This document shows, one piece after another, positions 1-56,757 of a stretch of 56,757 nt of DNA. Made by a program: the position numbers and the translations under genes. This stretch comes from Rickettsiales bacterium (lineage in GTDB: Bacteria; Pseudomonadota; Alphaproteobacteria; Micavibrionales; GCA-2720935), in contig PBIV01000056.1 of NCBI GenBank assembly GCA_002720935.1, positions 1 through 56,757 on the forward strand. The letters are read 5' to 3'. Below the pieces are notes generated by a model that saw only the letters and a program-made list of their open reading frames with translations, was not told the origin of the DNA and ran no database searches. How positions within the stretch are numbered: the stretch's first letter is position 1; every line of letters begins with the position of its first letter.

Positions 1-297
1 AAAGTAAAAATAAATAGCGTTGAGAAACCAAACTTTAAACCATTAAACGAAGATGAATTATGTTTACGTGTTCATTCAGATGATATTGCTATTCAAGATG
101 AAGCTCTTGAGATGCTAAAGCTAAGTGATACAGATTTACTTAAAAAATATGAGGGTAGATTAGACTTAATATTTGGTCTGCGTCTAGAAATAGATACAGC
201 TATCAACGCGATGACAAATTCAAAAGAAAAATTACTAATCATGAGAGAGAGGTTAACCGAAACCGCTCGACACATGTTAAATAGCGAAAACAAATAA
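1..297 (+). CDS. Hypothetical protein, C-terminal part only (ORF open to the window edge)
   Basis: Frame 1 is open from base 1 to TAA at 295-297. The listed 112..297 ORF is its in-frame tail. No recognisable motif. Confidence 0.3.
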   Translation, partial: KVKINSVEKPNFKPLNEDELCLRVHSDDIAIQDEALEMLKLSDTDLLKKYEGRLDLIFGLRLEIDTAINAMTNSKEKLLIMRERLTETARHMLNSENK

Positions 298-491
298 CTT
301 AAACTCATTATAGGATTGAGATATGGATGAAGAAGAACGTAAAGCTTTTGTTGAGCAGGCTCGTAAGGATAGAGACAGCGCCCCAAAGCATAGTGAAGAA
401 ACTTCTAGAAGCTTGTGGAGAAAATGGTCAACCGATGTTTTTACCCTTGATATGTTTCAAGAAAAAGATGACAAAGATAAAAAGAGCTGAA

Positions 492-755
492 TTACTCATC
501 TTCTTTAAGCGGTGGGTATGCCACAGGGTTCTCTATGAGGTCTCTTAAGTCGGTGGACAAAGTCCTTAGGTTTTCATTCTGATTCCTTACGTACCGCTCA
601 AACGGAGTAAGATCGGCGATAGCTTCAATGCGATTATGAAGTGCCATTAAATCGATAACAATTTTTTCAATATCGGCGGCAGTTTTACTGGTTGGCTTGG
701 CTTTAGTACCTAACTTAATAATTTCTGCCTCTGGTGGATCTATTTTCTTTACCAT
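492..755 (-). CDS. Hypothetical protein (87 aa)
   Basis: ORF with a GGAGG-like RBS upstream (aggaggggtaATG on the minus strand). No family recognised. Confidence 0.35.
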   Translation of the reverse strand: MVKKIDPPEAEIIKLGTKAKPTSKTAADIEKIVIDLMALHNRIEAIADLTPFERYVRNQNENLRTLSTDLRDLIENPVAYPPLKEDE

Positions 756-874
756 TACCCCTCCTGAAAAAATAACAATAATCAGGACAGCATAACTAAT
801 TTTATATTGATAGCATTTAGATAGTTTCTTTAGTCCGTAAAAAAGAAACTGAATTTATACGCATTACGCACGCG

Positions 875-1017
875 CGCGAGACAGAGCGATTAATTATAAC
901 TATTTGTAATTATATACTTTTTCAATCTGGGTGAGACAGGAGCGAGACAGCAATAGGGACAACACCGAGACAACACCGAGACAGGAGCGAGACAAGAGCG
1001 AGACAAGAGCGAGACAA
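875..1017 (+). repeat. Iteron array (CGAGACA-type 7-mers), candidate replication origin without a Rep ORF
   Basis: Exact CGAGACA at 877, 943, 966, 977, 988, 999 and 1010, plus variants at 932 and 955. The last six are phased at 11 bp and followed by an AT-rich tract. The architecture and a 20-bp core (893-912) match the prophage rep-internal origin at 30436-30565. Confidence 0.75.
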
Positions 1018-1099
1018 ATTTAAGAATGAGAGAGTGTATTTTATTATTTTTATATAAATGATTAGAATGAATAGAGGCTAGAGGACATGGTATATTAAT

Positions 1100-1246
1100 G
1101 TGCTACAATTTTTAACAGGGGTCTGTAAAAAGTGAAAAAACCTAAGTCATTGAATTAAAATGATTTGTATTATTCTTTTAATACCCTCTTTTAGAACAAA
1201 AAGCGGATAGTGCTACAAAAACTGTAGCAGGGTGCTACAATTTTTA
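1100..1246 (+). repeat. GTGCTACAA repeats including a TGCTACA/TGTAGCA palindrome
   Basis: GTGCTACAATTTTTA occurs at 1100-1114 and 1232-1246, and GTGCTACAA at 1210-1218. A palindrome TGCTACAaaaacTGTAGCA lies at 1211-1229. The region is non-coding, between the iterons and the 3' end of ORF 1257..1622. Confidence 0.7.
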
Positions 1247-1256
1247 GCAGTTCTTT

Positions 1257-1622
1257 TTAAATTTTCCATTCATTTGTGGGCTCTTTTCCATTATATGGCT
1301 GATACGTCAATCTCCATTCCCTTGCCATCCCCTTCTTAAAATTGCCTTCATATGCAAGCTCGATAAACCGCCTTTCAATAAGCTCATTAAAATAGTTCTG
1401 GATTGTACTGTGTGATGAAATATTCAACGCCTCCATCGCTTTTCTATGAGATAAGCCTAAGCGTCCATTTCTTTGTGGTGTATAGAGACTCTGCAACACA
1501 TTCAGGAGGCATTTTGCGCCACAACTTAGGCAAATGTACTCTTCACTATTAAAAACGTGTCTAGGAAGCCCTATGACGCCCTTTTCATGTTTATAATATT
1601 TATAGTTTTTCTTATGCCCCAT
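1257..1622 (-). CDS. Hypothetical island protein (121 aa), possible winged-helix DNA-binding protein
   Basis: ORF in the minus-strand island operon, overlapping the upstream gene by 11 nt. The segment EALNISSHSTIQNYFNELIERRFI looks HTH-like. The call is weak. Confidence 0.45.
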   Translation of the reverse strand: MGHKKNYKYYKHEKGVIGLPRHVFNSEEYICLSCGAKCLLNVLQSLYTPQRNGRLGLSHRKAMEALNISSHSTIQNYFNELIERRFIELAYEGNFKKGMAREWRLTYQPYNGKEPTNEWKI

Positions 1623-1857
1623 CTTTAATGATTTTCCTTACCTTGCTTACCGCTATCAATCGCCCCCTCTTAACTGGGCAAATACCATCTCTAGATATAT
1701 CCATGATAACCCTGCCCGATTTTTCACAAGAACGAACCCTTATAACTTTTATGATTTTAGCTTTATTTGACTGAACAAGCGTATGAGCCCACTGAATACA
1801 TTCAGTAAGCCCACCGCATTTTATGTCTTTGCTAGAAATTGCAAAATATGTAGCCAT
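1612..1857 (-). CDS. Hypothetical island protein (81 aa)
   Basis: ORF tightly packed in the operon. No motif recognised. Confidence 0.4.
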   Translation of the reverse strand: MATYFAISSKDIKCGGLTECIQWAHTLVQSNKAKIIKVIRVRSCEKSGRVIMDISRDGICPVKRGRLIAVSKVRKIIKDGA

Positions 1858-1859
1858 TA

Positions 1860-2210
1860 TTACGCCTTATTATAATGACTAGATACTTCCCTACCATTAA
1901 CGGAAATAATTCTTAAAGGCGTTTTAAGGACATAGCGCGCATGCCAGCCATCACTATGAGATTCTCTAATTGTTTCAATATTTAAGCCATAATCTGTTCT
2001 AAGAGTATGAATATAAGCACTTAACCTGAAAGCCCAACTGCAGGACAAGTCTAGTGTAGTCATCCCCTTATTCTTAAAAACGCTCAAAGCGTATAGGGTT
2101 CTGGCTATCTGCTTTGCTTTTATGCTTTTGCAAATATTTTTATTATTTGTGTCAGTCATATATTGAACTGATTTAATATTGATGAAGTTGTATTCTTTAG
2201 ATATAGTCAT
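1860..2210 (-). CDS. Winged-helix (HTH_39-like) island protein. Start chosen at the internal ATG at 2210.
   Basis: The C-terminal segment RLSAYIHTLRTDYGLNIETI resembles the HTH_39 signature. The longer ORF (to 2351) would overlap the AlpA-like gene. Confidence 0.4.
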   Translation of the reverse strand: MTISKEYNFINIKSVQYMTDTNNKNICKSIKAKQIARTLYALSVFKNKGMTTLDLSCSWAFRLSAYIHTLRTDYGLNIETIRESHSDGWHARYVLKTPLRIISVNGREVSSHYNKA

Positions 2211-2322
2211 TGTTGTAAGCCTCTTATTATTGCTTTGTTGGAGGTCATATAGAAGAATATGCCCCTTGTAGAATTGTTGCCCCACCGCAATTTTGCGAGG
2301 GGCTTTTTTATTGATGATAAAA

Positions 2323-2502
2323 TTATTTCTCGAGACTCTTAGCCCATTCAATAGATGCGTCCAAAGGTACGAGTGTCCTTTTACCTATCTTCATAATTCG
2401 AGGACCTCTACCGCTCCTTAAAAGTTTATAAAAGAAACTTGAGCTAATGCGGTGGGCTTCACAAAATTCATTTATTGAGAGTGCGTATTGATTTTTTGTC
2501 AT
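2323..2502 (-). CDS. AlpA/excisionase-family HTH regulator (59 aa, below the ORF-track cutoff)
   Basis: Hand translation gives MTKNQYALSINEFCEAHRISSSFFYKLLRSGRGPRIMKIGKRTLVPLDASIEWAKSLEK. This is the typical AlpA/MerR-like excisionase pattern, and the position near int fits. Confidence 0.6.
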   Translation of the reverse strand: MTKNQYALSINEFCEAHRISSSFFYKLLRSGRGPRIMKIGKRTLVPLDASIEWAKSLEK

Positions 2503-2605
2503 GTTTGTATCTCCTTGTTACTTTGTTGACAGAGATATACAAGCATGAACATTCACGTGACTTCAGCCAGTAAAAGTTAGAAATAGTCAGAAATTAAATA
2601 TAGCG

Positions 2606-3352
2606 TTATTTCTGGCCAATTTTTAATCGTCGATATATAGGAGAAACAAAGGCTTTTATTGTACTTTCGCTTAAGTCAGTATTTTGTTTTGCATACCATT
2701 CCAACAACTCACTTATTAGAGCTGATTGTGTTTCGGGCAGACCGTCAGGACTATTAGCGATTTCAATAATCTTGATATATAGCTCGTCTTTATCATATTT
2801 TGGTTTGCGGCCGCGCCTTTCAAAATATTCATCGGCTTTCATTTCTTGTGCCCCCTCTATCAGTTGAGTTTTTCTAGCAGGAGAATCTTTTTCACTGAAT
2901 ACTTGCAGTAAATGACTTGTCTGGATTTCTATTTTTTTGATACAAACATCAAGCTCAGGTTCTCTAGAAGTAATAGAAGCAATCTCTGAACCAATCCAAT
3001 TTACATCGTAATAAACATTACCCCAAAAACTTTGGTCAATAACTGTATCCGCTATTGTTTCAAAGGTAGATCTATTAAAGAAACAGCCACTGGCAATTAA
3101 TTCACCAGAAACAAGAAAGGTCTCTAACATTGTACAAGCATTCTTAAAGTCTAAAAACATACTTTGGTTTCGTAAAATAGCTCCATATTCATTATCATCG
3201 TCAAAATATGATTGATAGACTTTCATCGCCAAACCGAGTTGAATTGGTCTTTCACCAAAAGCGACCCAACGCACAGCCTGGTATAATGAACACATTTCTA
3301 GCATAGGTATTTTTTCTGAATAAATTAATTTTTCTACTTCTTTATTTTTCAT
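2606..3352 (-). CDS. Hypothetical island cargo protein (248 aa)
   Basis: ORF overlapping the integrase 3' end by 11 nt. No family recognised. Confidence 0.5.
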   Translation of the reverse strand: MKNKEVEKLIYSEKIPMLEMCSLYQAVRWVAFGERPIQLGLAMKVYQSYFDDDNEYGAILRNQSMFLDFKNACTMLETFLVSGELIASGCFFNRSTFETIADTVIDQSFWGNVYYDVNWIGSEIASITSREPELDVCIKKIEIQTSHLLQVFSEKDSPARKTQLIEGAQEMKADEYFERRGRKPKYDKDELYIKIIEIANSPDGLPETQSALISELLEWYAKQNTDLSESTIKAFVSPIYRRLKIGQK

Positions 3353-4538
3353 TCTTTACCCCATCCAAATAATCTGCCCAATCTTGCATCATGACTTTAC
3401 GCTCATCAAGAAACTGCGCACGGTTATAAGCCTCTCCTAATGCGCCTGATGCCTTATGAGCAAGCTGCACCTCAATTACATCTGGGTCATATTTAAGCTT
3501 TTCACGAATAGCAGTTCTCGCCAATGCCCGAAAACCATGAGCTGTCATACGTCCATGAAAGCCTAGTTTCTTAAGGGCTACATTGACTGTACCGTCACTA
3601 ATTGGCTTTCTTGGTTTAATGATACTAGGGAAAACAAACGGTGTCTTTAAGTAGCCCGTTTCATCTTTTTGTTCTTTAAGGATTTTTATAGCTTGCTCGG
3701 ACAAGGGAACAATATGCTCTCTATTCATTTTCATGCGGTGGGCAGGAATACGCCACTCTTTTTCAGCTAAGTTAAATTCATCCCATTGAGCAGCTCTTAA
3801 TTCGCCAGGTCTAACAAAGGTTAACATAGATAATTTAATTGCTCGCCTCGTTCTGGCATATAAACGCGCTTCATTCTTTTCAAGAGCTTGTAATAGCTCT
3901 GGTATCTCGGAGGTTTGCAATGCGGGGAAATGTTTTGTCTTATGAGGTTTTAAAGCGCCAACTAAATCCACCGCTAAATTACGCTCACAACGCCCTGTCG
4001 TAATCCCAAAGGAGAATACTTGCCCGCATAACTGCCTTATACGTCCAGCAATGTCTAAAGCCCCTCTCGCTTCTATCTTTCTAAGCACATCAAGCAAATC
4101 ACTTGTTTCAATTTTGGCAATTGGGGTCGTTCCAATAAAAGGAAATACATCTTTTTCTAAACGAGTTAAGATACCTTTAGCATAATTATCCGTCCATCCT
4201 GATTTCTTAGTTTCATGCCACTCCATAGCAACAGCTTGAAAAGTATTTTGAGAATTCCTGATTCGTTCTTTCTTTTGCTTTTTCTTATGGCTTGATGGAT
4301 CAACCCCATTTACTAAAAGCTTCTTAGCCTCATCTCTTGCAACTCGGGCTTCGGAAAGTGAAATAATAGGATATGTGCCAATTGATAATAGTTTTTCCTT
4401 GCCTAGAAACCTGTATTTCATACGCCAGTATTTAGACCCTGACGGATTAACTAATAAATATAAACCACCGCCATCCGATAATTTACGTGGTTTTTCTTCT
4501 GTTTTAGCATTCTTGCAAGCAATATTGCTTAATTTCAT
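3342..4538 (-). CDS. int: Tyrosine integrase, P4-like (DUF4102 N-terminal arm-binding domain)
   Basis: The N-terminus KLSDGGGLYLLVNPSGSKYWRMKYRFLGKEKLLSIGTYP is typical of P4-type integrases. The C-terminus has HGFR...LAH...Y catalytic-type motifs. The gene is adjacent to a tRNA 3' end. Confidence 0.9.
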   Translation of the reverse strand: MKLSNIACKNAKTEEKPRKLSDGGGLYLLVNPSGSKYWRMKYRFLGKEKLLSIGTYPIISLSEARVARDEAKKLLVNGVDPSSHKKKQKKERIRNSQNTFQAVAMEWHETKKSGWTDNYAKGILTRLEKDVFPFIGTTPIAKIETSDLLDVLRKIEARGALDIAGRIRQLCGQVFSFGITTGRCERNLAVDLVGALKPHKTKHFPALQTSEIPELLQALEKNEARLYARTRRAIKLSMLTFVRPGELRAAQWDEFNLAEKEWRIPAHRMKMNREHIVPLSEQAIKILKEQKDETGYLKTPFVFPSIIKPRKPISDGTVNVALKKLGFHGRMTAHGFRALARTAIREKLKYDPDVIEVQLAHKASGALGEAYNRAQFLDERKVMMQDWADYLDGVKNEK

Positions 4539-4708
4539 CTATAGATACCCCCACCTTTTTGAGATACCCCACTTTTATACCCCCAAAAATATGTGGATGT
4601 ACGTGAAGTCACAAATAGTCCTATATATTTTGATAGCGACTAAATGCTTGCTTGGCAAGGTGTTTGTGTATATCTATAAAGTTGTGTGAAGTAAGAGAAA
4701 GTAAAAAG

Positions 4709-4793
4709 TGGTGGTGGGAGTAGGATTCGAACCTACGTACGCAATGCGGGCAGATTTACAGTCTGCTGCCTTTAACCACTCGGCCATCCCACC
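4709..4793 (-). tRNA. tRNA-Tyr (anticodon GTA)
   Basis: 85-nt cloverleaf on the minus strand. Acceptor GGTGGGA/TCCCACC followed by A-CCA, anticodon loop CTGTAAA, long variable arm and GGTTCGAATCC T-arm. Confidence 0.9.
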
Positions 4794-4907
4794 AAAAATA
4801 TGAATAGCTGTTGATTAGCTTTGGCATCCTATAAAAAAGGGACTGGTAATTCAAGTGTAAAGTGAAAAGATATCCATATTTTTTAAAAGGCGTTGAATAT
4901 ACGGCCT

Positions 4908-5540
4908 TTATTTATAAAGACTGGCCTCAATTTTCCAGATTTTTATAAGCTCAGACTTTAAAATTGTTTTTTGAATATCAGGGTTGGAAAGCTGTTCTAA
5001 AGTGATTTCCTTGTCATTTTGCGCTGAGACCCTTCCCCAAAAGATACCTTGGCCATTTTCAACAAATATATAATCGCTTTGTTGAATGGTTTGTGATGTT
5101 TTGACTAATAATTGATCTTGATAATAAAATCGTGGGGCGCAACTATTATCAGGGCAGATAAAGCCAGCATCCATCGCATCAAATGAGATATTCTTTACCA
5201 AAGCCATCGAATAACAAATATAGTCATCGTCATTCATTGCCTCTAATTTAAATAAAGGAATTTGATTTTCATCGTTTTTTAATGAGTTTGGCTCTTGAGC
5301 GCTGAATATTATTGTATTCTCAATTTCATGGATATCCCCAAAACCATCAAGCAACCATTCATGCCTAATATTAAGGGCTTTTGCAATTTTGCGTGTTGTA
5401 TCAATGCGTGGATTTTTTGAGCGCCCCTTTAAAATATCACGGATAGCCGTCTCATTAAGGTTGGCTTTGCTTGAAAGCTCTTTTGCTCTCAAGCCTCTTT
5501 CTTGCATGATAAATTCTATACGCTCTTTTATATTTTTCAT
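4908..5540 (-). CDS. cI/LexA-like repressor (XRE HTH plus degenerate S24-like C-terminal domain)
   Basis: The N-terminal HTH is LRAKELSSKANLNETAIRDILKG. The C-terminal DNSCAPRF...IFWGRV aligns with the S24 GDSMxP...vKRl pattern but lacks the Lys. It is a paralog of the prophage cI (26297..26956). Confidence 0.6.
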   Translation of the reverse strand: MKNIKERIEFIMQERGLRAKELSSKANLNETAIRDILKGRSKNPRIDTTRKIAKALNIRHEWLLDGFGDIHEIENTIIFSAQEPNSLKNDENQIPLFKLEAMNDDDYICYSMALVKNISFDAMDAGFICPDNSCAPRFYYQDQLLVKTSQTIQQSDYIFVENGQGIFWGRVSAQNDKEITLEQLSNPDIQKTILKSELIKIWKIEASLYK

Positions 5541-5619
5541 TGTTATGTCTTGCGCAGTCTTTTTAAAAGTGGGATATTTCCCACCACAATAGATAATCTA
5601 TTTAAATAAGTGTATCAAA

Positions 5620-5943
5620 ATGAAATTTTTGCGCAAAGGGATTATGAAGATGGAAAAAATAATTGATTACAACTATAAAAACGAAAGCAAAATTCTTTGT
5701 CCCAAAAGCACGGCCTCGCAAACTCTCCCCCATTATCAGGATACAAGAGATATCTTGCGTAAAAATTTAATCAATTTTAGAAAAGAAAGACATTTATCAC
5801 AAAAACAAATCGCAAAAATTTTAGGGATTTCTTATCAACAGATTCAAAAATATGAGAATGGCAAAAATAGAATTTCAGCCGAAACATTGTATCAGCTAAG
5901 CCGCTTTTATCATATCTGTTTGGAAAAATTTTTTATTATTTAA
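5620..5943 (+). CDS. XRE-family HTH regulator (cro-like partner, divergent from 4908..5540)
   Basis: The segment LSQKQIAKILGISYQQIQKYENGKNRISAETL is a canonical XRE HTH. The true start may be an internal Met. Confidence 0.6.
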   Translation: MKFLRKGIMKMEKIIDYNYKNESKILCPKSTASQTLPHYQDTRDILRKNLINFRKERHLSQKQIAKILGISYQQIQKYENGKNRISAETLYQLSRFYHICLEKFFII

Positions 5944-5946
5944 TGC

Positions 5947-6900
5947 TTAGCGCTTAATTCGAAAACCTATTTTTACCGATGGATCAGAACCATCTGTTTC
6001 AATGCCACCATAAACATCCAAAGCCTCGCCCAGAAGTGGTAAATTTAAATCTTGGGCAAGACCTACAAAGGCGCGATTATCCCATTTCTCTTGTTGAAAA
6101 TCATATCCAACTTCATAAACAAATACGCCAGACAAGCCTGCGGATCCTAAGCGCCCTGGTAAATCGCGTTCATAGCTTACTTGGCCCCTCACACTGCTTT
6201 CATCTTTGTATAAATCAGCACGTGCCGTTAAATTTAAATTACCTTCTAAATATTCAGAGCGCGATTGTATGTAGGCCGAACCATAAGCATCGCCGTCAAT
6301 CATACCCACCGAAGCCACCATATCAAGATCTTCTGTTACACGCTCATATTGACCGGCTATCAAAGCGTTTCCATTGGTATCAACACCAGCCCAAGCAACA
6401 AACCTATTGTGATCTTCTTCATTAGAATTAGGGGCATCTTTATCAATCACGTTATCAGACGTATATCTTACCCCGTTAAATGTATGACGATTGGCAGGAC
6501 CATCCAGACTATTAAAATTAAAGTCATTTAAAAAATCTGATCCTAAAGTTTGTCCCCCGAGATTATTCGTGCTCATACGGCCAATATTTAAATCTGTTTG
6601 TCGATTTTCATCGCCGCCCTCAATCGCATAGTAAAGCTCTGCTTCGCCCCCATTATAAGCAACCCTGAATTCGTTTGATTCATCGTTATTTTTTAGAATA
6701 TCAAACGCGACACCGTGCGCTGTTGTATCTTGTTCTATACGTTCATAAAGACCTGCCCCCACTTTTCCAGCAGTCTCAAGCGCTTTATCCTTTGCCGTTT
6801 CCACAATCGAAGGCAAGTTTGAGCCTTGTGCAAATGCCGCAGGGCTACCTGCAATTATTGCTACTGAACCGGCCAATAAAAATGTCTTCCATTTTTTCAA
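5947..6900 (-). CDS. Secreted outer-membrane (beta-barrel-like) protein
   Basis: Signal peptide MKKWKTFLLAGSVAIIAGSPAAFAQ. The body is rich in Gly/Asp/aromatic alternation. The function call is weak. Confidence 0.45.
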   Translation of the reverse strand: MKKWKTFLLAGSVAIIAGSPAAFAQGSNLPSIVETAKDKALETAGKVGAGLYERIEQDTTAHGVAFDILKNNDESNEFRVAYNGGEAELYYAIEGGDENRQTDLNIGRMSTNNLGGQTLGSDFLNDFNFNSLDGPANRHTFNGVRYTSDNVIDKDAPNSNEEDHNRFVAWAGVDTNGNALIAGQYERVTEDLDMVASVGMIDGDAYGSAYIQSRSEYLEGNLNLTARADLYKDESSVRGQVSYERDLPGRLGSAGLSGVFVYEVGYDFQQEKWDNRAFVGLAQDLNLPLLGEALDVYGGIETDGSDPSVKIGFRIKR

Positions 6901-7096
6901 AAAAATACCCCTGCTAAAACTAGCTTTTTAATATAAAAGCCACTTTATAATTTTATCTTTTAAGCGCATCCACTTATTAAGCTAACACTTACAAGTTTTA
7001 ATTATTATGTAAAACTATTAAGATTCAGATAATATTTATCAAAAGAAGGGTTAAAATTAAAAAGATTTGGGTTTTGAACGGAAAAACAAGATAAAT

Positions 7097-7936
7097 TTAA
7101 CGTTTAAACGCCTCATAAAGGGCAATAGCTGCGGCATTGGAGACATTCAAACTCCAAAACTTATTAATGGTTGGTAATTTTGCCATGAGATCACAGTTTT
7201 TGCGCACTAATGGCCGCAAGCCCGGACCTTCAGCCCCCATAACAAGAACAAGATTTTCAATCCCTTTAACGGTTTGATCGATATCTTTTTCCCCACGCTC
7301 ATCCAAAGCAACGGACCAGAAACCATTTTCTTTCAAAGTCTCTAAACTGCGGGCTAAATTAGTCACAGAGATATAATCGATTTTATCGGCTGAGCCACAG
7401 GCAATTTTCGCAATTGTTGCGTTTAATTCTGGGGCATTTTTATCTTGAACAATTATTCCCCTAGCTCCAAAAGCACAGGCAGAGCGCATAATTGCCCCAA
7501 TATTATGCGGATCAGAAACCTGATCCAACATGATGTATAAATTCTTTTCCTCTAAATCCAAGGCTTTTAAGTGTTCTTCAAGGGTAAATTTTTGCAAAGG
7601 CTGAATTTTTGCAACAACATTTTGATGCACAGCGCCAGCACCCGCTAAATCATCAAGCTGTGCTCTTGTTTTAATCTCTTTATTAACTTTTGAAAATGGC
7701 TCTTTGATATCGCTGTGACTAAAAAATGGATGATCATCTGTTATATAAAGTTTTTCAATAACACGCTTTTTATTAAGCAGTGCAGCCTCAACTGCATGCA
7801 ATCCATAAAGAATAAAGCGGTTATCCAGCCCTTGTTTTCTTTCTTCAAAATTACCCTTTGGTTTTTGAGGCTTTTTTTGAAAATCTTTGTTTGATGATCT
7901 TTTATTAGAAGGGTTATGTTTTTTCTTCTTACTCAT
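7097..7936 (-). CDS. rlmB: SpoU/TrmH-family RNA 2'-O-methyltransferase (RlmB-like) with a basic N-terminal extension
   Basis: SpoU motifs present: NIGAIMRSACAFGA, LVLVMGAEGPGL and LNVSNAAAIALYE. Confidence 0.7.
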   Translation of the reverse strand: MSKKKKHNPSNKRSSNKDFQKKPQKPKGNFEERKQGLDNRFILYGLHAVEAALLNKKRVIEKLYITDDHPFFSHSDIKEPFSKVNKEIKTRAQLDDLAGAGAVHQNVVAKIQPLQKFTLEEHLKALDLEEKNLYIMLDQVSDPHNIGAIMRSACAFGARGIIVQDKNAPELNATIAKIACGSADKIDYISVTNLARSLETLKENGFWSVALDERGEKDIDQTVKGIENLVLVMGAEGPGLRPLVRKNCDLMAKLPTINKFWSLNVSNAAAIALYEAFKR

Positions 7937-18249: not shown

Positions 18250-18345
18250 TATAATTTCCTCGCATAATATCTAATCATTCTAATAATCTCTGCATGTTCG
18301 CCACGGTAAAAAAAGCGCCCTGTATATAACGGGTGTTGGCTGAAT

Positions 18346-18642
18346 TTAGTCATTACCGCCACCGACTATTCTTTTGTTTAGCGCCTTCACTATCTTATCA
18401 ATAAATTTAAAAACAGGGTCAGAGCATAAAATCATCACAAGTAAAACAAATATGTTTAAAAAGGGGATTAAGCATAAAACCAGCATGAGTATTACATCGC
18501 CAACTTTTAAATATTGATGATAAATTTTGTGCTGTTTCTTTTCTTTTTGAAGCTTATCATCTTGTATTCTTTTTCTTATAAGTCGTTCACAAAAAATCAA
18601 ACTTAAAGCCGTTGGTATTGTATAAAGCCAAAACAACATCAT
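18346..18642 (-). CDS. Small phage membrane protein (98 aa)
   Basis: Two hydrophobic segments. 4-nt overlap with the upstream gene. Confidence 0.45.
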   Translation of the reverse strand: MMLFWLYTIPTALSLIFCERLIRKRIQDDKLQKEKKQHKIYHQYLKVGDVILMLVLCLIPFLNIFVLLVMILCSDPVFKFIDKIVKALNKRIVGGGND

Positions 18643-19082
18643 TCGCCCCTCGCTTTGTTGAGTGCTTGCTTTACTTTTTTACACACAACATCCATATTCA
18701 TGTTTGAACCCGACAAGGCGCAATCAGCTAAACTCAATGCCTCCACCATCTCGTCAAACAGCTCTAACTTGTTTACGTGCTTATCAATATAGCCGTCGTA
18801 TGATTTGTGAGACGTATCCCAGTTCCTGCGGTCTTCAATCCACGGTGCTGATGGATAGTTAGCTAAAACACTAATAGCTTCTTCATGTGTTGTATTAGGG
18901 TCAAATCTTGCTCTCTCAATCCATTTCCAAAGAAAGTTAAGTGTTTCTTTTTGTTCTTGTAACTGTTTCCATTTATTAAATTCTTTTTCATTACAGTCTT
19001 CGCAAGGGTGGGATTCTGTTGAACTGGGCTCAATCTCTATCTGTCCATGCCCCTCACAAGTTACGCAATTCTTATATGTCAT
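18639..19082 (-). CDS. Hypothetical phage protein with an N-terminal CxxC...CxxC zinc-ribbon-like motif
   Basis: CVTCEGHGQIE...CEDCNEKE. Confidence 0.45.
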   Translation of the reverse strand: MTYKNCVTCEGHGQIEIEPSSTESHPCEDCNEKEFNKWKQLQEQKETLNFLWKWIERARFDPNTTHEEAISVLANYPSAPWIEDRRNWDTSHKSYDGYIDKHVNKLELFDEMVEALSLADCALSGSNMNMDVVCKKVKQALNKARGE

Positions 19083-19242
19083 TGTGCACCTCTACCACCT
19101 GATTATTTTTAAAGCATTTGAGCTCGCCCTTTGAACGACCCCAAGAAAAAAACAACATGGCACACAAGATCAAAGAAATAAGCCAAGTTACTTTCAAAGT
19201 CTCCTTAACAAAAATGTCCTCAAACTCATCTTTATATGTCAT
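19072..19242 (-). CDS. Small membrane protein (56 aa, hand-called)
   Basis: MTYKDEFEDIFVKETLKVTWLISLILCAMLFFSWGRSKGELKC... The start overlaps the upstream stop (ATGA). Confidence 0.3.
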   Translation of the reverse strand: MTYKDEFEDIFVKETLKVTWLISLILCAMLFFSWGRSKGELKCFKNNQVVEVHNDI

Positions 19243-19883
19243 GGCTTTATCCTTTCAAACTTAACAACCCAAACCCATGGATTGTTAGCCCAACTTTCTT
19301 CGCCATTTATTGATTGCCAAAGGGATTGAAAAGATTTTATGCCATTATTAGCAAAACCGTTTGCCCAGCCCATACCTTCTTTATCAAGATAATTTTTACA
19401 ATAGTATGATGCGTCATCGAAAGGATGTGTTTGAATATCAATACCTTCATCAATAGCATCTTCCTCGCAAATATCTTGCAAACGCTCAACGCGTACATCT
19501 TTTATTTCAAGTTGAATACGGCTTGATTTGCGTTCCATATGTATAGATGGGCGACAATCACGAGAATAACTCCAATGTTGAACTGCATCATGTCCATCAT
19601 GTTTTATCAAAACGGGTGTACCATCAAAATATTTGGACAATACAATACTGTCGCTTGTTTCATGATCAGCATATGTGTTTTCACGCACCCAAAGCTGATC
19701 TCTGATCTTTCCGTAAGGACATTTCACATCTATAAACCCATCTTCCCAAGCGCCTTTGATAATATCATCATCCAAATGTGAACCTGGTTGTGGTTTTATA
19801 ATGCGCCTAGTTTGAGTTTTTTGCCCTGATAGAATGGCTTGAACCATTTCTGCATTAAATAATATTGGTTTCTCGTTCATCAT
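19239..19883 (-). CDS. ASCH/PUA-like domain phage protein
   Basis: The N-terminal PILFNAEMVQAILSGQKTQTRR is a recurrent ASCH-like phage signature. Confidence 0.45.
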   Translation of the reverse strand: MMNEKPILFNAEMVQAILSGQKTQTRRIIKPQPGSHLDDDIIKGAWEDGFIDVKCPYGKIRDQLWVRENTYADHETSDSIVLSKYFDGTPVLIKHDGHDAVQHWSYSRDCRPSIHMERKSSRIQLEIKDVRVERLQDICEEDAIDEGIDIQTHPFDDASYYCKNYLDKEGMGWANGFANNGIKSFQSLWQSINGEESWANNPWVWVVKFERIKP

Positions 19884-19891
19884 AATTCCCC

Positions 19892-20350
19892 TTAGGTAAT
19901 TCCGTCTTCGTTTACTTCTGGTGTTCTTCGATATGCTCTATTAGCGTGCTCTTCGCAAAAGCTTCCTCTATGGATTTTTTTAGAGCAGAATAAAAAAGGA
20001 CCTTCTGCGACTGGCCACCTACATTCATTATTTCGAACATCTATCAAAGACTTTGCACCAGGTGGTATTACCGCGCATTTTTTAGGGCTTTTTTCTTGTA
20101 CCGGCTTTTTTATTTCTTGGATATCAGCCTTGTTTTTCTTGATCCTGATCGTGTTTGGACTTGCCCTTTGAGCGGTGGCATTATCTACCTTTACTTTGCA
20201 TCGGCGCTTTCTTTTCTTAAGCCCCATTCTTCTCGCTTTACCAATAATGGCATTCTTACTTACACCAAGCTTATTGCCGATGATTTCGGCCGTAACATCT
20301 TTGACCCAAAGTTCTTTTAATTTTTTTACTCTTTCATCTGTCCAAGACAT
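19892..20350 (-). CDS. gcrA: GcrA-family cell-cycle regulator homolog (phage-encoded)
   Basis: MSWTDERVKKLKELW...IGNKLGVSKNAIIGKARRMGL at the N-terminus and CRWPVAEGPFLFC...FCEEHANRAY at the C-terminus. These are the GcrA hallmarks. Confidence 0.8.
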   Translation of the reverse strand: MSWTDERVKKLKELWVKDVTAEIIGNKLGVSKNAIIGKARRMGLKKRKRRCKVKVDNATAQRASPNTIRIKKNKADIQEIKKPVQEKSPKKCAVIPPGAKSLIDVRNNECRWPVAEGPFLFCSKKIHRGSFCEEHANRAYRRTPEVNEDGIT

Positions 20351-20370
20351 GATATTCCCCTTAAATTTAA

Positions 20371-20559
20371 TTACTTATCGCTTTTAGTCATTTGATCCAC
20401 ATTCTCGCCGATGTGTTTTAACCTTTTAGCGGTACTTGATTTTTTATCGTCTGAAAGTGTTCCACCAAGAGTTACAAAATCAACGGCCAAGTCTATTGGT
20501 AATACCGCCGTTCCAATGATTGCTTTTGTTAAGCTCTTGAGCATTGTTTTTCCTTTCAT
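20371..20559 (-). CDS. Small hypothetical protein (62 aa). Start trimmed to ATG at 20559, immediately after the tRNA-Met 3' end.
   Basis: The upstream part of the listed 100-aa ORF is the tRNA gene. The remaining MKGKTMLKSLTKAIIGTAVLPIDLAVDFVTLGG... has one hydrophobic segment. Confidence 0.4.
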   Translation of the reverse strand: MKGKTMLKSLTKAIIGTAVLPIDLAVDFVTLGGTLSDDKKSSTAKRLKHIGENVDQMTKSDK

Positions 20560-20569
20560 GTCTAAAATT

Positions 20570-20645
20570 TGGTTGCGGGGGCAGGGTTCGAACCTGCGAC
20601 CTCTTGCGTATGAGACAAGCGAGCTGACCACTGCTCTACCCCGCA
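20570..20645 (-). tRNA. Phage-encoded tRNA with CAT anticodon (Met, or Ile2 if lysidine-modified)
   Basis: The minus strand reads TGCGGGG-TA-GAGC...GCTC-G-CTTGT-CTCATAC-GCAAG-AGGTC-GCAGG-TTCGAAC-CCTGC-CCCCGCA-A-CCA. The U1-A72 pair argues against an initiator. Confidence 0.85.
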
Positions 20646-20826
20646 TTAATTGCCCGTCTCTCCGAGCTGTCAAGCCTTGTACTCTACGTTGGACGGCTTT
20701 CTCCCTATCTAGGTTTATTCTTGATGGCGGTGGCAGGGGCGTTATCCCTGCAAGCCTCTAAGTCGTATGCTCAATGCAGTAATCGTCTTCACGGCGTTTC
20801 TAAGGCATGCACACCGCACCGCCACA
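20646..20826 (-). ncRNA. Candidate structured RNA with a tRNA-like acceptor/T minihelix, directly upstream of tRNA-Met
   Basis: About 180 nt, non-coding and visibly GC-richer than its surroundings. A 7-bp closing stem GGCGGTG/CACCGCC (20817-23 with 20726-32) abuts a 6-bp/7-nt hairpin (20733-51). A second stem pairs 20652-58 with 20691-96. Confidence 0.4.
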
Positions 20827-20928
20827 TTAAAACCCTAGCCAAATCAACAGATCACTAAATCCAAATGCCATAAGCGCAATGAAACAGCTGATTAAGAAAA
20901 AAATGTCTGATGTTTTGACTTGATCCAT
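20827..20928 (-). CDS. Possible small hydrophobic peptide (33 aa, hand-called)
   Basis: MDQVKTSDIFFLISCFIALMAFGFSDLLIWLGF, starting 3 nt after the DUF2303 gene stop. Confidence 0.25.
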   Translation of the reverse strand: MDQVKTSDIFFLISCFIALMAFGFSDLLIWLGF

Positions 20929-20930
20929 GC

Positions 20931-21827
20931 TTAGTTACTCCCGAAATAAAGAGGCAATTCCACAGCTTTTTTGGCCTTTGCGCACGCCGTTTCAAAAGCT
21001 TCATTAAGCTTGTCATGAATTCTAAAGAGATCGTAAAACCAGAGTACTCGTCCTTCTTTTAGTCTGTACCTGAGTCTTACAACTACGCGTTCAGGATCTC
21101 CGCCCTCAAAAATAGGAATTCTGATCATAAAGAAATCTGGAACACTTACTCGGCTACCATCTGCCTGTACGTGCTCGGACGAGAATTTGATTTCAGTCTC
21201 TCCAGATGAAAGCTTGGTCTTAGATTTATATGTTTCATTGGAATGAATTTCTAAGCCTTTTGATAACTCTATCATTTCCAATGGCTCTGCAAATTTAGGT
21301 TTTAGTCCATCAAATGGAATAAGATCCTCTTTAGTTGGCATTGCTATTTCAATTTTCTTTTCCTCTAGAAACGCAGCAAAATCCGCCTGATCCATAACGG
21401 TTTTGTTTTGTCTCAACCAATCATTGAAAACTTTAGTTGTTGGAAATCTATAAACAGCTCTATGGTCTGCGTTATCAGCATCTTCAACATTGTCATTTTC
21501 AGGATGATAATCAAAAATAGCCTCAATATATGCATTAATACTATGATCTCTTAATTCTGCTCTTGCAAAAACCACTGATCTTTCAGCTTTGAAACGGTTC
21601 ACGATGTCAAAGAAACTCTGCAGTCTATCTGTTTCGATTGTTCCTTTTCTGCGATCTGGCTTTGTTTTGTGTTCATCGATATACCTTTTTACACTTTGAA
21701 GGCTCATTCCTTGTGGAATAACCGCTATTTTTGTTTTTTTTGCATCCCCTTTCTCAATATCAATGAATTGTGGTTTAGCATTTTCAATGATTGTTTCAGC
21801 CAAATGGCTTGCTTGGTTTATATCCAT
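20931..21827 (-). CDS. DUF2303 (YfdQ-like) phage protein
   Basis: Length and N-terminal pattern (...VIPQGMSLQSVKRYIDEHKTKPDRRKGTIETDRLQSFFDIVNRF) resemble the YfdQ family. Recalled from memory. Confidence 0.5.
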   Translation of the reverse strand: MDINQASHLAETIIENAKPQFIDIEKGDAKKTKIAVIPQGMSLQSVKRYIDEHKTKPDRRKGTIETDRLQSFFDIVNRFKAERSVVFARAELRDHSINAYIEAIFDYHPENDNVEDADNADHRAVYRFPTTKVFNDWLRQNKTVMDQADFAAFLEEKKIEIAMPTKEDLIPFDGLKPKFAEPLEMIELSKGLEIHSNETYKSKTKLSSGETEIKFSSEHVQADGSRVSVPDFFMIRIPIFEGGDPERVVVRLRYRLKEGRVLWFYDLFRIHDKLNEAFETACAKAKKAVELPLYFGSN

Positions 21828-21870
21828 TTTTCTATCTTTCTATATTTTTTAAGATTAATTTTTAACTTGA

Positions 21871-22257
21871 TTACATGCCTGCTGCTTTTTCGGCGTCACG
21901 AAGCCTTTTGCGCTCCAACTCATCATCAAAAGTAAGTTGGTTAGGACTTTGTCTAGTAAGGTTTCCTTTATCATCGCAATAAAAAATTGCAGCCCTTTTC
22001 TTGGGAGCTTTTGGAAACTTCGTTTGCATCTCTGGATAGATTTGAACAATCTTGTCCTGTTGATCCATTACAAACTCAACCTTGAGTGTCAATGAAGCCT
22101 TTTGAGTCCCTCCCCTCTCAAAACAGGCATCAGAAATCTCATTGATACACTGTGCCATTGCTTCATCGAGTTCTAAAGAAAGCTCCCCTTTATCGAGCTT
22201 GGTTAATAAGGAATGGAAATGTTGTAAATCCAAATCCTTGTTACTTGCTTCTTGCAT
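21871..22257 (-). CDS. Hypothetical phage protein (128 aa)
   Basis: ORF in the early-left operon. Confidence 0.45.
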   Translation of the reverse strand: MQEASNKDLDLQHFHSLLTKLDKGELSLELDEAMAQCINEISDACFERGGTQKASLTLKVEFVMDQQDKIVQIYPEMQTKFPKAPKKRAAIFYCDDKGNLTRQSPNQLTFDDELERKRLRDAEKAAGM

Positions 22258-22282
22258 AATTATCCCCTTTCGTCTGTTTTGG

Positions 22283-22507
22283 TTATGCGTAGCGATTAAA
22301 AAGATTTAAAAACTTAGTGATGATCGAGCGTTTAGCGGTGGGCTTTTGTTGCACCTCTTTTCTCAAACTTGATGTCGTTCTACTTCTGACAAGCAGGCCA
22401 TAAAAGCGTGATTTTTTACCCACCTTGCTATGTTTTTCGATCGTATCTAGTGCCATTTGATAGGCATCATTAAACCCTTGTTCATATTGATCTATTGAAA
22501 GTCTCAT
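22283..22507 (-). CDS. Hypothetical phage protein (74 aa)
   Basis: ORF with a 4-nt overlap with ssb. Confidence 0.4.
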   Translation of the reverse strand: MRLSIDQYEQGFNDAYQMALDTIEKHSKVGKKSRFYGLLVRSRTTSSLRKEVQQKPTAKRSIITKFLNLFNRYA

Positions 22508-22914
22508 GCGGTGGCCTCCTCTTTATGTTTTAAGGGTTCAACCCCTTCTTGATCATTGGAATATTTAACAGGGATGTAATGTCTGCAGACACTCCCTCGA
22601 TATGGGCGCAAAACAACTTCTGTTCTGCTAACCATCTCTTTATTTTTATTGGGATACTTTCTGGTCTCACATTTACCAACAACGCCAATAAAGTCGCCTT
22701 TTTTAAGCTCATTCTTTAAACGATCAATCAGGCCCTGATTTCTAATAACAATATTGTGCCATTCGGTAGACCATTTCGTTTGACCGTCGCTTGTGGAATA
22801 GCTGTCCTTTGTTCCAAGACTAAAGGTCATAACTTGACCACCTCTTTGCATTGTCCTGACCTCTGGATCAGACCCGATATAACCACTTAATTCTATGCGA
22901 TTGACGTGTTCCAT
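22504..22914 (-). CDS. ssb: Single-stranded DNA-binding protein
   Basis: NRIELSGYIGSDPEVRTMQRGGQVMTFSLGT...TEWHNIVI is an OB-fold SSB pattern. Confidence 0.8.
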   Translation of the reverse strand: MEHVNRIELSGYIGSDPEVRTMQRGGQVMTFSLGTKDSYSTSDGQTKWSTEWHNIVIRNQGLIDRLKNELKKGDFIGVVGKCETRKYPNKNKEMVSRTEVVLRPYRGSVCRHYIPVKYSNDQEGVEPLKHKEEATA

Positions 22915-23102
22915 TATTTACGCCCCCATTTATCAAAATTTGATGCCTTAACCTCATCTGAGTAAAATTTCAAAATTCTCTCATTTCTCCATTCGCTCTC
23001 TTTCTCGATTGCATTCAATCCGAACCATAAAAACGCAAACATCATGGCCACAATGAGTGGAGACCATAAAACGAATTGAATTAGCTCTTTTCCATTAATC
23101 AT
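22914..23102 (-). CDS. Small membrane protein (62 aa). Start trimmed to ATG at 23102.
   Basis: MINGKELIQFVLWSPLIVAMMFAFLWFGLNAIEK... The ATG overlaps the stop of the hand-called upstream ORF. Confidence 0.4.
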   Translation of the reverse strand: MINGKELIQFVLWSPLIVAMMFAFLWFGLNAIEKESEWRNERILKFYSDEVKASNFDKWGRK

Positions 23103-23274
23103 GTGATTGCCCGCCTTCCATCGCCTCAAACACCAAGTCCATAAGAATGCCCGCCATATCAATGGTTGGCTCACATTCCCCAATTAGTGTCGACAAATCA
23201 GAATCCGCCGACACAGTTTCACCCACGGGAATAGTGGATTGGGGGAATTGAATAATGTTTGAAGTATTGTTCAT
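23095..23274 (-). CDS. Small acidic protein (59 aa, hand-called), first gene of the early-left operon
   Basis: MNNTSNIIQFPQSTIPVGETVSADSDLSTLIGECEPTIDMAGILMDLVFEAMEGGQSHD. Confidence 0.35.
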   Translation of the reverse strand: MNNTSNIIQFPQSTIPVGETVSADSDLSTLIGECEPTIDMAGILMDLVFEAMEGGQSHD

Positions 23275-23304
23275 ATTTAAGCCTTTTGTATACTTTATAC
23301 ATAC

Positions 23305-23360
23305 ATATTACACTTAAATTTTATATTTGCAACATAAAAAACATACATTTTATGTTTTTT
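23305..23360. promoter_or_regulatory. Candidate left operator/promoter (OL-like) sharing motifs with the cI/cro intergenic region
   Basis: ATATTACACT (23305-14) is the reverse complement of AGTGTAATAT at 27023-32. The inverted pair AAAAACATAC (23337-46) / TATGTTTTTT (23351-60) matches the GTATGTTTTT repeats at 26980-27022. Confidence 0.5.
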
Positions 23361-23454
23361 ATTAAGGACTCAGTTTCTCCCAACTTTAAAAAAACAGATT
23401 CACTTGACTGGTATGGTTTCCAGTGATCTAAATTAAAAAAAGGAGATTGAATAT

Positions 23455-24249
23455 ATGCTTACAAAAATCATGAGTTTTCTAGAAACAATAGGAAGAGAAT
23501 CACAGGAACCAATACCCGATTTACCAAGCGGAAAAAAAGTTATTATACCCGACTGGGAGTTTGAAGAATTTGATGTTATTGAACTTAATGAGGAGTTTGA
23601 AAGTGATATTTCTTTTGAAGATTTCTATGACGATGTTTTCTCAGAACAAGAAATAATAACATTTGGACAAACGACCTATATTGAATATCTAGATTCAAAA
23701 AAGAATTTATCTTCAAGAAGGGTGTCTATTAAAAAAGTTGAAACGAATGATAAGGGGATCAAACATTTAAAGTGTTATTGTCATGAGCGTAAAGCTTTTA
23801 GATCTTTTCGAGCCGACAGAGTACAATCTATATGCGATATAGGGACAGGGGAAATTATAGAAGACAAAGAAAGAATACAAAAATCTTTAGAACATATTGA
23901 GTTCTTTTGCTCTCAATTTTCTGTTTCGGATACCTTTAGAAAAGAATACCCAGCCATTAATATTTTATGTTTTCTAGCAAAATGCGATGGCAACGTTCAT
24001 GCGAGTGAGATTGCTGTATTAAAAAAATACCTCAATCAAGTCGATGAAGACCTATCAGAAGATGAAAACAATCTAATTGAATCACTTGCAAAATACTATT
24101 ACCCAGACAAACACCTATATATAAAGAGCTTAAAGAAATTAGAAAAGCATACGGCCAAGTTGAATACTATCGCAATCATGGCTAAAGAATTAATTGAAGC
24201 GGATGGGGTCACTCATGATAAAGAGAAAGAATTTTTAAGTCTATTTTAA
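23455..24249 (+). CDS. WYL-domain / TerB-domain fusion protein
   Basis: TYIEYLDSKKNLSSRRVSIKKVETNDKGIKHLKCYCHERKAFRSFRADRVQSI fits the WYL pattern (Y..d..g..s.R.v.P......yl.ayC..r...R.FR.DRI). The C-terminal LAKCDGNVHASEIAVLKKYL and LIEADGVTHDKEKEFL are TerB-type repeats. Confidence 0.6.
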   Translation: MLTKIMSFLETIGRESQEPIPDLPSGKKVIIPDWEFEEFDVIELNEEFESDISFEDFYDDVFSEQEIITFGQTTYIEYLDSKKNLSSRRVSIKKVETNDKGIKHLKCYCHERKAFRSFRADRVQSICDIGTGEIIEDKERIQKSLEHIEFFCSQFSVSDTFRKEYPAINILCFLAKCDGNVHASEIAVLKKYLNQVDEDLSEDENNLIESLAKYYYPDKHLYIKSLKKLEKHTAKLNTIAIMAKELIEADGVTHDKEKEFLSLF

Positions 24250-24962
24250 GCGGCTTTATTTTTATTTTTTGAGAAATCAATTCTTAAAAAATTACGCTCA
24301 AAAAGGTCGCCATGTGTTTCGTCTTTTTGCATGATTTCGAAACATTTCAAAATAGATCCTGGATAAACATCCAAACCCTTCTGCAATCTATTCATAAGAA
24401 TGAAGGCGGCCCCCTCTTCTAATAGATATTTTTTTGAAGATTTATAGAAGAATGGATAGCGATCTTTTGTATAAATGTCAGGCATTGATTCACTGCGCCT
24501 GATCCAGAAGCTTGTAATATTATCTTCTAGCCCTTTACAAAACTCGTCATTAATACGATAAACATAATCTAACTCAGAATAAATATCTGCATAATCAGGA
24601 TGGTTTATCCAGTAATCCCATCGAACAACGTTAATCTTGCTGTCTTTTAGAATATCGCCATTTCTTTTAAGCCAATCATCGCCCATCTTAATTGATTTTT
24701 TTAGGGCATCATTTATCGACAATCTCTCAGAGAACGCAATAGAACTTGCTTGCAGAGTATCATTTAAACAAATGGTTATTTTATCAAAGCGACATAATGC
24801 CCATTCAATGCAGGCCTTAAGTTTATCGCCTTCATGGTATTCTTGCCCAACGCTTATTTGCAATCGCACATGATCAAACTCTTGCCAGTTTTCTCCATGC
24901 TTAGGCTTAACCTTGTAATACCCCGTTTGTGGTGGGTATTGATTACTCTTAGAACCTCTCAT
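24246..24962 (-). CDS. Cyclodipeptide synthase-like protein (tRNA-dependent CDPS, XYP-type signature). Start trimmed to ATG at 24962.
   Basis: By-eye alignment to AlbC/YvmC: HVRLQIS37VGQ vs ALIGIS37AGN; EWALCRFDKITICLND vs QWAGQRFERTDVVYVD; HPDYADIY..NDEF..LED vs TPEYRAVR..DAEF..CED; Y179LLEE vs Y178VLAE; Y200-P201 vs Y202-H203. Confidence 0.6.
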   Translation of the reverse strand: MRGSKSNQYPPQTGYYKVKPKHGENWQEFDHVRLQISVGQEYHEGDKLKACIEWALCRFDKITICLNDTLQASSIAFSERLSINDALKKSIKMGDDWLKRNGDILKDSKINVVRWDYWINHPDYADIYSELDYVYRINDEFCKGLEDNITSFWIRRSESMPDIYTKDRYPFFYKSSKKYLLEEGAAFILMNRLQKGLDVYPGSILKCFEIMQKDETHGDLFERNFLRIDFSKNKNKAA

Positions 24963-25590
24963 CAGCAACACTCTCTGTTGGTTTCTCGCCATGCGACCAA
25001 ACAATTTCAAATAGATTTCTTTGAGCTTCAGCAGTTTCAAAATCTTTAAAAATAGTGATCTTCTTTTCAGCACCGCGGGCAATGACTGCATATTTATCGC
25101 CATAGATAAGAGACACGCGGTTTACAAAATATTGTTTAGAGATGTAGCGGTATTCGTCTAAATCTCCCATTAAATAAGTATTTCCCTCTTCAACAAGCTG
25201 TCTCATACCAATGCCTGCCGAGCGAATACGTCTATATAAATTAATTACATCTTGCGGAGATTTGCTGTCATCAGCATTTAAAATAAGCAACTCTTCGTCG
25301 GCCTCGTCTTTTAAATAGCTATACACATCTTCTAAAAGTTTAATAAAACTATTCTCGCCTTCAATGACCGTTACACTATCATCGACTTCTTCAACACCAT
25401 TGGCTGTAATCTTAATATGATGCCTATGGAAAGCAGACAATATCTTGTTAACAGTCTCTAATGTCGGGATCTTATCGCCAGTTTCAAAAGTTTTAATCGT
25501 TACAGCAGGCACACCAGATTCATCAGATAGATCATCTCTTGACCATCCTAATATCGCTCTTGCACCCCTTATGTACTTTCTATCAATCAT
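24949..25590 (-). CDS. XRE-family HTH regulator with an unknown C-terminal domain, translationally coupled to the CDPS-like gene
   Basis: N-terminus IRGARAILGWSRDDLSDESGVPAVTIKTFETGD. 14-nt overlap with the downstream CDPS-like ORF. Confidence 0.6.
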   Translation of the reverse strand: MIDRKYIRGARAILGWSRDDLSDESGVPAVTIKTFETGDKIPTLETVNKILSAFHRHHIKITANGVEEVDDSVTVIEGENSFIKLLEDVYSYLKDEADEELLILNADDSKSPQDVINLYRRIRSAGIGMRQLVEEGNTYLMGDLDEYRYISKQYFVNRVSLIYGDKYAVIARGAEKKITIFKDFETAEAQRNLFEIVWSHGEKPTESVADERF

Positions 25591-25654
25591 TTCTTAACTC
25601 GGTCTAGGTTTTTTATAAAGCATTACTTTATATTTTATAATGTATTATAATTTA

Positions 25655-25730
25655 TATACTAAAGTATCTAAAAAAATATTGCAAGAATTATTTAATTTAC
25701 ATAATATAATAAAAAAGATACTAAAGTATC
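25655..25730. promoter_or_regulatory. Two copies of a 14-bp palindrome (operators) in the divergent promoter region
   Basis: tATACTAAAGTATc at 25655-68 and GATACTAAAGTATC at 25717-30. A possible TTGCAA-17-TAATAT promoter (25679-25707) faces gene 25755. Confidence 0.55.
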
Positions 25731-25754
25731 GAAAAACAACAGGAGGTAAAAACA

Positions 25755-26024
25755 ATGCGGTTAAACAATAAAGGACAATATGAAGTTTCAATATTTGACG
25801 TGAAAAACAAAAACGATCTTGCAGCTGAGCTTAGAAACGTGGTTCGCGCAAAAATTAAGAAATACAGATCACACCAAGAGAATAACAGCTACGCCGATAG
25901 TAACCCACAGGACATTATTCTATATAGAGAGATCATGGTCGCCTATCAGACTTATAAAGAGGCCTATAGCAAGAGCGGTGGCTATATGATGTTCTACTTC
26001 TTAAATGAAGGTTTAAAACGATAA
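25755..26024 (+). CDS. Hypothetical phage protein (89 aa)
   Basis: Strong RBS AGGAGG 7 nt upstream. No family recognised. Confidence 0.5.
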   Translation: MRLNNKGQYEVSIFDVKNKNDLAAELRNVVRAKIKKYRSHQENNSYADSNPQDIILYREIMVAYQTYKEAYSKSGGYMMFYFLNEGLKR

Positions 26025-26048
26025 TTATATAAGTGGGGGATTATAATA

Positions 26049-26300
26049 ATGAAAATTGAAAACTTAGAACAATTAGAAACAGCAATAAAACAGCTCAACA
26101 AATTTTATGAAATGTTAAAAGAAGCCCTGTTAAATTACACCATATGGAGTGCGTCCAAATCAAAAGATGTGTGCTTAACTTATGAATTACAATTTTACCA
26201 AAGCCAAATCGCACTATTGAAAAAGATTTATATTAGAATTCTGGATGAAATATATATGCTTTCTCTACCGCAAGAAAAGGAGGTCTTGAGAGTTGTTTAA
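26049..26300 (+). CDS. Hypothetical phage protein (83 aa), predicted helical
   Basis: RBS GGGGGA upstream. The 3' end overlaps the cI stop region. Confidence 0.45.
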   Translation: MKIENLEQLETAIKQLNKFYEMLKEALLNYTIWSASKSKDVCLTYELQFYQSQIALLKKIYIRILDEIYMLSLPQEKEVLRVV

Positions 26301-26956
26301 GCCCTAGCAACGATCGCACAGACCTTATCGACATCTTTTAAAGCGATTGTGTCCGTCTTTTCTGGGGAATATTGTTTATATAAATAGTAGTCCCCTTTTA
26401 AGGTCTCAAATTCTCTTACAAGGGCCTGACCATTTTTTAAGAAGAAAACGCATTCCTGCCCTCTCTCAGGAATCTTTTTCAAATCAACAAAAACTTTATC
26501 TCTAAATCTTAGCCTTGGTGCTAAGGCATCCGTCATAACAGGAATTTGAATACAATTCTCATTTATCGGGCTGACTGTCTTCTTTTCGGTCTCATAAAGA
26601 TTACCATCAAGCATGCTTTCACTATCTTCAATATCATAAACAGGTAGCTTTAACCCCTTATAATCTTGCGATGGGACGGCCACAACCACATCCTTAGCCT
26701 TAAATTCAGTTTCAAAACCATCAACATCGCCAAGAGCTAAAAGCTCTTCTTGTGATATTGGGGGCCTGCCCTTTCCAACGAGATATGGAATAATTGTTTT
26801 CAAAAACTTTAATGGAATCGGCCTATCGGAATACTGTGTCTCATATCTTTGATAGCTAGAGTGATTTGCATATCCAAGAACCTTGGCAATATCACGCATA
26901 GTGTAGCCCGCTCTAATACGCAAATTCTTTAACTCTTCTGAATAGTTTTCTTTCAT
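26297..26956 (-). CDS. cI: Prophage cI-type repressor (XRE HTH plus S24-like domain lacking catalytic Ser and Lys)
   Basis: HTH YTMRDIAKVLGYANHSSYQRYE. The C-terminal TDALAPRLRFRDKVFV...ALVREF aligns with GDSMxP...tvKRl, with Ser replaced by Ala and Lys by Arg. Divergent from the cro-like gene. Confidence 0.7.
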   Translation of the reverse strand: MKENYSEELKNLRIRAGYTMRDIAKVLGYANHSSYQRYETQYSDRPIPLKFLKTIIPYLVGKGRPPISQEELLALGDVDGFETEFKAKDVVVAVPSQDYKGLKLPVYDIEDSESMLDGNLYETEKKTVSPINENCIQIPVMTDALAPRLRFRDKVFVDLKKIPERGQECVFFLKNGQALVREFETLKGDYYLYKQYSPEKTDTIALKDVDKVCAIVARA

Positions 26957-26979
26957 TGCAAAATAATACCAAATTAAAA

Positions 26980-27032
26980 TTATGTTTTTTGTATGTTTTT
27001 TATATTGATTGTGTATGTTTTTAGTGTAATAT
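26980..27032. promoter_or_regulatory. cI/cro operator-promoter region (3 x TATGTTTTT repeats plus AGTGTAATAT)
   Basis: TATGTTTTT at 26981, 26992 and 27014. TAATAT (27026-31) lies only 8 nt before the cro-like ATG, so the mRNA may be leaderless. Confidence 0.55.
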
Positions 27033-27039
27033 TTACTCC

Positions 27040-27249
27040 ATGAACATTGTCGATACGATTATTGAGAAATTTGGCGGGATCAGACCAGCCGCCCGTAAAT
27101 TAGAAGAAGCCCCTGCAAATATTCAAGGGTGGTTAAAACGGGGGGTCATACCTGCCAAAAAACAACAAAAAGTTTTAGACACAGCCAAACAAAATGGCAT
27201 CGATCTAAAGCCTGCTGATTTTTTCTCAACCCCTGTTCGACATTCTTAA
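27040..27249 (+). CDS. cro: Cro/YdaS-like small DNA-binding protein
   Basis: FGGIRPAARKLEEAPANIQGWLKRGVIPAKK is the YdaS/Cro-like pattern. The position opposite cI fits. Confidence 0.6.
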   Translation: MNIVDTIIEKFGGIRPAARKLEEAPANIQGWLKRGVIPAKKQQKVLDTAKQNGIDLKPADFFSTPVRHS

Positions 27250-27275
27250 TATATCAAGGCTTAAGGGGCTAAAAC

Positions 27276-27719
27276 ATGGAAAACATTAACGATTTTGCGC
27301 ATGATACTGCGAAAAGAAAGTTTTGTACTTTATTACAGTTGTTTATTGGTCGGGGTCGAAAATATTCCGTCTCTATCATTGCTGAAGCAACGGGCATTTC
27401 AGACAGAACAATTCAAAGTTATGTAAGTGGGGAAAATGCCCCTACTTTGATGAACGCTCTTCGCTTAATGGAATTTCTGCCAACGGTCTTTACAAATGGT
27501 GTTCTCGAACTTGCAGGATATACAGGCGCTAAGAAAATTGATGTAGAGGCCGAAAACCCACATATCGTACTTTGTTCTATTTTAGAACAGGCAAGCTCAA
27601 TTTCAAAAGCCTTACAAGATGGTCATATTGACCACCAAGAAAAGGCTAAGCTCTTACAAGAACTCCCTCAAATTATAGCCATGCTACAGGGCTTTCATAG
27701 TGGATTGAAGGCGAGCTGA
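27276..27719 (+). CDS. HTH-containing early regulator (cII-position gene)
   Basis: SIIAEATGISDRTIQSYVSGENAPT is an HTH. Confidence 0.45.
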   Translation: MENINDFAHDTAKRKFCTLLQLFIGRGRKYSVSIIAEATGISDRTIQSYVSGENAPTLMNALRLMEFLPTVFTNGVLELAGYTGAKKIDVEAENPHIVLCSILEQASSISKALQDGHIDHQEKAKLLQELPQIIAMLQGFHSGLKAS

Positions 27720-27720
27720 G

Positions 27721-28101
27721 ATGAAAAAAGACTATAGAGACAGCATTAAAGAAAACGATATTCAAAAGGCGGTGGCCTATCAAATGGACATCTGGGAGAG
27801 AGCTGCGAATAGCTTTTTATGGTGGCACACCCCGAATGGCGAATTAAGACACCCCAAAGTTGGCGCGGAATTAAAGAAAATGGGAACAAAGTCAGGTATT
27901 CCCGATATTATCGTCCTACATAAAGGCGGTATCATCTTTATTGAGCTTAAAACAAGTACAGGGCGCATGGAGCCATCTCAAGAAGAATTCAAAGACGATG
28001 TTGAGGCTATGGGCCATACTTACTATTTGGTCAAAACATCTGATCCAAACTTGGCCGTTGCCGTCATAAGATCCCACTTAAAAAATCATGGGGTAATTTA
28101 A
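27721..28101 (+). CDS. VRR-NUC domain nuclease
   Basis: GIPDIIVLHKGGIIFIELKTSTGRMEPSQEEF matches the VRR-NUC (PD-(D/E)xK) signature. Confidence 0.7.
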   Translation: MKKDYRDSIKENDIQKAVAYQMDIWERAANSFLWWHTPNGELRHPKVGAELKKMGTKSGIPDIIVLHKGGIIFIELKTSTGRMEPSQEEFKDDVEAMGHTYYLVKTSDPNLAVAVIRSHLKNHGVI

Positions 28102-28775
28102 TGAGCACAGCCATCACACATAAAAAACTAACCTACCGCAATCAATCAGAGGCCTTTACACAAAAATGTAAAGAGTTAGAGCATTTTGAGACACCCTTAT
28201 GGGCGGTTGAGGCGATCTTAGACGTTGAAACGATGCCCCATTTCGTGATTGATCCATGTTGCGGTGGTGGTGTTCTATCCGAGGCCGTAAAACGCCGTGG
28301 ATCGCATGTAACATCTATAGACATTAATGACTGGGGTTATCATGGCGTTATTGTTCAAGATTTCTTAGAATCAAATATTGCTATTCCATCATGGGCAATA
28401 AACAGTAAAGCCCCGCTTGGTTTTATTATGAACCCACCCTTTACAAAGGCAGTTGAATTTATTGAAAAAGCCTTTGAATTAGGCGCAACAAAAATTTTAT
28501 GTTTTTGCCCAATTTCATTTTGGTCAAGTGGCGATCGTAAAGAATTCTGGGATCTTGGTTTAATAAGCCGTATTTGGGCATGTGCCGAGCGTGCAACATG
28601 CTGGCGCTATGATCTACCCTTTGATGAAAAAGGCACAAGATACAATCCTAATAGAGATTTAAAAGCCATGGGCGAAACCCCAACGATGCATGCGTGGTTC
28701 GTTTTTGAACGTGGACAAGGCACAACAAACCCACCTATCCACCGCTTATATAAAAACAAAGGCGGTGGCTCATGA
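28101..28775 (+). CDS. DNA N6-adenine methyltransferase (NPPF motif)
   Basis: Motif I VIDPCCGGGVL and motif IV IMNPPF. No cognate endonuclease is evident. Confidence 0.65.
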   Translation: MSTAITHKKLTYRNQSEAFTQKCKELEHFETPLWAVEAILDVETMPHFVIDPCCGGGVLSEAVKRRGSHVTSIDINDWGYHGVIVQDFLESNIAIPSWAINSKAPLGFIMNPPFTKAVEFIEKAFELGATKILCFCPISFWSSGDRKEFWDLGLISRIWACAERATCWRYDLPFDEKGTRYNPNRDLKAMGETPTMHAWFVFERGQGTTNPPIHRLYKNKGGGS

Positions 28776-29287
28776 CCGTTGTCGCTGTTAAAAAACAAAA
28801 TGGGATCGTATCTATTGCCTCGGATGATGCAACAACATCGGGATACACAACAATTTCAAATGCTGATAACAAAAGTTTTACCAAGCTTAAGCAGATTGGA
28901 AAATACACAATTGCAGGCTCTGGGCTAACCTCTATAACATCATTGCTATTTATGTATGCCAAAACCCACCTGATTAGAGAAAACTCAGAAGAAGGTGTTT
29001 TAGACTGGTTTAAAGGCTTCTTGGACTGGAGAAAAGAAAAGACTGGAGAGTACGGCATATCTTCAAACAATTTCATAATTGTCTGGGATAATAAAATATA
29101 TGAGTTCCAAGACTTCCAAGTCACAGAAATTCGCGAAAACTACGCAATCGGCTCTGGACGTGACTTTGCTCTAGCAGCAATGTACATGGGTGCATCTGCA
29201 AAAAAAGCAGTAGAGTGCGCTATTAATTTTGATTCCTACTGTTCAGCACCAGTTCATTTTTTTAACTGCATTGGTGGCAAGACATGA
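28772..29287 (+). CDS. HslV/proteasome-beta-like Ntn-hydrolase peptidase
   Basis: MTVVAVKKQNGIVSIASDDATT...KYTIAGSGLTS...AIGSGRDFALAAMYMG parallels E. coli HslV [21 protein letters not shown]...VIAGFAGGTA...AIGSGGPYAQAAARALL. Thr2 would be the nucleophile. Confidence 0.55.
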   Translation: MTVVAVKKQNGIVSIASDDATTSGYTTISNADNKSFTKLKQIGKYTIAGSGLTSITSLLFMYAKTHLIRENSEEGVLDWFKGFLDWRKEKTGEYGISSNNFIIVWDNKIYEFQDFQVTEIRENYAIGSGRDFALAAMYMGASAKKAVECAINFDSYCSAPVHFFNCIGGKT

Positions 29288-29304
29288 ATAATCAAATCAA
29301 AAGC

Positions 29305-29826
29305 TTAAACCAAATCATCGAGATCAACGTCAAGCGCCACCGCTATGGCTTTCAAAGTCTCTGGCGATCCAGTTCTGCGTCCACTCTCAATATCAGAGAT
29401 ATAGTTTTGAGAAAGGTCAGTTGCCTTCGCCAAGTCAATTTGGGTCATACTGCGATACTTTCTGTAAACTTTAACGGGATTATCGCCATTAAGAATATCA
29501 TTCAAGACGCTTTCTGGAAAAGTTTCCTCGCCACTATCAACGGCGGCTTTAAGCTCAAGGGCATCTTCCAAGTCTCGTACTCTTTGCTTAAGGCTCTCAT
29601 TCTCAACCAAAACTTTTTCTATAAAGTCTTTGCTTTGACGACCAAGGCTAGTACCAAAAGCCGCTTTAGGCTTTCTCGAGGAAGAAACTGTATCTGCTTT
29701 GTTCTTAACGACTTGGCGATTACCTCTAATAGCATGGCTTCCAGCTTTAGCAATAGGAGCATGCGGCTCAGAACTGGAAATAAATTTTCCAGATTTATTT
29801 TTATTGTTTTTTCTATCTTTAGTCAT
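29305..29826 (-). CDS. HigA/XRE-type antitoxin with a long basic N-terminal extension
   Basis: C-terminal HTH MTQIDLAKATDLSQNYISDIESGRR. Located directly downstream of the RelE-like toxin gene (1-nt overlap). Confidence 0.6.
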   Translation of the reverse strand: MTKDRKNNKNKSGKFISSSEPHAPIAKAGSHAIRGNRQVVKNKADTVSSSRKPKAAFGTSLGRQSKDFIEKVLVENESLKQRVRDLEDALELKAAVDSGEETFPESVLNDILNGDNPVKVYRKYRSMTQIDLAKATDLSQNYISDIESGRRTGSPETLKAIAVALDVDLDDLV

Positions 29827-30083
29827 TATTCATACACATCCTTTCTATGTCCTACTCTATACACTTCGATGATCTGCTCATCTTTTAAAACGATGTATAA
29901 AGCTCTATGTGGCTTTACTGATAATCTATATCCGTTCTGCACACCTGTAAGTGGCTTTAAGTTATTGTTCTTCGCAAAAGGGTCTTTTGCCACTTCTTTT
30001 AATTTATCAACGATCTTTGTAGAAACGGGCTTGCCCAATTTCTTTAGTTCCTTGATTGCTTTCTTTGTAAATCTCAATTCCAT
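29826..30083 (-). CDS. RelE/ParE-superfamily toxin (toxin-first, HigB-like order)
   Basis: MELRFTKKAIKELKKL...KPLTGVQNGYRLSVKPHRALYIVLKDEQIIEVYRVGHRKDVY is the classic RelE/ParE pattern. Confidence 0.7.
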   Translation of the reverse strand: MELRFTKKAIKELKKLGKPVSTKIVDKLKEVAKDPFAKNNNLKPLTGVQNGYRLSVKPHRALYIVLKDEQIIEVYRVGHRKDVYE

Positions 30084-30100
30084 GATTCTAGTATCGCACA

Positions 30101-30141
30101 TAGCGATATTAATGTCAATAATAAAAATCGCAATTAGCGAT
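30101..30141. promoter_or_regulatory. Candidate TA operator (AGCGATATT direct repeat and ATCGCaattaGCGAT palindrome)
   Basis: TAGCGATATT at 30101-10 and 30135-44. Palindrome at 30127-41. Located in the divergent region between the TA pair and rep. Confidence 0.4.
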
Positions 30142-30175
30142 ATTTTTTACATTTTATTAACTACAGGGGGTAAAA

Positions 30176-31228
30176 ATGAGCGGTTGGTATAAAATGCACC
30201 GTGGTTGGATGTCTGATGAGATGTTTAAGAATGAGCCCTTTACCGAAAGAGAAGCTTATGAGTGGCTTATTTCAGAAGCAGCCTATGAAGACGGCATAAA
30301 GAATGTTAAAGGCACTCCTATCGCTTTAAAACGGGGTCAATTATCACACTCTATTCGATTTATGGCGCAGGCTTGGCAATGGAAAAAAGGTAAAGTTGAA
30401 AGATATTTAGAAAAATTAAAAAAGTGGCAAAAAATCGAGACACAAAACGAGACAGTCCAACTTATTATAACTATTTGTAATTACAAGATATTTCAGGCTC
30501 GAAAAGAAGAAATCGAGACACCTACCGAGACAAAAGCAGGACAGGAGCAGGACAGGAGCGGGACAAACTATAATAATATAAATAATTTAAATAAATTAAA
30601 TAATAATAATCCCCTTACCCCTTATTCTGATCAATCTGATTTATCCGATCATGATGAAGCGGTGGCGAGTAATGATTTAAATATCCCTTTTGATAATCTT
30701 ATCGAAATCTGGAACACCAAGTGCGGTGGCTTACATGGAACGGTCAAAGAGCTGAATGATCAACAGCGTGAAAACCTAACCAATCTATTTATCAACCGAA
30801 TGGAATCTGACTTAGAGCGGTGGGCTGACTTTTGTGAAACGATCCGTCAATCAGCTTGGCTGACTGCTAGGCATGAAAACAATCAAGAATGGATTGCTTC
30901 GTTTGACTGGTGCATTACGCTTGGCAATGCCGATAAAATCTTAAACGGCTCTTATCCCGCCATTGTGCAAGAAGCCCCTGTAAAGCCGTTTCAGCCTGAA
31001 TTTAACGAATTTCAAGAGCGCTTAATAGCGGTGGGTAAGTTAGAACGGGTCAAGGCTCACAACCATTTCAAAGATGTAAGCTTTCGAATAGATCGGAAAA
31101 CCCTCCATGTCATCACAGACAAGCCCGTAAAGCGGGATTACATCAAACAATACCTATCTCAGGCCTTAGATCTCGCTTTCCTAAATTGGCAGGGCTTGAA
31201 ATATATCGAGGTTCAATGCTCGCAATAA
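30176..31228 (+). CDS. Replication initiator (lambda O / DnaD-like winged-helix N-terminus) with an internal origin
   Basis: The N-terminus WYKMHRGWMSDEMFKNEPFTEREAYEWLISEAAY...ALKRGQL is typical of phage replication proteins. Iterons and an AT-rich Asn-codon tract lie inside the ORF, as in lambda O. Confidence 0.65.
   Translation: MSGWYKMHRGWMSDEMFKNEPFTEREAYEWLISEAAYEDGIKNVKGTPIALKRGQLSHSIRFMAQAWQWKKGKVERYLEKLKKWQKIETQNETVQLIITICNYKIFQARKEEIETPTETKAGQEQDRSGTNYNNINNLNKLNNNNPLTPYSDQSDLSDHDEAVASNDLNIPFDNLIEIWNTKCGGLHGTVKELNDQQRENLTNLFINRMESDLERWADFCETIRQSAWLTARHENNQEWIASFDWCITLGNADKILNGSYPAIVQEAPVKPFQPEFNEFQERLIAVGKLERVKAHNHFKDVSFRIDRKTLHVITDKPVKRDYIKQYLSQALDLAFLNWQGLKYIEVQCSQ
30436..30565 (+). 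repeat. Prophage origin iterons inside rep
   Basis: CGAGACA at 30436, 30448, 30514 and 30526. CAGGACA/CGGGACA at 30537, 30548 and 30559 (11-12 bp phasing), followed by an AT-rich tract. Confidence 0.7.
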
Positions 31229-31254
31229 AAATAACGAAGAGAGGAAAACAGGGA

Positions 31255-31806
31255 ATGCCTAAAAAATATAAACTAAATAAATCAGGTCGCAAAAGAGATC
31301 CTAATGCTAAACGCCGTCAAACCACCGCCATGGGGCAAGGGCGCACCACAGAGCCAACACCAGAGCTTTTAGCTAAAAAAGAGATGGCAACAAACTCACG
31401 GTCTTTAATCGCTGAATTCCCGCCTTCTTGCTTGTTTGGCAAGGGTTTAATCAATAGTGATGAGCACTCAGCCGCTTGGGAATATTTCTCGCTATACACC
31501 AAGGTTTATAAATCCCCCCATGCGAAAGCTACGACGGCATTTTTAGAAAACGCTATCGATATAACACAAGCTATTGATGAAGAGCACGAAACAAAGTGCT
31601 TTGAAAAGATAAAGGCCGCTGAGCAAGTTTTGAAATCCGAGAGCGTGGATTTGTTTAAGACCGTTCGCAGGGCGTGTATTTCTTGGGAAATTTACTCAAA
31701 CCTCAATAAGCCTAATCTAACACCCCTTGAAAAGCATGAGATAGGCAAGATCGAAAAAGGTTTAAGAATAATCGCAGATGTATTCTCAGGAAGGAAAAAG
31801 AGGTAA
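31255..31806 (+). CDS. Hypothetical phage protein (184 aa from ATG 31255)
   Basis: RBS GAGAGGAAAACAGGGA upstream of 31255. The longer listed ORF overlaps the rep 3' end. Confidence 0.45.
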   Translation: MPKKYKLNKSGRKRDPNAKRRQTTAMGQGRTTEPTPELLAKKEMATNSRSLIAEFPPSCLFGKGLINSDEHSAAWEYFSLYTKVYKSPHAKATTAFLENAIDITQAIDEEHETKCFEKIKAAEQVLKSESVDLFKTVRRACISWEIYSNLNKPNLTPLEKHEIGKIEKGLRIIADVFSGRKKR

Positions 31807-31809
31807 AGA

Positions 31810-32142
31810 ATGAATAATCAAAAAAGACTAGATGATTTGCAAGTTTTAATCGCAAGCGAAAAAGAAGACGTCAAACGCCGACAAAGAAGAATATCTTTGC
31901 TTGAACGGGAAGCGGTGGAAATCGCTAAAAGGCTTTCAAACAAGAAAAACAACATCCCTAGAATATCTGATCATGCCCTTGTGCGATATTTAGAGCGCGT
32001 TAAGAAAATTGATGTTGATGCCATTAGAAAAGAAATTCTAACCGATGATGTCATTGCCCATATCAACACTGGCTGTAAAGCAATCAACCGCGGGCCATAT
32101 AGTTTTAAGATAGATAATAAAACCATAATCACTGTTTATTAA
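31810..32142 (+). CDS. Hypothetical phage protein (110 aa)
   Basis: ORF. The ISDHALVRYLERV segment is faintly DUF4258/BrnT-like but not diagnostic. Confidence 0.4.
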   Translation: MNNQKRLDDLQVLIASEKEDVKRRQRRISLLEREAVEIAKRLSNKKNNIPRISDHALVRYLERVKKIDVDAIRKEILTDDVIAHINTGCKAINRGPYSFKIDNKTIITVY

Positions 32143-32166
32143 ACGCCGTTTGAAAGAGAGAGTAAA

Positions 32167-32496
32167 ATGTTTATAACGCTAACCCATAGTTTTGATGATG
32201 AAAAAATCACAATTAGAAAATCTAAAATAAACCTCATTGAAAGAAGCTTTGAAGGCTCGAGAATTTATATAGAGGGTGTTAACTCTCCCTTAAATATCGT
32301 GGAAAGCTATGAAGAAGTCTTAAAAAAAATCGGTATTTCCAACACAAACTTGGATATAGATTTAAACATTGTACCTGGCACCGTTTATTTCAATGAAACA
32401 CCCCCAGAAAAATATACCATTGGCAATATAGTGTCTTACGTTACGGACGCCGTAAAAGAACAAATCAAGGACAGCAAAGAGAGTGAAGATAAGTAG
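32167..32496 (+). CDS. Hypothetical phage protein (109 aa)
   Basis: ORF with RBS AGAGAGAG upstream. Confidence 0.4.
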   Translation: MFITLTHSFDDEKITIRKSKINLIERSFEGSRIYIEGVNSPLNIVESYEEVLKKIGISNTNLDIDLNIVPGTVYFNETPPEKYTIGNIVSYVTDAVKEQIKDSKESEDK

Positions 32497-32518
32497 TCAT
32501 TCTTTTAAAAGCGGTGGA

Positions 32519-33148
32519 TTATCTATATTCAATTAATTGATATTCTTTTGTCGGATTGCTTACGGCTTTTAAGAAGTTCTTAATCATCTCATTCTTCATA
32601 TCGTCTATTGACTGGCACTCATCCAATTCTGCTTTAAATTGTGGAACCATTGAAAAGAAACTAAGTGCCGCAGCCCTCTCTATCAATATTCTGTAATCAT
32701 CCAACAATGGCTGAAGGCTATTATCTTTTACTAATTTACTCCAATTTTTTAAATGTTTTTCAGCTGTCTCAGAGTCTCTGATTGAAATTTTTCCACTAAA
32801 ATCAAAAGTGATATTTACATGGACGATTGTGTTTCTGTATTCACTCAGGTCATTCGCTTCTAATAGAACTTTTTTTAAAAGCTTGTAGTAAATATTATTC
32901 TTCTTTTCGTGTTTATTAATAATGCTTATCAGAGCATCACGCTGAGCACGATCTCCGCCCAGCTCAATCCACTCTTTTTGACTGTCTTCAATGTCTTTAT
33001 CACTAAGGGCATTGTAAACATTATTAAAATGAAACATTAGATGATTTGAAGACAAAACGATTTTGCCAATGTCATTAATGATCTTTGTGGCTTCTTTTTT
33101 ATCCTCTTCAGGCATATCTATCTTATCAATATCGAAGTTTAGAAACAT
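32519..33148 (-). CDS. Reverse-oriented moron protein with a HEPN-type RNxxxH motif (candidate RNase / abortive-infection protein)
   Basis: R105-N-T-I-V-H110 (EYRNTIVH) fits the HEPN Rx4-6H motif with Asn after Arg. About 200 aa and predicted all-helical. The only minus-strand gene between the replication and late modules. Confidence 0.4.
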   Translation of the reverse strand: MFLNFDIDKIDMPEEDKKEATKIINDIGKIVLSSNHLMFHFNNVYNALSDKDIEDSQKEWIELGGDRAQRDALISIINKHEKKNNIYYKLLKKVLLEANDLSEYRNTIVHVNITFDFSGKISIRDSETAEKHLKNWSKLVKDNSLQPLLDDYRILIERAAALSFFSMVPQFKAELDECQSIDDMKNEMIKNFLKAVSNPTKEYQLIEYR

Positions 33149-33174
33149 AAACCCCTCCCTTTAAATTTAGTGAC

Positions 33175-33204
33175 TTGACAGCATAACGCAAACCAAGGTA
33201 AAAT
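33175..33204 (+). promoter_or_regulatory. Near-consensus sigma70-type promoter (TTGACA-18-TAAAAT) ahead of the late region
   Basis: TTGACA at 33175-80 and TAAAAT at 33199-204. Confidence 0.5.
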
Positions 33205-33226
33205 ACACGTAATATAGGTTGAAGAA

Positions 33227-33577
33227 TTGTCTCTGGACATCTTCGACCTTTTTTTATGGGTTTATTCCCGTTCGTCTTTAAGCGCGCCTATATGGTCTGC
33301 GCTTTTTTTATTTCAGGACAATATTTTGAGTGAAAATGTTTATGAGTTTTGGATACACTTCTTGCTCACAGAGTTTCGCCATGCCTGCAAGAAAAGTAAA
33401 ACGACAACGGATGCACAAGCGCAAAAAGCAAGAAAGTTTCTAACCACGAAAAGCTCTAAGCTTCAATTCATTTGCGATTGTGGCAATATTGAAATGGGCT
33501 ATGTCATCAGGCTTGCAAAACAGCTAAGAGATAATGGTTGGAAGGAAACAGGAACATTAAAGATTACAAATGGTTGA
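33227..33577 (+). CDS. Doubtful or truncated ORF. The 5' third spans the terminator, so the real start (if any) lies downstream.
   Basis: The listed ORF starts at a non-ATG codon. The first in-frame ATG is far downstream (MGYVIRL). Only the C-terminal part (FICDCGNIEMGYVIRLAKQLRDNGW) looks protein-like. Confidence 0.25.
   Translation: MSLDIFDLFLWVYSRSSLSAPIWSALFLFQDNILSENVYEFWIHFLLTEFRHACKKSKTTTDAQAQKARKFLTTKSSKLQFICDCGNIEMGYVIRLAKQLRDNGWKETGTLKITNG
33280..33309 (+). terminator. Intrinsic terminator about 100 nt downstream of the promoter (tR'-like)
   Basis: AAGCGC(33280-85)...GCGCTT(33299-304) stem followed by a T7 run. Confidence 0.5.
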
Positions 33578-34220
33578 TTTTACGGTTCAAACAAATGCCT
33601 TAGAATTATCCAAGTTCCTTAATGGTATGAGGCGTAAGCAGCTCCCCTATGCTACGTCTCGTACTGTTAATGGGATGGCCTTTGAAGCACGACACCAAGA
33701 ACAATCAAAGCTTAATCGCTATTTTAAGCTAAGAACAAACTATCTGAAGAAAAAAGGCGCAATGCCTTTGACCTTGTCTAATAAGAGACAATTCCCAGAT
33801 ATTCATTCTGTTGTGGCCGTAAAGGATGAAATTGCAGCCATGAGCGCAACGGGCGGTATTAAGAAAGCCTCGTCTAATAGTATGGCCGTGCCTTTGTCAG
33901 GTATTACCAGACCTTACTTAAACCCTGGTAAAGAAACCCTGACACGGGGTAAGTGGCCCAAGAATATCGTTAAGAAGGTAAAAACAAAGCGCCGACCTCG
34001 CAAAGGTCGTAAGCCGAAGCCTTTTATTGCTCAATTAAAAGCAGGCACATCAGGTGTTTATATTCGTGAGCAAGGCAAGATGCGCTTAACACCATTGTAT
34101 GTTTTTAAAGATCAAGTCAAGGTCAATAAAACATGGCCCTTAGTCGAGAACATATCTAACTTGGTTGCCAAACAATATTCATCTCGTTTGGCTTATGAGC
34201 TTGACCGCGCCATGAGATAG
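33570..34220 (+). CDS. Hypothetical phage late protein (216 aa), basic centre
   Basis: ORF upstream of the terminase genes. Any resemblance to morphogenesis proteins is weak. Confidence 0.45.
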   Translation: MVDFTVQTNALELSKFLNGMRRKQLPYATSRTVNGMAFEARHQEQSKLNRYFKLRTNYLKKKGAMPLTLSNKRQFPDIHSVVAVKDEIAAMSATGGIKKASSNSMAVPLSGITRPYLNPGKETLTRGKWPKNIVKKVKTKRRPRKGRKPKPFIAQLKAGTSGVYIREQGKMRLTPLYVFKDQVKVNKTWPLVENISNLVAKQYSSRLAYELDRAMR

Positions 34221-34225
34221 ATATA

Positions 34226-34618
34226 ATGATTAATGTCATGAAGAATATTTTTATAACATTGATCTTATCTTTCCTTTTAATCTCATGTGGCGAGCCTGAG
34301 CCTAATAATCGTTTACCAACGGATGATGCCTCAGAATATACTAAGATTGATGCCTTTGGTATGTGTCGAGGCGTGGCCAACAAGACATTGAGTGGCCCTG
34401 TAGATTTTAAGCCTATATATGAAGGCTTAATGATTGATAATTATCTTTATGATGAAGAGAACAAGGAAACTATTCCTGTCATTACAACAACTGTATCCTT
34501 TGAACGCACCTACTATATTGATGGCGCTTACAAAGATGGTATTCGTTGCCATTGGCGCAAGCTTGGTAAGGGCGAACTCGAATATTACAGCCACCACTTC
34601 ACACCAAACCCCCTCTAA
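34226..34618 (+). CDS. Phage-encoded lipoprotein
   Basis: Signal peptide plus lipobox MKNIFITLILSFLLISC. Confidence 0.6.
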   Translation: MINVMKNIFITLILSFLLISCGEPEPNNRLPTDDASEYTKIDAFGMCRGVANKTLSGPVDFKPIYEGLMIDNYLYDEENKETIPVITTTVSFERTYYIDGAYKDGIRCHWRKLGKGELEYYSHHFTPNPL

Positions 34619-34737
34619 AATAAATCGCATAGGTTCTTCCCAGACTTTACGCGCAACGGGTGCCGTGTGAGCGCAGGGTCTTTCTAGTGACAGAAATTTA
34701 AAGTAGTAGAAATAGAAACTGGTCTCAGGTTAATCAA

Positions 34738-35253
34738 ATGGCAAAAAAAGAAGAGTGGGTAACGCCTAATCATTTCTCAAAGGAAATAAGCGTAACACCT
34801 CAGGCCGTTTTGAATGCTATTGAAAGTGGTCGTTTTTCTGAAAAGTGTTTACGAACCACAGAAACAAAAACTGGCAAGAAAAGATACAAAATCCTTTTAA
34901 AAGAAGGGTTGGTTGAATTTGAAGAAAATAAACAAATTGCCCAAAAGAATTATAGCGACCAAGATTTCACGCAAGCCAGAAGACAAGAACAAGTTGCAAA
35001 AGCAAGAATAGCAGAACTTGAATGCCTTGAACGTGAGGGCGAACTTGTTCGTGTTGAGGAAGTCGTTAAACACCACACGAAGCTAGCAACTCAACTTGTT
35101 ACAGGGGCTGACAATCTTATAACTAGAATTGCACCAGAGTTATTGAATATTAATTCGCCTTTAGAAATGGAAAAACTTCTTAGAACCCATTTTATGGGCT
35201 ATTTCGAGGAGTTCTCTCGTGGATGTGAACAAGGAAATTGCCCTTATTCATAG
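34738..35253 (+). CDS. Terminase small subunit (Nu1-like HTH N-terminus)
   Basis: Sits immediately upstream of and overlapping the GpA-type large subunit. N-terminal HTH NHFSKEISVTPQAVLNAIESGRF. Confidence 0.65.
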   Translation: MAKKEEWVTPNHFSKEISVTPQAVLNAIESGRFSEKCLRTTETKTGKKRYKILLKEGLVEFEENKQIAQKNYSDQDFTQARRQEQVAKARIAELECLEREGELVRVEEVVKHHTKLATQLVTGADNLITRIAPELLNINSPLEMEKLLRTHFMGYFEEFSRGCEQGNCPYS

Positions 35254-37087
35254 CATTTATGCTAAAGCCTTTAAACCTAGGCCTGTAGATTTAACCGTCT
35301 CAGAATGGGCCGACAAAAACAGAGTATTATCAGGAAAAGCAGCCGCAGAACCTGGACGATGGAAAACTTCTAGAACCCCTTACTTGAAAGAGCCTATGGA
35401 CGTATTGTCTGTAGGATCCCCAGTTCAAAGGGTAGTTCTTAAATTTGGCTCTCAGCTTGGTAAAACGGAAACGCTTAACAATTTAATTGGTTATACAGCG
35501 GATTATGCCCCTGCTCCAATTCTAATGGTCCAACCAACATTGGGGATGGTTAAAAAAGCATCCAAGCAGAGATTGTCTCCAATGATTAAAGAATCACCAA
35601 GCCTTCTATCAAAATTCGCACCAGAGCGAAGTCGTGAAGGTTCAAACACTTTATTCGAAAAAGAGTTCGATGGTGGCATATTACTTTTGGCTACAGCAAA
35701 AAGTGCGAGTGAGCTTGCATCAATGCCCATCAAGATTGTTTGTCTGGATGAGATAGATCGATATGATACAGATGTAAGGGATGAAGGGGATCCAATAGAG
35801 CTAGCAGAAACAAGAACCTCTACATTTAGAAACAGAAAAATTGTCTTAACCTCTACGCCTACTGTTGCAGGCGTTTCTAATGTTGAAGCAGAATATGAAG
35901 CCTCTGACCAGAGAGAGTTTTACCTGCCTTGCCCTCATTGTGAAGAAAAACAAACTTTAAAGTTTTCAAATCTTCAATTTGATGAAGAGAATGTGAAAGA
36001 AGTTCATTATGCTTGCGAACATTGTGGCGGCTTAATCGAAGAGCACAATAAAACATGGATGCTCGCAAACGGAGAATGGATACCAAAATATCCAGAAAGA
36101 GAAATCAGGGGCTATTGGCTGAATTCACTATATTCTCCTGTAGGATTTTTGTCTTGGGAAGCTATCGTAAAAAGATTTTTAAAGGCTAAAAAGAATGCCT
36201 CAAAACTCAAAGTTTTTGTGAACACCATTCTGGCAGAAACATGGGATGAAAAAGGAGAATCTCCTGAGCATGAAAAGCTTTATCGAAGAAGAGAAGATTA
36301 CCCATTAAAAACCGTCTGCAAAGGCGGTTTATTTTTAACCGCTGGTGTCGATGTTCAAAGAAACCGAATTGAGGTTGAAGTAGTTGCTTGGGGTCGAGAC
36401 ATGGAAACATGGTCCGTAGATTACAGAGTATACCCAGGGGATACGTCTCAAAAAGAGGTTTGGGATAAATTCTGGCCAATCCTTAATGAAACCTTTGATC
36501 ATGAAAGTGGCGCCAAGCTAAAAATTAGACAATTAGCGATTGATAGCTCGGATCAAACCCAGATTGTTTACAAGCAAGTCAGAGATCAAAAAGATCATAG
36601 AGTAATGGCTATTAAAGGGAGTGACTCGTCAATAATGACGGTCAGCCCGCCTAAAGATGTAGACATCAACTATGATGGCAAAAAGATTTATCGCGGCATC
36701 CAACTATGGACTGTAGGTGTCAGCTTATTAAAGATGGAGCTTTACGGGTGGTTAAAGCAAGACCCACCTAAAGAAAGCAATGAGCCTTATCCATATGGAT
36801 ATTGTCATTTTCCACAATATGATGAAGAGCACTTCAAACGCCTTACTGCAGAAAGCAGAAAAAGGAAAATAGTAAATGGCAAAACCAAATACAAATGGGT
36901 TGCCCACCATGAACGAAATGAACAATTAGATTGCCGTGTGTATGCAAGAGCTGCGGCCCATGTGTTTGGTATTGATCGATTTGAAGAAAAACACTGGAAG
37001 CAATTAGAGTCAATGGTTCAAGAACCTGATGATGATCCTAGCACACCAAAACCTGAAATTAAGAGAAGAAAGACGAGCTACTTATAA
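35219..37087 (+). CDS. Terminase large subunit, lambda GpA family
   Basis: SEWADKNRVLSGKAAAEPGRWKTSRTPYLKEPMD, a Walker-like GSQLGKT and zinc-ribbon CPHC...CEHCG are typical of GpA. Confidence 0.85.
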   Translation: MDVNKEIALIHSIYAKAFKPRPVDLTVSEWADKNRVLSGKAAAEPGRWKTSRTPYLKEPMDVLSVGSPVQRVVLKFGSQLGKTETLNNLIGYTADYAPAPILMVQPTLGMVKKASKQRLSPMIKESPSLLSKFAPERSREGSNTLFEKEFDGGILLLATAKSASELASMPIKIVCLDEIDRYDTDVRDEGDPIELAETRTSTFRNRKIVLTSTPTVAGVSNVEAEYEASDQREFYLPCPHCEEKQTLKFSNLQFDEENVKEVHYACEHCGGLIEEHNKTWMLANGEWIPKYPEREIRGYWLNSLYSPVGFLSWEAIVKRFLKAKKNASKLKVFVNTILAETWDEKGESPEHEKLYRRREDYPLKTVCKGGLFLTAGVDVQRNRIEVEVVAWGRDMETWSVDYRVYPGDTSQKEVWDKFWPILNETFDHESGAKLKIRQLAIDSSDQTQIVYKQVRDQKDHRVMAIKGSDSSIMTVSPPKDVDINYDGKKIYRGIQLWTVGVSLLKMELYGWLKQDPPKESNEPYPYGYCHFPQYDEEHFKRLTAESRKRKIVNGKTKYKWVAHHERNEQLDCRVYARAAAHVFGIDRFEEKHWKQLESMVQEPDDDPSTPKPEIKRRKTSYL

Positions 37088-37290
37088 TGTCCGATTTTAC
37101 TCAAGCCGATTTAGACACTCTAAATAAGGCCATCGCTCAAGGTGCTCTAAAAGTAAAATATTCTGATAAAGAAGTGACTTACAGATCATTGGACGAAATG
37201 ATCAAAATCAGAAATCTCATGAAAAAAGATTTAGGCATTACAAGTAAAGCGCCTAGCAGGGTCTTAGCAAGCTTTAGTAAAGGCACATAA
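37087..37290 (+). CDS. Head-tail joining protein gpW family
   Basis: 67 aa. DLDTLNKAIAQGALKVKYSDKEVTYRSLDEMIKIRNLM matches the gpW pattern. Position between terminase and portal fits. Confidence 0.75.
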   Translation: MSDFTQADLDTLNKAIAQGALKVKYSDKEVTYRSLDEMIKIRNLMKKDLGITSKAPSRVLASFSKGT

Positions 37291-37296
37291 TTCCAA

Positions 37297-38799
37297 ATGA
37301 AAAGAAATTTATTAGATAAAGTGATTGAAGCTTTTTCGCCTCAATCAGCTGCAAAGCGTTATTATTTTCGTTTTCAGCTAGATAAAGTGCGCCGCTTTGA
37401 AGCCGCTAGTAAGGGCCGTAGAACGGATGGTTGGAGAACCCCTTCTACAGATGCAAATGGCGCTTTCTTAGGTTTATTACAAACGATGCGAAATCGGTCT
37501 CGTGATTTGGTTAGAAATAATCCATATGCCCAACGTGCGGTTCAGGTAATTTCAACCAATACTGTTGGAAAAGGCATTAAAGGCGAGGCTAAAGTATCGG
37601 GCAACAAAACAAAGGCTGATCGCTTCCAAGCTGAATGGGAAAACTGGGCAGAAACCACAGAAATAGATGCAGATGGAAAGCATAACTTTTATGGCCTACA
37701 GAGGCTTGCAATGCGTTGTGTTGCAGAATCTGGCTCTGTAATTATTAGAAAAAGACGTCGACGTTTTACAGATGGTAGAACCGCGCCTCTTCAAATTCAA
37801 ATATTAGAACCTGATTTTATAGATACTTCTAAAGAAGGGAAAAGCGGTTCTAATGTGATCATTCAAGGCCGTGAGTTTAGTTCTACTGGAAAGCCAGTTG
37901 CATATTGGTTGTTTGAAGAACATCCAGGCAATTCTTTAGGATTTGGAAGTTTTAAATCCGTACGTGTTCCTGCTTCTGAAATTATCTATATGTATAGATC
38001 AGATAGAATTGGACAAATACACGGTATTCCATGGGGGGTATCAGCATTTATAAGGTTAAAAGATTTTGACGATTATGAAGATGCCCAATTACTAAGGCAA
38101 AAGATTGCTGCCTGTTTTACAGCGTTTGTTTATGATTCTACAGGCGCTGACAATTTGACTGGCTTAGATAGCGCCTCAAATTCTGGTAACGATAATGGCT
38201 TAGCCGATAAATTCGAACCTGGTATGATTGAATTCTTACCATCTGGAAAAGATATTAGGATTGCCAACCCCCCTGCTGTTTCGAACTATGGGGAATATAC
38301 TTCTGCCATGTTGCACTCTATCGCAATCGCCTACAACGTGCCTTATGAGGCCCTTACAAACGACTACTCTAAAACCAATTATTCATCTTCAAGAGCAACT
38401 TGGTTGCAATTTCACAAAGATTTAGATGAATGGCAAGAAATTATGCTCATTCCACAAATGTGCAATGGAATTTTCGACTGGTTTAAACAAGCTTTATCAC
38501 TAACAGGCCAAGACACAAAAGGTGTTGGTATTACTTGGATACCACCAAGAAGGCACCTCATTGATCCAACGAAAGAGATCCCTGCGATCATTAAACAAAT
38601 TCGCTCTGGGCTAATGTCTCACAAACGCGCCTTAAGAGAGCTCGGATTTACACCAGACGAGATTTACGAAGAAATCAAACAAAGCAATGAAATCTTTGAT
38701 GAGAACAATTTAACCCTTGATAGTGATCCACGAAAAGTCACAGGTGGTGGATCTCTTCAAAAAGAAGAGGAAAATTCAAATGAAAAAGAACCAGAATAA
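37297..38799 (+). CDS. Portal protein, lambda family
   Basis: Size, position and the N-terminal pattern YYFRFQLDKVRRFEAASKGRRTDGW are typical of lambda-type portals. Confidence 0.8.
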   Translation: MKRNLLDKVIEAFSPQSAAKRYYFRFQLDKVRRFEAASKGRRTDGWRTPSTDANGAFLGLLQTMRNRSRDLVRNNPYAQRAVQVISTNTVGKGIKGEAKVSGNKTKADRFQAEWENWAETTEIDADGKHNFYGLQRLAMRCVAESGSVIIRKRRRRFTDGRTAPLQIQILEPDFIDTSKEGKSGSNVIIQGREFSSTGKPVAYWLFEEHPGNSLGFGSFKSVRVPASEIIYMYRSDRIGQIHGIPWGVSAFIRLKDFDDYEDAQLLRQKIAACFTAFVYDSTGADNLTGLDSASNSGNDNGLADKFEPGMIEFLPSGKDIRIANPPAVSNYGEYTSAMLHSIAIAYNVPYEALTNDYSKTNYSSSRATWLQFHKDLDEWQEIMLIPQMCNGIFDWFKQALSLTGQDTKGVGITWIPPRRHLIDPTKEIPAIIKQIRSGLMSHKRALRELGFTPDEIYEEIKQSNEIFDENNLTLDSDPRKVTGGGSLQKEEENSNEKEPE

Positions 38800-40738
38800 A
38801 ACTGAAAATGAAGTTTTACTTCCTGAAAACAGACCAGAACTTTCAAGAAACCTTTCACTAGTTAGAAATAGCTACAATGAAGAAGAAAACACAGTAAGGG
38901 TTCAATATACAACGGGCGCAAGAGTTCTAAGACGTGATTATAATGGCGTTCTTTTTTACGAAGAACTTGGCTTAGAGCCTGAAAATATTAGGCTTGAAAG
39001 ATTAAATTCTGGTGCACCAGTTTTAGACACACATTGGTCACACTCTGTGGACAGCATTATTGGTGTTGTTGTGGAAGGAAGCGCTGATCAAAGACATGCG
39101 ACTTTAAGATTTTCTGATCGAGAAGATCGCAAAGGCTTAATTAATGACATCAAAAGCGGGATTATTCGCAATGTAAGCGTTGGATACACAATCCATCGTT
39201 TTGAAGACGTCACAACAGATGAAGATGATATTAGAGTTCTTAGAGCCGTAGACTGGGAACCTACTGAGATTTCAATGGTTGCCATTGGCGCGGATGCGGG
39301 TGCAGGTGTTCGCACAGGAAAAAACTTTGACTGCACACAACTGGCTAGAGATGCCGAAATCAACACTTCGAAAGGAAATGAAATGAACGAAGATAAGAAA
39401 GATAAGAACAAAGTCTGCGCCGACAATCCAAATAATGAGCGTAGTGCTAACCCTATTGATCTAACACAAGTTAAAGAGGAAGCTAAAAAAGAAGCTATTG
39501 CAGCAGAGCGTGCTCGTGTAAGCGCTATCAATGATGCGGTAAGAAAAGCAGGTCTAAATCAAGAATTTGCTGATGAACTTATCAAGGATGATAAATCATT
39601 AGATGAAGCCCGCAAGCTTATCATTGATAAATGGGCTGAAGAAGATAAGGTTGAAACTCGCTCACAAATTACAGTAGGCGAAGACCTGACAAGAAAAGCA
39701 CGTTTAGAAGGTGTTGAGAATGCTCTAATGTATCGCTCTAATCCAACTACAGAACTTACCGAAGTTGGTAGAAACTGGACAGGCTTAAACTTACGTGAGA
39801 TGTCTCGTCAATTCTTAGATGAAGAGGGACAAAGTGTTCGTGGCATATCAATTAACGAGATTGCAAGCCGTGCTTTAAGTACAAGTGACTTTACAAACAT
39901 TCTTGCTAACGTAGCAAATAAGAGCCTTCGTCAACATTATGAAGATACAACACGCACATTCACACCTTGGTGTCGTCAAGTAACTCTTCCTGACTTTAAG
40001 GACGTTCATAGAAATATCTTAAGCGAAGCTCCTAACTTAGAGAAAAAGACCCAAGGCGGAGAATTCAAAAAAGGCAAATTCACAGACGGTAAAGAAGTTT
40101 ATAGCCTATCCACATATGGTAAAGTTCTAATGATTACCCGTGAAGCTATTATCAATGATGATATGGATGCATTTACGAAGATTCCACAACAATTTGGTGC
40201 AGCTTCTTCACGCCTAGAAAGTGACCTTGTCTATGGCATTTTTGCAGACAACCCTAATATGGCGGACGGAAAAGCTTTATTCCACGCAGATCACAACAAC
40301 CTAACTACTGGGGCGATCTCAGTTGAAAATCTAGGTAAAATGAAAGCAGCTATGAGGAAACAAAAAGGCATTGGTGGAAAAGCAGCCTTAAATGTTCCAT
40401 TAGAGTTTCTGATTGTTCCATCTGCCCTTGAAACGGCAGCAGAACAACATTTAGGTGTAATTCAACCAAATGAGGCTTCTAAAGTAAACCCATTCAGAAA
40501 TACTTTAAAACTGATCGTTGAAGGACGTTTGGATGATATTAGTGCAACCCAATATTATGGGGCTGCCAATCCTAACCAATTAGATACTATCGAATATGGC
40601 TATTTAGAAGGTCAGTCTGGTCCATATATTGAATCTCGCAATGGTTTCCACTCTGACGGGATGGAAATTAAGGTTCGCCATGATTTCGTAGCTAAAGCAC
40701 TCGACTTTAGAGGCTTAGTACGCTCTTCAGGCTCATAA
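38780..40738 (+). CDS. Prohead protease (HK97/S78-like) fused to the major capsid protein
   Basis: The N-terminal part has LDTHWSHSVDSIIGVV and NVSVGYTIH protease-like motifs. An acidic/basic linker follows, then a roughly 350-aa capsid-like C-terminus. A terminator follows the gene. Confidence 0.65.
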   Translation: MKKNQNKTENEVLLPENRPELSRNLSLVRNSYNEEENTVRVQYTTGARVLRRDYNGVLFYEELGLEPENIRLERLNSGAPVLDTHWSHSVDSIIGVVVEGSADQRHATLRFSDREDRKGLINDIKSGIIRNVSVGYTIHRFEDVTTDEDDIRVLRAVDWEPTEISMVAIGADAGAGVRTGKNFDCTQLARDAEINTSKGNEMNEDKKDKNKVCADNPNNERSANPIDLTQVKEEAKKEAIAAERARVSAINDAVRKAGLNQEFADELIKDDKSLDEARKLIIDKWAEEDKVETRSQITVGEDLTRKARLEGVENALMYRSNPTTELTEVGRNWTGLNLREMSRQFLDEEGQSVRGISINEIASRALSTSDFTNILANVANKSLRQHYEDTTRTFTPWCRQVTLPDFKDVHRNILSEAPNLEKKTQGGEFKKGKFTDGKEVYSLSTYGKVLMITREAIINDDMDAFTKIPQQFGAASSRLESDLVYGIFADNPNMADGKALFHADHNNLTTGAISVENLGKMKAAMRKQKGIGGKAALNVPLEFLIVPSALETAAEQHLGVIQPNEASKVNPFRNTLKLIVEGRLDDISATQYYGAANPNQLDTIEYGYLEGQSGPYIESRNGFHSDGMEIKVRHDFVAKALDFRGLVRSSGS

Positions 40739-40766
40739 TCTAGTTTATAATTTATAACCAAATTAA

Positions 40767-40788
40767 GGGGGCAATACGCCCCCATTTT
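40767..40788 (+). terminator. Intrinsic terminator/attenuator after the capsid gene
   Basis: GGGGGC-aatac-GCCCCC hairpin followed by ATTTT. Confidence 0.55.
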
Positions 40789-40805
40789 CATGAAAGGAAA
40801 AAATA

Positions 40806-41141
40806 ATGTCAGTTAATAAAATTCAAGATGGAAACGTCTTAGATTTAACAGCCCCAAGTGGCGGTGTAGTAAGTGGAACTCCTGTTCTGATTGGAACGAT
40901 TTTATGTGTACCTGTGACAAGCGCAGATGAAGGCGACGTTTTCGCAGCTGATGTAGTTGGCGTTTATGAAATCGCTAAAGCTACGGGAGCACTCACAGAA
41001 GGTGCAAAGGTTTATTGGGATAATTCTGCTAAGAAAGTAACAGCAACGGCTTCAGGAAATACTCTTGTGGGTGTTGCAGTTGAGGGAGTTGCTTCTGGAG
41101 CTGAAACTGTAAAAGTTCGCCTTGATGGAGTTGCTCGATAA
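40806..41141 (+). CDS. DUF2190-family head decoration/cement-like protein
   Basis: 111 aa, Gly/Val/Ala-rich. GNVLDLTAPSGGVVSGTPVLIG...AKVYWDNSAKKVT is the typical DUF2190 pattern. Confidence 0.65.
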   Translation: MSVNKIQDGNVLDLTAPSGGVVSGTPVLIGTILCVPVTSADEGDVFAADVVGVYEIAKATGALTEGAKVYWDNSAKKVTATASGNTLVGVAVEGVASGAETVKVRLDGVAR

Positions 41142-41458
41142 TGAGTTTTAACTCAATGATTGATAATTTGTTGGGGGCTTGCCTTAGTGTAATGGGGCAG
41201 CCCCTAACCTATATCGATGAAGATGAAAACGTATATCAGCTTCAAGGCATTTTTAGCAATGAATTTGAAGCCGTTGATCCTAATACAGGATATGAAATAA
41301 TTTCTAGCGTTCCAAATATAGGAATTCGCTTATCCGAATGGCCGAAAGTTCCAGTCTTTGAAGAGGCTATTTCGATAAACGAAGTCAATTATAAGGTTCG
41401 TCATACTGAAGAAGATGGCGAGGGTGGCGCTACAGTGTTCTTAGATAAGGTCGTCTAA
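41141..41458 (+). CDS. Head completion/adaptor-position protein
   Basis: Call by position only. ATGA overlaps on both sides. Confidence 0.4.
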   Translation: MSFNSMIDNLLGACLSVMGQPLTYIDEDENVYQLQGIFSNEFEAVDPNTGYEIISSVPNIGIRLSEWPKVPVFEEAISINEVNYKVRHTEEDGEGGATVFLDKVV

Positions 41459-41970
41459 TGCATCCAAGAATTAATATTAGAAACAAAATCAAAGAGCTTA
41501 TAGAGAACAATATTTTAGGTGCTAAAACTGTCAGCATTCATAGACTAAGAAATATTGAAACAAGCCCCAATCCACATTTTAGTGTTGATACATACCGTGA
41601 AACATCTGAGATATATTCTCAAACAAAAATCACATATAGACGAAATGTTCAAATTGCAATCACAATCGCTTTAGCAAATGGCAAGAATACAGATGATGAT
41701 TTAGATAACCTTGCTCAACAAGTTGAAAACATCCTTATTCTAAATGACGATTTGGACGGGATTTGTGACAGCCTGACTTTAACTGAGACATCTGTAGAAC
41801 TTGATTTAGGTAATCAGACCATTGGTGGTCTGGCAATGAATTTTGATTGTGTATATTACACCGATCATGTTCAAGAGTTTGATGATCTAGAAACCGTGAA
41901 CTTTAAGCTTAAGCATGGCGATCAGAGCGACGTCCATAGCGAAACACAAATTACAATCCCAACAGAATAG
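41458..41970 (+). CDS. Neck/tail-terminator-position protein
   Basis: Call by position only. Confidence 0.4.
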   Translation: MHPRINIRNKIKELIENNILGAKTVSIHRLRNIETSPNPHFSVDTYRETSEIYSQTKITYRRNVQIAITIALANGKNTDDDLDNLAQQVENILILNDDLDGICDSLTLTETSVELDLGNQTIGGLAMNFDCVYYTDHVQEFDDLETVNFKLKHGDQSDVHSETQITIPTE

Positions 41971-41978
41971 GACATAAA

Positions 41979-42152
41979 ATGAAAAGACTTTTTATTAAGC
42001 CTGCCGATGGCATGGTGGTCAGAGACCCTATGACAAAAGAGAAACTTCCCGTTGAAGGAAAAGAAACTCTTATTAACAGCTATTGGCAACGCCGCATCAA
42101 AGACGGCGATGTAATTGTATTTAAACCATCTAAAAGTAAAGGATCTAAATAA
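41979..42152 (+). CDS. DUF2635-like small protein (Mu gp38-like, 57 aa, hand-called)
   Basis: MKRLFIKPADGMVVRDPMTKEKLPVEGKETLINSYWQRRIKDGDVIVFKP. The stop overlaps the sheath gene ATG. Confidence 0.55.
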   Translation: MKRLFIKPADGMVVRDPMTKEKLPVEGKETLINSYWQRRIKDGDVIVFKPSKSKGSK

Positions 42153-43624
42153 TGCCAATTTCATTCAACGAAGTTCCAAACGCAATTAGAACGCCATTTG
42201 TATATGTAGAGATTGACGGCTCACAAGCAAGTACTGGCCCTTCTATTATGCCTTATAAAGGATTAATTTTTGGGCAGATGATTTCATCTGGTGCCGCCAC
42301 AGCCGACGAGGTTGTTTTAGTAACAAGCGCTGACAAAGCTTCACAGTTATTTGGCCAAGGCTCAATGTTGCACAGACAGTTTATTAAGTGGTTTGATAAC
42401 AACCCAACAACACCTGTTTATGCATATCCATTTGAGGATCCATCTGGATCAAACAAAGCGACTGGCTCAGTCACATTTGGTGGAACTGCTGATGTTTCTG
42501 GAACATTATCTTTATATATTGCAGGAGAAAGAATCCAAGTTGGCGTCACAAGTGGCGATACTATGGGCGCTATCGCGACAGCAACAGTAAATGCAATCCA
42601 AGCCAATAAGAATTTACCAGTAACAGCAGAAGTTAATGGAGATACTGCTGAGCAGGTTGATATTACGGCCAAAAACGCTGGGCCAGTCGGTAATGAGATC
42701 ACTATTGAATTCAATGTTTACGACGAAGAAACACCTGGTTCGATTAATACAACTATTTCAGCAATGAGTAGCGGTTCTGGTGTTCCTGATTTTTCAGATG
42801 CTTGGGCTGCTTTAGGCGATGAGCATTATAATGTTTGGGTAACACCTTACACAGACAGCGCAACATTAACCGCACTTGAATCTGAATTAGAAGATCGCAA
42901 CAGCCCTCTTATTCAAAGGGATGCCGTTGCCTTTGGAGCGATGTCAGGAACTGTGAGCACATTACAAACTTTTGGAGACGGTAGAAATAGCCGTTTTGTT
43001 TCTATCATGGCAACACAACAAAGTGTTACACCTGCTTATGAGTTTGGTGCTGCTTATGCGGCTGTAGCTGCTTACAATCTTCAAATTGACCCTGCTCGCC
43101 CATTGCAGACTTTAAAATTGGATGGCGTTATTGCACCAAGGCCAAGCAAGAGATATACACAAGCTGAGCGCAATATTCTTTTATTTGACGGTGTTGCCTC
43201 TTGTCTAATTAGTGCAGGCAATGTCGTGTTAATTGAACGTGCAATTACAATGTATCAAGAAAACGCGCTTGGGGCTGACGATACAGCTTACTTGGATGTA
43301 AATACAATCTATACACTTTCATATTTGAGATATGATTTCAGAAACTTTTTCCTGACAAAATTCCCAAGACATAAGCTTGCTAATGATGGCACTAAGTTTG
43401 GCGCGGGTCAGGCGATTATCACACCTAAGACAGCGAAAGCAGAATGTATTAGACGCTTTATTGAATGGGAGCGAATTGGTCTTGTTGAGAATGTGGATCA
43501 ATTTAAAAACGATCTTATTGTTGAAAGAAATGCTTCTGATCCTAATCGCTTAGACTTCTTACTACCACCTAATATCGTTAACCAAGCACGCATTTTTGCT
43601 GCACAAATTCAATACAGACTATAA
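42152..43624 (+). CDS. Contractile tail sheath protein (Mu gpL-like)
   Basis: The N-terminus ISFNEVPNAIRTPFVYVEIDGSQA and the 490-aa length fit. A tube gene follows. Confidence 0.8.
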   Translation: MPISFNEVPNAIRTPFVYVEIDGSQASTGPSIMPYKGLIFGQMISSGAATADEVVLVTSADKASQLFGQGSMLHRQFIKWFDNNPTTPVYAYPFEDPSGSNKATGSVTFGGTADVSGTLSLYIAGERIQVGVTSGDTMGAIATATVNAIQANKNLPVTAEVNGDTAEQVDITAKNAGPVGNEITIEFNVYDEETPGSINTTISAMSSGSGVPDFSDAWAALGDEHYNVWVTPYTDSATLTALESELEDRNSPLIQRDAVAFGAMSGTVSTLQTFGDGRNSRFVSIMATQQSVTPAYEFGAAYAAVAAYNLQIDPARPLQTLKLDGVIAPRPSKRYTQAERNILLFDGVASCLISAGNVVLIERAITMYQENALGADDTAYLDVNTIYTLSYLRYDFRNFFLTKFPRHKLANDGTKFGAGQAIITPKTAKAECIRRFIEWERIGLVENVDQFKNDLIVERNASDPNRLDFLLPPNIVNQARIFAAQIQYRL

Positions 43625-43651
43625 TCATTTTTTAAATAAGGAGTAACTAAA

Positions 43652-44014
43652 ATGGCCAACCGCAGAGCAGGTATCGTATACATCAAAGTAGATGGAAATC
43701 AATATGATGCTAAAGGTAATTTTGAATACAACATCGGCAACAATATTCGTGAAGCTATCGTCGGCTCTGACGGTGTTCATGGATATAAAGAAATGCCTCA
43801 AGTGCCTTTTATCGAAGGTGCAATTACAGACAGCATTGATCTTGACCTTAAAAGCTTACAGCAATCAGACGAAGCAACTGTAACTCTTGAATTGGGTAAT
43901 GGAAAAACAATCATGCTTGAAAATGCATGGTATGCAGGAGAAGGAACGGCTAGTTCTGAAGAAGCTGAAATCCCATTTCGATTTGAAGGCTTAAGAGGCG
44001 AAGAACTCGTATAA
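43652..44014 (+). CDS. Tail tube protein (Mu gpM-like)
   Basis: 120 aa. GIVYIKVDGNQYDAKGNFEYNIG pattern and position. Confidence 0.7.
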   Translation: MANRRAGIVYIKVDGNQYDAKGNFEYNIGNNIREAIVGSDGVHGYKEMPQVPFIEGAITDSIDLDLKSLQQSDEATVTLELGNGKTIMLENAWYAGEGTASSEEAEIPFRFEGLRGEELV

Positions 44015-44042
44015 TTAAATTTTAGAAAGCAGATAAAACACA

Positions 44043-44315
44043 ATGTCAGAGAAACCATATAATCACACATACAAACTTTCCAAAACTGTCACTTACGGCG
44101 ATAAAGAGATCACTGAAATCCATTATCGTGAGCCTAAAGGTAAGGATATGCATGGGCTTAAATTTGGCATGGCAGGAGAAATTGAAATCGGACAGCTTGT
44201 TCTACTTTTTGCAAGAATTAGTGACCAAGCCCCACCATTTTACAATGAGGTTTCCCCTAAAGATTATATGGAACTTGTAGCTATCGCCTCAGATTTTTTG
44301 GGCGGTGGCCAGTAG
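44043..44315 (+). CDS. Tail assembly chaperone (short, in-frame form)
   Basis: Located between the tube and tape-measure genes. Carries a slippery heptamer near its 3' end. Confidence 0.65.
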   Translation: MSEKPYNHTYKLSKTVTYGDKEITEIHYREPKGKDMHGLKFGMAGEIEIGQLVLLFARISDQAPPFYNEVSPKDYMELVAIASDFLGGGQ

Positions 44316-44461
44316 ACTGGCACGATGCTTATGAGCTCTTAGCTGGGCAGCCCTTTAATATTTCTCCCTCCGAATTAGACAATATGAACGCAAACCAGTT
44401 GAACTTCTGGTGCGAAAGGGCTGTTTCGCGCCTAAACAAAGAACAGAAAGATAATAGATAA
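44043..44461 (+). CDS. Tail assembly chaperone, -1 frameshift-extended form (shift at T TTT TTG, 44294-44300)
   Basis: The -1 frame is open from the heptamer to TAA at 44459-61, which overlaps the tape-measure ATG. The extension reads GRWPVDWHDAYELLAGQPFNISPSELDNMNANQLNFWCERAVSRLNKEQKDNR. Confidence 0.6.
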
Positions 44462-46095
44462 TGCAAAAGAAAATATTCCCATTGATGATAAAGATCGGTG
44501 CGAATGTATCCAAGGCGTTATCTCAATTATCTAAAATTGAAAATAAGGTTCGAAATTTTTCCAAGGCCTCTAAAAAGCTAGGGCAAGATTTAACGGTTGG
44601 ATTAAGTCTTCCAATAACTGGTGTTGGTATTGCCTCAATTAAAGCAGCGGGTCAGGTTGAATCAATAACAGTTGCCTTTGAAAGTTTGACTGGAAGTACA
44701 GAAAAAGCGCAAGAAACCGTAAAAAGTTTACTCGACTTCGCAGCAAACACCCCCTTCCAATTTAATCAAATTGCAGGGGCTTCTAAACAGCTTTCAGCCG
44801 CAGGAATAGCAACTGAACAATTAAATGATAAGCTCACTATTTTAGGCGATATTGCTTCTGGTGCTGATGTGCCCCTTAACGAGATGGCTTCCATCTACAC
44901 AAAGGTTAAAAACAAACAAAAAGCCTATTCTGAAGAAATCCAACAATTATCCGATCGAGGCATTCCAATTATTCAGAGCCTTGCAAAGGTTATGAAGGTT
45001 TCGGAATCAAGTGTTTTTGATCTCGCCTCAAAAGGAAAGGTCTCATTTGCGATCATGGAAAAAGCCATGATTAACATGAGATCAGAGGGTGGTGTTTTTG
45101 CCGATCAAATGAAAAAACAAAGCCGAACCATATTTGGTTTGTGGAGTACTTTAAAAGATAATTTGGTAAATGCGAGTGTTGCTTTTGGCGATGTTATTGT
45201 TAAAACAACTGATTTTAAAAACATCATGAACAAAATGATTGCAGGCATTCAAAAAGCGACTGAATGGTTCAAAGCCTTAAGCCCTGAAACTAAAAATTTC
45301 ATTGTATATGCAGGACTTGCCCTTGCCGTCTTGGGGCCTGTTATTTTTGCTTTTGGACAACTTGGTTTTGCCATTGTCGGAATTAGCTCAGCCATAACAA
45401 GCGTAATTGGTATATTTAAGACCTTTGGGGTGGTTCTAAAGTTTGTTGCCGCTAATCCAATAGTTTTACTGCTAACAGCTATCGCAGCTGCTGCATATTT
45501 GATCTATTCAAATTGGAAGCCAATCTCAGCTTTCTTCTCAAATCTATGGCAAAGCGTTACAAATACGACCTCAAACGCTATCAATTATATAGGTTCGATT
45601 TTATCGTCGATAGGCTCTTCAATTTCTTCTTTTGTGACTATGGTCGGAAAAGGGTTCGTGAAACTCCATGAGATACTGATAGCTCCCTTTGTTTTTGCTT
45701 TTGATCTGATTACATCGGGGCTAAATGCGCTGATTGGATTGTTTACCTCTTCTTTTGAAGGGATAGACGATTTATTTACAAATTTAGCAGGTCTTATGAT
45801 TGCACCATTCGAGAATGCTTTTAAATTTATCACTGAAAAAATAGATGGCTTGTTTGATGTGTTTAAAAAAGCTGAGGGCTTTGTAAGCGGATTATTTGGA
45901 TCAGATGATAAGCAAATGGCTCTTAATGCTCCAGTAAGAACGGTAGCAGCTCAAGCACAGTTGGGGCCACGTAACTCACAATCTATTGTTGATGTGAACT
46001 TTAACAACACCCCTCAAGGAACGCGAGTTTATTCACAATCTAAAGGCCCAAGCCTCTTAAATACAAATATTGGTTATCAATTAGCGAGGCCCTAA
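44461..46095 (+). CDS. Tail tape measure protein
   Basis: 544 aa. Helical N-terminus, hydrophobic central segment, and the expected position. Confidence 0.8.
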   Translation: MQKKIFPLMIKIGANVSKALSQLSKIENKVRNFSKASKKLGQDLTVGLSLPITGVGIASIKAAGQVESITVAFESLTGSTEKAQETVKSLLDFAANTPFQFNQIAGASKQLSAAGIATEQLNDKLTILGDIASGADVPLNEMASIYTKVKNKQKAYSEEIQQLSDRGIPIIQSLAKVMKVSESSVFDLASKGKVSFAIMEKAMINMRSEGGVFADQMKKQSRTIFGLWSTLKDNLVNASVAFGDVIVKTTDFKNIMNKMIAGIQKATEWFKALSPETKNFIVYAGLALAVLGPVIFAFGQLGFAIVGISSAITSVIGIFKTFGVVLKFVAANPIVLLLTAIAAAAYLIYSNWKPISAFFSNLWQSVTNTTSNAINYIGSILSSIGSSISSFVTMVGKGFVKLHEILIAPFVFAFDLITSGLNALIGLFTSSFEGIDDLFTNLAGLMIAPFENAFKFITEKIDGLFDVFKKAEGFVSGLFGSDDKQMALNAPVRTVAAQAQLGPRNSQSIVDVNFNNTPQGTRVYSQSKGPSLLNTNIGYQLARP

Positions 46096-47286
46096 ATGAG
46101 TTGGAGAGATAATTATCAACAAGCGAGCTTTAGAGGCGTTCCCTTCTTTGTTGAAAATCATGAGCTAAGCGGTGGCCGAAAAAACGCTTTTCACGATCTG
46201 CCCTATAGAGATCAAGGATTTACTGAAGACTTAGGCAAAAAGAATAAGACCTTTACAATTAGTGCTTACGTCTTAGGAAAGAATTACTTTGAAGATCGAG
46301 ATGCTTTTCTTGATGCTCTTGATGTAGGTGGTCAAGGCGAGCTCGTGCATCCCTATTTGGGGATTAAGACAGTCCATTGTGATTCATACAGAGCTTTAGA
46401 AGAAAGCCAATCTGGCGGAGTTGCTCGTTTTAGTATTACATTTATTGAAGCAAATACAGGACTTTTCCCATCACAGATTATTAATTTTAATAATGCTATT
46501 AACGATAGCGCCTTATCATTGATTTCAAATTCTAAAGCAAGCTTTTTAGAAAACGTTAGTGTGAACAATGTACCCGATTTTGTAAGGCAAGGAATAAACG
46601 ATCCTGTCAATCAATTAGGCTCATTATTGCAAAACTCTATGCCTAAAACGTCTTTCATTGATCAAGGTTTAATCAATCAATCTGCGAGGCTTAACGATGT
46701 ATCCAGAAAATTATCTGTTTATAGCGCTACTGACTATGACAGCGTTTCTATTATTTCAGATGACATATCAACTGCCTTTGAATTAGCGCGAGAAGTATTA
46801 CCGAATGGCTCAATCATGGGCACTTTGAAAAATTACAAGAATATTGATGTCTCATATTTGGTCGAAACAACAGCAAATATTGTCGCAGAAAATCTAAATA
46901 AAAGAGCGACATTAGATTATATTGATAGCGTATCCATTGCTAATCAGGCGCAACAATTAACTGTAACCGATTTCAATTCTTATGAAGATGCCGTATCTCA
47001 AAGGCAAGATTTAGTTGCACAAATTGATACTTCCATCAAAACGGCCGATGATCAAAAATTTAACGATCTAAAAGACCTAAAAGCGAAGATAATGCAGGGC
47101 GTTCCAAACGAGGCTCAATCGCTTCCTAGAATTAATACAGTATCGCTAAATTATCGCCAGAACGCCTTATTAACTTCCTATAGCCAATATGGGACAGCAG
47201 CAAGAGATCAAGAAATAGTGGATAGAAATAGTTGTTCTCATCCAGGCTTTTTACCTGCATCAACTGATTTGGAAACTTTAACATGA
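46096..47286 (+). CDS. DNA circulation protein (Mu gpN-like)
   Basis: MSWRDNYQQASFRGVPFFVENHELSGGRKNAFHDLPYRD is the DNA_circ_N signature. Confidence 0.75.
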   Translation: MSWRDNYQQASFRGVPFFVENHELSGGRKNAFHDLPYRDQGFTEDLGKKNKTFTISAYVLGKNYFEDRDAFLDALDVGGQGELVHPYLGIKTVHCDSYRALEESQSGGVARFSITFIEANTGLFPSQIINFNNAINDSALSLISNSKASFLENVSVNNVPDFVRQGINDPVNQLGSLLQNSMPKTSFIDQGLINQSARLNDVSRKLSVYSATDYDSVSIISDDISTAFELAREVLPNGSIMGTLKNYKNIDVSYLVETTANIVAENLNKRATLDYIDSVSIANQAQQLTVTDFNSYEDAVSQRQDLVAQIDTSIKTADDQKFNDLKDLKAKIMQGVPNEAQSLPRINTVSLNYRQNALLTSYSQYGTAARDQEIVDRNSCSHPGFLPASTDLETLT

Positions 47287-48308
47287 GTGAGATTGTTTTA
47301 AAGCTAGGCGATAAGACATATTCAGGGTGGAAAGCATTTGAGTTTAGTAAGTCTGTAGAAGCACTATCATCTGGCTTTTATTTAAGCTCAGTACATACAG
47401 AAAATTTACAAATTGGCCCAGATACAGAATTAGAAGTCTTTATCAGTAATAACAAAATCCTTTCAGGATATATTGATACTGTGAATTTTAATCTTCAAGG
47501 CGATCAATATGGGATTGATTTCCAAGGTCGAGATAAAGCTTGTGATTTGATCGATTGTTCTGCAGAAGTAAAAAATTACATTAATATTGATTTAAACTCG
47601 ATCGTAAACAACGTTATTAGACCATTTGGTTTTGCCTTTGAAAACCAGACAACAATAAACCCTAAATTTAAGAAATTTGATATTGAGCCTGCAGAGACGG
47701 TTTATGATGTTCTCGATAAGCTATCATCATCAAGTGGCATCTTTTTCAATACAGACGAAAACGGAAATATCATCGCTCAAGATTATGGTGTAACCCAATC
47801 TGGCGGATCACTGATTTTAGGCGATAATGTAGCAAGCATTGAAGTTAATCAAGACTTCACAGACCGCTTTAGCGAGTACAAAGTTGTTGGACAATCTCAA
47901 GGCGATGATTCCCTTTTTGGGGTGGATGCCTCTAGCCCAACAGGAAAAGCAACCGATCGCCGCATTAAAAGATACCGCCCTTTGACAATTCAGCATGATG
48001 AAAACACGACTTACAGCATTGCTAAGAAACGTGCCGAATGGGAAGCAACCGTCAGAGCAACAAGGTCTCTAAATATTAGTGTAAGCGTTCCACTATGGAC
48101 AATTAGCGAAGATAGCAACGTGCTTTGGCAGGTTAATCAAATAGTGTCGCTTAAGGCTGATCAAATCGGACTGAGTGGAAATTTCTTAATCAGCTCATTG
48201 CGCTTTAGTTTGGATGAAAGTGGCTCAAAGACAATATTGGATTTGGTTAGACCAGATGCTTATCAACCGCAACCTATTCTTGAACAAGAAGAAATTGAAA
48301 ATCTATAA
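47283..48308 (+). CDS. Baseplate hub protein (Mu gpP-like)
   Basis: Position and size. 4-nt overlap with the upstream gene. Confidence 0.6.
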   Translation: MSEIVLKLGDKTYSGWKAFEFSKSVEALSSGFYLSSVHTENLQIGPDTELEVFISNNKILSGYIDTVNFNLQGDQYGIDFQGRDKACDLIDCSAEVKNYINIDLNSIVNNVIRPFGFAFENQTTINPKFKKFDIEPAETVYDVLDKLSSSSGIFFNTDENGNIIAQDYGVTQSGGSLILGDNVASIEVNQDFTDRFSEYKVVGQSQGDDSLFGVDASSPTGKATDRRIKRYRPLTIQHDENTTYSIAKKRAEWEATVRATRSLNISVSVPLWTISEDSNVLWQVNQIVSLKADQIGLSGNFLISSLRFSLDESGSKTILDLVRPDAYQPQPILEQEEIENL

Positions 48309-48884
48309 ATGCAAAAACAAACTCTATTCAATAAGGCCATACAAACGCTTGCACGCAAAGTAAGGCTTATTGCTCAAAGGGGCGTTGTTTCGCTGATCAA
48401 TGACAGTAAGAAACTACAACAAATTCAATTAAAGCTCCTTGATGGCGAGGTCCGCTCGGAATTAGAGCGATTTCAAAACTATGGATTTACAAGCGTTCCT
48501 AAAACGGGATCAGAAGCCGCCGTTATATTCGTGAACGGTACAAGAGATCATGGTCTCGTTTTAGCGGTGGATGATAGACGATACAGACTAAAGCCACTTT
48601 CAGCAGGCGAGGTCGCGATCTATACCGATGAAGGCGATAAGATACATTTAAAGCGCAATAACAATATTGAAATCGAAACAAAGACCTTAACTGTGAAAGC
48701 GGATACAAAGGCACGATTTGAAACCCCTATTTTAGAATGCACGGGCCACATAATCGATAATTGCGAAACCAATACACACAACATGGGTGGTATGCGCGAA
48801 ATCTTCAACACCCACAAACATGAAGAAAATCCGAACCTATCAGGTTTAACGGAAGTTCCTAACCAATTAATGGATCAAAAATGA
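48309..48884 (+). CDS. Baseplate assembly protein V / Mu gp45-like spike
   Basis: NYGFTSVPKTGSEAAVIFVNGTRDHGLVLAVDDRRYR...GEVAIYTDEGDKIHL is the Mu gp45 pattern. Confidence 0.75.
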   Translation: MQKQTLFNKAIQTLARKVRLIAQRGVVSLINDSKKLQQIQLKLLDGEVRSELERFQNYGFTSVPKTGSEAAVIFVNGTRDHGLVLAVDDRRYRLKPLSAGEVAIYTDEGDKIHLKRNNNIEIETKTLTVKADTKARFETPILECTGHIIDNCETNTHNMGGMREIFNTHKHEENPNLSGLTEVPNQLMDQK

Positions 48885-49366
48885 GTGATATTGCTAGGTT
48901 CTGGTTTGATTTTGGCGGAGACGTCCAAATCGAACAGGGAGACTTTGTTCTCGATCAAGGATTAAATTCTTACATCATTAATAGTTTATTCGTTGATGGT
49001 CGCGCTTCGCGTGAACAGCTTATTGATAATGAAACCGACCAAAGAGGCTATTGGGCTGACACACCAGATGATCGTCATGGCTCATTACTATGGCTTTTGT
49101 CTCGTGAAAAGATGACAAGTTCTCTTTTAGAGCGAGCAAAAAACTATGCCTTTAACGCTCTTAAATGGCTCATTGATGAAGATATTGCACAAAAGGTTCT
49201 TGTCAGAACATATAGAGCTTCAAACGAGGCCTTGGGCATAGAGGTCGAAATCATAAGAGGCACCGCAACAGCTTATCAATATCTTTGGGATGGCCTTAAT
49301 AAACAAAGCAATTCTCTAAAAATCAATTCAACCTCTTTAGAAATAAGGTTCAACGATGGCGTTTAA
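48881..49366 (+). CDS. Baseplate protein, Mu gp46 family
   Basis: Position, and a DGRASREQLIDNETDQRGYWAD pattern typical of GP46. Confidence 0.65.
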   Translation: MSDIARFWFDFGGDVQIEQGDFVLDQGLNSYIINSLFVDGRASREQLIDNETDQRGYWADTPDDRHGSLLWLLSREKMTSSLLERAKNYAFNALKWLIDEDIAQKVLVRTYRASNEALGIEVEIIRGTATAYQYLWDGLNKQSNSLKINSTSLEIRFNDGV

Positions 49367-50408
49367 AAGACCAAGCTATAATGAAATAATTGATCGTGTA
49401 AAAACAGATGTAGAATCACAATTAGAAACTGGCAAGCTTTTACCAAGATCAACCTTATCTTATATTTGTAATGCTTTCTCAGGTGCTGTTCATGGGCTAT
49501 ATGGCTTTATTGACTGGGCCACAAAACAAATTTTTCCCGATACCGCCACAGCTGAAAATCTTGAGCGATGGGCCGATATTTATGGCCTTTCACGAAAACA
49601 AGCATCTTTTGCAACAGGCGTTCTCACTTTTACTGGCGAGAATGGAAGTGTCATTCCTGAAAATACCGCCATTCGCCGTAAAGACGGATTAACTTATTAC
49701 ACATCTGAAGAAGTAACAATTTCGGACGGTTCTGCATCTGCCTCTGTTACTTGTGATACAGCAGGCACGAATGGTAATACCGCCTCTTCAACTGAATTGA
49801 GTTTAGAGACGTCTATTGAAGGAATTGATACCACAGCAACGGTTGATTCTGATGGCATTACTGGCGGTGGAGATATTGAAAATGATGCCCTATTACGATC
49901 ACGTCTTCTAACACGCATTAAAAAGCCTCCTTATGGCGGTTCAGAACATGATTATGAGCTTTGGGCTTTAGAAGTACCAAACATTACAAGAGCGTATGTA
50001 AAGCCGTTATGGGCAGGTTTAGGAACGGTTGCTGTTTACGTTATCGATGATGATGGGGCAACTGCACCAATCCCAGATAGTGAGACTTTACAAGCGGTCA
50101 CTGATTACATCGAAGAACAAAGACCTGTTACTGCTGATGTTAGTGTTTTTGCACCGACACCAAAGGAATTAGACATCACGCTTTCTATCACACCAGATAG
50201 CACAGCAACGAGACAAGCGGTTGAGGCAAATTTAAAAGATATGCTTCGAAGGGATGCAGCACCTGGTGCAACTATCTATTTAAGCAGAATTAGAGAAGCG
50301 GTCTCTATAGCAACGGGCGAAAACGATAACACAGTCACATCCCCAAGTGCTGACTTCACAACGGCTACGGGCGAAATCGCAGTTCTTGGAGATATTACAT
50401 GGACGTAA
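49356..50408 (+). CDS. Baseplate J-like protein (Mu gp47)
   Basis: Size, position and the N-terminal FKRPSYNEIIDRVKTDVES pattern. Confidence 0.7.
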   Translation: MAFKRPSYNEIIDRVKTDVESQLETGKLLPRSTLSYICNAFSGAVHGLYGFIDWATKQIFPDTATAENLERWADIYGLSRKQASFATGVLTFTGENGSVIPENTAIRRKDGLTYYTSEEVTISDGSASASVTCDTAGTNGNTASSTELSLETSIEGIDTTATVDSDGITGGGDIENDALLRSRLLTRIKKPPYGGSEHDYELWALEVPNITRAYVKPLWAGLGTVAVYVIDDDGATAPIPDSETLQAVTDYIEEQRPVTADVSVFAPTPKELDITLSITPDSTATRQAVEANLKDMLRRDAAPGATIYLSRIREAVSIATGENDNTVTSPSADFTTATGEIAVLGDITWT

Positions 50409-50980
50409 ACCAATATAAAGATCAGCTAAAAAGCTTACTGCCTTCAGGCGATGCCTTCCCACGTGAAGAAGGAACCACCCTAGATCAATTTTTCAATGCG
50501 GTGGCCTTTGAATTAGAGCGAGCCGATGGCCGTGTAGAAGATTTAATCAATGAGGCTTTCCCGCTGACATCTGATGAATTGCTTTATGATTGGGAACGAG
50601 TTCTCGATCTACCTGCTCCATGTATCATTACAACACAAACAAAACAAGAAAGACGTGTCTCTGCTAACTCAAAACTTGGCACTTTAGGCGGGCAATCAAA
50701 GGCTTTTTATAAAGAACTCGCCGCTAGTATTGGATTTGATGTTGAGATTAATGACTATGGTGCTTTCAAAGCTGGAGCCTCAAAGGCAGGCGATAGTGTC
50801 GGGGAAGCTTGGAAATTTGCATTTAACGTCTCAGCCCCTGAAGAAACAATCAAAACATTTAAAGCAGGTAGTGGCTCAGCAGGCGAACCTCTAAGGACTT
50901 GGGGAAATACAGAGCTTGAATGCTTAATCAGTTTATATAAACCCGCTCACACTCTGAGCATCTTTACTTATGGGAGTTAA
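50399..50980 (+). CDS. Tail protein, Mu gp48 / DUF2313 family
   Basis: YKDQLKSLLPSGDAFPREEGTTLDQFFNAVAFELERADGRVEDL is the DUF2313 pattern. Confidence 0.7.
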   Translation: MDVNQYKDQLKSLLPSGDAFPREEGTTLDQFFNAVAFELERADGRVEDLINEAFPLTSDELLYDWERVLDLPAPCIITTQTKQERRVSANSKLGTLGGQSKAFYKELAASIGFDVEINDYGAFKAGASKAGDSVGEAWKFAFNVSAPEETIKTFKAGSGSAGEPLRTWGNTELECLISLYKPAHTLSIFTYGS

Positions 50981-50985
50981 TAAGA

Positions 50986-52041
50986 ATGAAACGTATTGAT
51001 ACACCAACGGCAACCGATATTGAACCTGGTAAAAAAGGTTTCACAGATGGCGAACCATCAACAGGAACGCCAGCCACAACCGTTGATTCTAGTTGGTTAA
51101 ATCAGCTTCAAGAAGAGATCGCTTATGTCATTGAAGAGAATGGGATCACGCTTGATGAAGAAGAGAGCACCCAATTACATCAAGCAATTTCATTGATGTC
51201 CGCCTTTAAAATTAGCGCACTTACTTCCATCACGTCTTTACAAGATACAGATAAAGTTCCCGTTATGGATGATAGCGAGGCAACCGACAGCAATCGCAGT
51301 ATCACGTTCTTAAACTTTGCAACGGCCGTTCTTTCTAAGTTCTCTTTATTTGGCTTTTCTAGTGAGACAACCATCGCCGATAATGACTTCTTGGTCTTTT
51401 CAGATACGAGCAATAGTAACAACAATAAAAAGCTGACTTTTAGCCACTTTGCCACAGCTATTCTTAATAAGCTTTCTTTAAATTCATTTACCACTGAAAC
51501 ATCACTCAATGATGCAGATTTTGTGGTTTTCGCCGATGATTCAAATTCATTGGAAAATAGAAAAGTTTCTTTATTGAACTTTAAAAACTGGATTAATTCA
51601 GGCGTTACAACGCCCGATGCAACAACAACAACCAAGGGTAAAGTTGAATTAGCGACGGATGCTGAAGTAAAAAATGAAACAGCAAGTAAAGTGTTAACAG
51701 CTGATCAAATTAAATATAACAAAGGTATCGCAAAGGCTTGGATAAATTTTGATGGAACTGGTTCAATAACTGTTAACGAACAGCATAATGTTTCAAGCAT
51801 TACCGATCTTGGTACAGGTAAATATCAAATAAATCTATCTATTTCAATGGTCGGCTCTTATGTGGTTATGGTTAGAGATGGTGCAGACAAAGTAACAAGT
51901 AAAGTAATGACTCCTAAAGCGGCAAGTTCTTTTGAAATCAGGACATCGGGTGGATCGAGTGGATATCAGACAAATTCTGACACAGCATATTTGAAAGATG
52001 GCGAAGATATTGACGTTTTAGTTTTTGGTAATATCACATAG
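50986..52041 (+). CDS. Tail fibre protein with three internal tandem repeats
   Basis: Position after the baseplate genes. The N-terminus KRIDTPTA...WLNQLQEEIAYVIE is typical of fibres. About 40-aa repeats span residues ~85-205. Confidence 0.7.
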   Translation: MKRIDTPTATDIEPGKKGFTDGEPSTGTPATTVDSSWLNQLQEEIAYVIEENGITLDEEESTQLHQAISLMSAFKISALTSITSLQDTDKVPVMDDSEATDSNRSITFLNFATAVLSKFSLFGFSSETTIADNDFLVFSDTSNSNNNKKLTFSHFATAILNKLSLNSFTTETSLNDADFVVFADDSNSLENRKVSLLNFKNWINSGVTTPDATTTTKGKVELATDAEVKNETASKVLTADQIKYNKGIAKAWINFDGTGSITVNEQHNVSSITDLGTGKYQINLSISMVGSYVVMVRDGADKVTSKVMTPKAASSFEIRTSGGSSGYQTNSDTAYLKDGEDIDVLVFGNIT

Positions 52042-52054
52042 GAAGGATAGAAAA

Positions 52055-52495
52055 ATGAAACAATTCATAATTATAAACAAAGATAAAACTGTGGGATTAA
52101 TTTCAAGTAATTCGAATAAAGAAGTTCAGAAGGAAATTGACAAGTTCCCCGAAGATAAAAAAGAGAGCTTTGATTTTTTTATTGAAGCTAAGGACATACC
52201 TATCCCGCAGAAATATAACTGGCGAGATGCTTGGTATTATTGTTCAGAAGATAATGCGATAAAAATCGATTTAGAAGAGGCAAAGAAATGCCAAAGAAAA
52301 TTGATCATCAGTAAAGCTATGGAAAGAGTTGAGACAAACGAATGGGGGGAAATGAACCTTTCTGTTGTTCAAGATGAGTTTAAAGAAATCGATTTTGAAT
52401 CAATTGATAACCTAGATGATCTTTACAACACTTGGCCCGCATCAATAGAAAATAGAAAAGAACGCCGTATATACCCAAGATATAAGGAGGATTAA
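52055..52495 (+). CDS. Hypothetical protein after the tail fibre (possible fibre assembly factor)
   Basis: ATG at 52055 with a GGAAGGA RBS. Call by position only. Confidence 0.4.
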   Translation: MKQFIIINKDKTVGLISSNSNKEVQKEIDKFPEDKKESFDFFIEAKDIPIPQKYNWRDAWYYCSEDNAIKIDLEEAKKCQRKLIISKAMERVETNEWGEMNLSVVQDEFKEIDFESIDNLDDLYNTWPASIENRKERRIYPRYKED

Positions 52496-52741
52496 TTGTC
52501 TCATTTCCCTAACGATAGACAGCTAAAAGTGACCATTAGCACTATACTCGATTTTGGTCACATCTTTTCAACTCTAATCATTATCGTTTTTCTAGTTACT
52601 TGGGGAATTAACGTAGAAAACCGTCTCACATATCTTGAGACACAATCAATCGCTACTGAGAAGCGCATGGATAGGGAGATCCAGTATATTCGAGATAGCC
52701 TTGGGCGCATTGAATTAAAAATCGATCAAAAAAATCAATAA
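52496..52741 (+). CDS. Small single-TM protein (TTG start), possible holin or holin-associated protein
   Basis: AAGGAGG RBS 6 nt before the TTG. One TM segment (IFSTLIIIVFLVTWGI) and a coiled C-terminus. Precedes the endolysin. Confidence 0.4.
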   Translation: MSHFPNDRQLKVTISTILDFGHIFSTLIIIVFLVTWGINVENRLTYLETQSIATEKRMDREIQYIRDSLGRIELKIDQKNQ

Positions 52742-52754
52742 TAAAGGACATATT

Positions 52755-53159
52755 ATGCCTGTTTTACCATCACAGCACTTTACTGTGGCTGAATTCGCTG
52801 ACCCTGTAACCAATACATTTGAGTTTGAGCACGGCTTTATTGATCATTTGGAACTTTTGCGCTCTGCCTGTGGATTTCCATTTATAGTAACAAGCGGATG
52901 TCGTTCATCTGAACATTTAGCTTATTTAAAGTCTCGTGGTTATCCCGCAAGTGAAAACAGCTTCCATCTCATGGATAATAAGAAATATGGCACGAAAACA
53001 TGTGCGGTGGATATTAAAAGACCATCAAGTTCAAACCTGCATAAGCTTCTCATGCATGCCACTAAATATGGATGGACGGTCGGTATTGCGAAAACATTTA
53101 TTCATTTAGATCTTCGCTCAAAATACACGGATAAAAAAGCAATCATTTACAGCTATTAA
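52755..53159 (+). CDS. Endolysin, peptidase M15 (zinc D-Ala-D-Ala carboxypeptidase-like) family
   Basis: VTSGCRSSEHLAYLKSRGYPASENSFHLMD...CAVDI...FIHLDLR gives an H..D...H zinc-ligand pattern. Confidence 0.7.
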   Translation: MPVLPSQHFTVAEFADPVTNTFEFEHGFIDHLELLRSACGFPFIVTSGCRSSEHLAYLKSRGYPASENSFHLMDNKKYGTKTCAVDIKRPSSSNLHKLLMHATKYGWTVGIAKTFIHLDLRSKYTDKKAIIYSY

Positions 53160-53181
53160 CCAAGAAAGGAACGGTGATCAA

Positions 53182-53346
53182 ATGGATTATCTAAAGAAGG
53201 CTCTTAACTGGGTCAAAGAAAATAAGAAAAAGACTATCACAGGCGTTGTGGGTCTAGCAGGTTTTGTTGGCTATGCAATCGAACCTGAAATTGTAGACCA
53301 CGCTTTAAGCCTCGCTCTATTCTTAGTCGAGACCTTTGGCGCATAA
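53182..53346 (+). CDS. Small membrane protein (54 aa, hand-called), holin candidate
   Basis: MDYLKKALNWVKENKKKTITGVVGLAGFVGYAIEPEIVDHALSLALFLVETFGA. The stop overlaps the next ATG. Confidence 0.4.
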   Translation: MDYLKKALNWVKENKKKTITGVVGLAGFVGYAIEPEIVDHALSLALFLVETFGA

Positions 53347-53555
53347 TGTCATATTTAAACTATATAAAATGGGCGGTCATATTTCTTGGCCGTCTATTGC
53401 CTTTTTTATTTGCCTATTTCCAAGGTAAAGAATCTCAAAAGAAAGCAGAGCTTGAAGATGAATTGGAAAGTATTGAGCAGGCCCGCATTATTCGTGATCG
53501 CATTGATAATGATGACGACGCTCGTAAAAGGGTGCAAGACCACTTCCGCGGGTAG
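53346..53555 (+). CDS. i-spanin (Rz-like) candidate
   Basis: N-terminal TM segment, then a charged coiled region QKKAELEDELESIEQARIIRDRI. Confidence 0.5.
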   Translation: MSYLNYIKWAVIFLGRLLPFLFAYFQGKESQKKAELEDELESIEQARIIRDRIDNDDDARKRVQDHFRG

Positions 53556-53664
53556 CTTTTGCAATATCTATAAACCCATTAAATACAAAAAAGAATTTGT
53601 AGAGGACTATATTAGCCTGCAAATTGATAAAAATAACGCAGTTTATTTAGAACAGTGTCAATAA
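53458..53664 (+). CDS. o-spanin (Rz1-like) lipoprotein candidate, overlapping the i-spanin in the +1 frame
   Basis: MNWKVLSRPALFVIALIMMTTLVKGC is a signal peptide with a Cys after a Gly. It starts inside the Rz-like gene and extends beyond it. Confidence 0.4.
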   Translation: MNWKVLSRPALFVIALIMMTTLVKGCKTTSAGSFCNIYKPIKYKKEFVEDYISLQIDKNNAVYLEQCQ

Positions 53665-53792
53665 GACACGAGGGTCAAGGGTGCGCCAACACCCTCAACC
53701 GTAAGTCATAACCTTACATGAACATGAACGGCCGATACATGGCCATCTCGCATCCCCATGGGAGCAATCATTTAACATGAAAGGTATTAATA

Positions 53793-54590
53793 ATGTCTTT
53801 ACAAGAAATTCAACCCCTCCAACCTATAGCAGCATATCTTGGTGGAAAAAGTAAATTAGCAAAAACAATCACACGAATAATTAACGAAACAGAACATAAA
53901 ATTTACGCCGAGCCTTTTATCGGAATGGGCGGTGTATTTTTAAGGCGGAACTTTATTCCTCAGTCAGAGATAATAAATGACTATAATAAAGAGGTTTCAA
54001 ATTTCTTCAGGATACTACAGCGTCACTATAATCCGTTTATGGACACTTTAAAATGGCGTTTAAGTTCAAGAGCAGAGTTCAATCGCTTATTGAGTGTTAA
54101 TATAGAAACATTAACCGACCTAGAGAGGGCAGCTAGATTTTTATATCTTCAAAAAAATGCATTTGGCGGGAAAGCAGCAGGGCAAAGTTTTGGTGTAACT
54201 AAAGAACGATCTGGCCGCTTTAATATTTATAAGCTTGCTTCTATTCTTGAAGAAGTTCATGAGCGTTTATCTGGTGTAACTATCGAATGCCTAGATTATA
54301 AAGAGTTCATCAAAAGGTATGATCACAAAGATATACTGTTCTATTTAGACCCCCCTTATTTTGGTTGTGAAAAAGACTACGGCAATGATCTCTTTTCGCG
54401 TTTTGAATTTGAGTTCATGGCCGCCATTCTTAAGAAAATAAAAGGTAAATTCATTCTGTCTTTAAACGATCACGAAAAGGTACGAGAGATTTTCAAAGAC
54501 TTTAATATTGATGCGGTGGAAACCACTTATAGTATTTCAGTTACAAAAGAAAAAACTCGTTACGGCGAAGTTCTGATTAAGAATTATTAA
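53793..54590 (+). CDS. dam: DNA adenine methyltransferase, Dam (D12 class) family
   Basis: AYLGGKSKLA...EPFIGMGGVFL...FYLDPPYF motifs. Confidence 0.8.
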   Translation: MSLQEIQPLQPIAAYLGGKSKLAKTITRIINETEHKIYAEPFIGMGGVFLRRNFIPQSEIINDYNKEVSNFFRILQRHYNPFMDTLKWRLSSRAEFNRLLSVNIETLTDLERAARFLYLQKNAFGGKAAGQSFGVTKERSGRFNIYKLASILEEVHERLSGVTIECLDYKEFIKRYDHKDILFYLDPPYFGCEKDYGNDLFSRFEFEFMAAILKKIKGKFILSLNDHEKVREIFKDFNIDAVETTYSISVTKEKTRYGEVLIKNY

Positions 54591-54605
54591 TTACAAAAAC
54601 AGTTA

Positions 54606-54627
54606 CTGACCAGTAAAAGACCAGTAA
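54606..54627 (+). promoter_or_regulatory. Candidate integrase arm-type sites beside attR
   Basis: CTGACCAGTAA (54606-16) and GACCAGTAA (54619-27), in the same orientation as the pair at 16134-56. Confidence 0.5.
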
Positions 54628-54704
54628 AAACATGTTTGTTCTTACTTCGTTCGCACTTAAAAGCCTGTAAAAACAATTAAAAATCAAATAGTTATGTTTT
54701 AATA

Positions 54705-54774
54705 GCTACGTTGACATCGTAGAGGTCACAAGTTCGAATCTTGTTATGCCCACCATTTAAATCAATGACTTAGC
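54705..54774 (+). repeat. attR core (70-bp direct repeat, pseudo-3' part of tRNA-Val)
   Basis: Identical by eye to 16036..16105. Confidence 0.9.
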
Positions 54775-54804
54775 AATAAAATCAGGGGCTTTGTTTTTTT
54801 GATC

Positions 54805-54880
54805 GGTCTGTTACGTGGTCTGTAACGTCTATTTTGTTCTACCTCTGTTCTCAAAACTCTTTTGGGTACCGTATGGGCAT
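54805..54880 (-). pseudogene. Remnant of an older related integrative element: two diverged arm-site repeats plus the last ~17 codons of an integrase gene
   Basis: GGTCTGTTACGT/GGTCTGTAACGT tandem, then CTATTTTGTTCTACCTCTGTTCTCAAAACTCT...TATGGGCAT. This aligns with the int 3' end CTATTTCTTGCGTCCTCTGTTTTCAAAACTCT...AATGGGCAT at 16160-16230. Confidence 0.65.
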
Positions 54881-54915
54881 AAAAAAACAGACCCTCAAAC
54901 GGGGTCTATTTTTAA
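54881..54915 (-). terminator. Intrinsic (bidirectional-looking) terminator downstream of sodC
   Basis: AGACCC-tcaaacg-GGGTCT hairpin (54889-54907) flanked by an A-run and a T-run. Confidence 0.65.
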
Positions 54916-54940
54916 AATTTAATAAAAACATCAAGAATGA

Positions 54941-55537
54941 TTATTTCTCAATAACAGCGCACGCAACGCGACCACCAGCATCACCAGTTGGCTGTGAGGT
55001 GTAATCATCTGTTCCTGCATGGATGATAAAGGCTGAACCGTCTTCATCAAAAACAGACGCTCTGTCCCCATCATTTTCATCATGCAATGTAATCATCTCA
55101 TTAATCAGTTCTGCCTTTACAACACCATTTTCATTGGCATAAACATTGGGTAGGTCGCCAGCATGAGGGCCTTTATGTTGTACCATACCATGGTCATTAT
55201 TCATGGGGTTAAAATGTGATCCAGTATTTGTAAATGGACTAACATCCTCGCCCGTCATTAATGGAGTGCAATCAGCTGTCTCATGAATATGAATGGCGTG
55301 ATAGCCTTCTGAAACACCTTTTACATCCAACTTGATTAAAACATTTTTACCAAAATCTTCTAAAGTGGCAGTCCCGATTTCTTCGCCTTGCGGGTTAACA
55401 AAAGTGGCTTTAGCTGTTTTTGTTGCTGGTGCCATCGCATTTGTTGTGTTCATTGCGCCTGCTACCAAAGCAATGCCTAAGAAGGCCGTTAAAACGCTTC
55501 TAATGATTAGTGATGAATATTTTGAATTTAAAATCAT
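54941..55537 (-). CDS. sodC: Periplasmic Cu,Zn superoxide dismutase
   Basis: Signal peptide, then GYHAIHIHETADC, GSHFNP, HAGDLPN and IIHAGTDDYTSQPTGDAGGRVACAVI. Confidence 0.9.
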   Translation of the reverse strand: MILNSKYSSLIIRSVLTAFLGIALVAGAMNTTNAMAPATKTAKATFVNPQGEEIGTATLEDFGKNVLIKLDVKGVSEGYHAIHIHETADCTPLMTGEDVSPFTNTGSHFNPMNNDHGMVQHKGPHAGDLPNVYANENGVVKAELINEMITLHDENDGDRASVFDEDGSAFIIHAGTDDYTSQPTGDAGGRVACAVIEK

Positions 55538-55584
55538 AAAATAACTCCTTTTCTTTATCCCTTTTTAAGGTAGTGCAGATAGTC

Positions 55585-55627
55585 ATAAAAGAAAGCCCAT
55601 AGCTCTGATAAAAAAGCTAGGGCTTTC
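55585..55627 (-). terminator. Intrinsic terminator hairpin between the TPP aptamer and sodC (probable expression platform)
   Basis: The minus strand reads GAAAGCCCTAGCT-tttttatcag-AGCTATGGGCTTTC followed by TTTTAT. Confidence 0.6.
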
Positions 55628-55632
55628 CAGTG

Positions 55633-55717
55633 ATAGCTTCCTAAACGCCAGTGCTAACTGGATCAGGTTCTAAGGGTTCTTCTCAGCTGGCTAGAACAAG
55701 CCCAGCGCCCCTGCTAT
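55633..55717 (-). promoter_or_regulatory. TPP (thiamine pyrophosphate, THI-box) riboswitch aptamer
   Basis: The minus strand reads AUAGC-AGGGGCGC-UGGGCUUGUUCUAGCCAG-CUGAGA-AGAACCC-UUAGAACCUGAUCCAGUUAGCACUGGCGUUUAGGAA-GCUAU. It matches E. coli thiM GGGGUGC...CUGAGA..ACCC..ACCUGAUCUGGAUAAUGCCAGCGUAGGGAA, with a P1 stem ATAGC/GCTAT. Confidence 0.8.
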
Positions 55718-55762
55718 TGATGTTCTTAAAACGTTTTAAAACCGATTTAAGTTCAATTTTTT

Positions 55763-56188
55763 TTAAGCTGCTAAACAAATCTCATTGAGAGCTGTTCCAC
55801 AAGCATCTTTATTCTCATAGGCTTTTGTCAGATCGCCTAAAGAGACCATACCAATTAGTCTTTTTTCTTCATTGTTGTTAAGAACAACAAGACGTCTTAC
55901 AGCGTTGCTCGCCATGTTTTGTAAGATATCTTCAACATCATCTTCTTCATAACAATAAAGAACATTTGGAGTTTGGCATTCTTCTGCTGTCATGGTTACA
56001 GGATCTAAAGATTCAGCCGCACAACGAAGCGCAATATCACGATCGGTAATAATGCCTTCAATACGGTCATCCAGAGCAACCAAAATTGCACCACAATCAT
56101 GCTCTTTCATCAGCCTTGCGACTTCCGCAATCGGGGTATCTGGCTCAACATATTGAACATTTTCATTTAACGCGTCTCTAATAATCAT
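55763..56188 (-). CDS. CBS-domain pair protein
   Basis: 141 aa with two CBS repeats (...MKEHDCGAILVALDDRIEGIITDRDI... and ...MASNAVRRLVVLNNNEEKRLIGMVSLGDL). Confidence 0.75.
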   Translation of the reverse strand: MIIRDALNENVQYVEPDTPIAEVARLMKEHDCGAILVALDDRIEGIITDRDIALRCAAESLDPVTMTAEECQTPNVLYCYEEDDVEDILQNMASNAVRRLVVLNNNEEKRLIGMVSLGDLTKAYENKDACGTALNEICLAA

Positions 56189-56275
56189 AACCTTTTCTCC
56201 TTATACATTTAGAGTTTTTCCTATTACGACACTCTTAAAACGAACGGGGAAATTGCTTTGTTCAGAAAAATTATA

Positions 56276-56638
56276 TTATTTTTTGACTATGAAAAATGCT
56301 TGCATTGCGAGATAGAGCCATGAGCCCATTAAAACCATACCGCCAATTGGCGTGATATAAGTGATTTCTTTGATATTGAAAATTATAGATGCATAAATGC
56401 TAAAAGAGAATAAAATCGCCCCAGCAAGAAAGGCGAGTGCTGAGCGATAAAGCTTTAAATCTTGCGGGGCTAAGGTTAGAGCAACAGATAAAACCGCATA
56501 AATCATATTATAGCGAATAGCCGTTTCTAAACTCGCAACTCGATCTGGCGTAATTTCGAAATAATGATCGCCTAATGCCCCCATTAAAACAGAAACAAAG
56601 CCAAGCATAGCCGCGACGGATAATATTTTATATTTCAT
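56276..56638 (-). CDS. DUF423 (YgdD-like) small inner-membrane protein
   Basis: 120 aa with four TM segments. The GALGDH motif is typical of DUF423. Confidence 0.65.
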   Translation of the reverse strand: MKYKILSVAAMLGFVSVLMGALGDHYFEITPDRVASLETAIRYNMIYAVLSVALTLAPQDLKLYRSALAFLAGAILFSFSIYASIIFNIKEITYITPIGGMVLMGSWLYLAMQAFFIVKK

Positions 56639-56644
56639 GTTAAA

Positions 56645-56757
56645 TTATCGAGAAATAGGATTAAATTTGCCAGAAGCACGATTATATAAAAACTCGCGTC
56701 TATCTTTTTGATAAGGATTTACAACAACATGAATTCTTGATTTAGACGCTGTTTTAA
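56645..56757 (-). CDS. Unidentified protein, C-terminal 36 codons only (ORF open to the window edge)
   Basis: The minus frame reads ...KTASKSRIHVVVNPYQKDRREFLYNRASGKFNPISR-stop, ending 6 nt before the next gene. Confidence 0.3.
   Translation of the reverse strand, partial: KTASKSRIHVVVNPYQKDRREFLYNRASGKFNPISR

What the first reader, a model, noticed from the sequence alone, without database searches (positions are those of the whole stretch)
509..54519. The heptamer GCGGTGG is massively over-represented, strand-biased and confined to the two mobile elements
By-eye scanning found GCGGTGG on the plus strand at 24 positions: 509, 2449, 3735, 20172, 20727, 22335, 22508, 25975, 27769, 28261, 28762, 30659, 30723, 30817, 31028, 31912, 32511, 44302, 46169, 48564, 49864, 50498, 53004 and 54513. 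Its complement CCACCGC occurs at 7 positions: 1811, 2282, 3968, 4465, 28739, 29337 and 31322. I found none in the roughly 13 kb of backbone (4.8-16.0 kb and 54.8-56.8 kb). For this AT-rich composition, a 6-G/C heptamer should occur on the order of once per strand in 57 kb; this is a rough estimate, not a computed value. The motif falls in all three reading frames (Ala-Val GCG GTG, x-Gly-Gly GC GGT GG, Arg-Trp CGG TGG) and uses rare GC-rich codons, so codon usage does not explain it. In the prophage the orientation is 21:3 regardless of gene direction; it stays plus-oriented inside minus-strand early genes. It is densest around the replication module (27.7-32.5 kb) and absent from 32.6-44.2 kb. 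It differs from E. coli Chi (GCTGGTGG) by one base. It could be a Chi-like signal protecting or recombining linear phage DNA. It could also be a recognition site for an MGE-encoded function shared by island and prophage.
Basis: partly seen in the sequence, partly recalled or inferred. Interest (0 to 1): 0.75.

Follow-up and report, generated by a model that had tools for sequence, protein, structure and literature searches.

The report
Chi hotspot motif packed into a prophage
GCGGTGG is most likely the host's Chi signal, the short sequence that switches the bacterial DNA-end-chewing enzyme from degradation to recombination; a temperate phage with no recombination genes, and a tiny island that shares its replication origin, have accumulated many copies, repeating a pattern recently described in E. 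coli and Pseudomonas phages.

Summary
GCGGTGG occurs 24 times on the plus strand and 7 times on the minus strand, at exactly the listed positions. Expected counts are 1.8 (dinucleotide shuffles), 4.0 (order-3 Markov) and 5.4 in the prophage after synonymous-codon shuffling. Only the exact heptamer is enriched.

"Confined to the MGEs" is overstated. About 14 kb of extra backbone from the same species holds 3 copies. Density is 0.11/kb in backbone, 0.62/kb in the prophage and 1.5/kb in the island.

The heptamer is the first 7 bases of GCGGTGGT, the experimentally supported Chi of Caulobacter crescentus AddAB. The host is also an alphaproteobacterium.

In λ-map coordinates the prophage has 21 top-strand and 3 bottom-strand sites, about 1 per 1.6 kb. 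They get denser toward the right end, just upstream of TerS, and an 11.8-kb stretch starting about 2 kb upstream of TerS and running through the head genes has none. No recombinase, exonuclease or Gam-like gene is detectable. This matches the "no Rec module, high Chi" phages LLS (20:3) and MD8 (32:0).

An independent phage (TerL 75% identical) has 10:0 sites, all upstream of its terminase, and 9 of them at non-homologous positions.

Verdict: a new member of a known kind, the first I know of for an alphaproteobacterial (probably AddAB) host. In passing, the 4.7-kb island carries a copy of the prophage origin, so it may be a satellite.

The parts
16106..54774 (+). Integrated temperate phage, about 38.6 kb, in λ-prophage gene order: attL, int, early-left operon, CI-like repressor, early-right/replication, TerS-TerL, head, contractile tail, attR. 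It carries 24 GCGGTGG sites: 21 on the top strand and 3 on the bottom strand.
   Evidence: Empty-site scaffold L081 fixes the boundaries. Gene annotation. Motif positions.
16036..16105 (+). attL: a 70-bp direct repeat covering the 3' part of tRNA-Val (16010-16086) and the sequence just downstream.
   Evidence: L081 6241-6310 matches both 16036-16105 and 54705-54774. Sequences shown. tRNA.
54705..54774 (+). attR: the second copy of the 70-bp repeat.
27769..32517 (+). Right-end Chi cluster. Top-strand sites at 27769, 28261, 28762, 30659, 30723, 30817, 31028, 31912 and 32511. Bottom-strand sites at 28739, 29337 and 31322. In phage-map coordinates this is the last 18% of the genome before TerS.
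   Evidence: Nine of the 21 top-strand sites lie in the rightmost 22% of the map. A blind scan of rotations puts the best origin at 32.7-33.9 kb.
20172..25981 (+). Top-strand sites in the early-left/immunity region: 20172, 20727, 22335, 22508 and 25975. Sites 20172, 22335 and 22508 lie antisense inside minus-strand genes.
44302..54519 (+). Sparser top-strand sites in the tail/late region: 44302, 46169, 48564, 49864, 50498, 53004 and 54513.
32518..44301 (.). Motif-free arc of 11.8 kb. It starts about 2 kb upstream of TerS and runs through TerS, TerL, portal, capsid and tail sheath. From the TerS/cos region onward this is the left end of the packaged genome, the part farthest from the presumed enzyme entry point.
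   Evidence: p = 0.014 for a gap this long. The same pattern appears in L132: 0 sites in the 8 kb downstream of the TerL start.
34619..34737 (+). Intergenic region just upstream of TerS, the presumed location of cos. This is inferred; the cut site was not mapped.
   Evidence: Sequence. TerL is λ GpA-type, PF05876 + PF20454.
34738..37087 (+). Terminase small subunit (34738-35253) and large subunit (35219-37087). They define the left end and the orientation of the phage map.
   Evidence: (phrog_57, phrog_15)
20931..22914 (-). Early-left DNA-transaction genes: YfdQ/DUF2303 (20931-21827), YfdP-like (21871-22257), a 74-aa ORF, and SSB (22504-22914). No strand-annealing protein, exonuclease or Gam/Abc2 homolog was found.
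   Evidence: The YfdQ model has pLDDT 88.9 and no PDB fold match at E <= 1e-3. LLS carries yfdQ/yfdP too.
30420..30615 (+). Prophage origin inside the O/DnaD-like initiator gene (30176-31228). CGAGACA iterons at 30436, 30448, 30514 and 30526, a 22-bp core (30462-30483), and an AT-rich tract.
1..4697 (-). Small integrative island of about 4.7 kb next to tRNA-Tyr (4709-4793). It encodes an integrase (3342-4538), a 248-aa ORF, HTH proteins and small ORFs. It has 7 GCGGTGG sites: 509, 2449 and 3735 on the plus strand, and 1811, 2282, 3968 and 4465 on the minus strand. This is the highest density in the window, 1.5 per kb, with no polarity.
   Evidence: A complete variant of the island is in L114.
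860..1030 (+). Origin cassette in the island, homologous to the prophage origin. CGAGACA iterons at 877, 943, 966, 977, 988, 999 and 1010 (the last five at 11-bp spacing), plus the same 22-bp core (891-912). The island has no initiator gene.
   Evidence: alignment A1, 78% identity. Present in the independent assembly L087/L115. Absent from the island variant L114 and L116-118.
4698..16035 (-). Chromosomal backbone (HTH regulators, RlmB, M48 peptidase, Xth, YbaB, DnaX). It has 0 motif copies.

Best explanation
GCGGTGG is most likely the Chi sequence of the host's double-strand-end helicase-nuclease. Because the host is an alphaproteobacterium, that enzyme is probably AddAB.

The prophage is a λ-organised, cos-type (GpA terminase) temperate phage with no recognisable recombination module. 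It has accumulated Chi at about 1 per 1.6 kb on the strand that is 'active' for an enzyme entering at the free right end. That end is produced by cos cleavage or by a rolling-circle tail.

Proposed steps (all inferred):
1. During lytic growth the host enzyme loads on the right end and moves leftward.
2. It meets the dense site cluster within the first 2-7 kb.
3. It is attenuated there and produces a 3' tail coated with RecA.
4. The phage DNA is spared from degradation and enters host-driven recombination or recombination-dependent replication. That yields the concatemers needed for packaging.

Many sites are needed because recognition at each site is inefficient. With the per-site value of about 0.23 estimated in Caulobacter, 9 sites give about 90% capture and 21 give more than 99%.

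The 4.7-kb island shares the phage's origin cassette, so it probably replicates alongside the phage. It would face the same enzyme, which would explain why it carries Chi at even higher density and in both orientations.

Shown: the enrichment, specificity, polarity and gradient of the motif; replication of the pattern in a second phage; identity to the Caulobacter Chi core; and the absence of detectable Rec genes.
Inferred: the identity of the enzyme, the entry end, and the physiological benefit.
For: (1) Motif identity. Caulobacter crescentus Chi is 5'-GCGGTGGT-3'. An array of 15 copies attenuates AddAB-dependent break processing only in one orientation (PMC5443536). The window's motif is bases 1-7 of that octamer, and only the exact heptamer is enriched.

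(2) Host. The host is an alphaproteobacterium (DnaX equivalog; relatives; NCBI label 'Rickettsiales bacterium' MAG). AddAB replaces RecBCD in most α-proteobacteria (PMC1193525).

(3) Pattern match to a described class. LLS has 23 Chi sites, 20:3 in the active orientation, 1 per 1.86 kb, half of them in the rightmost 22% of the map, and no Rec module. MD8 has 32:0 (PMC12315714). This prophage has 24 sites, 21:3, 1 per 1.6 kb, quartile counts 1/5/5/10, mean map position 0.67 (p = 0.003), and 9 of 21 in the rightmost 22%. A blind rotation scan places the origin of the gradient at 32.7-33.9 kb, just before TerS at 34.7 kb. The active strand is the same as in λ, the top strand with terminase at the left.

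(4) No Rec module. No SAP, exonuclease, Gam or Abc2 family is found in any prophage ORF by PHROGs or Pfam. The conserved early-left YfdQ protein has a confident model with no known recombination fold. LLS has the same yfdQ/yfdP pair.

(5) Independent replicate. L132 (TerL 75% identical, 42.5% GC, a different sample) has 10:0 sites. All lie within 10 kb upstream of TerL and none in the 8 kb downstream. GCGGTGG is also its top 7-mer, and only 1 of the 10 sites is at a position homologous to the window.

(6) Polarity follows the genome map, not transcription: 5:1 inside minus-strand genes, p = 0.003. The two phages together give 31:3, p = 8e-7.

(7) Not explained by coding.

(8) The three backbone copies are all on the G-rich strand that most backbone genes use. 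That fits Chi co-oriented with replication. It is also the opposite polarity to the prophage sites, so the prophage bias is not inherited from chromosome polarity.
Against: The host enzyme was not identified; I could reach no addAB or recBCD sequence from this genome.

Enrichment on the chromosome is unproven. Three copies in about 27 kb compares with 0.9-1.9 expected (p about 0.06 at best). [quoted passage not shown]

The 8th base is not T here (3 of 31 sites in the window, 7 of 41 with L132). The local Chi would therefore be a 7-mer, or differ from Caulobacter's at position 8.

Other GpA-terminase phages of Alphaproteobacteria show no enrichment: RcBaka 0 sites, CRP-406 4:2, Wolbachia WO 1:0. 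The more distant relatives L133-136 and L140 show none either. The signal is therefore narrow in host range.

About ten small early ORFs have no annotation and could hide a novel recombinase or inhibitor.

The cos site and the packaging direction are inferred from terminase type and gene order only.

The island shows no polarity (3:4).
Confidence: 0.8

Rival explanations
1. GCGGTGG is the target of a function encoded by the mobile elements themselves, for example a phage DNA methyltransferase or modification enzyme, or a packaging or replication protein shared by island and prophage.
For: The motif is concentrated in the two MGEs. The prophage encodes two DNA methyltransferases (28101-28775 and 53793-54590), and three motif copies lie inside the first of these genes. 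The island and prophage are functionally linked through a shared origin.
Against: The island and prophage share no detectable protein, and the island has no methyltransferase. What they share is a different repeat, CGAGACA. L132 shows the same polar enrichment, yet its early region is largely different: it carries a C5-methylase gene that this prophage lacks, and only three short protein-level matches to the window upstream of TerS, one of them to part of the 28101-28775 methyltransferase gene. Small orphan methyltransferases normally recognise short palindromes, and no known selection makes a genome accumulate targets for its own modification enzyme. The exact match to a host-enzyme signal known from another alphaproteobacterium would then be coincidence.
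Confidence: 0.06
2. The pattern is a strand-asymmetry adaptation against a host restriction-like defence, as in T7, where all EcoP15I sites point the same way, and has nothing to do with recombination.
For: The strong single-strand polarity, 31:3 over two phages, is what Type III evasion produces. This comparison comes from my own knowledge of T7 and EcoP15I, not from a source read here.
Against: Evasion explains the orientation but not a 6- to 13-fold over-representation; such sites should be avoided, not accumulated. It also does not predict the gradient toward one genome end, the mixed orientation at the highest density in the island, or identity to the Caulobacter Chi.
Confidence: 0.03
3. 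It is a chromosome-architecture motif (KOPS/AIMS-like, read by FtsK) or a DNA-uptake sequence of the host that the MGEs carry passively.
For: It is a short, G-rich, skewed oligomer. The three backbone copies are all co-oriented.
Against: Density is about 6 to 14 times higher in the MGEs than in the backbone, the reverse of a chromosomal signal carried passively. The prophage polarity is opposite to that of the backbone copies. The polarity is organised around the phage terminase and cos region, and the same holds in a free phage contig, L132.
Confidence: 0.03
4. It is a compositional, coding or repeat artefact: a conserved peptide motif, codon bias, or a dispersed repeat family.
For: Most sites are in genes, and 17 of the 21 top-strand prophage sites are in the sense strand of plus-strand genes. 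One site, in the methyltransferase gene, is conserved by homology between the window and L132.
Against: Synonymous shuffling gives 5.4 against 24 observed and 0.64 against 7 observed. The sites use all three frames and both senses and encode different peptides. Flanks are unrelated. No one-mismatch variant is enriched.
Confidence: 0.01

Closest known systems
[quoted passage not shown]
   Same: Shared features are lambdoid gene order, a GpA-type terminase and a fused protease-capsid gene. Neither phage has a recognisable SAP, exonuclease or anti-RecBCD gene, and both have yfdQ and yfdP in the early-left operon. Site numbers are close: 23 versus 24 sites, 20:3 versus 21:3 in the top-strand orientation, and 1 per 1.86 kb versus 1 per 1.6 kb. 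In both, sites are concentrated at the right end next to cos.
   Different: The motif differs (GCTGGTGG versus GCGGTGG). The host is an uncultured marine alphaproteobacterium, and the enzyme is presumably AddAB and not RecBCD. The tail is contractile. The phage encodes an SSB. Nothing has been tested experimentally here, whereas LLS growth is measurably helped by RecBCD.
Pseudomonas aeruginosa phage MD8 and relatives (same paper)
   Same: This is a non-enteric example. It has 32:0 polar sites of a host-specific Chi, clustered at the right end. The motif is the most frequent octamer in the phage but unremarkable in the host chromosome, which parallels the high-in-phage, low-in-backbone contrast seen here.
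   Different: The host uses RecBCD, and its Chi (GCTGGCGC) was validated biochemically.
Caulobacter crescentus Chi, 5'-GCGGTGGT-3' (predicted by Jensen 2006; tested in vivo by Badrinarayanan et al. 2017, PMC5443536)
   Same: It shares the same 7-base core. It acts in an orientation-dependent way on an alphaproteobacterial AddAB, and the low per-site efficiency (about 0.23) gives a reason for needing many copies.
   Different: The 8th base, T, is not conserved here. The Caulobacter motif was described on a 67%-GC chromosome, not in phages. The host here has 38% GC and is only distantly related (DnaX about 45-50% identical to the alphaproteobacteria sampled).
E. coli Chi (GCTGGTGG), and Chi protection of rolling-circle DNA from RecBCD or AddAB (Dabert et al. 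1992, as summarised in bioRxiv 10.1101/2021.07.08.451572)
   Same: The GC...GGTGG core is shared, recognition is polar from the 3' side, and Chi protects or recombines linear tails.
   Different: The sequences differ by a one-base deletion. Wild-type λ itself has no Chi because it encodes Red and Gam.
Small phage satellites such as the minimalist islands (PICMI) of marine Vibrio. This comparison is from my own knowledge and was not checked in the library.
   Same: The island is about 4.7 kb and integrates at a tRNA gene. It has an integrase plus a few small regulators and no structural genes. It may depend on a co-resident phage.
   Different: The link here is a copied phage origin cassette without the initiator gene. 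No cos or pac copy, helper induction or packaging has been shown. The host clade is different.

Membership tests
Chi (crossover hotspot instigator) sequence of a RecBCD/AddAB-type enzyme | A specific short sequence recognised by the host helicase-nuclease, which is then attenuated or cuts near it | not testable with these tools
   This needs biochemistry or genetics. Indirect support: the motif equals bases 1-7 of the Caulobacter AddAB Chi.
Chi (crossover hotspot instigator) sequence of a RecBCD/AddAB-type enzyme | Orientation dependence relative to the DNA end the enzyme enters | tested here: met
   21:3 in this prophage and 10:0 in L132, on the strand that is active for entry at the right (cos) end. 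Density rises toward that end. This is statistical evidence, not functional evidence.
Chi (crossover hotspot instigator) sequence of a RecBCD/AddAB-type enzyme | Exact-sequence specificity: single-base variants are not selected | tested here: met
   None of the 21 one-substitution variants is enriched.
Chi (crossover hotspot instigator) sequence of a RecBCD/AddAB-type enzyme | Over-representation on the host chromosome, co-oriented with replication | tested here: inconclusive
   Three copies in about 27 kb of same-species backbone against 0.9-1.9 expected. All three are on the G-rich, gene-rich strand. The sample is too small, and I could not reach the whole genome.
Chi (crossover hotspot instigator) sequence of a RecBCD/AddAB-type enzyme | The host encodes AddAB or RecBCD | not testable with these tools
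   No addA-like ORF is in any locus I hold. The enzyme is inferred from taxonomy: AddAB is almost ubiquitous in α-proteobacteria (PMC1193525).
[quoted passage not shown] | Lambdoid genome organisation with a cos-type (GpA) terminase | tested here: met
   The order is int, early-left, CI, CII, O-like initiator, TerS/TerL, head, tail. TerL has PF05876 + PF20454. Unlike λ, the tail is contractile.
[quoted passage not shown] | No strand-annealing protein, recombination exonuclease or anti-RecBCD/AddAB protein | tested here: met
   PHROGs and Pfam find none in any ORF. The YfdQ model matches no known recombination fold. Caveats: an SSB is present, and about ten small ORFs are unannotated.
[quoted passage not shown] | At least 8 Chi sites in the active orientation and at most 6 in the inactive one, as described for 62 of the paper's 68 Enterobacteriales no-Rec-module phages | tested here: met
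   21 active and 3 inactive; criterion taken.
[quoted passage not shown] | [quoted passage not shown] | tested here: met
   Quartile counts are 1/5/5/10, and 9 of 21 sites are in the rightmost 22% (p = 0.026). The mean map position gives p = 0.003.
[quoted passage not shown] | Phage growth is helped by the host end-processing enzyme and RecA | not testable with these tools
   The host is uncultured.
Phage satellite (PICI/PICMI-like), for the 4.7-kb island | A small integrative element lacking structural genes, with a cis element borrowed from a helper phage | tested here: met
   The island is 4.7 kb with an integrase plus regulators only. Its origin cassette is 78% identical to the prophage origin, with the same iterons and 22-bp core.
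Phage satellite (PICI/PICMI-like), for the 4.7-kb island | A packaging signal (cos or pac) of the helper, or capsid-redirecting genes | tested here: not met
   Apart from the origin segment, short-word BLAST found only two short matches to the prophage: 14 nt at prophage 23084-23097 and 18 nt at the att core, both E = 0.58. Neither is in the TerS-proximal region. No packaging genes are present.
Phage satellite (PICI/PICMI-like), for the 4.7-kb island | Induction, replication and transfer that depend on the helper | not testable with these tools
   This requires experiments.
KOPS/AIMS-type chromosome polarity motif | Denser on the chromosome than in MGEs, with orientation set by the replichore | tested here: not met
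   Density in the MGEs is 6-14 times that of the backbone. The prophage orientation is opposite to that of the backbone copies.

The most novel reading that the evidence does not exclude
The 4.7-kb island may be a minimalist satellite of this prophage. On this reading it has captured the helper's origin cassette (iterons plus core, without the initiator gene). It relies on host AddAB/RecA acting at its very dense, two-orientation Chi sites to multimerise into capsid-length concatemers; 8 x 4.75 kb is about 38 kb, one phage genome length. Chi density would then be a general, computable signature of elements that must recombine or form concatemers using host enzymes. It would also give a way to read the Chi sequence of uncultured bacteria directly from their prophages and satellites. 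That the Caulobacter Chi core recurs in a distant 38%-GC marine lineage would further imply deep conservation of AddAB Chi recognition within Alphaproteobacteria.
Probability: 0.25. Interest if true: 0.7.

Novelty: new member of a known kind. Interest (0 to 1): 0.5.

Why it matters
Chi-rich temperate phages without their own recombination genes were defined in 2025 for RecBCD hosts (enterics and Pseudomonas). This window shows the same design in a phage of an uncultured marine alphaproteobacterium. The signal is the one known from Caulobacter AddAB, and a second phage replicates the pattern.

If this holds, three things follow:
- The "borrow the host's recombination by loading up on Chi" strategy extends to AddAB hosts and to ocean bacteria.
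- The Chi sequence of an organism that cannot be cultured can be inferred from sequence alone.
- The Chi core appears to be conserved across very different alphaproteobacteria.

A practical consequence is that polar, end-clustered oligomers in prophages could be mined systematically to catalogue Chi sequences. The island's shared origin is a separate lead toward very small phage satellites outside the Gammaproteobacteria.

Tried and rejected
(1) Maximal-order Markov background. It hides the signal because the sub-words are themselves made up of the motif, so I replaced it with order-1 and order-3 models and with codon shuffles.

(2) GTDB genome scan with DnaX.

(3) GCGGTGG counts in 80 DnaX loci of diverse, mostly high-GC alphaproteobacteria: 268:294 against 565 expected. 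This says nothing useful about how widely the motif is conserved.

(4) IMG/VR and JGI scans with TerL. They found only distant relatives (46% identity or less), with no enrichment.

(5) More distant relatives from the protein database: L133-135 (59%), L136 (64%), L141 (66%, almost entirely head genes) and L140 (a YfdQ relative, 57% GC). None shows enrichment. The apparent polar octamer in L133-135 is only a 9-bp tandem repeat at a contig end.

(6) Phages of cultured alphaproteobacteria: RcBaka, CRP-406 and Wolbachia WO. None shows enrichment, so the signal is not a general property of this terminase lineage or of the whole class.

(7) Extending the island leftward. All contigs carrying this form of the island end within about 0.5 kb of the window's first base. 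The full island was seen only as a variant, in L114.

(8) Looking for a hidden recombinase. A PDB sequence search with YfdQ and with the phrog_874 protein found nothing. A confident AlphaFold model of YfdQ matches only other DUF2303 proteins.

(9) Looking for addA in the loci I hold, using helicase and nuclease motifs: none found.

(10) Literature. Full-text searches for the bare motif return only primer noise. Jensen 2006 is not held in the library, so I cite it through PMC5443536.

(11) Considered from memory only and dismissed: an ops/RfaH-like element (GGCGGTAG). The sites are antisense in minus-strand genes and far too numerous.

Full report
OBSERVATION

Dinucleotide-preserving shuffles give 1.83 +/- 1.42, with a maximum of 5. 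An order-3 Markov model gives 4.04 (p = 1.5e-17). It is by far the most over-represented 7-mer in the window, and its 6-mer and 8-mer neighbours are enriched only because they are part of it.

The sites fall in all three reading frames, in sense and antisense orientation, and one or two lie between genes. Shuffling synonymous codons within each gene leaves 5.4 +/- 2.0 copies in the prophage against 24 observed, and 0.64 +/- 0.79 in the island against 7 observed. The selection therefore acts on the DNA, not on the proteins. None of the 21 single-substitution variants is enriched. The flanking sequence is unrelated between sites, apart from a depletion of C at position -1.

WHERE THE WINDOW COMES FROM, AND THE ELEMENT BOUNDARIES

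The backbone genes (DnaX, YbaB, Xth, RlmB, SodC) are alphaproteobacterial. The nearest genomes in GTDB are only about 45-51% identical in DnaX. Exact protein look-ups show that the window is one 56,757-bp contig of a Tara Oceans MAG deposited as "Rickettsiales bacterium". The same species also occurs on scaffolds of 0.84 and 1.69 Mb.

One of these scaffolds (L081/L104) has both integration sites empty, which fixes the boundaries:
- The prophage spans about 16.1-54.7 kb. It is flanked by a 70-bp repeat that includes the 3' part of tRNA-Val.
- The island occupies 1-4697, next to tRNA-Tyr.
- A complete variant of the island in L114 shows that the whole element is only about 4.7 kb.

IS THE MOTIF CONFINED TO THE MOBILE ELEMENTS?

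Not strictly. The window's own 13.4 kb of backbone has none. About 14 kb of further backbone from the same species carries three copies, so the total is 3 in about 27 kb.

Densities are 0.11 per kb in backbone, 0.62 per kb in the prophage and 1.5 per kb in the island. The difference between MGEs and backbone is significant (p = 1e-4).

The three backbone copies all lie on the G-rich strand that carries most backbone genes. That is the opposite orientation to the prophage sites.

WHAT THE MOTIF IS

The literature search was decisive. The Chi sequence of Caulobacter crescentus was predicted by Jensen (2006). Badrinarayanan et al. (2017) then tested it in vivo, using arrays that attenuate AddAB-dependent break processing in one orientation only. 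That sequence is 5'-GCGGTGGT-3' (PMC5443536). The window's heptamer is its first seven bases.

AddAB replaces RecBCD in most α-proteobacteria (PMC1193525). The 8th base is not constrained to T here: 3 of 31 sites in the window, and 7 of 41 when L132 is included. The local signal therefore appears to be the 7-mer.

WHY THE PROPHAGE IS FULL OF IT

The prophage has λ-prophage gene order: int, a leftward early operon, a CI-like S24 repressor, CII-like and O/DnaD-like genes, TerS, a GpA-type TerL (PF05876 + PF20454), portal, a fused protease-capsid gene, a contractile tail, and a Dam-like methylase next to attR.

I rotated the coordinates to the standard phage map, with terminase at the left. The 21 top-strand sites then fall 1/5/5/10 across the four quartiles. 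Their mean position is 0.67 (p = 0.003), and 9 of the 21 lie in the rightmost 22%. An 11.8-kb arc with no sites at all starts about 2 kb upstream of TerS and runs through the head genes (p = 0.014). A blind scan of all rotations places the start of the gradient at 32.7-33.9 kb, just before TerS at 34.7 kb.

This reproduces the pattern that Zheng, Casjens, Davidson, Amundsen and Smith (2025) described for E. coli phage LLS. LLS has 23 Chi sites, 20:3 on the top strand, 1 per 1.86 kb, half of them in the rightmost 22%, and no Rec module. They describe the same for Pseudomonas phage MD8, which has 32:0 sites (PMC12315714).

In their model the right end left free by cos cleavage is the entry point for the host enzyme. 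The enzyme meets top-strand Chi from its 3' side, is activated, and drives the recombination that produces packageable concatemers. Phages that carry their own Red/Gam-type module lack Chi.

THE REC-MODULE CRITERION

PHROGs and Pfam scans of every prophage ORF found no strand-annealing protein, no recombination exonuclease and no Gam/Abc2-type inhibitor. The early-left operon contains an SSB, YfdP and YfdQ/DUF2303. LLS carries the same yfdQ/yfdP pair, and its authors argue that these genes are not recombination genes.

I modelled YfdQ from a 62-sequence alignment (pLDDT 88.9). It matches nothing in the PDB at E <= 1e-3, and in BFVD it matches only other DUF2303 proteins. There is thus no sign of a hidden recombinase fold. 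About ten small ORFs remain unannotated.

INDEPENDENT REPLICATION

The closest other phage I could retrieve is L132 (TerL 75% identical, 42.5% GC, from an unrelated sequencing run). It has ten GCGGTGG sites on the top strand and none on the bottom strand. All ten lie in the 10 kb upstream of TerL and none in the 8 kb downstream, and GCGGTGG is again the top 7-mer.

The early regions of the two phages are mostly non-homologous. Only one of the ten sites sits at a position homologous to a window site, so the motif accumulated independently in each.

Across both phages the orientation follows the genome map and not transcription. Sites inside minus-strand genes are 5:1 on the map-top strand (p = 0.003 against the sense preference expected from coding). 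The overall count is 31:3 (p = 8e-7).

With the per-site recognition probability of about 0.23 estimated in Caulobacter, nine sites would capture about 90% of incoming enzyme molecules and 21 sites more than 99%. That gives a reason for having so many sites.

LIMITS OF GENERALITY

More distant relatives and phages from other hosts show no enrichment. These include IMG/VR and JGI hits at 46% identity or less, and L133-136, L140 and L141. They also include Rhodobacter phage RcBaka, Roseobacter phage CRP-406 (which has its own SSB and nuclease genes) and Wolbachia WO. The signal is therefore specific to a narrow host clade and to this lifestyle, as expected for a Chi. It is not a property of the terminase lineage.

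THE ISLAND

The island shares no protein with the prophage. It does contain a segment of about 170 bp that is 78% identical to the prophage origin, which lies inside the O-like initiator gene. Both segments have the same CGAGACA iterons (seven in the island, the last five at 11-bp spacing; four in the phage). Both also have the same 22-bp core, followed by AT-rich DNA.

The cassette is also present in an independent Tara assembly of the island. It is absent from the island variant that has the 396-aa integrase. The island has no initiator gene.

The simplest reading is that the island replicates using the phage's initiator, which would make it a satellite-like element. It would then be exposed to the same host nuclease during the lytic cycle. 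That would explain why it carries Chi at the highest density, and in both orientations. No cos copy was found, and nothing about mobilisation can be tested here.

RIVAL EXPLANATIONS

- An MGE-encoded reader of the motif is unlikely. The three elements that carry it share no obvious common gene: the island shares no protein with the prophage, and L132's early region is largely different, with only a few short protein-level matches to the prophage.
- Evasion of a Type III-like restriction system would explain the polarity. It would not explain the enrichment, the end gradient or the match to a known Chi.
- A chromosomal polarity motif or a DNA-uptake sequence would be denser on the chromosome and would follow the orientation of the replichore. 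The opposite is seen.
- Coding or compositional artefacts were tested and rejected.

VERDICT

This is a new member of a known kind, a Rec-less, Chi-loaded temperate phage. To my knowledge it is the first for an alphaproteobacterial, presumably AddAB, host, and it was inferred entirely from an uncultured organism.

What remains unproven is the host enzyme, the enrichment and skew on the chromosome, the identity of the exposed end, and any functional effect. The decisive computations and experiments are listed separately.

Noticed in passing
window 860-1030 and 30420-30615: The island and the prophage share a replication-origin cassette: CGAGACA iterons, an identical 20-22-bp core (TTATTATAACTATTTGTAATTA) and an AT-rich tract, 78% identical over about 170 nt. 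The island has no initiator gene. This suggests the 4.7-kb island is a satellite that uses the phage's O-like initiator.
   Followed up: partly
L114 9800-10050 (also L116-L118) compared with window 877-1075: The island variant with a 396-aa integrase lacks the origin cassette and has a short unrelated sequence there, which itself contains a CCACCGC. The cassette is therefore a swappable module. An independent assembly (L087/L115) of the 398-aa-integrase form does have it.
   Followed up: partly
window 20570-20645 (minus strand): A tRNA-Met gene lies inside the prophage early-left region, between the GcrA-like gene and yfdQ.
   Followed up: no
window 29305-30101 (minus strand): A ParE-toxin/HTH-antitoxin pair sits just upstream of the replication initiator gene. 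The related phages L132 and L136 (ParE) and L133 (HigB) have a toxin-antitoxin pair in the same position, so it looks like a conserved module slot.
   Followed up: no
window 19892-20350, 28101-28775, 53793-54590: The phage encodes a GcrA-like cell-cycle regulator and two DNA methyltransferases, one of them a D12/Dam-class enzyme next to attR. This combination suggests interference with the methylation-dependent cell-cycle control of alphaproteobacteria.
   Followed up: no
window 20931-21827 (YfdQ/DUF2303): A confident AlphaFold model (pLDDT 88.9, pTM 0.76) has no structural match in the PDB at E <= 1e-3 and matches only other DUF2303 phage proteins in BFVD. This widespread early-left phage protein, also present in LLS, ST64B and E. 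coli CPS-53, seems to have an uncharacterised fold.
   Followed up: partly
window 23455-25103: Between the early-left operon and the repressor lie a WYL/TerB-domain protein (23455-24249, plus strand) and a 285-aa ORF with a weak cyclodipeptide-synthase-like hit (24246-25103, minus strand). They could be accessory or defence genes.
   Followed up: no
all 41 GCGGTGG sites (window plus L132): The base immediately 5' of the motif is almost never C (1 of 41 against 19% expected, p = 0.004). The base 3' of it tends not to be T (7 of 41 against 31% expected, p = 0.06), even though Caulobacter Chi has T there. The local recognition sequence may be DGCGGTGG.
   Followed up: partly
L133, L134, L135 (Tara Pacific scaffolds of about 42 kb): Three contigs of about 42.1 kb from different samples carry the same phage (TerL 59% identical) with different start points, which indicates a complete, circularly assembled genome. 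Each has a 9-bp tandem repeat (CAGAGCCAA)n at a contig end or assembly gap. GCGGTGG is not enriched in it.
   Followed up: partly
window 1142-1159 compared with 16087-16104 and 54756-54773: An 18-nt stretch in the island matches (17 of 18, inverted) the outer end of the prophage att core. The E-value is 0.58, so this is probably chance, but it lies close to the shared origin cassette.
   Followed up: no

Follow-up and report, generated by a model that had tools for sequence, protein, structure and literature searches.

A tRNA-Tyr island carries a putative gene-less phage replication origin of the iteron type used by a neighboring prophage

The window (the whole 56,757-nt stretch of DNA that was analyzed) opens inside a small genomic island that ends in a tRNA-Tyr gene. 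We recovered this island in its chromosomal context from other assemblies via exact-protein look-ups and defined its ends by the empty tRNA-Tyr site in L274, an 842-kb Tara scaffold. The element measures ~4.9 kb in the window lineage and ~4.8 kb in L161 (9856–14662 of that contig). An imperfect 20-bp repeat, matching the 3' end of the tRNA, borders it on either side: the attR core AAAAGTGGTGGTGGGAGTAG lies at 4704–4723, next to and overlapping the minus-strand tRNA-Tyr gene (4709–4793; 4704–4793 for both), attB is empty in L274, and attL falls ~155 bp to the left of window position 1. In L002, 173 bp of DNA with no match extend beyond attL on the left. Both ends carry ATACCCC(C)A arm-type repeats, three of them at 4545–4585 by the integrase gene, with counterparts at the left boundary.

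From right to left, the gene order is as follows: int (3342–4538, minus strand); a 248-aa gene overlapping int by 11 nt (2606–3352, minus); a 59-aa gene (2323–2502, minus); the gene of a 116-aa HTH_91 winged-helix protein (1860–2210, minus; Pfam PF22324, E = 5.5e-17); an 81-aa gene (1612–1857, minus); the gene of a 121-aa winged-helix protein (1257–1622, minus); a spacer holding the block described below; and a left arm (1–755) with an 87-aa gene (492–755, minus), a 55-aa gene (323–490, plus) and a 99-aa gene (plus) that starts 2 nt before the window. The Arm-DNA-bind_3, Phage_int_M and Phage_integrase domains were all matched in Int, confirming the P4-type integrase recognized in an earlier note made from the sequence of this DNA. 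The 59-aa product, labeled ‘AlpA-like’ in that note, does give an HTH_17/excisionase-type match, but a weak one (24.7 bits for HTH_17, below the 27-bit Pfam cut-off; TIGR01764, E = 0.004). The N-terminal domain of the 248-aa protein is swapped between island variants. Integrase relatives in IMG/VR are 39–47% identical, and word-indexed homologue searches of the island proteins returned 1–3 clusters each. Pfam, PHROGs and NCBIfam searches of the complete island revealed no initiator, primase, helicase, terminase or capsid gene, and PADLOC matched no defence system among the island proteins.

Within the spacer, positions 877–1075 (plus strand) form a block with the layout of an iteron-type origin, comprising one upstream CGAGACA iteron (877–883), a 20-bp core, ATTATAACTATTTGTAATTA (893–912), eight downstream iterons (932–1016) and an A+T-rich tract (1017–1075). 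The downstream iterons are direct repeats of the form (N)G(A/G)GACA in a single orientation (TGAGACA, six CGAGACA and one AGGGACA), starting at 932, 943, 955, 966, 977, 988, 999 and 1010, that is, at spacings of 11, 12, 11, 11, 11, 11 and 11 bp, and all nine GACA cores of the block are intact. The tract, a presumed DNA-unwinding element, has an A+T content of 83% (62% for the whole window) and bears AAGAATGA-type motifs as seen in the origins of the phage family introduced below. The core lies within an open frame of 37 codons, closed by the TGA at 932–934; this stop is provided by the first downstream iteron, which starts 20 nt past the core. Two hallmarks of iteron origins, at least four phased direct repeats and an A+T-rich tract directly after the array, are thus present in the island. 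The third, a location in frame within an initiator gene, is absent from the island copy and present in the prophage and in all 34 relatives that we examined. To the right of the block, direct and dyad repeats of GTGCTACA (1100–1250), conserved in both island variants, constitute candidate sites for an island protein. Promoter and terminator scans gave matches no better than chance.

At a distance of 11 kb from the island, a 38.7-kb prophage (16036–54774) occupies tRNA-Val between 70-bp att repeats, with an empty attB in L254, L274 and L287. It encodes an integrase, TerS, TerL, a portal, a protease-capsid fusion, a tail sheath and a tape measure, as well as a 350-aa initiator, Rep (30176–31228, plus strand). 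As sequence searches of Pfam, NCBIfam and PDB gave no match to Rep, its family membership was assigned solely from PHROG profiles, which place it among the ‘replication initiation O-like’ and ‘DnaD-like helicase loader’ families; tblastn identified initiators of Sulfitobacter, Vibrio and Staphylococcus phages as its closest cultured relatives, with matches confined to the N-terminal domain. An AlphaFold2 model computed for the N-terminus of Rep from the single sequence (pLDDT 57) was of too low confidence for use. The origin of the prophage (30436–30610, plus strand) lies in frame within rep, in the manner of ori-lambda within lambda O, as the earlier note had recognized. It contains two upstream iterons (30436 and 30448), the core, five downstream iterons (30514, 30526, 30537, 30548 and 30559) and an A+T-rich tract, and four of its seven iterons read exactly CGAGACA.

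That island and prophage share one architecture had been proposed before, and the 11-bp-phased arrays together with blastn bear this out: in a comparison of the island with the rest of the window, positions 877–1006 aligned to 30448–30566 at 68.7% identity (E = 6e-9). Within the window, blastn detected no island–prophage similarity beyond this block. The window contains 15 copies of CGAGACA where 3.0 ± 1.5 are expected, and 11 of these 15 fall in the island block (seven) or the Rep origin (four). The pattern RRGACA-N5-RRGACA-N5-RRGACA matched at the island and prophage arrays only, and nowhere in 100 shuffles. The 20-mer is indeed identical at 893–912 and 30464–30483, and an A+T-rich tract does follow both arrays (83% at 1017–1075 and 98% at 30566–30610). 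The proposed iteron numbers, two upstream and five to seven downstream in each copy, hold for the prophage, with two and five, but not for the island, with only the one at 877–883 upstream and eight downstream. Equally in line with the earlier reading, the Rep frame (frame 2) through the island block ends in LIITICNYILFQSG followed by TGA and has no Rep N-terminus before it: tblastn aligned Rep residues 79–130 only, to island positions 839–994 (E = 2.6e-5), and found no match to the N- or C-terminal parts of Rep flanking the block or elsewhere in the window.

To place the block among phage origins, we scanned IMG/VR with the 20-mer core, which returned 15 contigs, and with a four-unit G(A/G)GACA array, which returned at least 120 loci, 19 of them with a core-like motif just upstream. 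An intact reading frame of 210–406 codons encloses the layout in 34 of these 34 relatives (the 15 core and 19 array loci), with the core ~85–159 codons from the frame start (n = 34). The relatives have zero to three upstream iterons (usually one or two), the core, three to seven downstream iterons ~11 bp apart and an A+T-rich tract in which AAGAATGA-type repeats are frequent; the gap between core and array is usually ~30 nt. By these comparisons, the block layout corresponds to the predicted intragenic origin of a widespread O-like/DnaD-like family of phage initiators. Against this background of intact frames, the island alone has an ORF-less copy. Its array is also the longest we met, with eight downstream units compared with three to seven in the family members examined; its first downstream iteron is 10 bp nearer the core than is usual in the family, and the extra unit, 20 nt past the core, could not be part of a coding sequence.

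The core encodes IITICNY, a peptide that closes the N-terminal winged-helix domain and is conserved throughout the Rep family, and positions 893–912 of the island represent these former codons. We rejected the idea that the identical 20-mer ties these two loci to each other in particular, the core being a family-wide coding motif. Among species-representative genomes, a set that does not include the source genome, 18 of 19 matches to the 20-mer were chance A+T-rich matches, and no further genome combining island and prophage emerged. Iteron sequences, for their part, vary by phage, with CGACCA, ACGAAC, TATAGC, AGCAGC, CAACCA, GAGACA, GGGACA and others among them. In the N-terminal DNA-binding domain, Reps with G(A/G)GACA iterons are mostly 43–48% identical to the window Rep, compared with 21–32% for Reps with other iterons. 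Since the G(A/G)GACA users are thus the closest to the window Rep, the iteron type tracks the clade of the DNA-binding domain, and the clade specificity of iterons assigns those of the island to the specificity class of the resident Rep. We therefore regard the iteron type as what meaningfully connects island and prophage.

The island of the ZHEN20 lineage (L161, L162 and L251) offers a comparison with and without the block. On both sides of the block position it is 97–99% identical to the window island. In a blastn search against L161, window positions 784–879 and 1048–2829 matched at 96–97%, delimiting a 168-bp plus-strand origin cassette (880–1047) that is swapped for 27 unrelated bp in the orthologue. 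The left junction runs through the upstream iteron, with its first three bases in the conserved flank and its last four in the cassette. The sequences flanking the block constitute an island-specific unit of ~130 bp that is present twice in L161, the paralogous copy having only 6 nt at the position equivalent to the block.

These comparisons bear on whether the block might be all that is left of a related rep gene after decay at this very site in the island, an alternative that the earlier note had raised and that it had linked to orthologous islands with an intact rep ORF over the same iterons. The stop that interrupts the Rep-like frame and the distant homologue of a Rep domain encoded nearby in the island fit such a history. 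However, tblastn detected no N- or C-terminal remnants beside the block, and the flanks are island-specific and contiguous in orthologue and paralogue, save for 27 bp and 6 nt, respectively. Moreover, the 4.8-kb ZHEN20 island holds no rep ORF and no trace of one, and lacks the room for a 1-kb rep gene. Because the orthologue has 27 bp at this place and the flanks exist without the block, decay in situ is unlikely; we regard it as largely refuted and as the least probable of the explanations considered here. The gene-less origin instead looks like an insertion into island sequence. Nor is the block a recent copy of the origin of this particular prophage: at ~69% identity, it is no closer to that origin than to those of unrelated phages with the same iteron type.

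The complete island bears out the earlier impression that no initiator gene accompanies the block, yet its 121-aa product distantly resembles the N-terminal domain of Rep. hhalign aligned the two with 91% probability (E = 1e-6) over 77 columns, at ~16% identity. An AlphaFold2 model of the protein (pLDDT 67) had its best PDB matches in the N-terminal domains of RepA_N initiators, followed by MarR-type regulators, and PHROG matches to DnaD-like families were weak. Its family comprises 3074 clusters of mostly 120–200 aa. We regard the protein as a free-standing, distant homologue of the winged-helix domain at the N-terminus of Rep. A scan of IMG/VR found no homologues, and two distant ones lie on contigs (L168 and L169) that end before the spacer. 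We considered and rejected the 121-aa gene as the N-terminal half of a decayed rep, given its opposite orientation, ~16% identity and membership in a large family of stand-alone small proteins.

Conceivably, the block could be the island's own origin, served by the 121-aa protein and possibly partners. The homology of this protein to the iteron-binding domain of Rep, the RepA_N domains at the top of its structural matches and the position of its gene 240 bp from the block would suit such a role. However, a 98% identical protein is encoded by the ZHEN20 island, in which GAGACA iterons are absent, and because the cassette-less island keeps the same protein, an island-encoded initiator is unlikely. 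At ~16% identity to the Rep domain, the same iteron specificity would be surprising; the protein has no C-terminal domain for recruiting a helicase or primase; its gene and the block point in opposite directions; and the GTGCTACA repeats by its stop codon are better candidate sites. We thus consider this explanation very improbable.

With regard to natural variation, the left end of the prophage and the cassette-bearing island occur on one contig in the window and in L276, and one Tara sample yielded both the exact Rep protein and cassette-bearing contigs. Both elements are absent from the long scaffolds L274 and L275; over the chromosomal stretch that separates the two insertion sites, L274 and the window are 99.6% identical. 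The third state, an island without the cassette, is that of the ZHEN20 lineage, which probably also lacks the prophage (L264 and L287), judging from a suggestive link through one 845-bp contig overlap: L287 (37.7 kb, from a sister sample) has the empty tRNA-Val attB and is 100% identical to an island contig over these 845 bp, and both contigs show the same divergence from the two reference lineages, but even the other strains differ by no more than one or two bases in the overlap. Cassette presence tracks prophage presence in three lineages, with a single lineage for each state (n = 1).

Our preferred reading, to which we assign a probability of about 45%, is that the block is a captured, gene-less, cis-acting phage origin responsive to Rep in trans, allowing hitch-hiking replication, Rep titration or both. 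Rep would be expressed by the prophage 11 kb away, or by an infecting relative of its clade, and would bind the nine island iterons. It would then melt the adjacent A+T-rich tract and recruit the host replisome, so that the island, either in place or excised through its own integrase and excisionase, would be amplified at the expense of the phage, while the extra iterons would compete with the phage origin for Rep. Precedents exist in PER (phage-encoded resistance) elements (PMC6356513) and lambda ori-iteron plasmids (PMC3349717), in which phage factors bind and fire origins supplied in trans. That the island block is functional in some such way we hold with moderate confidence. Most relatives have one to three upstream iterons, compared with the single one of the block; this, or the closer first downstream iteron, could impair origin function.

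The same block might, however, be a neutral recombination scar, in which a piece of rep from a related phage was pasted in by illegitimate recombination and is still young and without function. We scanned IMG/VR for a donor phage with a degenerate IITICNY-[IK]-[LI]-FQ pattern and found none, and so the block could be a very recent scar that has not yet decayed. The frame through the block is open but for one TGA, suggestive of a recent coding origin, and a CGA microhomology within the iteron coincides with the left junction. Origins and repeat arrays are, moreover, plausible hot spots of recombination. The cassette was found in a single island lineage and all sampled copies are identical, so that selection on the iterons cannot be measured, nor purifying selection demonstrated. 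Against a scar, the inserted piece is a complete cis-acting origin and nothing else of the 1-kb gene or the 38.7-kb phage, with an array exceeding that of every intact family member examined, an iteron type that is the same as in the clade of the co-resident Rep, and a distribution that tracks the prophage in the three available lineages. On balance we judge a scar to be rather unlikely, though it is the main rival of our preferred reading.

Alternatively, the array could act purely as a decoy, titrating Rep or handcuffing the phage origin without any propagation of the island. Cloned phage origins supplied in trans inhibit the cognate phage, as described for the origin fragment (PER) of PhiSfi21 (PMC6356513), and for lambda, where the ori iterons ITN3-4 in trans are inhibitory and ori-iteron plasmids block rep-lambda phages (PMC3349717). 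The block is likewise a non-coding phage origin located in the host apart from the phage; island iterons outnumber those of the prophage and more of them are of the consensus type; and no packaging signal common to island and prophage was found. Anti-phage cargo is also reported to be frequent in the variable spots of satellites and small islands (PMC9122126). However, nine single-copy chromosomal iterons would be unlikely to titrate an induced initiator unless amplified, which amounts to origin firing. The A+T-rich tract is kept, though dispensable for interference in lambda (PMC3349717), and the lysogen retains both elements, so that any interference must be tolerable for the prophage. We consider a pure decoy improbable.

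How far the island would exploit the phage beyond replication can be gauged from its gene content. As in satellites, integration is site-specific, with an intact integrase, intact arm-type repeats, att sites and an empty attB. A replication module of its own is lacking, and no cos/pac site, terS or other dedicated means of entering helper capsids was found. The earlier note had likened the island to phage-inducible islands and proposed a search for capsid-redirecting genes; the complete island turned out to have no capsid- or terminase-redirecting gene and no head or packaging gene. blastn found no cos- or pac-like sequence common to island and prophage, though sequence-independent headful packaging could still be used. 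A 17/18 match between island positions 1142–1159 and the att tail of the prophage is not meaningful (E = 0.2–0.8). Island DNA was not found in IMG/VR, and a metagenome scan with the conserved island flank returned one Tara contig and nothing further. A full satellite life cycle, with no shared cos or pac, no packaging or capsid genes and no occurrence in IMG/VR, is unsupported. A stronger form of our reading would be natural origin piracy, in which the ~4.9-kb island replicates and competes solely via an expanded, gene-less origin of the helper clade, and the cassette (perhaps along with the N-terminal domain of the 248-aa protein) serves as an exchangeable helper-specificity module. This we put forward tentatively, as a doubtful possibility.

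Rep and its 34 relatives resemble lambda O with ori-lambda and the RepA_N plasmids in that the origin lies within the initiator gene and consists of helically phased iterons followed by an A+T tract, with the iterons in the linker region between an N-terminal winged-helix and a C-terminal recruiting domain. In contrast to these systems, the island copy has no surrounding gene and is cis-acting DNA only. The piece retained is exactly the cis-acting part.

Among satellites, the closest likeness is to PICMI. With PICMI the island shares a very small size (4.8–4.9 kb), a marine host, an integrase and a gene that overlaps int, and neither has capsid-remodelling genes; the 59-aa protein, with its weak HTH_17/excisionase-type match, may correspond to the small AlpA/excisionase-type regulator of such islands. 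PICMI115 measures ~6.1 kb and needs its prim gene for replication (PMC10803314). PICMI, P4, PICI and PLE encode their own primase or initiator, whereas the island encodes none and has a phage-type origin instead; its proteins are unrelated in sequence to those of the four families, and any reliance on a helper is putative. To our knowledge, all characterized satellite families (P4, PICI/SaPI, PLE and PICMI) bring their own initiator or primase.

Like PER and the lambda ori plasmids, the island would present a non-coding phage origin in trans in the host, where phage replication factors act on it. Those systems are cloned multicopy fragments or origins within a prophage, whereas the island fragment is natural, single-copy and located on a separate excisable element. 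Some mobile elements hitch-hike by a cis-acting site alone, such as cos-SaPIs with the helper cos, oriT-only mobilizable plasmids and f1-origin phagemids. The concept of such hitchers has been set out previously (PMC11389934). The island resembles them in dispensing with the gene and keeping only the DNA site for the protein of the helper; it differs in what would be borrowed, namely the initiation of tailed-phage replication. By analogy, the island origin may be classed as a variant of cis-only hitchers or of origin-in-trans interference. Our literature search found no report of a natural satellite that relies on a copy of its helper's origin, and we know of no description of borrowed tailed-phage replication initiation for a natural satellite.

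If this reading holds, the island would represent the first natural case of origin piracy by a phage satellite and a natural equivalent of engineered PER phage resistance. The minimal gene set of a satellite would be smaller than known, and replication initiation would join cos and oriT among the helper functions borrowed via a cis site alone. The Rep family, with its constant core and its clade-specific iterons inside the gene, provides a data set for initiator–iteron specificity and can also serve to search genomes for orphan origins matched to resident phages.

Apart from the N-terminal domain of the gene overlapping int, the window's tRNA-Tyr island and its cassette-less variant on a contig of the ZHEN20 lineage (L161) are 97-99% identical. 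Within this gene (2606-3352), the C-terminal 70 aa are ~97% identical between the two variants, and the N-terminal ~175 codons (2830-3354 in the window, 12820-13313 in L161) share only ~28% identity. The N-terminal swap goes together with whether an island carries the origin cassette, and the exchanged domain may constitute a helper-sensing or specificity module. Inspecting the cassette-less variant (L161 10785-11052) revealed the ~130-bp unit containing the cassette site (TAAGGRCAGCATAA ... ACGCGCGCGA ... TATTATTTCAWATAAA) to be tandemly duplicated, the copies having diverged; the duplication extends the adjoining gene from 87 to 104 codons.

Kept in both island variants are the GTGCTACA repeats, which in the window lie within 1100-1250 (at 1100, 1210 and 1232, with an inverted copy at 1223) and form dyads immediately past the stop codon of the gene encoding the 121-aa protein resembling a Rep N-terminal domain. 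These repeats could be binding sites of the 121-aa protein, or else the island's own operator or origin.

On the outer side of the island, a contig of the window's island lineage (L002, reverse complement 1-173) covers the DNA just beyond attL, ~170-343 bp before the start of the window. This flank is unlike the DedA/ArgG flank of ZHEN20 and of island-free strains, and it found no match among the sequences retrieved for comparison. The window's lineage may carry a tandem second element at tRNA-Tyr.

The 38.7-kb prophage is bounded by a 70-bp direct repeat (16036-16105 and 54705-54774) comprising the tRNA-Val 3' half plus 19 nt; its empty attB is present in other strains (contigs L254/L274, L275 and L287). 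It carries its own tRNA-Met (20570-20645). On the opposite strand, directly upstream of the prophage rep gene (29305-30101), two genes encode a 91-aa toxin of the ParE family and a 173-aa antitoxin-like HTH_3 protein.

Eight island units (~4.86 kb each) amount to 38.9 kb, nearly exactly one prophage genome length. Concatemer packaging has been described for phage-inducible chromosomal minimalist islands (PICMI; PMC10803314), and the length ratio seen here would suit such packaging, though it may be a coincidence. Positions 1142-1159 in the island spacer match the end of the prophage's att core (16087-16104 and 54756-54773) at 17 of 18 bases (TTAAWTCAATGACTTAG), which is probably due to chance, given an E value of 0.2-0.8.

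Intergenic 11-bp tandem GAGACA arrays of five or six units also occur in four viral-fraction IMG/VR contigs of 4.6-6.0 kb (L041, L086, L112 and L120), which have no relation to the island; in L086, four DnaA boxes (TTATCCACA) precede the array. These arrays look like plasmid-type or satellite-type origins sharing the GAGACA hexamer. Across the Rep family loci (L007-L021 and L042-L155), the core motif is invariant and almost always followed by the first downstream iteron after ~30 nt, while the iteron hexamer varies with the clade of the N-terminal domain, making these loci a natural data set on initiator-iteron specificity.

Follow-up and report, generated by a model that had tools for sequence, protein, structure and literature searches.

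Among the characterised enzymes nearest to the one described here, the cyclodipeptide synthase (CDPS) Nbra-CDPS (5MLQ/9I5M) makes cyclo(Ala-Glu), and its residues S34, Y172 and E176 are the equivalents of S37, Y178 and E182 in AlbC (PMC13062777). CDPS genes normally adjoin those of tailoring enzymes (PMC4159871). In the pulcherrimin locus of Bacillus, PchR-YvmC/CypX, the gene of a dedicated MarR-type transcription factor adjoins that of the CDPS and is divergently transcribed; the locus also encodes a tailoring P450, and its product is an iron chelator. CDPS 35 of Micavibrio aeruginosavorus ARL-13 belongs to the same regulator-paired clade as the enzyme studied here and is the sole clade member assayed. 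Expressed alone in E. coli, it gave no detectable cyclodipeptide, an outcome that, in the accessible portion of the published account, the authors ascribe to tRNA mismatch or start-codon errors; that portion mentions neither a partner gene nor a prophage context.

Regulators built from comparable parts are found in other settings. In TrmB and TrmBL2 (3QPH, 2F5T, 5BPI) the DNA-binding domain precedes a PLD-like domain that has no catalytic function; that of TrmB is part of the sugar-sensing effector module. R-M controller (C) proteins are only ~80-100 aa long and have no sensor domain; their genes lie upstream of, and overlap, the gene that they control, which encodes a nuclease, and are preceded by palindromic operators. 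Temperate phages also carry communication cassettes (arbitrium AimR-AimP, Rap-Phr and the VqmA of phage VP882) beside their lysis-lysogeny switches. These cassettes use TPR or PAS proteins as receptors and, as signals, either ribosomal peptides or DPO made by the host; in AimR-AimP and Rap-Phr the receptor gene precedes or overlaps the signal gene. VqmA of VP882 senses DPO, a pyrazinone that is chemically near a diketopiperazine.

The window analysed here, a stretch of 56,757 nucleotides from a Rickettsiales bacterium, contains a marine prophage integrated at a tRNA-Val gene, and the identical 70-nt repeats at its two ends delimit a length of ~38.7 kb. An earlier sequence-only reading of this DNA had placed a CDPS, an XRE regulator and a WYL-TerB protein in a cargo slot beside the immunity region. 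All of the open reading frames that it named exist (Table 1), and the slot is as described: the block sits between the SSB, YfdP and DUF2303 genes of the early-left operon (minus strand) and the cI-like, cro-like and CII-like genes. As that reading had also supposed, no tailoring enzyme lies near the CDPS, and no described system of this composition was found in the literature searched.

Table 1. Positions of prophage, cargo and regulatory features in the window
Feature	Coordinates	Strand	Remarks
attL	16036..16105		70-nt repeat over 3' half of tRNA-Val
Integrase	16160..17254	-	adjoins attL
WYL + TerB protein	23455..24249	+	264 aa; convergent with CDPS
XYP-subfamily tRNA-dependent CDPS	24246..24962	-	238 aa
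CDPS catalytic residues			S37, Y179, E183, Y200, with P201
CDPS P1 positions			R33 Q35 C65 N67 W115 A186 F187 D198
Partner regulator	24949..25590	-	213 aa; directly upstream of CDPS
Regulator domains			XRE-type HTH, ~residues 5-57; conserved C-terminal domain, ~residues 75-205, PLD-like/TrmB-like, without HKD
Divergent promoter-like match	25612..25641	+	consensus match only
Sigma-70-like promoter match, XRE-CDPS operon	25644..25672	-	TTTAGA, 17 nt, TATAAT; consensus match only
Candidate operator 2 (GATACTTTAGTATA)	25655..25668		between -35 and -10 of the XRE-CDPS promoter-like site
Candidate operator 1	25717..25730		perfect palindrome GATACT-TT-AGTATC
Two orphan small ORFs	25755..26300	+	89 aa and 83 aa; divergent from the shared operator region, converge on cI
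Immunity switch	26297..27719		cI-like, cro-like and CII-like genes
cI-like HTH/S24 repressor	26297..26956	-
cro-like gene	27040..27249	+
CII-like gene	27276..27719	+
attR	54705..54774		70-nt repeat identical to attL

The gene at 24246..24962 encodes a genuine XYP-subfamily CDPS with an intact active site. It passed the TIGR04539 profile of NCBIfam (45.7 bits, cut-off 45), and phmmer against PDB sequences matched it to Nbra-CDPS (E=1.4e-20) and to Fdum-CDPS (5OCD, 1.1e-18). A profile of its clade matched 21 CDPS entries with solved structures, the best at 1.7e-46. The Pfam family PF16715 was sub-threshold for this protein (22.9 bits, cut-off 27) and present in 10 of 16 homologues. The AF2 model (pLDDT 88.6) superposes on Nbra-CDPS and Fdum-CDPS at TM 0.79-0.83 and has the Rossmann fold of class-Ic aminoacyl-tRNA synthetases; in Foldseek the top 47 matches are all CDPSs, with TyrRS ranking below. 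The catalytic mapping proposed from the letters alone is borne out, since S37, Y179 and E183 align with S34, Y172 and E176 of Nbra and the pair Y200-P201 with the Tyr-Pro of Fdum, Y200 being the counterpart of the catalytic Tyr202 of AlbC. None of these five residues varies among the 27 loci, divergent as they are, a sign of selection on catalysis. Assignment to the XYP rather than the NYH type likewise holds, as position 40 varies among these loci (Q/K/N/M/H/G), which is expected of the XYP subfamily with its X40, Y202, P203 signature, and the closest matches (Nbra, Fdum, Rgry and the BcmA-type 9J61) are all XYP enzymes. The presumed product of the enzyme is a cyclodipeptide.

Identity to Nbra and Fdum is only ~25%, with the motifs ISVGQxxHE, DTLQR, GDxWLxRN and RWDxW in common. 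Basic residues are found on β2 (YKVKPKH) and β7 (RIDFSKNKNK), as they are in those two enzymes. Where characterised groups have hydrophobic pockets, the P1 positions of this clade show an unusual polarity (R, Q/D/E/H, N/S/A, D); at the key position, two residues before the catalytic Ser, the clade has Q/E/H/D where Nbra and Fdum have Leu or Pro. CDPS 35 has exactly the sequence of the CDPS at one of our loci (L036), which lies in a predicted provirus of strain ARL-13 with an XRE partner gene directly upstream. It shares ~34% identity with the window enzyme, lacks the N-terminal QYPPQTG segment and has the P1 motif RDSAWVFD in place of RQCNWAFD. The window CDPS matches no PHROG family, and no CDPS was found among 50,697 deposited phage genomes; it is, as far as we found, the first that could be placed inside a bounded, integrated prophage.

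The partner regulator begins with an XRE-type helix-turn-helix (HTH_3, PF01381, residues 8-55; 30.2 bits, cut-off 23). The nearest HTH relatives of known structure are R-M controller proteins (C.Kpn2I, 4YBA, E=3.5e-10), together with the HipB and HigA antitoxins. The remainder of the protein matches no Pfam family, PLD included. In the AF2 model (pLDDT 91.7) this C-terminal domain found TrmBL2 (5e-7) and Nuc (2.5e-5) in Foldseek, followed by TrmB, Zucchini and NucT. The HKD motif, HxK(x)4D, is missing, as 30 regulator sequences have neither a His nor a Lys in common; with no Pfam PLD match either, the domain is not an active PLD enzyme. On the predicted structure it is a degenerate PLD-like (TrmB-like) fold, analogous to the effector domain of TrmB. 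Ten polar residues are invariant (D88, D108, S111, R123, R130, N137, E146, Y147, N157 and Y163), and mean pairwise identity is 47% in this domain as against 38% in the HTH and 38% in the CDPS. The architecture was uniform in 220 matches, and ~281 clusters at 50% identity match the regulator at E<=1e-30. By analogy with TrmB, the domain may bind a ligand, for which the product of the neighbouring enzyme is a candidate. The sequence-only reading had assigned the sensing role to the WYL domain and had overlooked this domain, which on the same analogy is the better sensor candidate. The regulator differs from TrmB and TrmBL2 in having an XRE HTH rather than a winged helix, in the absence of sequence similarity or a Pfam match, and in lacking the second barrel subdomain. 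A PLD-like domain could also serve for mere dimerisation, or bind the enzyme or nucleic acid.

The regulator gene lies directly upstream of the CDPS gene in 27 of 27 non-redundant loci. A regulator-specific pattern, run over 185,579 species genomes, yielded 21 loci, and the CDPS followed on the same strand in all 20 that had downstream DNA; three regulators chosen solely for their long contigs each had a CDPS downstream as well. [quoted passage not shown] The 238-aa start in the window, which is backed by homologues, gives the 14-nt overlap that had been noted earlier, and 20 of the 27 loci show the same overlap; elsewhere it is 17, 20, 4 or 1 nt, or the genes directly abut. Translational coupling, as read from these junctions, is a conserved property of the pair. 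Around it we found no third conserved gene of any kind at the 27 loci, and so none for tailoring, transport, export or resistance. Strict coupling to an XRE/PLD-like regulator, here on a prophage, sets the window enzyme apart from Nbra and Fdum.

The majority of copies lie on chromosomes of uncultured Alphaproteobacteria, flanked by various housekeeping genes; those on mobile elements are a minority. The horizontally moved contexts include a prophage, T4SS elements and a methylase/HATPase island, and the only phage-borne copies found are that of the window and that of the ARL-13 provirus. The earlier picture of a phage-specific invention is thus not sustained, and this distribution implies that a role in phage decisions is not general. 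The best explanation is a 1.35-kb two-gene cassette that has moved horizontally and was here picked up by a temperate phage, whose switch the pair may affect.

The 164-bp gap upstream of the regulator contains both of the two occurrences of the operator 13-mer in the 56.7 kb, 62 bp apart. We regard these palindromes as candidate operators of the regulator; those upstream of the pair at other loci differ from each other. Another phage repressor could use the same sites. The two small ORFs on the far side of the gap, which are not conserved with the pair at other loci, may be genes that the regulator controls locally. Like C proteins, to which its HTH is closest, the regulator is encoded upstream of an overlapping gene and behind palindromes; unlike them, it carries a presumptive sensor domain, and the downstream gene encodes an enzyme of another kind. 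The order of the pair mirrors that of AimR-AimP and Rap-Phr. However, the regulator combines HTH_3 with a PLD-like domain, and the proposed signal would be made enzymatically from aminoacyl-tRNAs; since the downstream gene encodes an enzyme, the TPR-type receptor and secreted ribosomal propeptide that mark RRNPP/arbitrium systems are both lacking.

These observations provide the basis for a model that we hold with somewhat less than even confidence, in which the pair is a cyclodipeptide synthase and its cognate sensor-regulator. Since it recurs in ~27 unrelated genomes and no further gene is conserved beside it, the cassette may by itself form a complete signalling circuit based on a small molecule. 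The first gene would encode a dimeric-type XRE repressor or activator that uses its catalytically dead PLD-like domain as a sensor, in the manner of the TrmB family. The second, translationally coupled to it, would encode an XYP CDPS that uses two aminoacyl-tRNAs to make an unmodified 2,5-diketopiperazine. The regulator would bind the two GATACT-TT-AGTATC sites and so control the operon that encodes it; in this phage the divergent 89- and 83-aa genes that run into cI would probably be under its control as well. The small, diffusible diketopiperazine would be the ligand of the C-terminal domain, and the pair would thus act as signal synthase and receptor, in feedback or in communication from cell to cell (lysogen to lysogen). 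An extended version, which we think unlikely, is that this is the first genetically defined diketopiperazine autoinducer synthase-receptor pair and that, beside cI/cro/cII in the window and in the ARL-13 provirus, it is an enzyme-made, small-molecule counterpart of arbitrium, in which a cyclodipeptide would signal the density of lysogens or infected cells and so adjust the 89- and 83-aa genes. Family members differ rather little in the C-terminal domain and in the enzyme pockets, which therefore give no sign of the diversification of signal and receptor seen in many communication systems.

Somewhat unlikely, in our estimate, is that the CDPS gene is simply biosynthetic and the regulator specific to its pathway, sensing an unrelated cue or nothing at all; in the latter event the C-terminal domain would serve only for dimerisation. 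The unmodified cyclodipeptide would then be the end product, such as an antimicrobial, a compound directed against phages or predators, a metal ligand or a host-modulating agent, and the prophage copy a lysogenic-conversion trait. The intact active site and the chromosomal, housekeeping setting of most copies fit this account, as do the dimerisation known for the PLD fold (Nuc) and the regulators of LuxR and MarR types that are common beside CDPS genes (PMC4159871), PchR-YvmC among them. However, exporter, resistance and tailoring genes are not conserved with the pair, and the C-terminal domain, with its many invariant polar and charged residues and a conservation exceeding that of the HTH or the enzyme, goes beyond what dimerisation ordinarily requires of an interface. 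The invariable pairing and conserved coupling are also tighter than is typical of pathway regulators.

We consider it distinctly unlikely that the pair is a toxin-antitoxin-like or abortive-infection module, in which the CDPS would drain particular aminoacyl-tRNAs or make a toxic diketopiperazine, while the XRE protein would repress the operon and neutralise the enzyme through its C-terminal domain until, under attack by a phage, the regulator was lost and the enzyme set free. Toxins that target aminoacyl-tRNAs do exist, in the TacT/AtaT class. The HTH gene comes first with a short overlap, its product is nearest to R-M controllers, HipB and HigA, and the two genes form an autonomous unit in patchy, horizontally moved contexts. 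Against this, the tRNAs released by a CDPS are simply recharged, and the supposed antitoxin has a well-folded 140-aa domain more conserved than the supposed toxin, whereas the opposite holds for the majority of type II systems. PADLOC gave no match to the CDPS, and its matches to the regulator were confined to the HTH. Moreover, more than 100 CDPSs have been routinely overexpressed alone in E. coli production hosts with toxicity unremarked in the accessible part of the report, which argues against simple toxicity (PMC5816076).

There is little reason to expect that the CDPS is a pseudo-enzyme, or one of changed chemistry, that senses tRNA or aminoacyl-tRNA, or makes something other than a free cyclodipeptide, in a complex with the regulator. 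The inactivity of CDPS 35 in E. coli, the polar P1 positions and the retention of the basic β2 and β7 strands (PMC7566563) are in keeping with this idea. In contrast, the Ser, Tyr, Glu and Tyr-Pro residues are invariant at the 27 loci, and, as far as the accessible account goes, other XYP enzymes too have failed to show activity in E. coli, and the causes were trivial.

A three-part system of CDPS, XRE regulator and WYL-TerB protein in which the WYL domain senses the diketopiperazine, as the sequence-only reading had proposed, is very improbable. In its favour, the three genes adjoin one another, and defence regulators use WYL domains to sense ligands (PADLOC WYL matches). However, none of the 26 other independent loci has the WYL-TerB gene, INPHARED and pattern scans of IMG/VR gave no relatives, and the protein (Pfam TerB 26.2 bits, cut-off 24.4; WYL 23.6 bits, cut-off 21.8) has no detected HTH and lacks a DNA-binding domain, unlike WYL-domain regulators with their wHTH. 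The trio was thus seen nowhere else, the outcome that the sequence-only reading had itself named as refuting it; co-occurrence is true of the pair. As had been observed, the stop codons of the convergent CDPS and WYL-TerB genes share TTAA (24246-24249), which leaves no room for a terminator and speaks for the three-part reading. The WYL-TerB gene is a neighbouring moron outside the conserved module.

Diketopiperazines as bacterial signals, and their receptors, have been debated for more than 20 years without, to our knowledge, a matched synthase-receptor gene pair. If the XRE-CDPS cassette serves only the local regulation of a minor metabolite, it would be a modest addition to CDPS genomics. 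As one enzyme with one sensor-type regulator, it is a directly testable synthase-receptor candidate with ~280 sequence clusters at hand for comparison, and the polar P1 pocket of its clade may extend the chemistry of the CDPS family.

The genes described in the sequence-only reading were all present, the three at issue being deposited as hypothetical proteins (MBK67993-5), and the 238-aa product that it had likened by eye to cyclodipeptide synthases (CDPSs) was recovered as a member of that family by profile and by structure. Although it scored below threshold against the Pfam CDPS model PF16715 (22.9 bits versus a gathering score of 27), it passed the cut-off of NCBIfam TIGR04539, 'tRNA-dependent cyclodipeptide synthase' (45.7 versus 45). 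Among solved CDPSs, its sequence matched Nbra-CDPS (5MLQ/9I5M, E=1.4e-20), Fdum-CDPS (5OCD, 1.1e-18) and Rgry-CDPS (5MLP, 6e-5), and a profile built from 19 clade members picked out 21 different CDPS sequences among PDB entries, reaching 1.7e-46 for the best and 1.1e-4 for AlbC. The AF2 model (pLDDT 88.6) superposed on the Nbra and Fdum enzymes with a TM score of 0.79-0.83, and a structure search with this model returned only CDPSs among its top 47 entries, followed by TyrRS. The assignment of catalytic residues also held: S37, Y179 and E183 align with S34, Y172 and E176 of Nbra, which its depositors equate with S37, Y178 and E182 of AlbC (PMC13062777), and Y200-P201 falls on the Tyr-Pro pair of Fdum. 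S37, Y179, E182-E183 and Y200-P201-G202 are the same in all 27 independent loci, and position 40 is Q, K, N, M, H or G, the signature of the XYP subfamily. At the level of sequence conservation, the CDPS is demonstrably under selection for catalysis. The enzyme family is known; the clade is catalogued but uncharacterised.

In each of the CDPS-homologue neighbourhoods compared, an HTH_3 gene of ~213-218 aa was found directly upstream, in surroundings that were otherwise unrelated (the window prophage, a HATPase/methylase island, a shikimate-pathway neighbourhood and a T4SS element). Searching from the regulator side yielded 64 full-length homologues, and all three regulators picked solely for their long contigs had a CDPS gene overlapping their 3′ end. 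A regulator-specific pattern, MRQ[LTI][VI][EQK]EGN, was then scanned in one genome per species for 185,579 species; it identified 21 loci, and a CDPS gene came next on the same strand in all 20 that had downstream DNA, the 21st ending at a contig edge. In total the pair was present in 27 non-redundant loci; nearly all hosts were uncultured Alphaproteobacteria (Micavibrio, Rhodospirillaceae), the exceptions being isolated copies in one MAG of Pseudobdellovibrionaceae and one of Flavobacteriales. When the ORFs within 4-5 kb at these 27 loci were all clustered by BLAST, no tailoring, export, immunity or other third gene family appeared in more than 3 of them; two ORF clusters, in 15 and 10 loci, were rejected because they are shadow ORFs antisense to the two genes themselves. 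Among 122 neighbouring ORFs surveyed with Pfam there were housekeeping and assorted genes (DnaA, Tad/T2SS, solute-binding proteins, M16 peptidases, two T4SS coupling proteins) and no P450, cyclodipeptide oxidase, exporter or recurrent partner, and none of the other loci had a phage gene in common with the window prophage. Because the pairing is constant, the neighbours are unrelated and no third family recurs, the conserved unit is a two-gene cassette of 1.35 kb that moves independently.

The junction of the two genes is likewise maintained. In 20 of the 27 loci the two genes overlap by 14 nt, the GAT-GAR codons for the conserved ..ADERF at the C-terminus of the regulator supplying the CDPS start codon; in the remainder the overlap is 17, 20, 4 or 1 nt, or the genes abut directly. 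Translational coupling is therefore a conserved feature of the family, and the position of the junction fixes the start of the 238-aa CDPS in the window; the coupling to an XRE gene that had been proposed for this one prophage is real and general. The co-phylogeny of regulator and CDPS (Mantel r=0.51, 0/2000 permutations) adds little, since adjacent genes share their history anyway. A search for Rosetta-stone fusions of regulator and enzyme gave a single double match, the 256-aa protein P0084, an internal-deletion chimera and no functional fusion; its in-frame deletion joins regulator residues 31-190 to CDPS residues 141-239, and it is likely a decayed copy. At locus L003 (46-2144), the CDPS nearest to that of the window (61% identity) belongs to a cassette in which a single regulator accompanies two CDPS genes in tandem; the first CDPS copy has Phe at the catalytic Tyr179 position. 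Genes for a HATPase_c protein of 715 aa, another protein of 438 aa and a DNA methylase lie downstream and together could form a defence island. In a Micavibrio MAG the CDPS gene is immediately followed by another regulator-like gene (L029, 6340-6984), divergent in sequence and scoring 109 bits against the family profile. One lineage (L010/L011) has, at 6554-7819 and two genes downstream of the pair, a gene for a 421-aa protein resembling class-II aminoacyl-tRNA synthetases (tRNA-synt_2b + HGTP_anticodon), possibly just a housekeeping hisS.

The regulator has one part of known family, an HTH_3 match over residues 8-55, whose nearest solved relatives are the restriction-modification controller protein C.Kpn2I (3.5e-10) and the antitoxins HigA and HipB. 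Its remaining ~140 residues matched no family at the sequence level in Pfam, NCBIfam or PDB sequences. This C-terminal domain is the best-conserved part of the cassette, with a mean pairwise identity of 47%, compared with 38% in both the HTH and the enzyme, and carries the motifs ADDxxSP, MRQLVEEGNTYLMG, EYRYIP and LIYGD. In the AF2 model (pLDDT 91.7) it adopts a PLD-like fold, for which Foldseek matched TrmBL2 (5e-7), Nuc (2.5e-5), full-length TrmB (3QPH, 7.6e-5), the TrmB sugar-binding domain (2F5T, 3.4e-4) and also Zucchini and NucT. The HKD catalytic motif has been lost, as neither His nor Lys is found at any invariant position; the residues that are invariant are mostly polar or charged (D88, D108, S111, R123, R130, N137, E146, Y147, N157 and Y163). 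Regulators of the TrmB family have the same layout, a DNA-binding domain in front of a catalytically dead PLD-like one, and in that family the PLD-like region is part of an effector-sensing module. A profile of the C-terminal domain alone matched 220 proteins, of which the best 120 were nearly all HTH_3 proteins of ~213 aa and included no other architecture. An exhaustive profile search gave 281 clusters at 50% identity with E<=1e-30. In one 441-aa homologue, P0193, the whole HTH plus PLD-like regulator is duplicated in tandem within one polypeptide.

The window spans an entire contig (56,757 bp) of a marine (Tara) MAG labelled 'Rickettsiales bacterium'. A 70-nt direct repeat at both ends bounds a prophage of ~38.7 kb, flanked by host chromosome (dnaX side). 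The prophage is myovirus-like, with PHROG matches to a large terminase, portal, head-protease/major head fusion, tail sheath and tape measure; its early minus-strand genes encode SSB, YfdP-like, DUF2303 and GcrA-like proteins, and the gene map places the CDPS block between this early-left operon and cI, as had been read from the sequence. The GcrA-like protein, a homologue of a cell-cycle regulator, agrees with the host being alphaproteobacterial. The early-left region also carries a tRNA-Met(CAT) gene, which may be of interest in a phage that encodes an aminoacyl-tRNA-consuming enzyme. Elsewhere in the prophage, a ParE-toxin gene followed by an HTH_3 gene forms a further HTH-plus-effector pair; this was called in L001 and L002, two identical contigs, and overlaps a 302-aa ORF on the plus strand.

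Features of the prophage and of the CDPS block, in window coordinates
Feature	Position	Strand	Remark
tRNA-Val(GAC)	16010-16086
att sites	16036-16105 = 54705-54774		perfect 70-nt direct repeat; covers 3′ half of tRNA-Val(GAC)
tyrosine integrase	16160-17254	-	adjoins att repeat
GcrA-like gene	19892-20350	-	early-left operon
tRNA-Met(CAT)	20570-20645	-	early-left region
WYL-TerB gene	23455-24249	+	convergent with CDPS gene
CDPS gene	24246-24962	-	238 aa
XRE regulator gene	24949-25590	-	213 aa
candidate operator	25655-25668		second 13-mer copy; between -35 and -10 of promoter-like match facing operon
candidate operator	25717-25730		perfect palindrome GATACT-TT-AGTATC
two orphan ORFs	25755-26300		89 and 83 aa; run head-on into cI
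cI-like HTH/S24 repressor	26297-26956	-	part of lambda-like switch
cro-like gene	27040-27249	+	part of lambda-like switch
CII-like gene	27276-27719	+	part of lambda-like switch
HTH_3 gene	29305-29826	-	173 aa; follows ParE-toxin gene
ParE-toxin gene	29826-30101	-	91 aa

Upstream of the regulator gene is a gap of 164 bp (25591-25754). The 13-mer GATACTTTAGTAT occurs just twice in the 56.7 kb, both times in this gap and 62 bp apart, and a divergent promoter-like match in the gap faces the two orphan ORFs. Palindromes upstream of the pair at other loci differ in sequence. We infer these operators and promoters from consensus-level matches, and they are to be taken as candidates.

The cassette is not phage-specific. 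A tblastn search of the 50,697 deposited phage genomes in INPHARED gave no CDPS homologue, and no PHROG family matched the window CDPS. Scanning IMG/VR with CDPS patterns recovered one locus, L036, and with regulator patterns none. L036 is an IMG/VR provirus call in which the regulator is directly upstream of the CDPS gene, with early-type phage genes (RusA, a DNA methylase and AAA_24) as neighbours. The plasmid search gave only a distant CDPS with no regulator partner, on the p-ren plasmid of Ca. Endohaliclona. This homologue (32% identity, annotated as hypothetical; MK748464.1, 3950-4762) is carried by the renieramycin plasmid of a sponge symbiont, Ca. Endohaliclona renieramycinifaciens, where it adjoins a gene for a sensor histidine kinase and RenA lies a few kb upstream.

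The L036 enzyme links the clade to earlier work. It begins MNYKVKILGPNATHSHPVGRLDISVGQPYHEGEKLAATIQWA, which is the translated start of the synthetic gene listed as 'CDPS 35', bar an Ala codon added for cloning; L036 therefore derives from Micavibrio aeruginosavorus ARL-13. CDPS 35 has the pocket motifs P1 RDSAWVFD and P2 AQYRGIL and is listed as inactive, with no cyclodipeptide detected in E. coli. The 2017 census includes just one further member of the clade, that of Mesorhizobium australicum (P1 RQVSWVFD), which is uncharacterised. Prediction of a product from the P1/P2 motifs was abandoned, the window P1 positions, RQCNWAFD, fitting no characterised specificity group. According to PMC5816076, what decides the product in the Glu-containing XYP groups is the residue two before the catalytic Ser (Leu for cAE, Ala for cLE, Phe for cGE), and inactivity of XYP enzymes in E. 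coli is put down to unsuitable tRNAs or wrong start codons. The decisive residue is L32 in Nbra (PMC13062777); in the window clade it is Q, E, H or D, outside the Leu/Ala/Phe set, so the product is not predictable. According to reviews, a bacterial CDPS gene is almost always accompanied by one or more tailoring enzymes, and regulators of LuxR or MarR type also occur in the vicinity; an XRE/PLD-like partner is not mentioned there (PMC4159871). Our full-text search, incomplete in coverage, for CDPSs with an XRE or helix-turn-helix regulator, in prophages or in phage defence returned nothing relevant. The obligate partnership with a novel sensor-regulator and the carriage by prophages appear undescribed.

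The regulator is always made from one transcript with the CDPS and nothing else is conserved, which leaves the regulator itself as the only conserved candidate user of the product. We therefore propose, tentatively, that the product is the ligand of its own regulator; each step beyond the apparent enzyme activity is inferred by us. The CDPS would make an unmodified, diffusible diketopiperazine, which would be bound by the PLD-like domain of a regulator acting on the palindromic operators upstream of its own operon, so that the two proteins together may form a synthase-receptor circuit. It is somewhat unlikely that the protein is a plain pathway regulator and the product an end-product metabolite. 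A toxin-antitoxin-like module would fit the architecture, the mobility and the affinity of the HTH to controller and antitoxin proteins, but CDPSs are routinely overexpressed in E. coli without harm and the folded partner domain is highly conserved, and we consider it unlikely. Still less probable is a pseudo-enzyme or an altered chemistry, to which the inactivity of CDPS 35 and a polar P1 pocket would point, since the catalytic residues are invariant.

The sequence-only reading had made the convergent WYL-TerB gene a partner in a phage-borne system. The two stop codons do overlap, in a common TTAA at 24246-24249, and both the WYL and the TerB domain scored above the Pfam cut-offs. The protein has an acidic N-terminus of 70 aa and no DNA-binding domain, and its matches were solely PHROG 6785 (unknown function) and the PADLOC WYL models. 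No relatives were found in the 50,697 phage genomes or in the IMG/VR pattern scans, and it was rejected as a part of the system on co-occurrence, being found only in the window prophage; it is a bystander, apparently unique to this phage lineage. A trio of CDPS, XRE and WYL-TerB is accordingly scarcely credible, and of the original interpretation the pairing of CDPS with XRE stands, whereas the WYL-TerB partner and the restriction to phages do not.

For the synthase-receptor circuit that we propose, the candidate operators in the window prophage also face the two small genes converging on cI, and the circuit could thereby feed the lysis-lysogeny switch.

What the first reader, a model, noticed from the sequence alone, without database searches (positions are those of the whole stretch)
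55585..55717. A TPP riboswitch with a terminator platform sits directly upstream of sodC instead of a thiamine gene
The minus strand between the CBS-domain gene and sodC carries a textbook THI-box aptamer. It has P1 AUAGC/GCUAU, GGGGCGC, a P3 hairpin, CUGAGA, ACCC, and ACCUGAUCCAGUUAGCACUGGCG...AGGAA. About 5 nt later comes a 13-bp hairpin and a U-run, then 47 nt to the sodC start with a GGAG RBS. TPP riboswitches normally control thiamine biosynthesis or transport genes. None is present in this window, and the next gene in the direction of transcription is a periplasmic Cu,Zn superoxide dismutase. Either sodC expression is coupled to TPP status here, which to my knowledge is an unreported regulon member. 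Or the aptamer is a stranded relic after loss of a thi gene, plausible in a reduced genome. In that case it may still terminate read-through from the CBS gene.
Basis: partly seen in the sequence, partly recalled or inferred. Interest (0 to 1): 0.6.

Follow-up and report, generated by a model that had tools for sequence, protein, structure and literature searches.

The report
Vitamin-B1 riboswitch controlling a superoxide dismutase
A textbook thiamine-pyrophosphate (vitamin B1 cofactor) sensing RNA switch, the only one in this small marine alphaproteobacterial genome, sits directly in front of a periplasmic copper-zinc superoxide dismutase gene rather than a vitamin gene. It is kept unchanged between strains, so this bacterium probably ties an oxidative-defence enzyme to its vitamin B1 status.

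Summary
Rfam TPP (RF00059) matches window 55621-55722 (-) at 64.6 bits (gathering score 54.3), full length, with no non-standard pairs. A 16-bp hairpin plus U-run follows, then a 47-nt spacer with a GGAG ribosome-binding site, then an intact, signal-peptide-bearing Cu,Zn sodC that has its own terminator.

It is the only TPP riboswitch in the assembly. The 38.7-kb prophage next to sodC is bounded by 70-bp att repeats and lies outside the unit. Prophage-free strains show sodC converging on tRNA-Val, so no thiamine gene was lost there by the phage insertion.

Across 8 haplotypes the aptamer has 0 of 91 variable sites, against 17 of 149 four-fold sites in the flanking genes. The three leader variants are two loop changes and one U.G to U-A change. 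This argues against the relic reading.

Folding predicts an antiterminator that competes with the aptamer. None of 97 other sodC loci examined carries a TPP element (cmscan on 93; upstream gap too short in 4). The genome and its two sister genera lack ThiE, ThiL, TPK and ThiB, and the genome itself also lacks ThiC, ThiO, ThiS and ThiG, yet it encodes TPP-dependent enzymes.

Most likely this is a working TPP-OFF transcriptional switch on sodC, a new regulon member.

The parts
55633..55717 (-). TPP (THI-box) aptamer from P1 to P1. The Rfam hit spans 55621-55722.
   Evidence: RF00059 at 64.6 bits (gathering 54.3), full model, no non-canonical pairs. It is the only TPP hit in the genome. 0 of 91 sites vary among 8 haplotypes.
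55585..55628 (-). Intrinsic terminator of the expression platform. 16-bp stem with bulged U 55599, loop 55612-55607, U-run 55589-55585.
   Evidence: RNAfold -22.2 kcal/mol. The strain variants are 55608 and 55607 (loop) and 55605 G>A, which turns U.G into U-A.
55615..55635 (-). Segment holding the P1 3' strand, the linker and the terminator 5' arm. In the predicted ligand-free fold it pairs instead with aptamer segments 55707-55715 and 55653-55662, forming an antiterminator.
   Evidence: The leader truncated before the terminator 3' arm folds to -32.3 kcal/mol in this alternative fold, against -26.4 for the aptamer fold. This is in silico only.
55538..55584 (-). 47-nt spacer with the GGAG ribosome-binding site at 55545-55548.
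   Evidence: Read from the sequence. 0 variable sites among strains. No promoter-like site.
54941..55537 (-). sodC, a periplasmic Cu,Zn superoxide dismutase of 198 aa with an N-terminal signal peptide.
   Evidence: PF00080 E 3e-36. NCBIfam SodC models hit below their equivalog cut-offs. PDB Cu,Zn SOD matches. The metal ligands HxH, HFNP, H..H..D, IIHAGTDD and GGRVAC are readable in the translation. Only two full-length protein alleles, 1 aa apart, were found over at least 28 contigs.
54881..54907 (-). Terminator of sodC (AGACCCCGUUUGAGGGUCU plus a U-run), which makes sodC monocistronic.
   Evidence: the same palindrome was flagged on the + strand.
55763..56188 (-). Stand-alone CBS-pair protein gene. 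Its stop codon lies 40 nt upstream of the aptamer with no terminator between them, so it is a likely source of transcripts entering the riboswitch.
   Evidence: PF00571 E 9e-26. No terminator-like or promoter-like site in the gap.
56276..56638 (-). DUF423 membrane protein gene, upstream on the same strand.
   Evidence: PF04241.
54705..54774 (+). attR of the neighbouring prophage, a 70-bp exact repeat of the tRNA-Val 3' end at 16036-16105. It marks sodC as lying outside the prophage.
   Evidence: Integrase at 16160-17254. Prophage-free strains join the two flanks collinearly.

Best explanation
[quoted passage not shown] Transcripts probably read through from the CBS gene 40 nt upstream, or start at an unrecognised promoter in that gap, and enter the aptamer. 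When cytoplasmic TPP is ample, the aptamer closes P1 and P2. That leaves the 5' arm of the 16-bp hairpin free, the terminator forms, and transcription stops at the U-run 47 nt before sodC. When TPP is scarce, the P1/P2 5' strand and the P5 strand pair instead with the P1 3' strand, the linker and the terminator 5' arm. This antiterminator lets the polymerase run into sodC. The organism appears unable to make TPP, although it has TPP-dependent enzymes. Cellular TPP would therefore report external or host supply, and SodC would be raised when that supply fails. What is shown: the aptamer, the hairpin, the gene order, the within-species constraint, and the uniqueness among the sodC loci sampled. 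What is inferred: TPP binding, the switching mechanism, and the physiological logic.
For: Aptamer: full-length and above Rfam's gathering score with clean pairing. Its P4/P5 25-mer is identical to that of 26 metagenomic TPP riboswitches; where a downstream gene could be read by eye it resembled thiB, thiC, thiD or an SDR of the OarX type.

Target: sodC is the only reachable gene. It has its own terminator and converges on tRNA-Val, both here and in prophage-free strains.

Constraint: among 8 haplotypes, aptamer 0/91 variable against 17/149 four-fold sites in sodC plus CBS (Fisher 2e-4). The leader without the loop has 1/179, p 1e-5 against four-fold sites and 0.023 against other non-coding DNA. 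The only changes are two in the loop and one U.G to U-A.

Platform: the alternative fold sequesters the terminator 5' arm and beats the ligand-free aptamer by about 6 kcal/mol before the 3' arm is made.

sodC itself: it is a live gene with intact ligands. Only 2 full-length protein alleles (1 aa apart) were found, while 12 of 91 four-fold sites vary. It has no promoter-like site after the terminator, so it needs read-through.

Thiamine genes: no ThiC/O/S/G, ThiE, TPK, ThiL or ThiB. Three Transket_pyr genes are present.
Against: The arrangement is known from a single species. No intermediate relatives exist in the databases, so there is no covariation and no cross-species conservation of the link. 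Against other non-coding DNA the aptamer's lack of variation is only marginal (p 0.048), and sites are linked. The antiterminator includes a long-range helix enclosing the whole aptamer, so its kinetic feasibility is unproven. No promoter was recognised upstream. The U-run is short (UUUAU after a terminal G.U pair). The genome is a 73% complete MAG, so missing thi genes could lie in the gaps; ThiC/O/S/G were not checked in the sister genera. No obvious biochemical reason links TPP to a periplasmic SOD.
Confidence: 0.6

Rival explanations
1. Stranded relic. The aptamer once controlled a thiamine or TPP transporter or a thi gene that was lost or replaced when the sodC block was assembled next to tRNA-Val. 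Today only the hairpin matters, as a constitutive terminator of the CBS transcript, and sodC is transcribed independently.
For: The roughly 4.3-kb block holding sodC is lineage-specific. The sister genus G001 has two different genes between tRNA-Val and the shared 226-aa gene. A 32-nt integrase-like remnant lies between attR and sodC. This sodC is only 34-38% identical to those of the same-family genomes but 45-51% identical to those of other families, which hints at horizontal transfer. The genome has lost thiamine biosynthesis.
Against: The aptamer shows no decay: 64.6 bits and clean pairs. It is invariant among haplotypes that differ at 11% of four-fold sites and at 2 of 6 terminator-loop positions. 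No promoter-like site exists in the 47-nt spacer. The spacer is also invariant.
Confidence: 0.2
2. The switch is functional, and its selected role is TPP-dependent 3'-end formation or dosage control of the upstream CBS (and DUF423) transcript. The effect on sodC is a by-product.
For: The aptamer starts 40 nt after the CBS stop codon with no terminator between them. The hairpin is the only terminator available to the CBS gene.
Against: A riboswitch that acts only after the CBS coding region is complete cannot change CBS protein output much. Read-through necessarily produces sodC mRNA with a good ribosome-binding site, so sodC is regulated in any case.
Confidence: 0.08
3. The aptamer responds to a ligand other than TPP, such as a thiamine precursor, a breakdown product or an oxidised thiamine species. 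On that reading the link to an oxidative-stress enzyme would be direct.
For: The context is non-canonical. Variant riboswitches with altered specificity are known in other classes (own knowledge).
Against: All consensus positions of both sensor helices match the TPP model. The pyrophosphate-sensor helix is letter-identical to riboswitches of thiB, thiC and thiD genes.
Confidence: 0.04
4. Assembly or binning artefact that joined a riboswitch to an unrelated gene.
For: The genome is a 62-contig MAG with 4% contamination and several off-GC contigs.
Against: The same CBS-riboswitch-sodC order is found on at least 13 independently assembled contigs that span it. They come from Tara Pacific, Tara Oceans, ZHEN20 and Logan assemblies and include an 842-kb scaffold.
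Confidence: 0.01

Closest known systems
Canonical bacterial TPP riboswitch (THI element, Rfam RF00059) of the transcription-termination type, as in Bacillus subtilis thi leaders (own knowledge) and the thiC and thiOSG leaders of same-order relatives
   Same: Same aptamer architecture and conserved nucleotides. An OFF-type platform with a terminator hairpin that competes with aptamer strands. Located in the 5' leader.
   Different: The controlled gene is a periplasmic Cu,Zn superoxide dismutase, not a thiamine biosynthesis, salvage or transport gene. Sun et al. 2013 (PMC3766115) describe the TPP regulons of 249 genomes (564 TPP sites, about 1800 genes) with two categories, biosynthesis and transport, and never mention superoxide. 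Here it is also the only TPP riboswitch, in a genome where no thi pathway was found.
TPP-riboswitch-controlled oarX/fmnO (short-chain reductase and flavin monooxygenase) operons (PMC11223231)
   Same: TPP-regulon members that are neither biosynthetic nor transport genes. They are suspected of dealing with oxidised or damaged thiamine.
   Different: oarX clusters with thi genes in 87 genomes. sodC here stands alone, acts on superoxide rather than on a thiamine derivative, and the link is seen in one species only.
Cofactor riboswitches recruited to control users of the cofactor: the AdoCbl riboswitch sRNAs EutX/Rli55 that govern ethanolamine utilisation in Enterococcus and Listeria (own knowledge, not checked here)
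   Same: A vitamin-cofactor riboswitch regulates genes outside the cofactor's own synthesis and transport.
   Different: Those act in trans through sequestration of a regulator, and the regulated pathway needs the cofactor. SodC does not use TPP, and control here is in cis.
Prophage-associated sodC genes of E. coli O157:H7 (PMC2569942) and Salmonella (own knowledge)
   Same: A periplasmic sodC immediately adjacent to an integrated prophage.
   Different: Here sodC lies 167 nt outside attR and is present in prophage-free strains, so it is not phage cargo of the current prophage. No riboswitch is reported for those genes.

Membership tests
TPP riboswitch (Rfam RF00059) | Covariance-model score at or above the curated gathering threshold over the full model | tested here: met
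   64.6 bits against 54.3, model positions 1-105, E 1.9e-10; reproduced in the whole-genome search.
TPP riboswitch (Rfam RF00059) | Conserved P1-P5 architecture with the pyrimidine-sensor (CUGAGA, P2/P3) and pyrophosphate-sensor (ACCUGAUC..GCG, P4/P5) elements | tested here: met
   All upper-case consensus positions are matched and no non-canonical pair is flagged; only the variable P3a is missing. The P4/P5 25-mer is identical to 26 canonical riboswitches.
TPP riboswitch (Rfam RF00059) | Binds TPP | not testable with these tools
   Needs in-line probing, ITC or a reporter assay.
TPP riboswitch (Rfam RF00059) | An expression platform that couples ligand binding to gene expression | tested here: inconclusive
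   A terminator is present, and a mutually exclusive antiterminator is predicted (-32.3 against -26.4 kcal/mol before the 3' arm is made). This rests on thermodynamic prediction only, with no covariation available.
TPP riboswitch regulon (thiamine biosynthesis, salvage or transport genes) | The downstream gene belongs to thiamine metabolism or uptake | tested here: not met
   The downstream gene is Sod_Cu, it is monocistronic, and no thi gene follows in any strain.
Rho-independent (intrinsic) terminator | GC-rich stem-loop immediately followed by a U-run | tested here: met
   16-bp stem at -22.2 kcal/mol, then UUUAU. The U-run is short, and the consensus scan did not list the hairpin.
Bacterial periplasmic Cu,Zn superoxide dismutase (SodC, PF00080) | Sod_Cu domain with the copper and zinc ligands, the catalytic Arg, the disulfide cysteines and an export signal | tested here: met
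   PF00080 at 125 bits and PDB SOD matches. The motifs HAIHIHE, HFNP, HKGPHAGD, IIHAGTDD and GGRVAC, and an N-terminal hydrophobic signal ending AMA, are read from the translation. Enzyme activity was not tested. Scores are below the NCBIfam equivalog cut-offs.

The most novel reading that the evidence does not exclude
In a marine alphaproteobacterium that cannot make TPP, the one surviving TPP riboswitch has been re-purposed as a supply sensor that switches on periplasmic superoxide defence when vitamin B1 runs short. There are two possible reasons. B1 starvation may signal a hostile or host-free state. More interestingly, periplasmic SodC may protect scarce, oxidation-labile thiamine or TPP on its way to the importer, which would make SodC a genuine 'damage pre-emption' member of the thiamine economy. 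Either way it would be the first riboswitch-controlled ROS-defence gene and the first TPP regulon member outside thiamine synthesis, salvage and transport.
Probability: 0.3. Interest if true: 0.78.

Novelty: new variant of a known kind. Interest (0 to 1): 0.6.

Why it matters
TPP riboswitches are the most widespread riboswitch class, and gene adjacency to them is routinely used to assign thiamine-related functions. An intact, selectively maintained TPP switch whose sole target is a periplasmic superoxide dismutase would be a clear exception. It would show that a cofactor riboswitch can outlive its pathway and be recruited to control a stress gene. It would also point to a physiological link between vitamin B1 limitation and extracellular superoxide, both of which are prominent in the surface ocean and in host-associated niches. 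In addition, it flags a small-genome marine lineage that seems to depend on imported TPP through an unknown route. The claim is directly testable with a 150-nt RNA and a simple reporter.

Tried and rejected
1. A hidden thi gene removed by the prophage. Rejected: the att repeats place sodC outside the prophage, and empty-site strains show sodC converging on tRNA-Val.

2. sodC as phage cargo. Rejected for the current prophage, for the same reasons.

3. TPP elements upstream of other sodC genes. None found in 13 same-order relatives or in 80 sodC loci from 401 same-class genomes, by cmscan at E<=1 and by a regex. The four nearest homologues have upstream gaps of only 52-127 nt.

4. Closer relatives of sodC, to obtain covariation. 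Nothing lies between 56% and 99% identity among 5.8 billion protein clusters.

5. Tracing the riboswitch's origin with an exact 25-mer scan of metagenomes. It returned only unrelated canonical thiB, thiC, thiD and SDR leaders.

6. Synteny in sister genera. G001 keeps dnaX-tRNA-Val but has other genes in place of the sodC block. G002 is rearranged. Neither has any TPP riboswitch.

7. A second att core that would delimit an older island. None within 10 kb.

8. Promoter scan. Nothing convincing upstream of the aptamer or in the spacer.

9. Naming the organism via a dnaX scan of genome contigs. It returned only distant alphaproteobacteria at 55% identity or less.

11. Literature. No paper links a TPP riboswitch with sodC or superoxide dismutase.

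Full report
**Observation.** The Rfam scan of the whole window gives one riboswitch hit. It is TPP (RF00059) at 55621-55722 on the minus strand, at 64.6 bits against a gathering score of 54.3, E 1.9e-10. It covers model positions 1-105 and has no non-canonical pair; only the optional P3a hairpin is missing. P1 is AUAGC 55717-55713 with GCUAU 55637-55633.

Five nucleotides after P1 a hairpin begins. Its 5' arm is 55628-55613, its loop 55612-55607 and its 3' arm 55606-55590, with 16 pairs and one bulged U at -22.2 kcal/mol. UUUAU follows. Forty-seven nucleotides later, after a GGAG at 55548-55545, comes the ATG of a 198-aa ORF. That ORF is a Cu,Zn superoxide dismutase (PF00080, E 3e-36; PDB SOD matches). 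It has a signal peptide and all metal-ligand motifs readable in the translation.

sodC ends in its own terminator at 54907-54881. The only correction is that the stem is 16 bp rather than 13.

**Could a thiamine gene be hidden or recently lost downstream?** The window is one whole contig of a 1.72-Mb, 62-contig MAG that is 73% complete. Downstream of sodC lies a prophage. A 70-bp exact direct repeat (16036-16105 and 54705-54774) copies the 3' end of tRNA-Val(GAC), and a tyrosine integrase sits at 16160-17254. sodC lies 167 nt outside attR.

The identical SodC protein is encoded on 21 other contigs (Tara Pacific, ZHEN20, Logan). A one-residue variant is on 7 more (Tara Oceans). In the prophage-free contigs the order is DUF423, CBS, riboswitch, sodC, then the convergent tRNA-Val, a 217-aa gene and dnaX. 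The window's two host flanks align collinearly to them at 97-99% identity. So sodC is monocistronic, the switch can reach nothing else, and the arrangement is not an assembly artefact.

**Expression platform.** With the full leader, the minimum-energy fold is aptamer plus terminator at -48.6 kcal/mol. If the sequence is cut just before the terminator's 3' arm, which is the state the polymerase sees, the best fold is different. At -32.3 kcal/mol it beats the ligand-free aptamer (-26.4). In it, 55707-55715 (the P1/P2 5' strand) pairs with 55615-55623, and 55653-55662 pairs with 55626-55635. Nearly the whole terminator 5' arm is thereby sequestered.

TPP binding would lock those aptamer strands and free the arm. 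This is the logic of a kinetic OFF switch. It is a thermodynamic prediction only, and one of the two helices is long-range. No sigma-70-like promoter is seen in the 40-nt gap after the CBS stop codon or in the 47-nt spacer. The simplest reading is read-through from the CBS gene, with the riboswitch acting as an intra-operon attenuator.

**Is the aptamer a decaying relic?** Thirteen strain sequences plus the window give 8 haplotypes over 1983 nt.
- Four-fold degenerate sites vary at 12/91 in sodC and 5/58 in CBS.
- Other non-coding DNA varies at 15/412.
- The aptamer has 0/91 variable sites (Fisher 2e-4 against four-fold sites, 0.048 against non-coding DNA).
- The 52 nt from the U-run through the spacer to the sodC start have 0.

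The leader's only three variable positions are 55608 and 55607 in the terminator loop, and 55605, where G>A turns a U.G wobble into U-A and slightly stabilises the stem. The leader without the loop has 1/179 variable sites (p 1e-5 against four-fold sites, 0.023 against non-coding DNA).

The haplotypes thus differ inside the leader, but only where structure tolerates it. That is the signature of a maintained RNA structure, and it covers the sensor as well as the terminator. The caveats are few haplotypes, linked sites and a single species.

sodC itself is clearly a live gene. The whole 90%-identity cluster in a 15-billion-protein collection holds only two full-length alleles, one residue apart, while synonymous sites vary. 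With no promoter after the terminator, a live sodC requires conditional read-through.

**Is the TPP-sodC link seen elsewhere?** No.
- 13 same-order relatives with sodC have no TPP match within the fetched loci at E<=1.
- The four nearest SodC homologues (51-56% identity) have upstream gaps of 52-127 nt.
- In a sample of 401 genomes of the same class, 280 have TPP riboswitches and 82 have Sod_Cu genes. None of 80 sodC upstream regions of about 900 nt has a TPP match at E<=1.

The published survey of TPP regulons covers 564 sites and about 1800 genes. It uses only the categories thiamin biosynthesis and thiamin or precursor transport, and never mentions superoxide (PMC3766115). A literature search for the combination found nothing.

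A 25-mer from P4/P5 of this aptamer occurs identically in 26 metagenomic leaders. Where a downstream gene could be read by eye, it resembled thiB, thiC, thiD or an SDR of the OarX type. The sensor is therefore canonical and only the target is odd.

**Thiamine status of the organism.** This is the only TPP riboswitch in the assembly.
- tblastn with ThiC, ThiO, ThiS and ThiG from a same-order relative finds nothing.
- HMM searches find no ThiL, no thiamine pyrophosphokinase and no ThiB.
- They find only a weak TMP-TENI-like ORF and a divergent ThiD/PdxK-like kinase, both below the equivalog cut-offs.
- The two sister genera of the family, at 99% completeness, also lack ThiE, ThiL, TPK, ThiB and any TPP riboswitch.
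- All three genomes carry Transket_pyr-domain (TPP-dependent) enzymes.

The family thus looks dependent on imported TPP by an unidentified route. Intracellular TPP would then be a read-out of external supply.

**Origin.** This SodC is closer to those of other families (45-51% identity) than to those of its own family (34-38%). In sister genus G001 the dnaX-tRNA-Val junction is kept. Two unrelated genes there replace the roughly 4.3-kb block that here runs from a Cons_hypoth698 gene to sodC. A 32-nt stretch at 54829-54860, between attR and sodC, is 81% identical to the integrase 3' end.

The block is therefore lineage-specific and lies at an integration hotspot. The riboswitch may have arrived with sodC, or it may have been orphaned from a lost gene. 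That question of origin is open. It does not change the evidence for present-day constraint.

**Verdict.** Most likely (about 0.6) this is a working TPP-OFF transcriptional riboswitch whose selected output is sodC. It is a new regulon member for a well-known riboswitch class, in a B1-dependent marine alphaproteobacterium. The main rival (about 0.2) is a sensor-dead relic whose hairpin merely terminates the CBS transcript. Invariance of the aptamer and the lack of a sodC promoter argue against it.

The reason for coupling SodC to TPP is unknown. Two testable ideas are that B1 starvation acts as a stress or niche signal, and that periplasmic SodC protects scarce, oxidation-labile thiamine or TPP. 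The second idea fits with TPP-controlled oarX genes, which are suspected to handle oxidised thiamine (PMC11223231). Earlier scan notes also report TPP aptamers among stress genes in other lineages. These are unverified and are used only as leads. Binding, termination and expression all remain to be tested.

Noticed in passing
window 16036-54774: A 38.7-kb prophage integrated into tRNA-Val(GAC), with 70-bp att repeats and an integrase at 16160-17254. It carries its own tRNA-Met (20570-20645) and a D12 adenine methyltransferase at its right end. It is polymorphic: absent from the Tara Pacific and ZHEN20 contigs, present in some Tara Oceans contigs (L204, L205).
   Followed up: partly
window 54829-54860: A 32-nt stretch just outside attR is 81% identical to the 3' end region of the prophage integrase (16160-16191). 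This fits a remnant of an earlier element at the same tRNA. It is also present in prophage-free strains.
   Followed up: partly
window 56276-56638 (DUF423 gene): This gene is far more variable among strains than its neighbours: 16/55 four-fold sites and 18/240 first and second codon positions vary, against about 11% and under 1% in sodC and CBS. This suggests a recombination tract or diversifying selection on this small membrane protein.
   Followed up: no
L006 (G030:C144:2256-4843), match at 1501-1608: In a same-order relative, a TPP-like aptamer just under threshold (53.2 against 54.3 bits) with a strong terminator precedes a spermidine-synthase-like ORF (PF01564, weak). This may be another non-thiamine context for a TPP element in this order.
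   Followed up: partly
L003, L004, L005, L008 (relatives G012, G018, G039, G034); own genome C16:17276-17638: In same-order relatives the thiC riboswitch is always followed first by a small CHMI-family (PF02962) protein and then by thiC. The window's genome keeps a 31%-identical homologue between two ORFs that look like phospholipid-synthesis genes (not checked), with no riboswitch and no thiC.
   Followed up: partly
whole genome G000 and sister genera G001, G002: The family lacks ThiE, ThiL, thiamine pyrophosphokinase and ThiB but has TPP-dependent enzymes. It must therefore take up TPP, or a precursor handled by unknown enzymes, through an unidentified transporter. An earlier scan note proposes a riboswitch-linked ProP-like MFS permease for this role in intracellular bacteria; this was not checked here.
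   Followed up: partly
genome contigs C11, C20, C21, C27, C48, C53: These contigs have 46-49% G+C against about 38-39% for the rest of the MAG, so they are probably binning contamination. One of the three Transket_pyr hits lies on C11.
   Followed up: no
window 15110-15206: A small bacterial SRP RNA (58.7 bits) lies between dnaX and the 217-aa gene. This is an ordinary annotation point.
   Followed up: no
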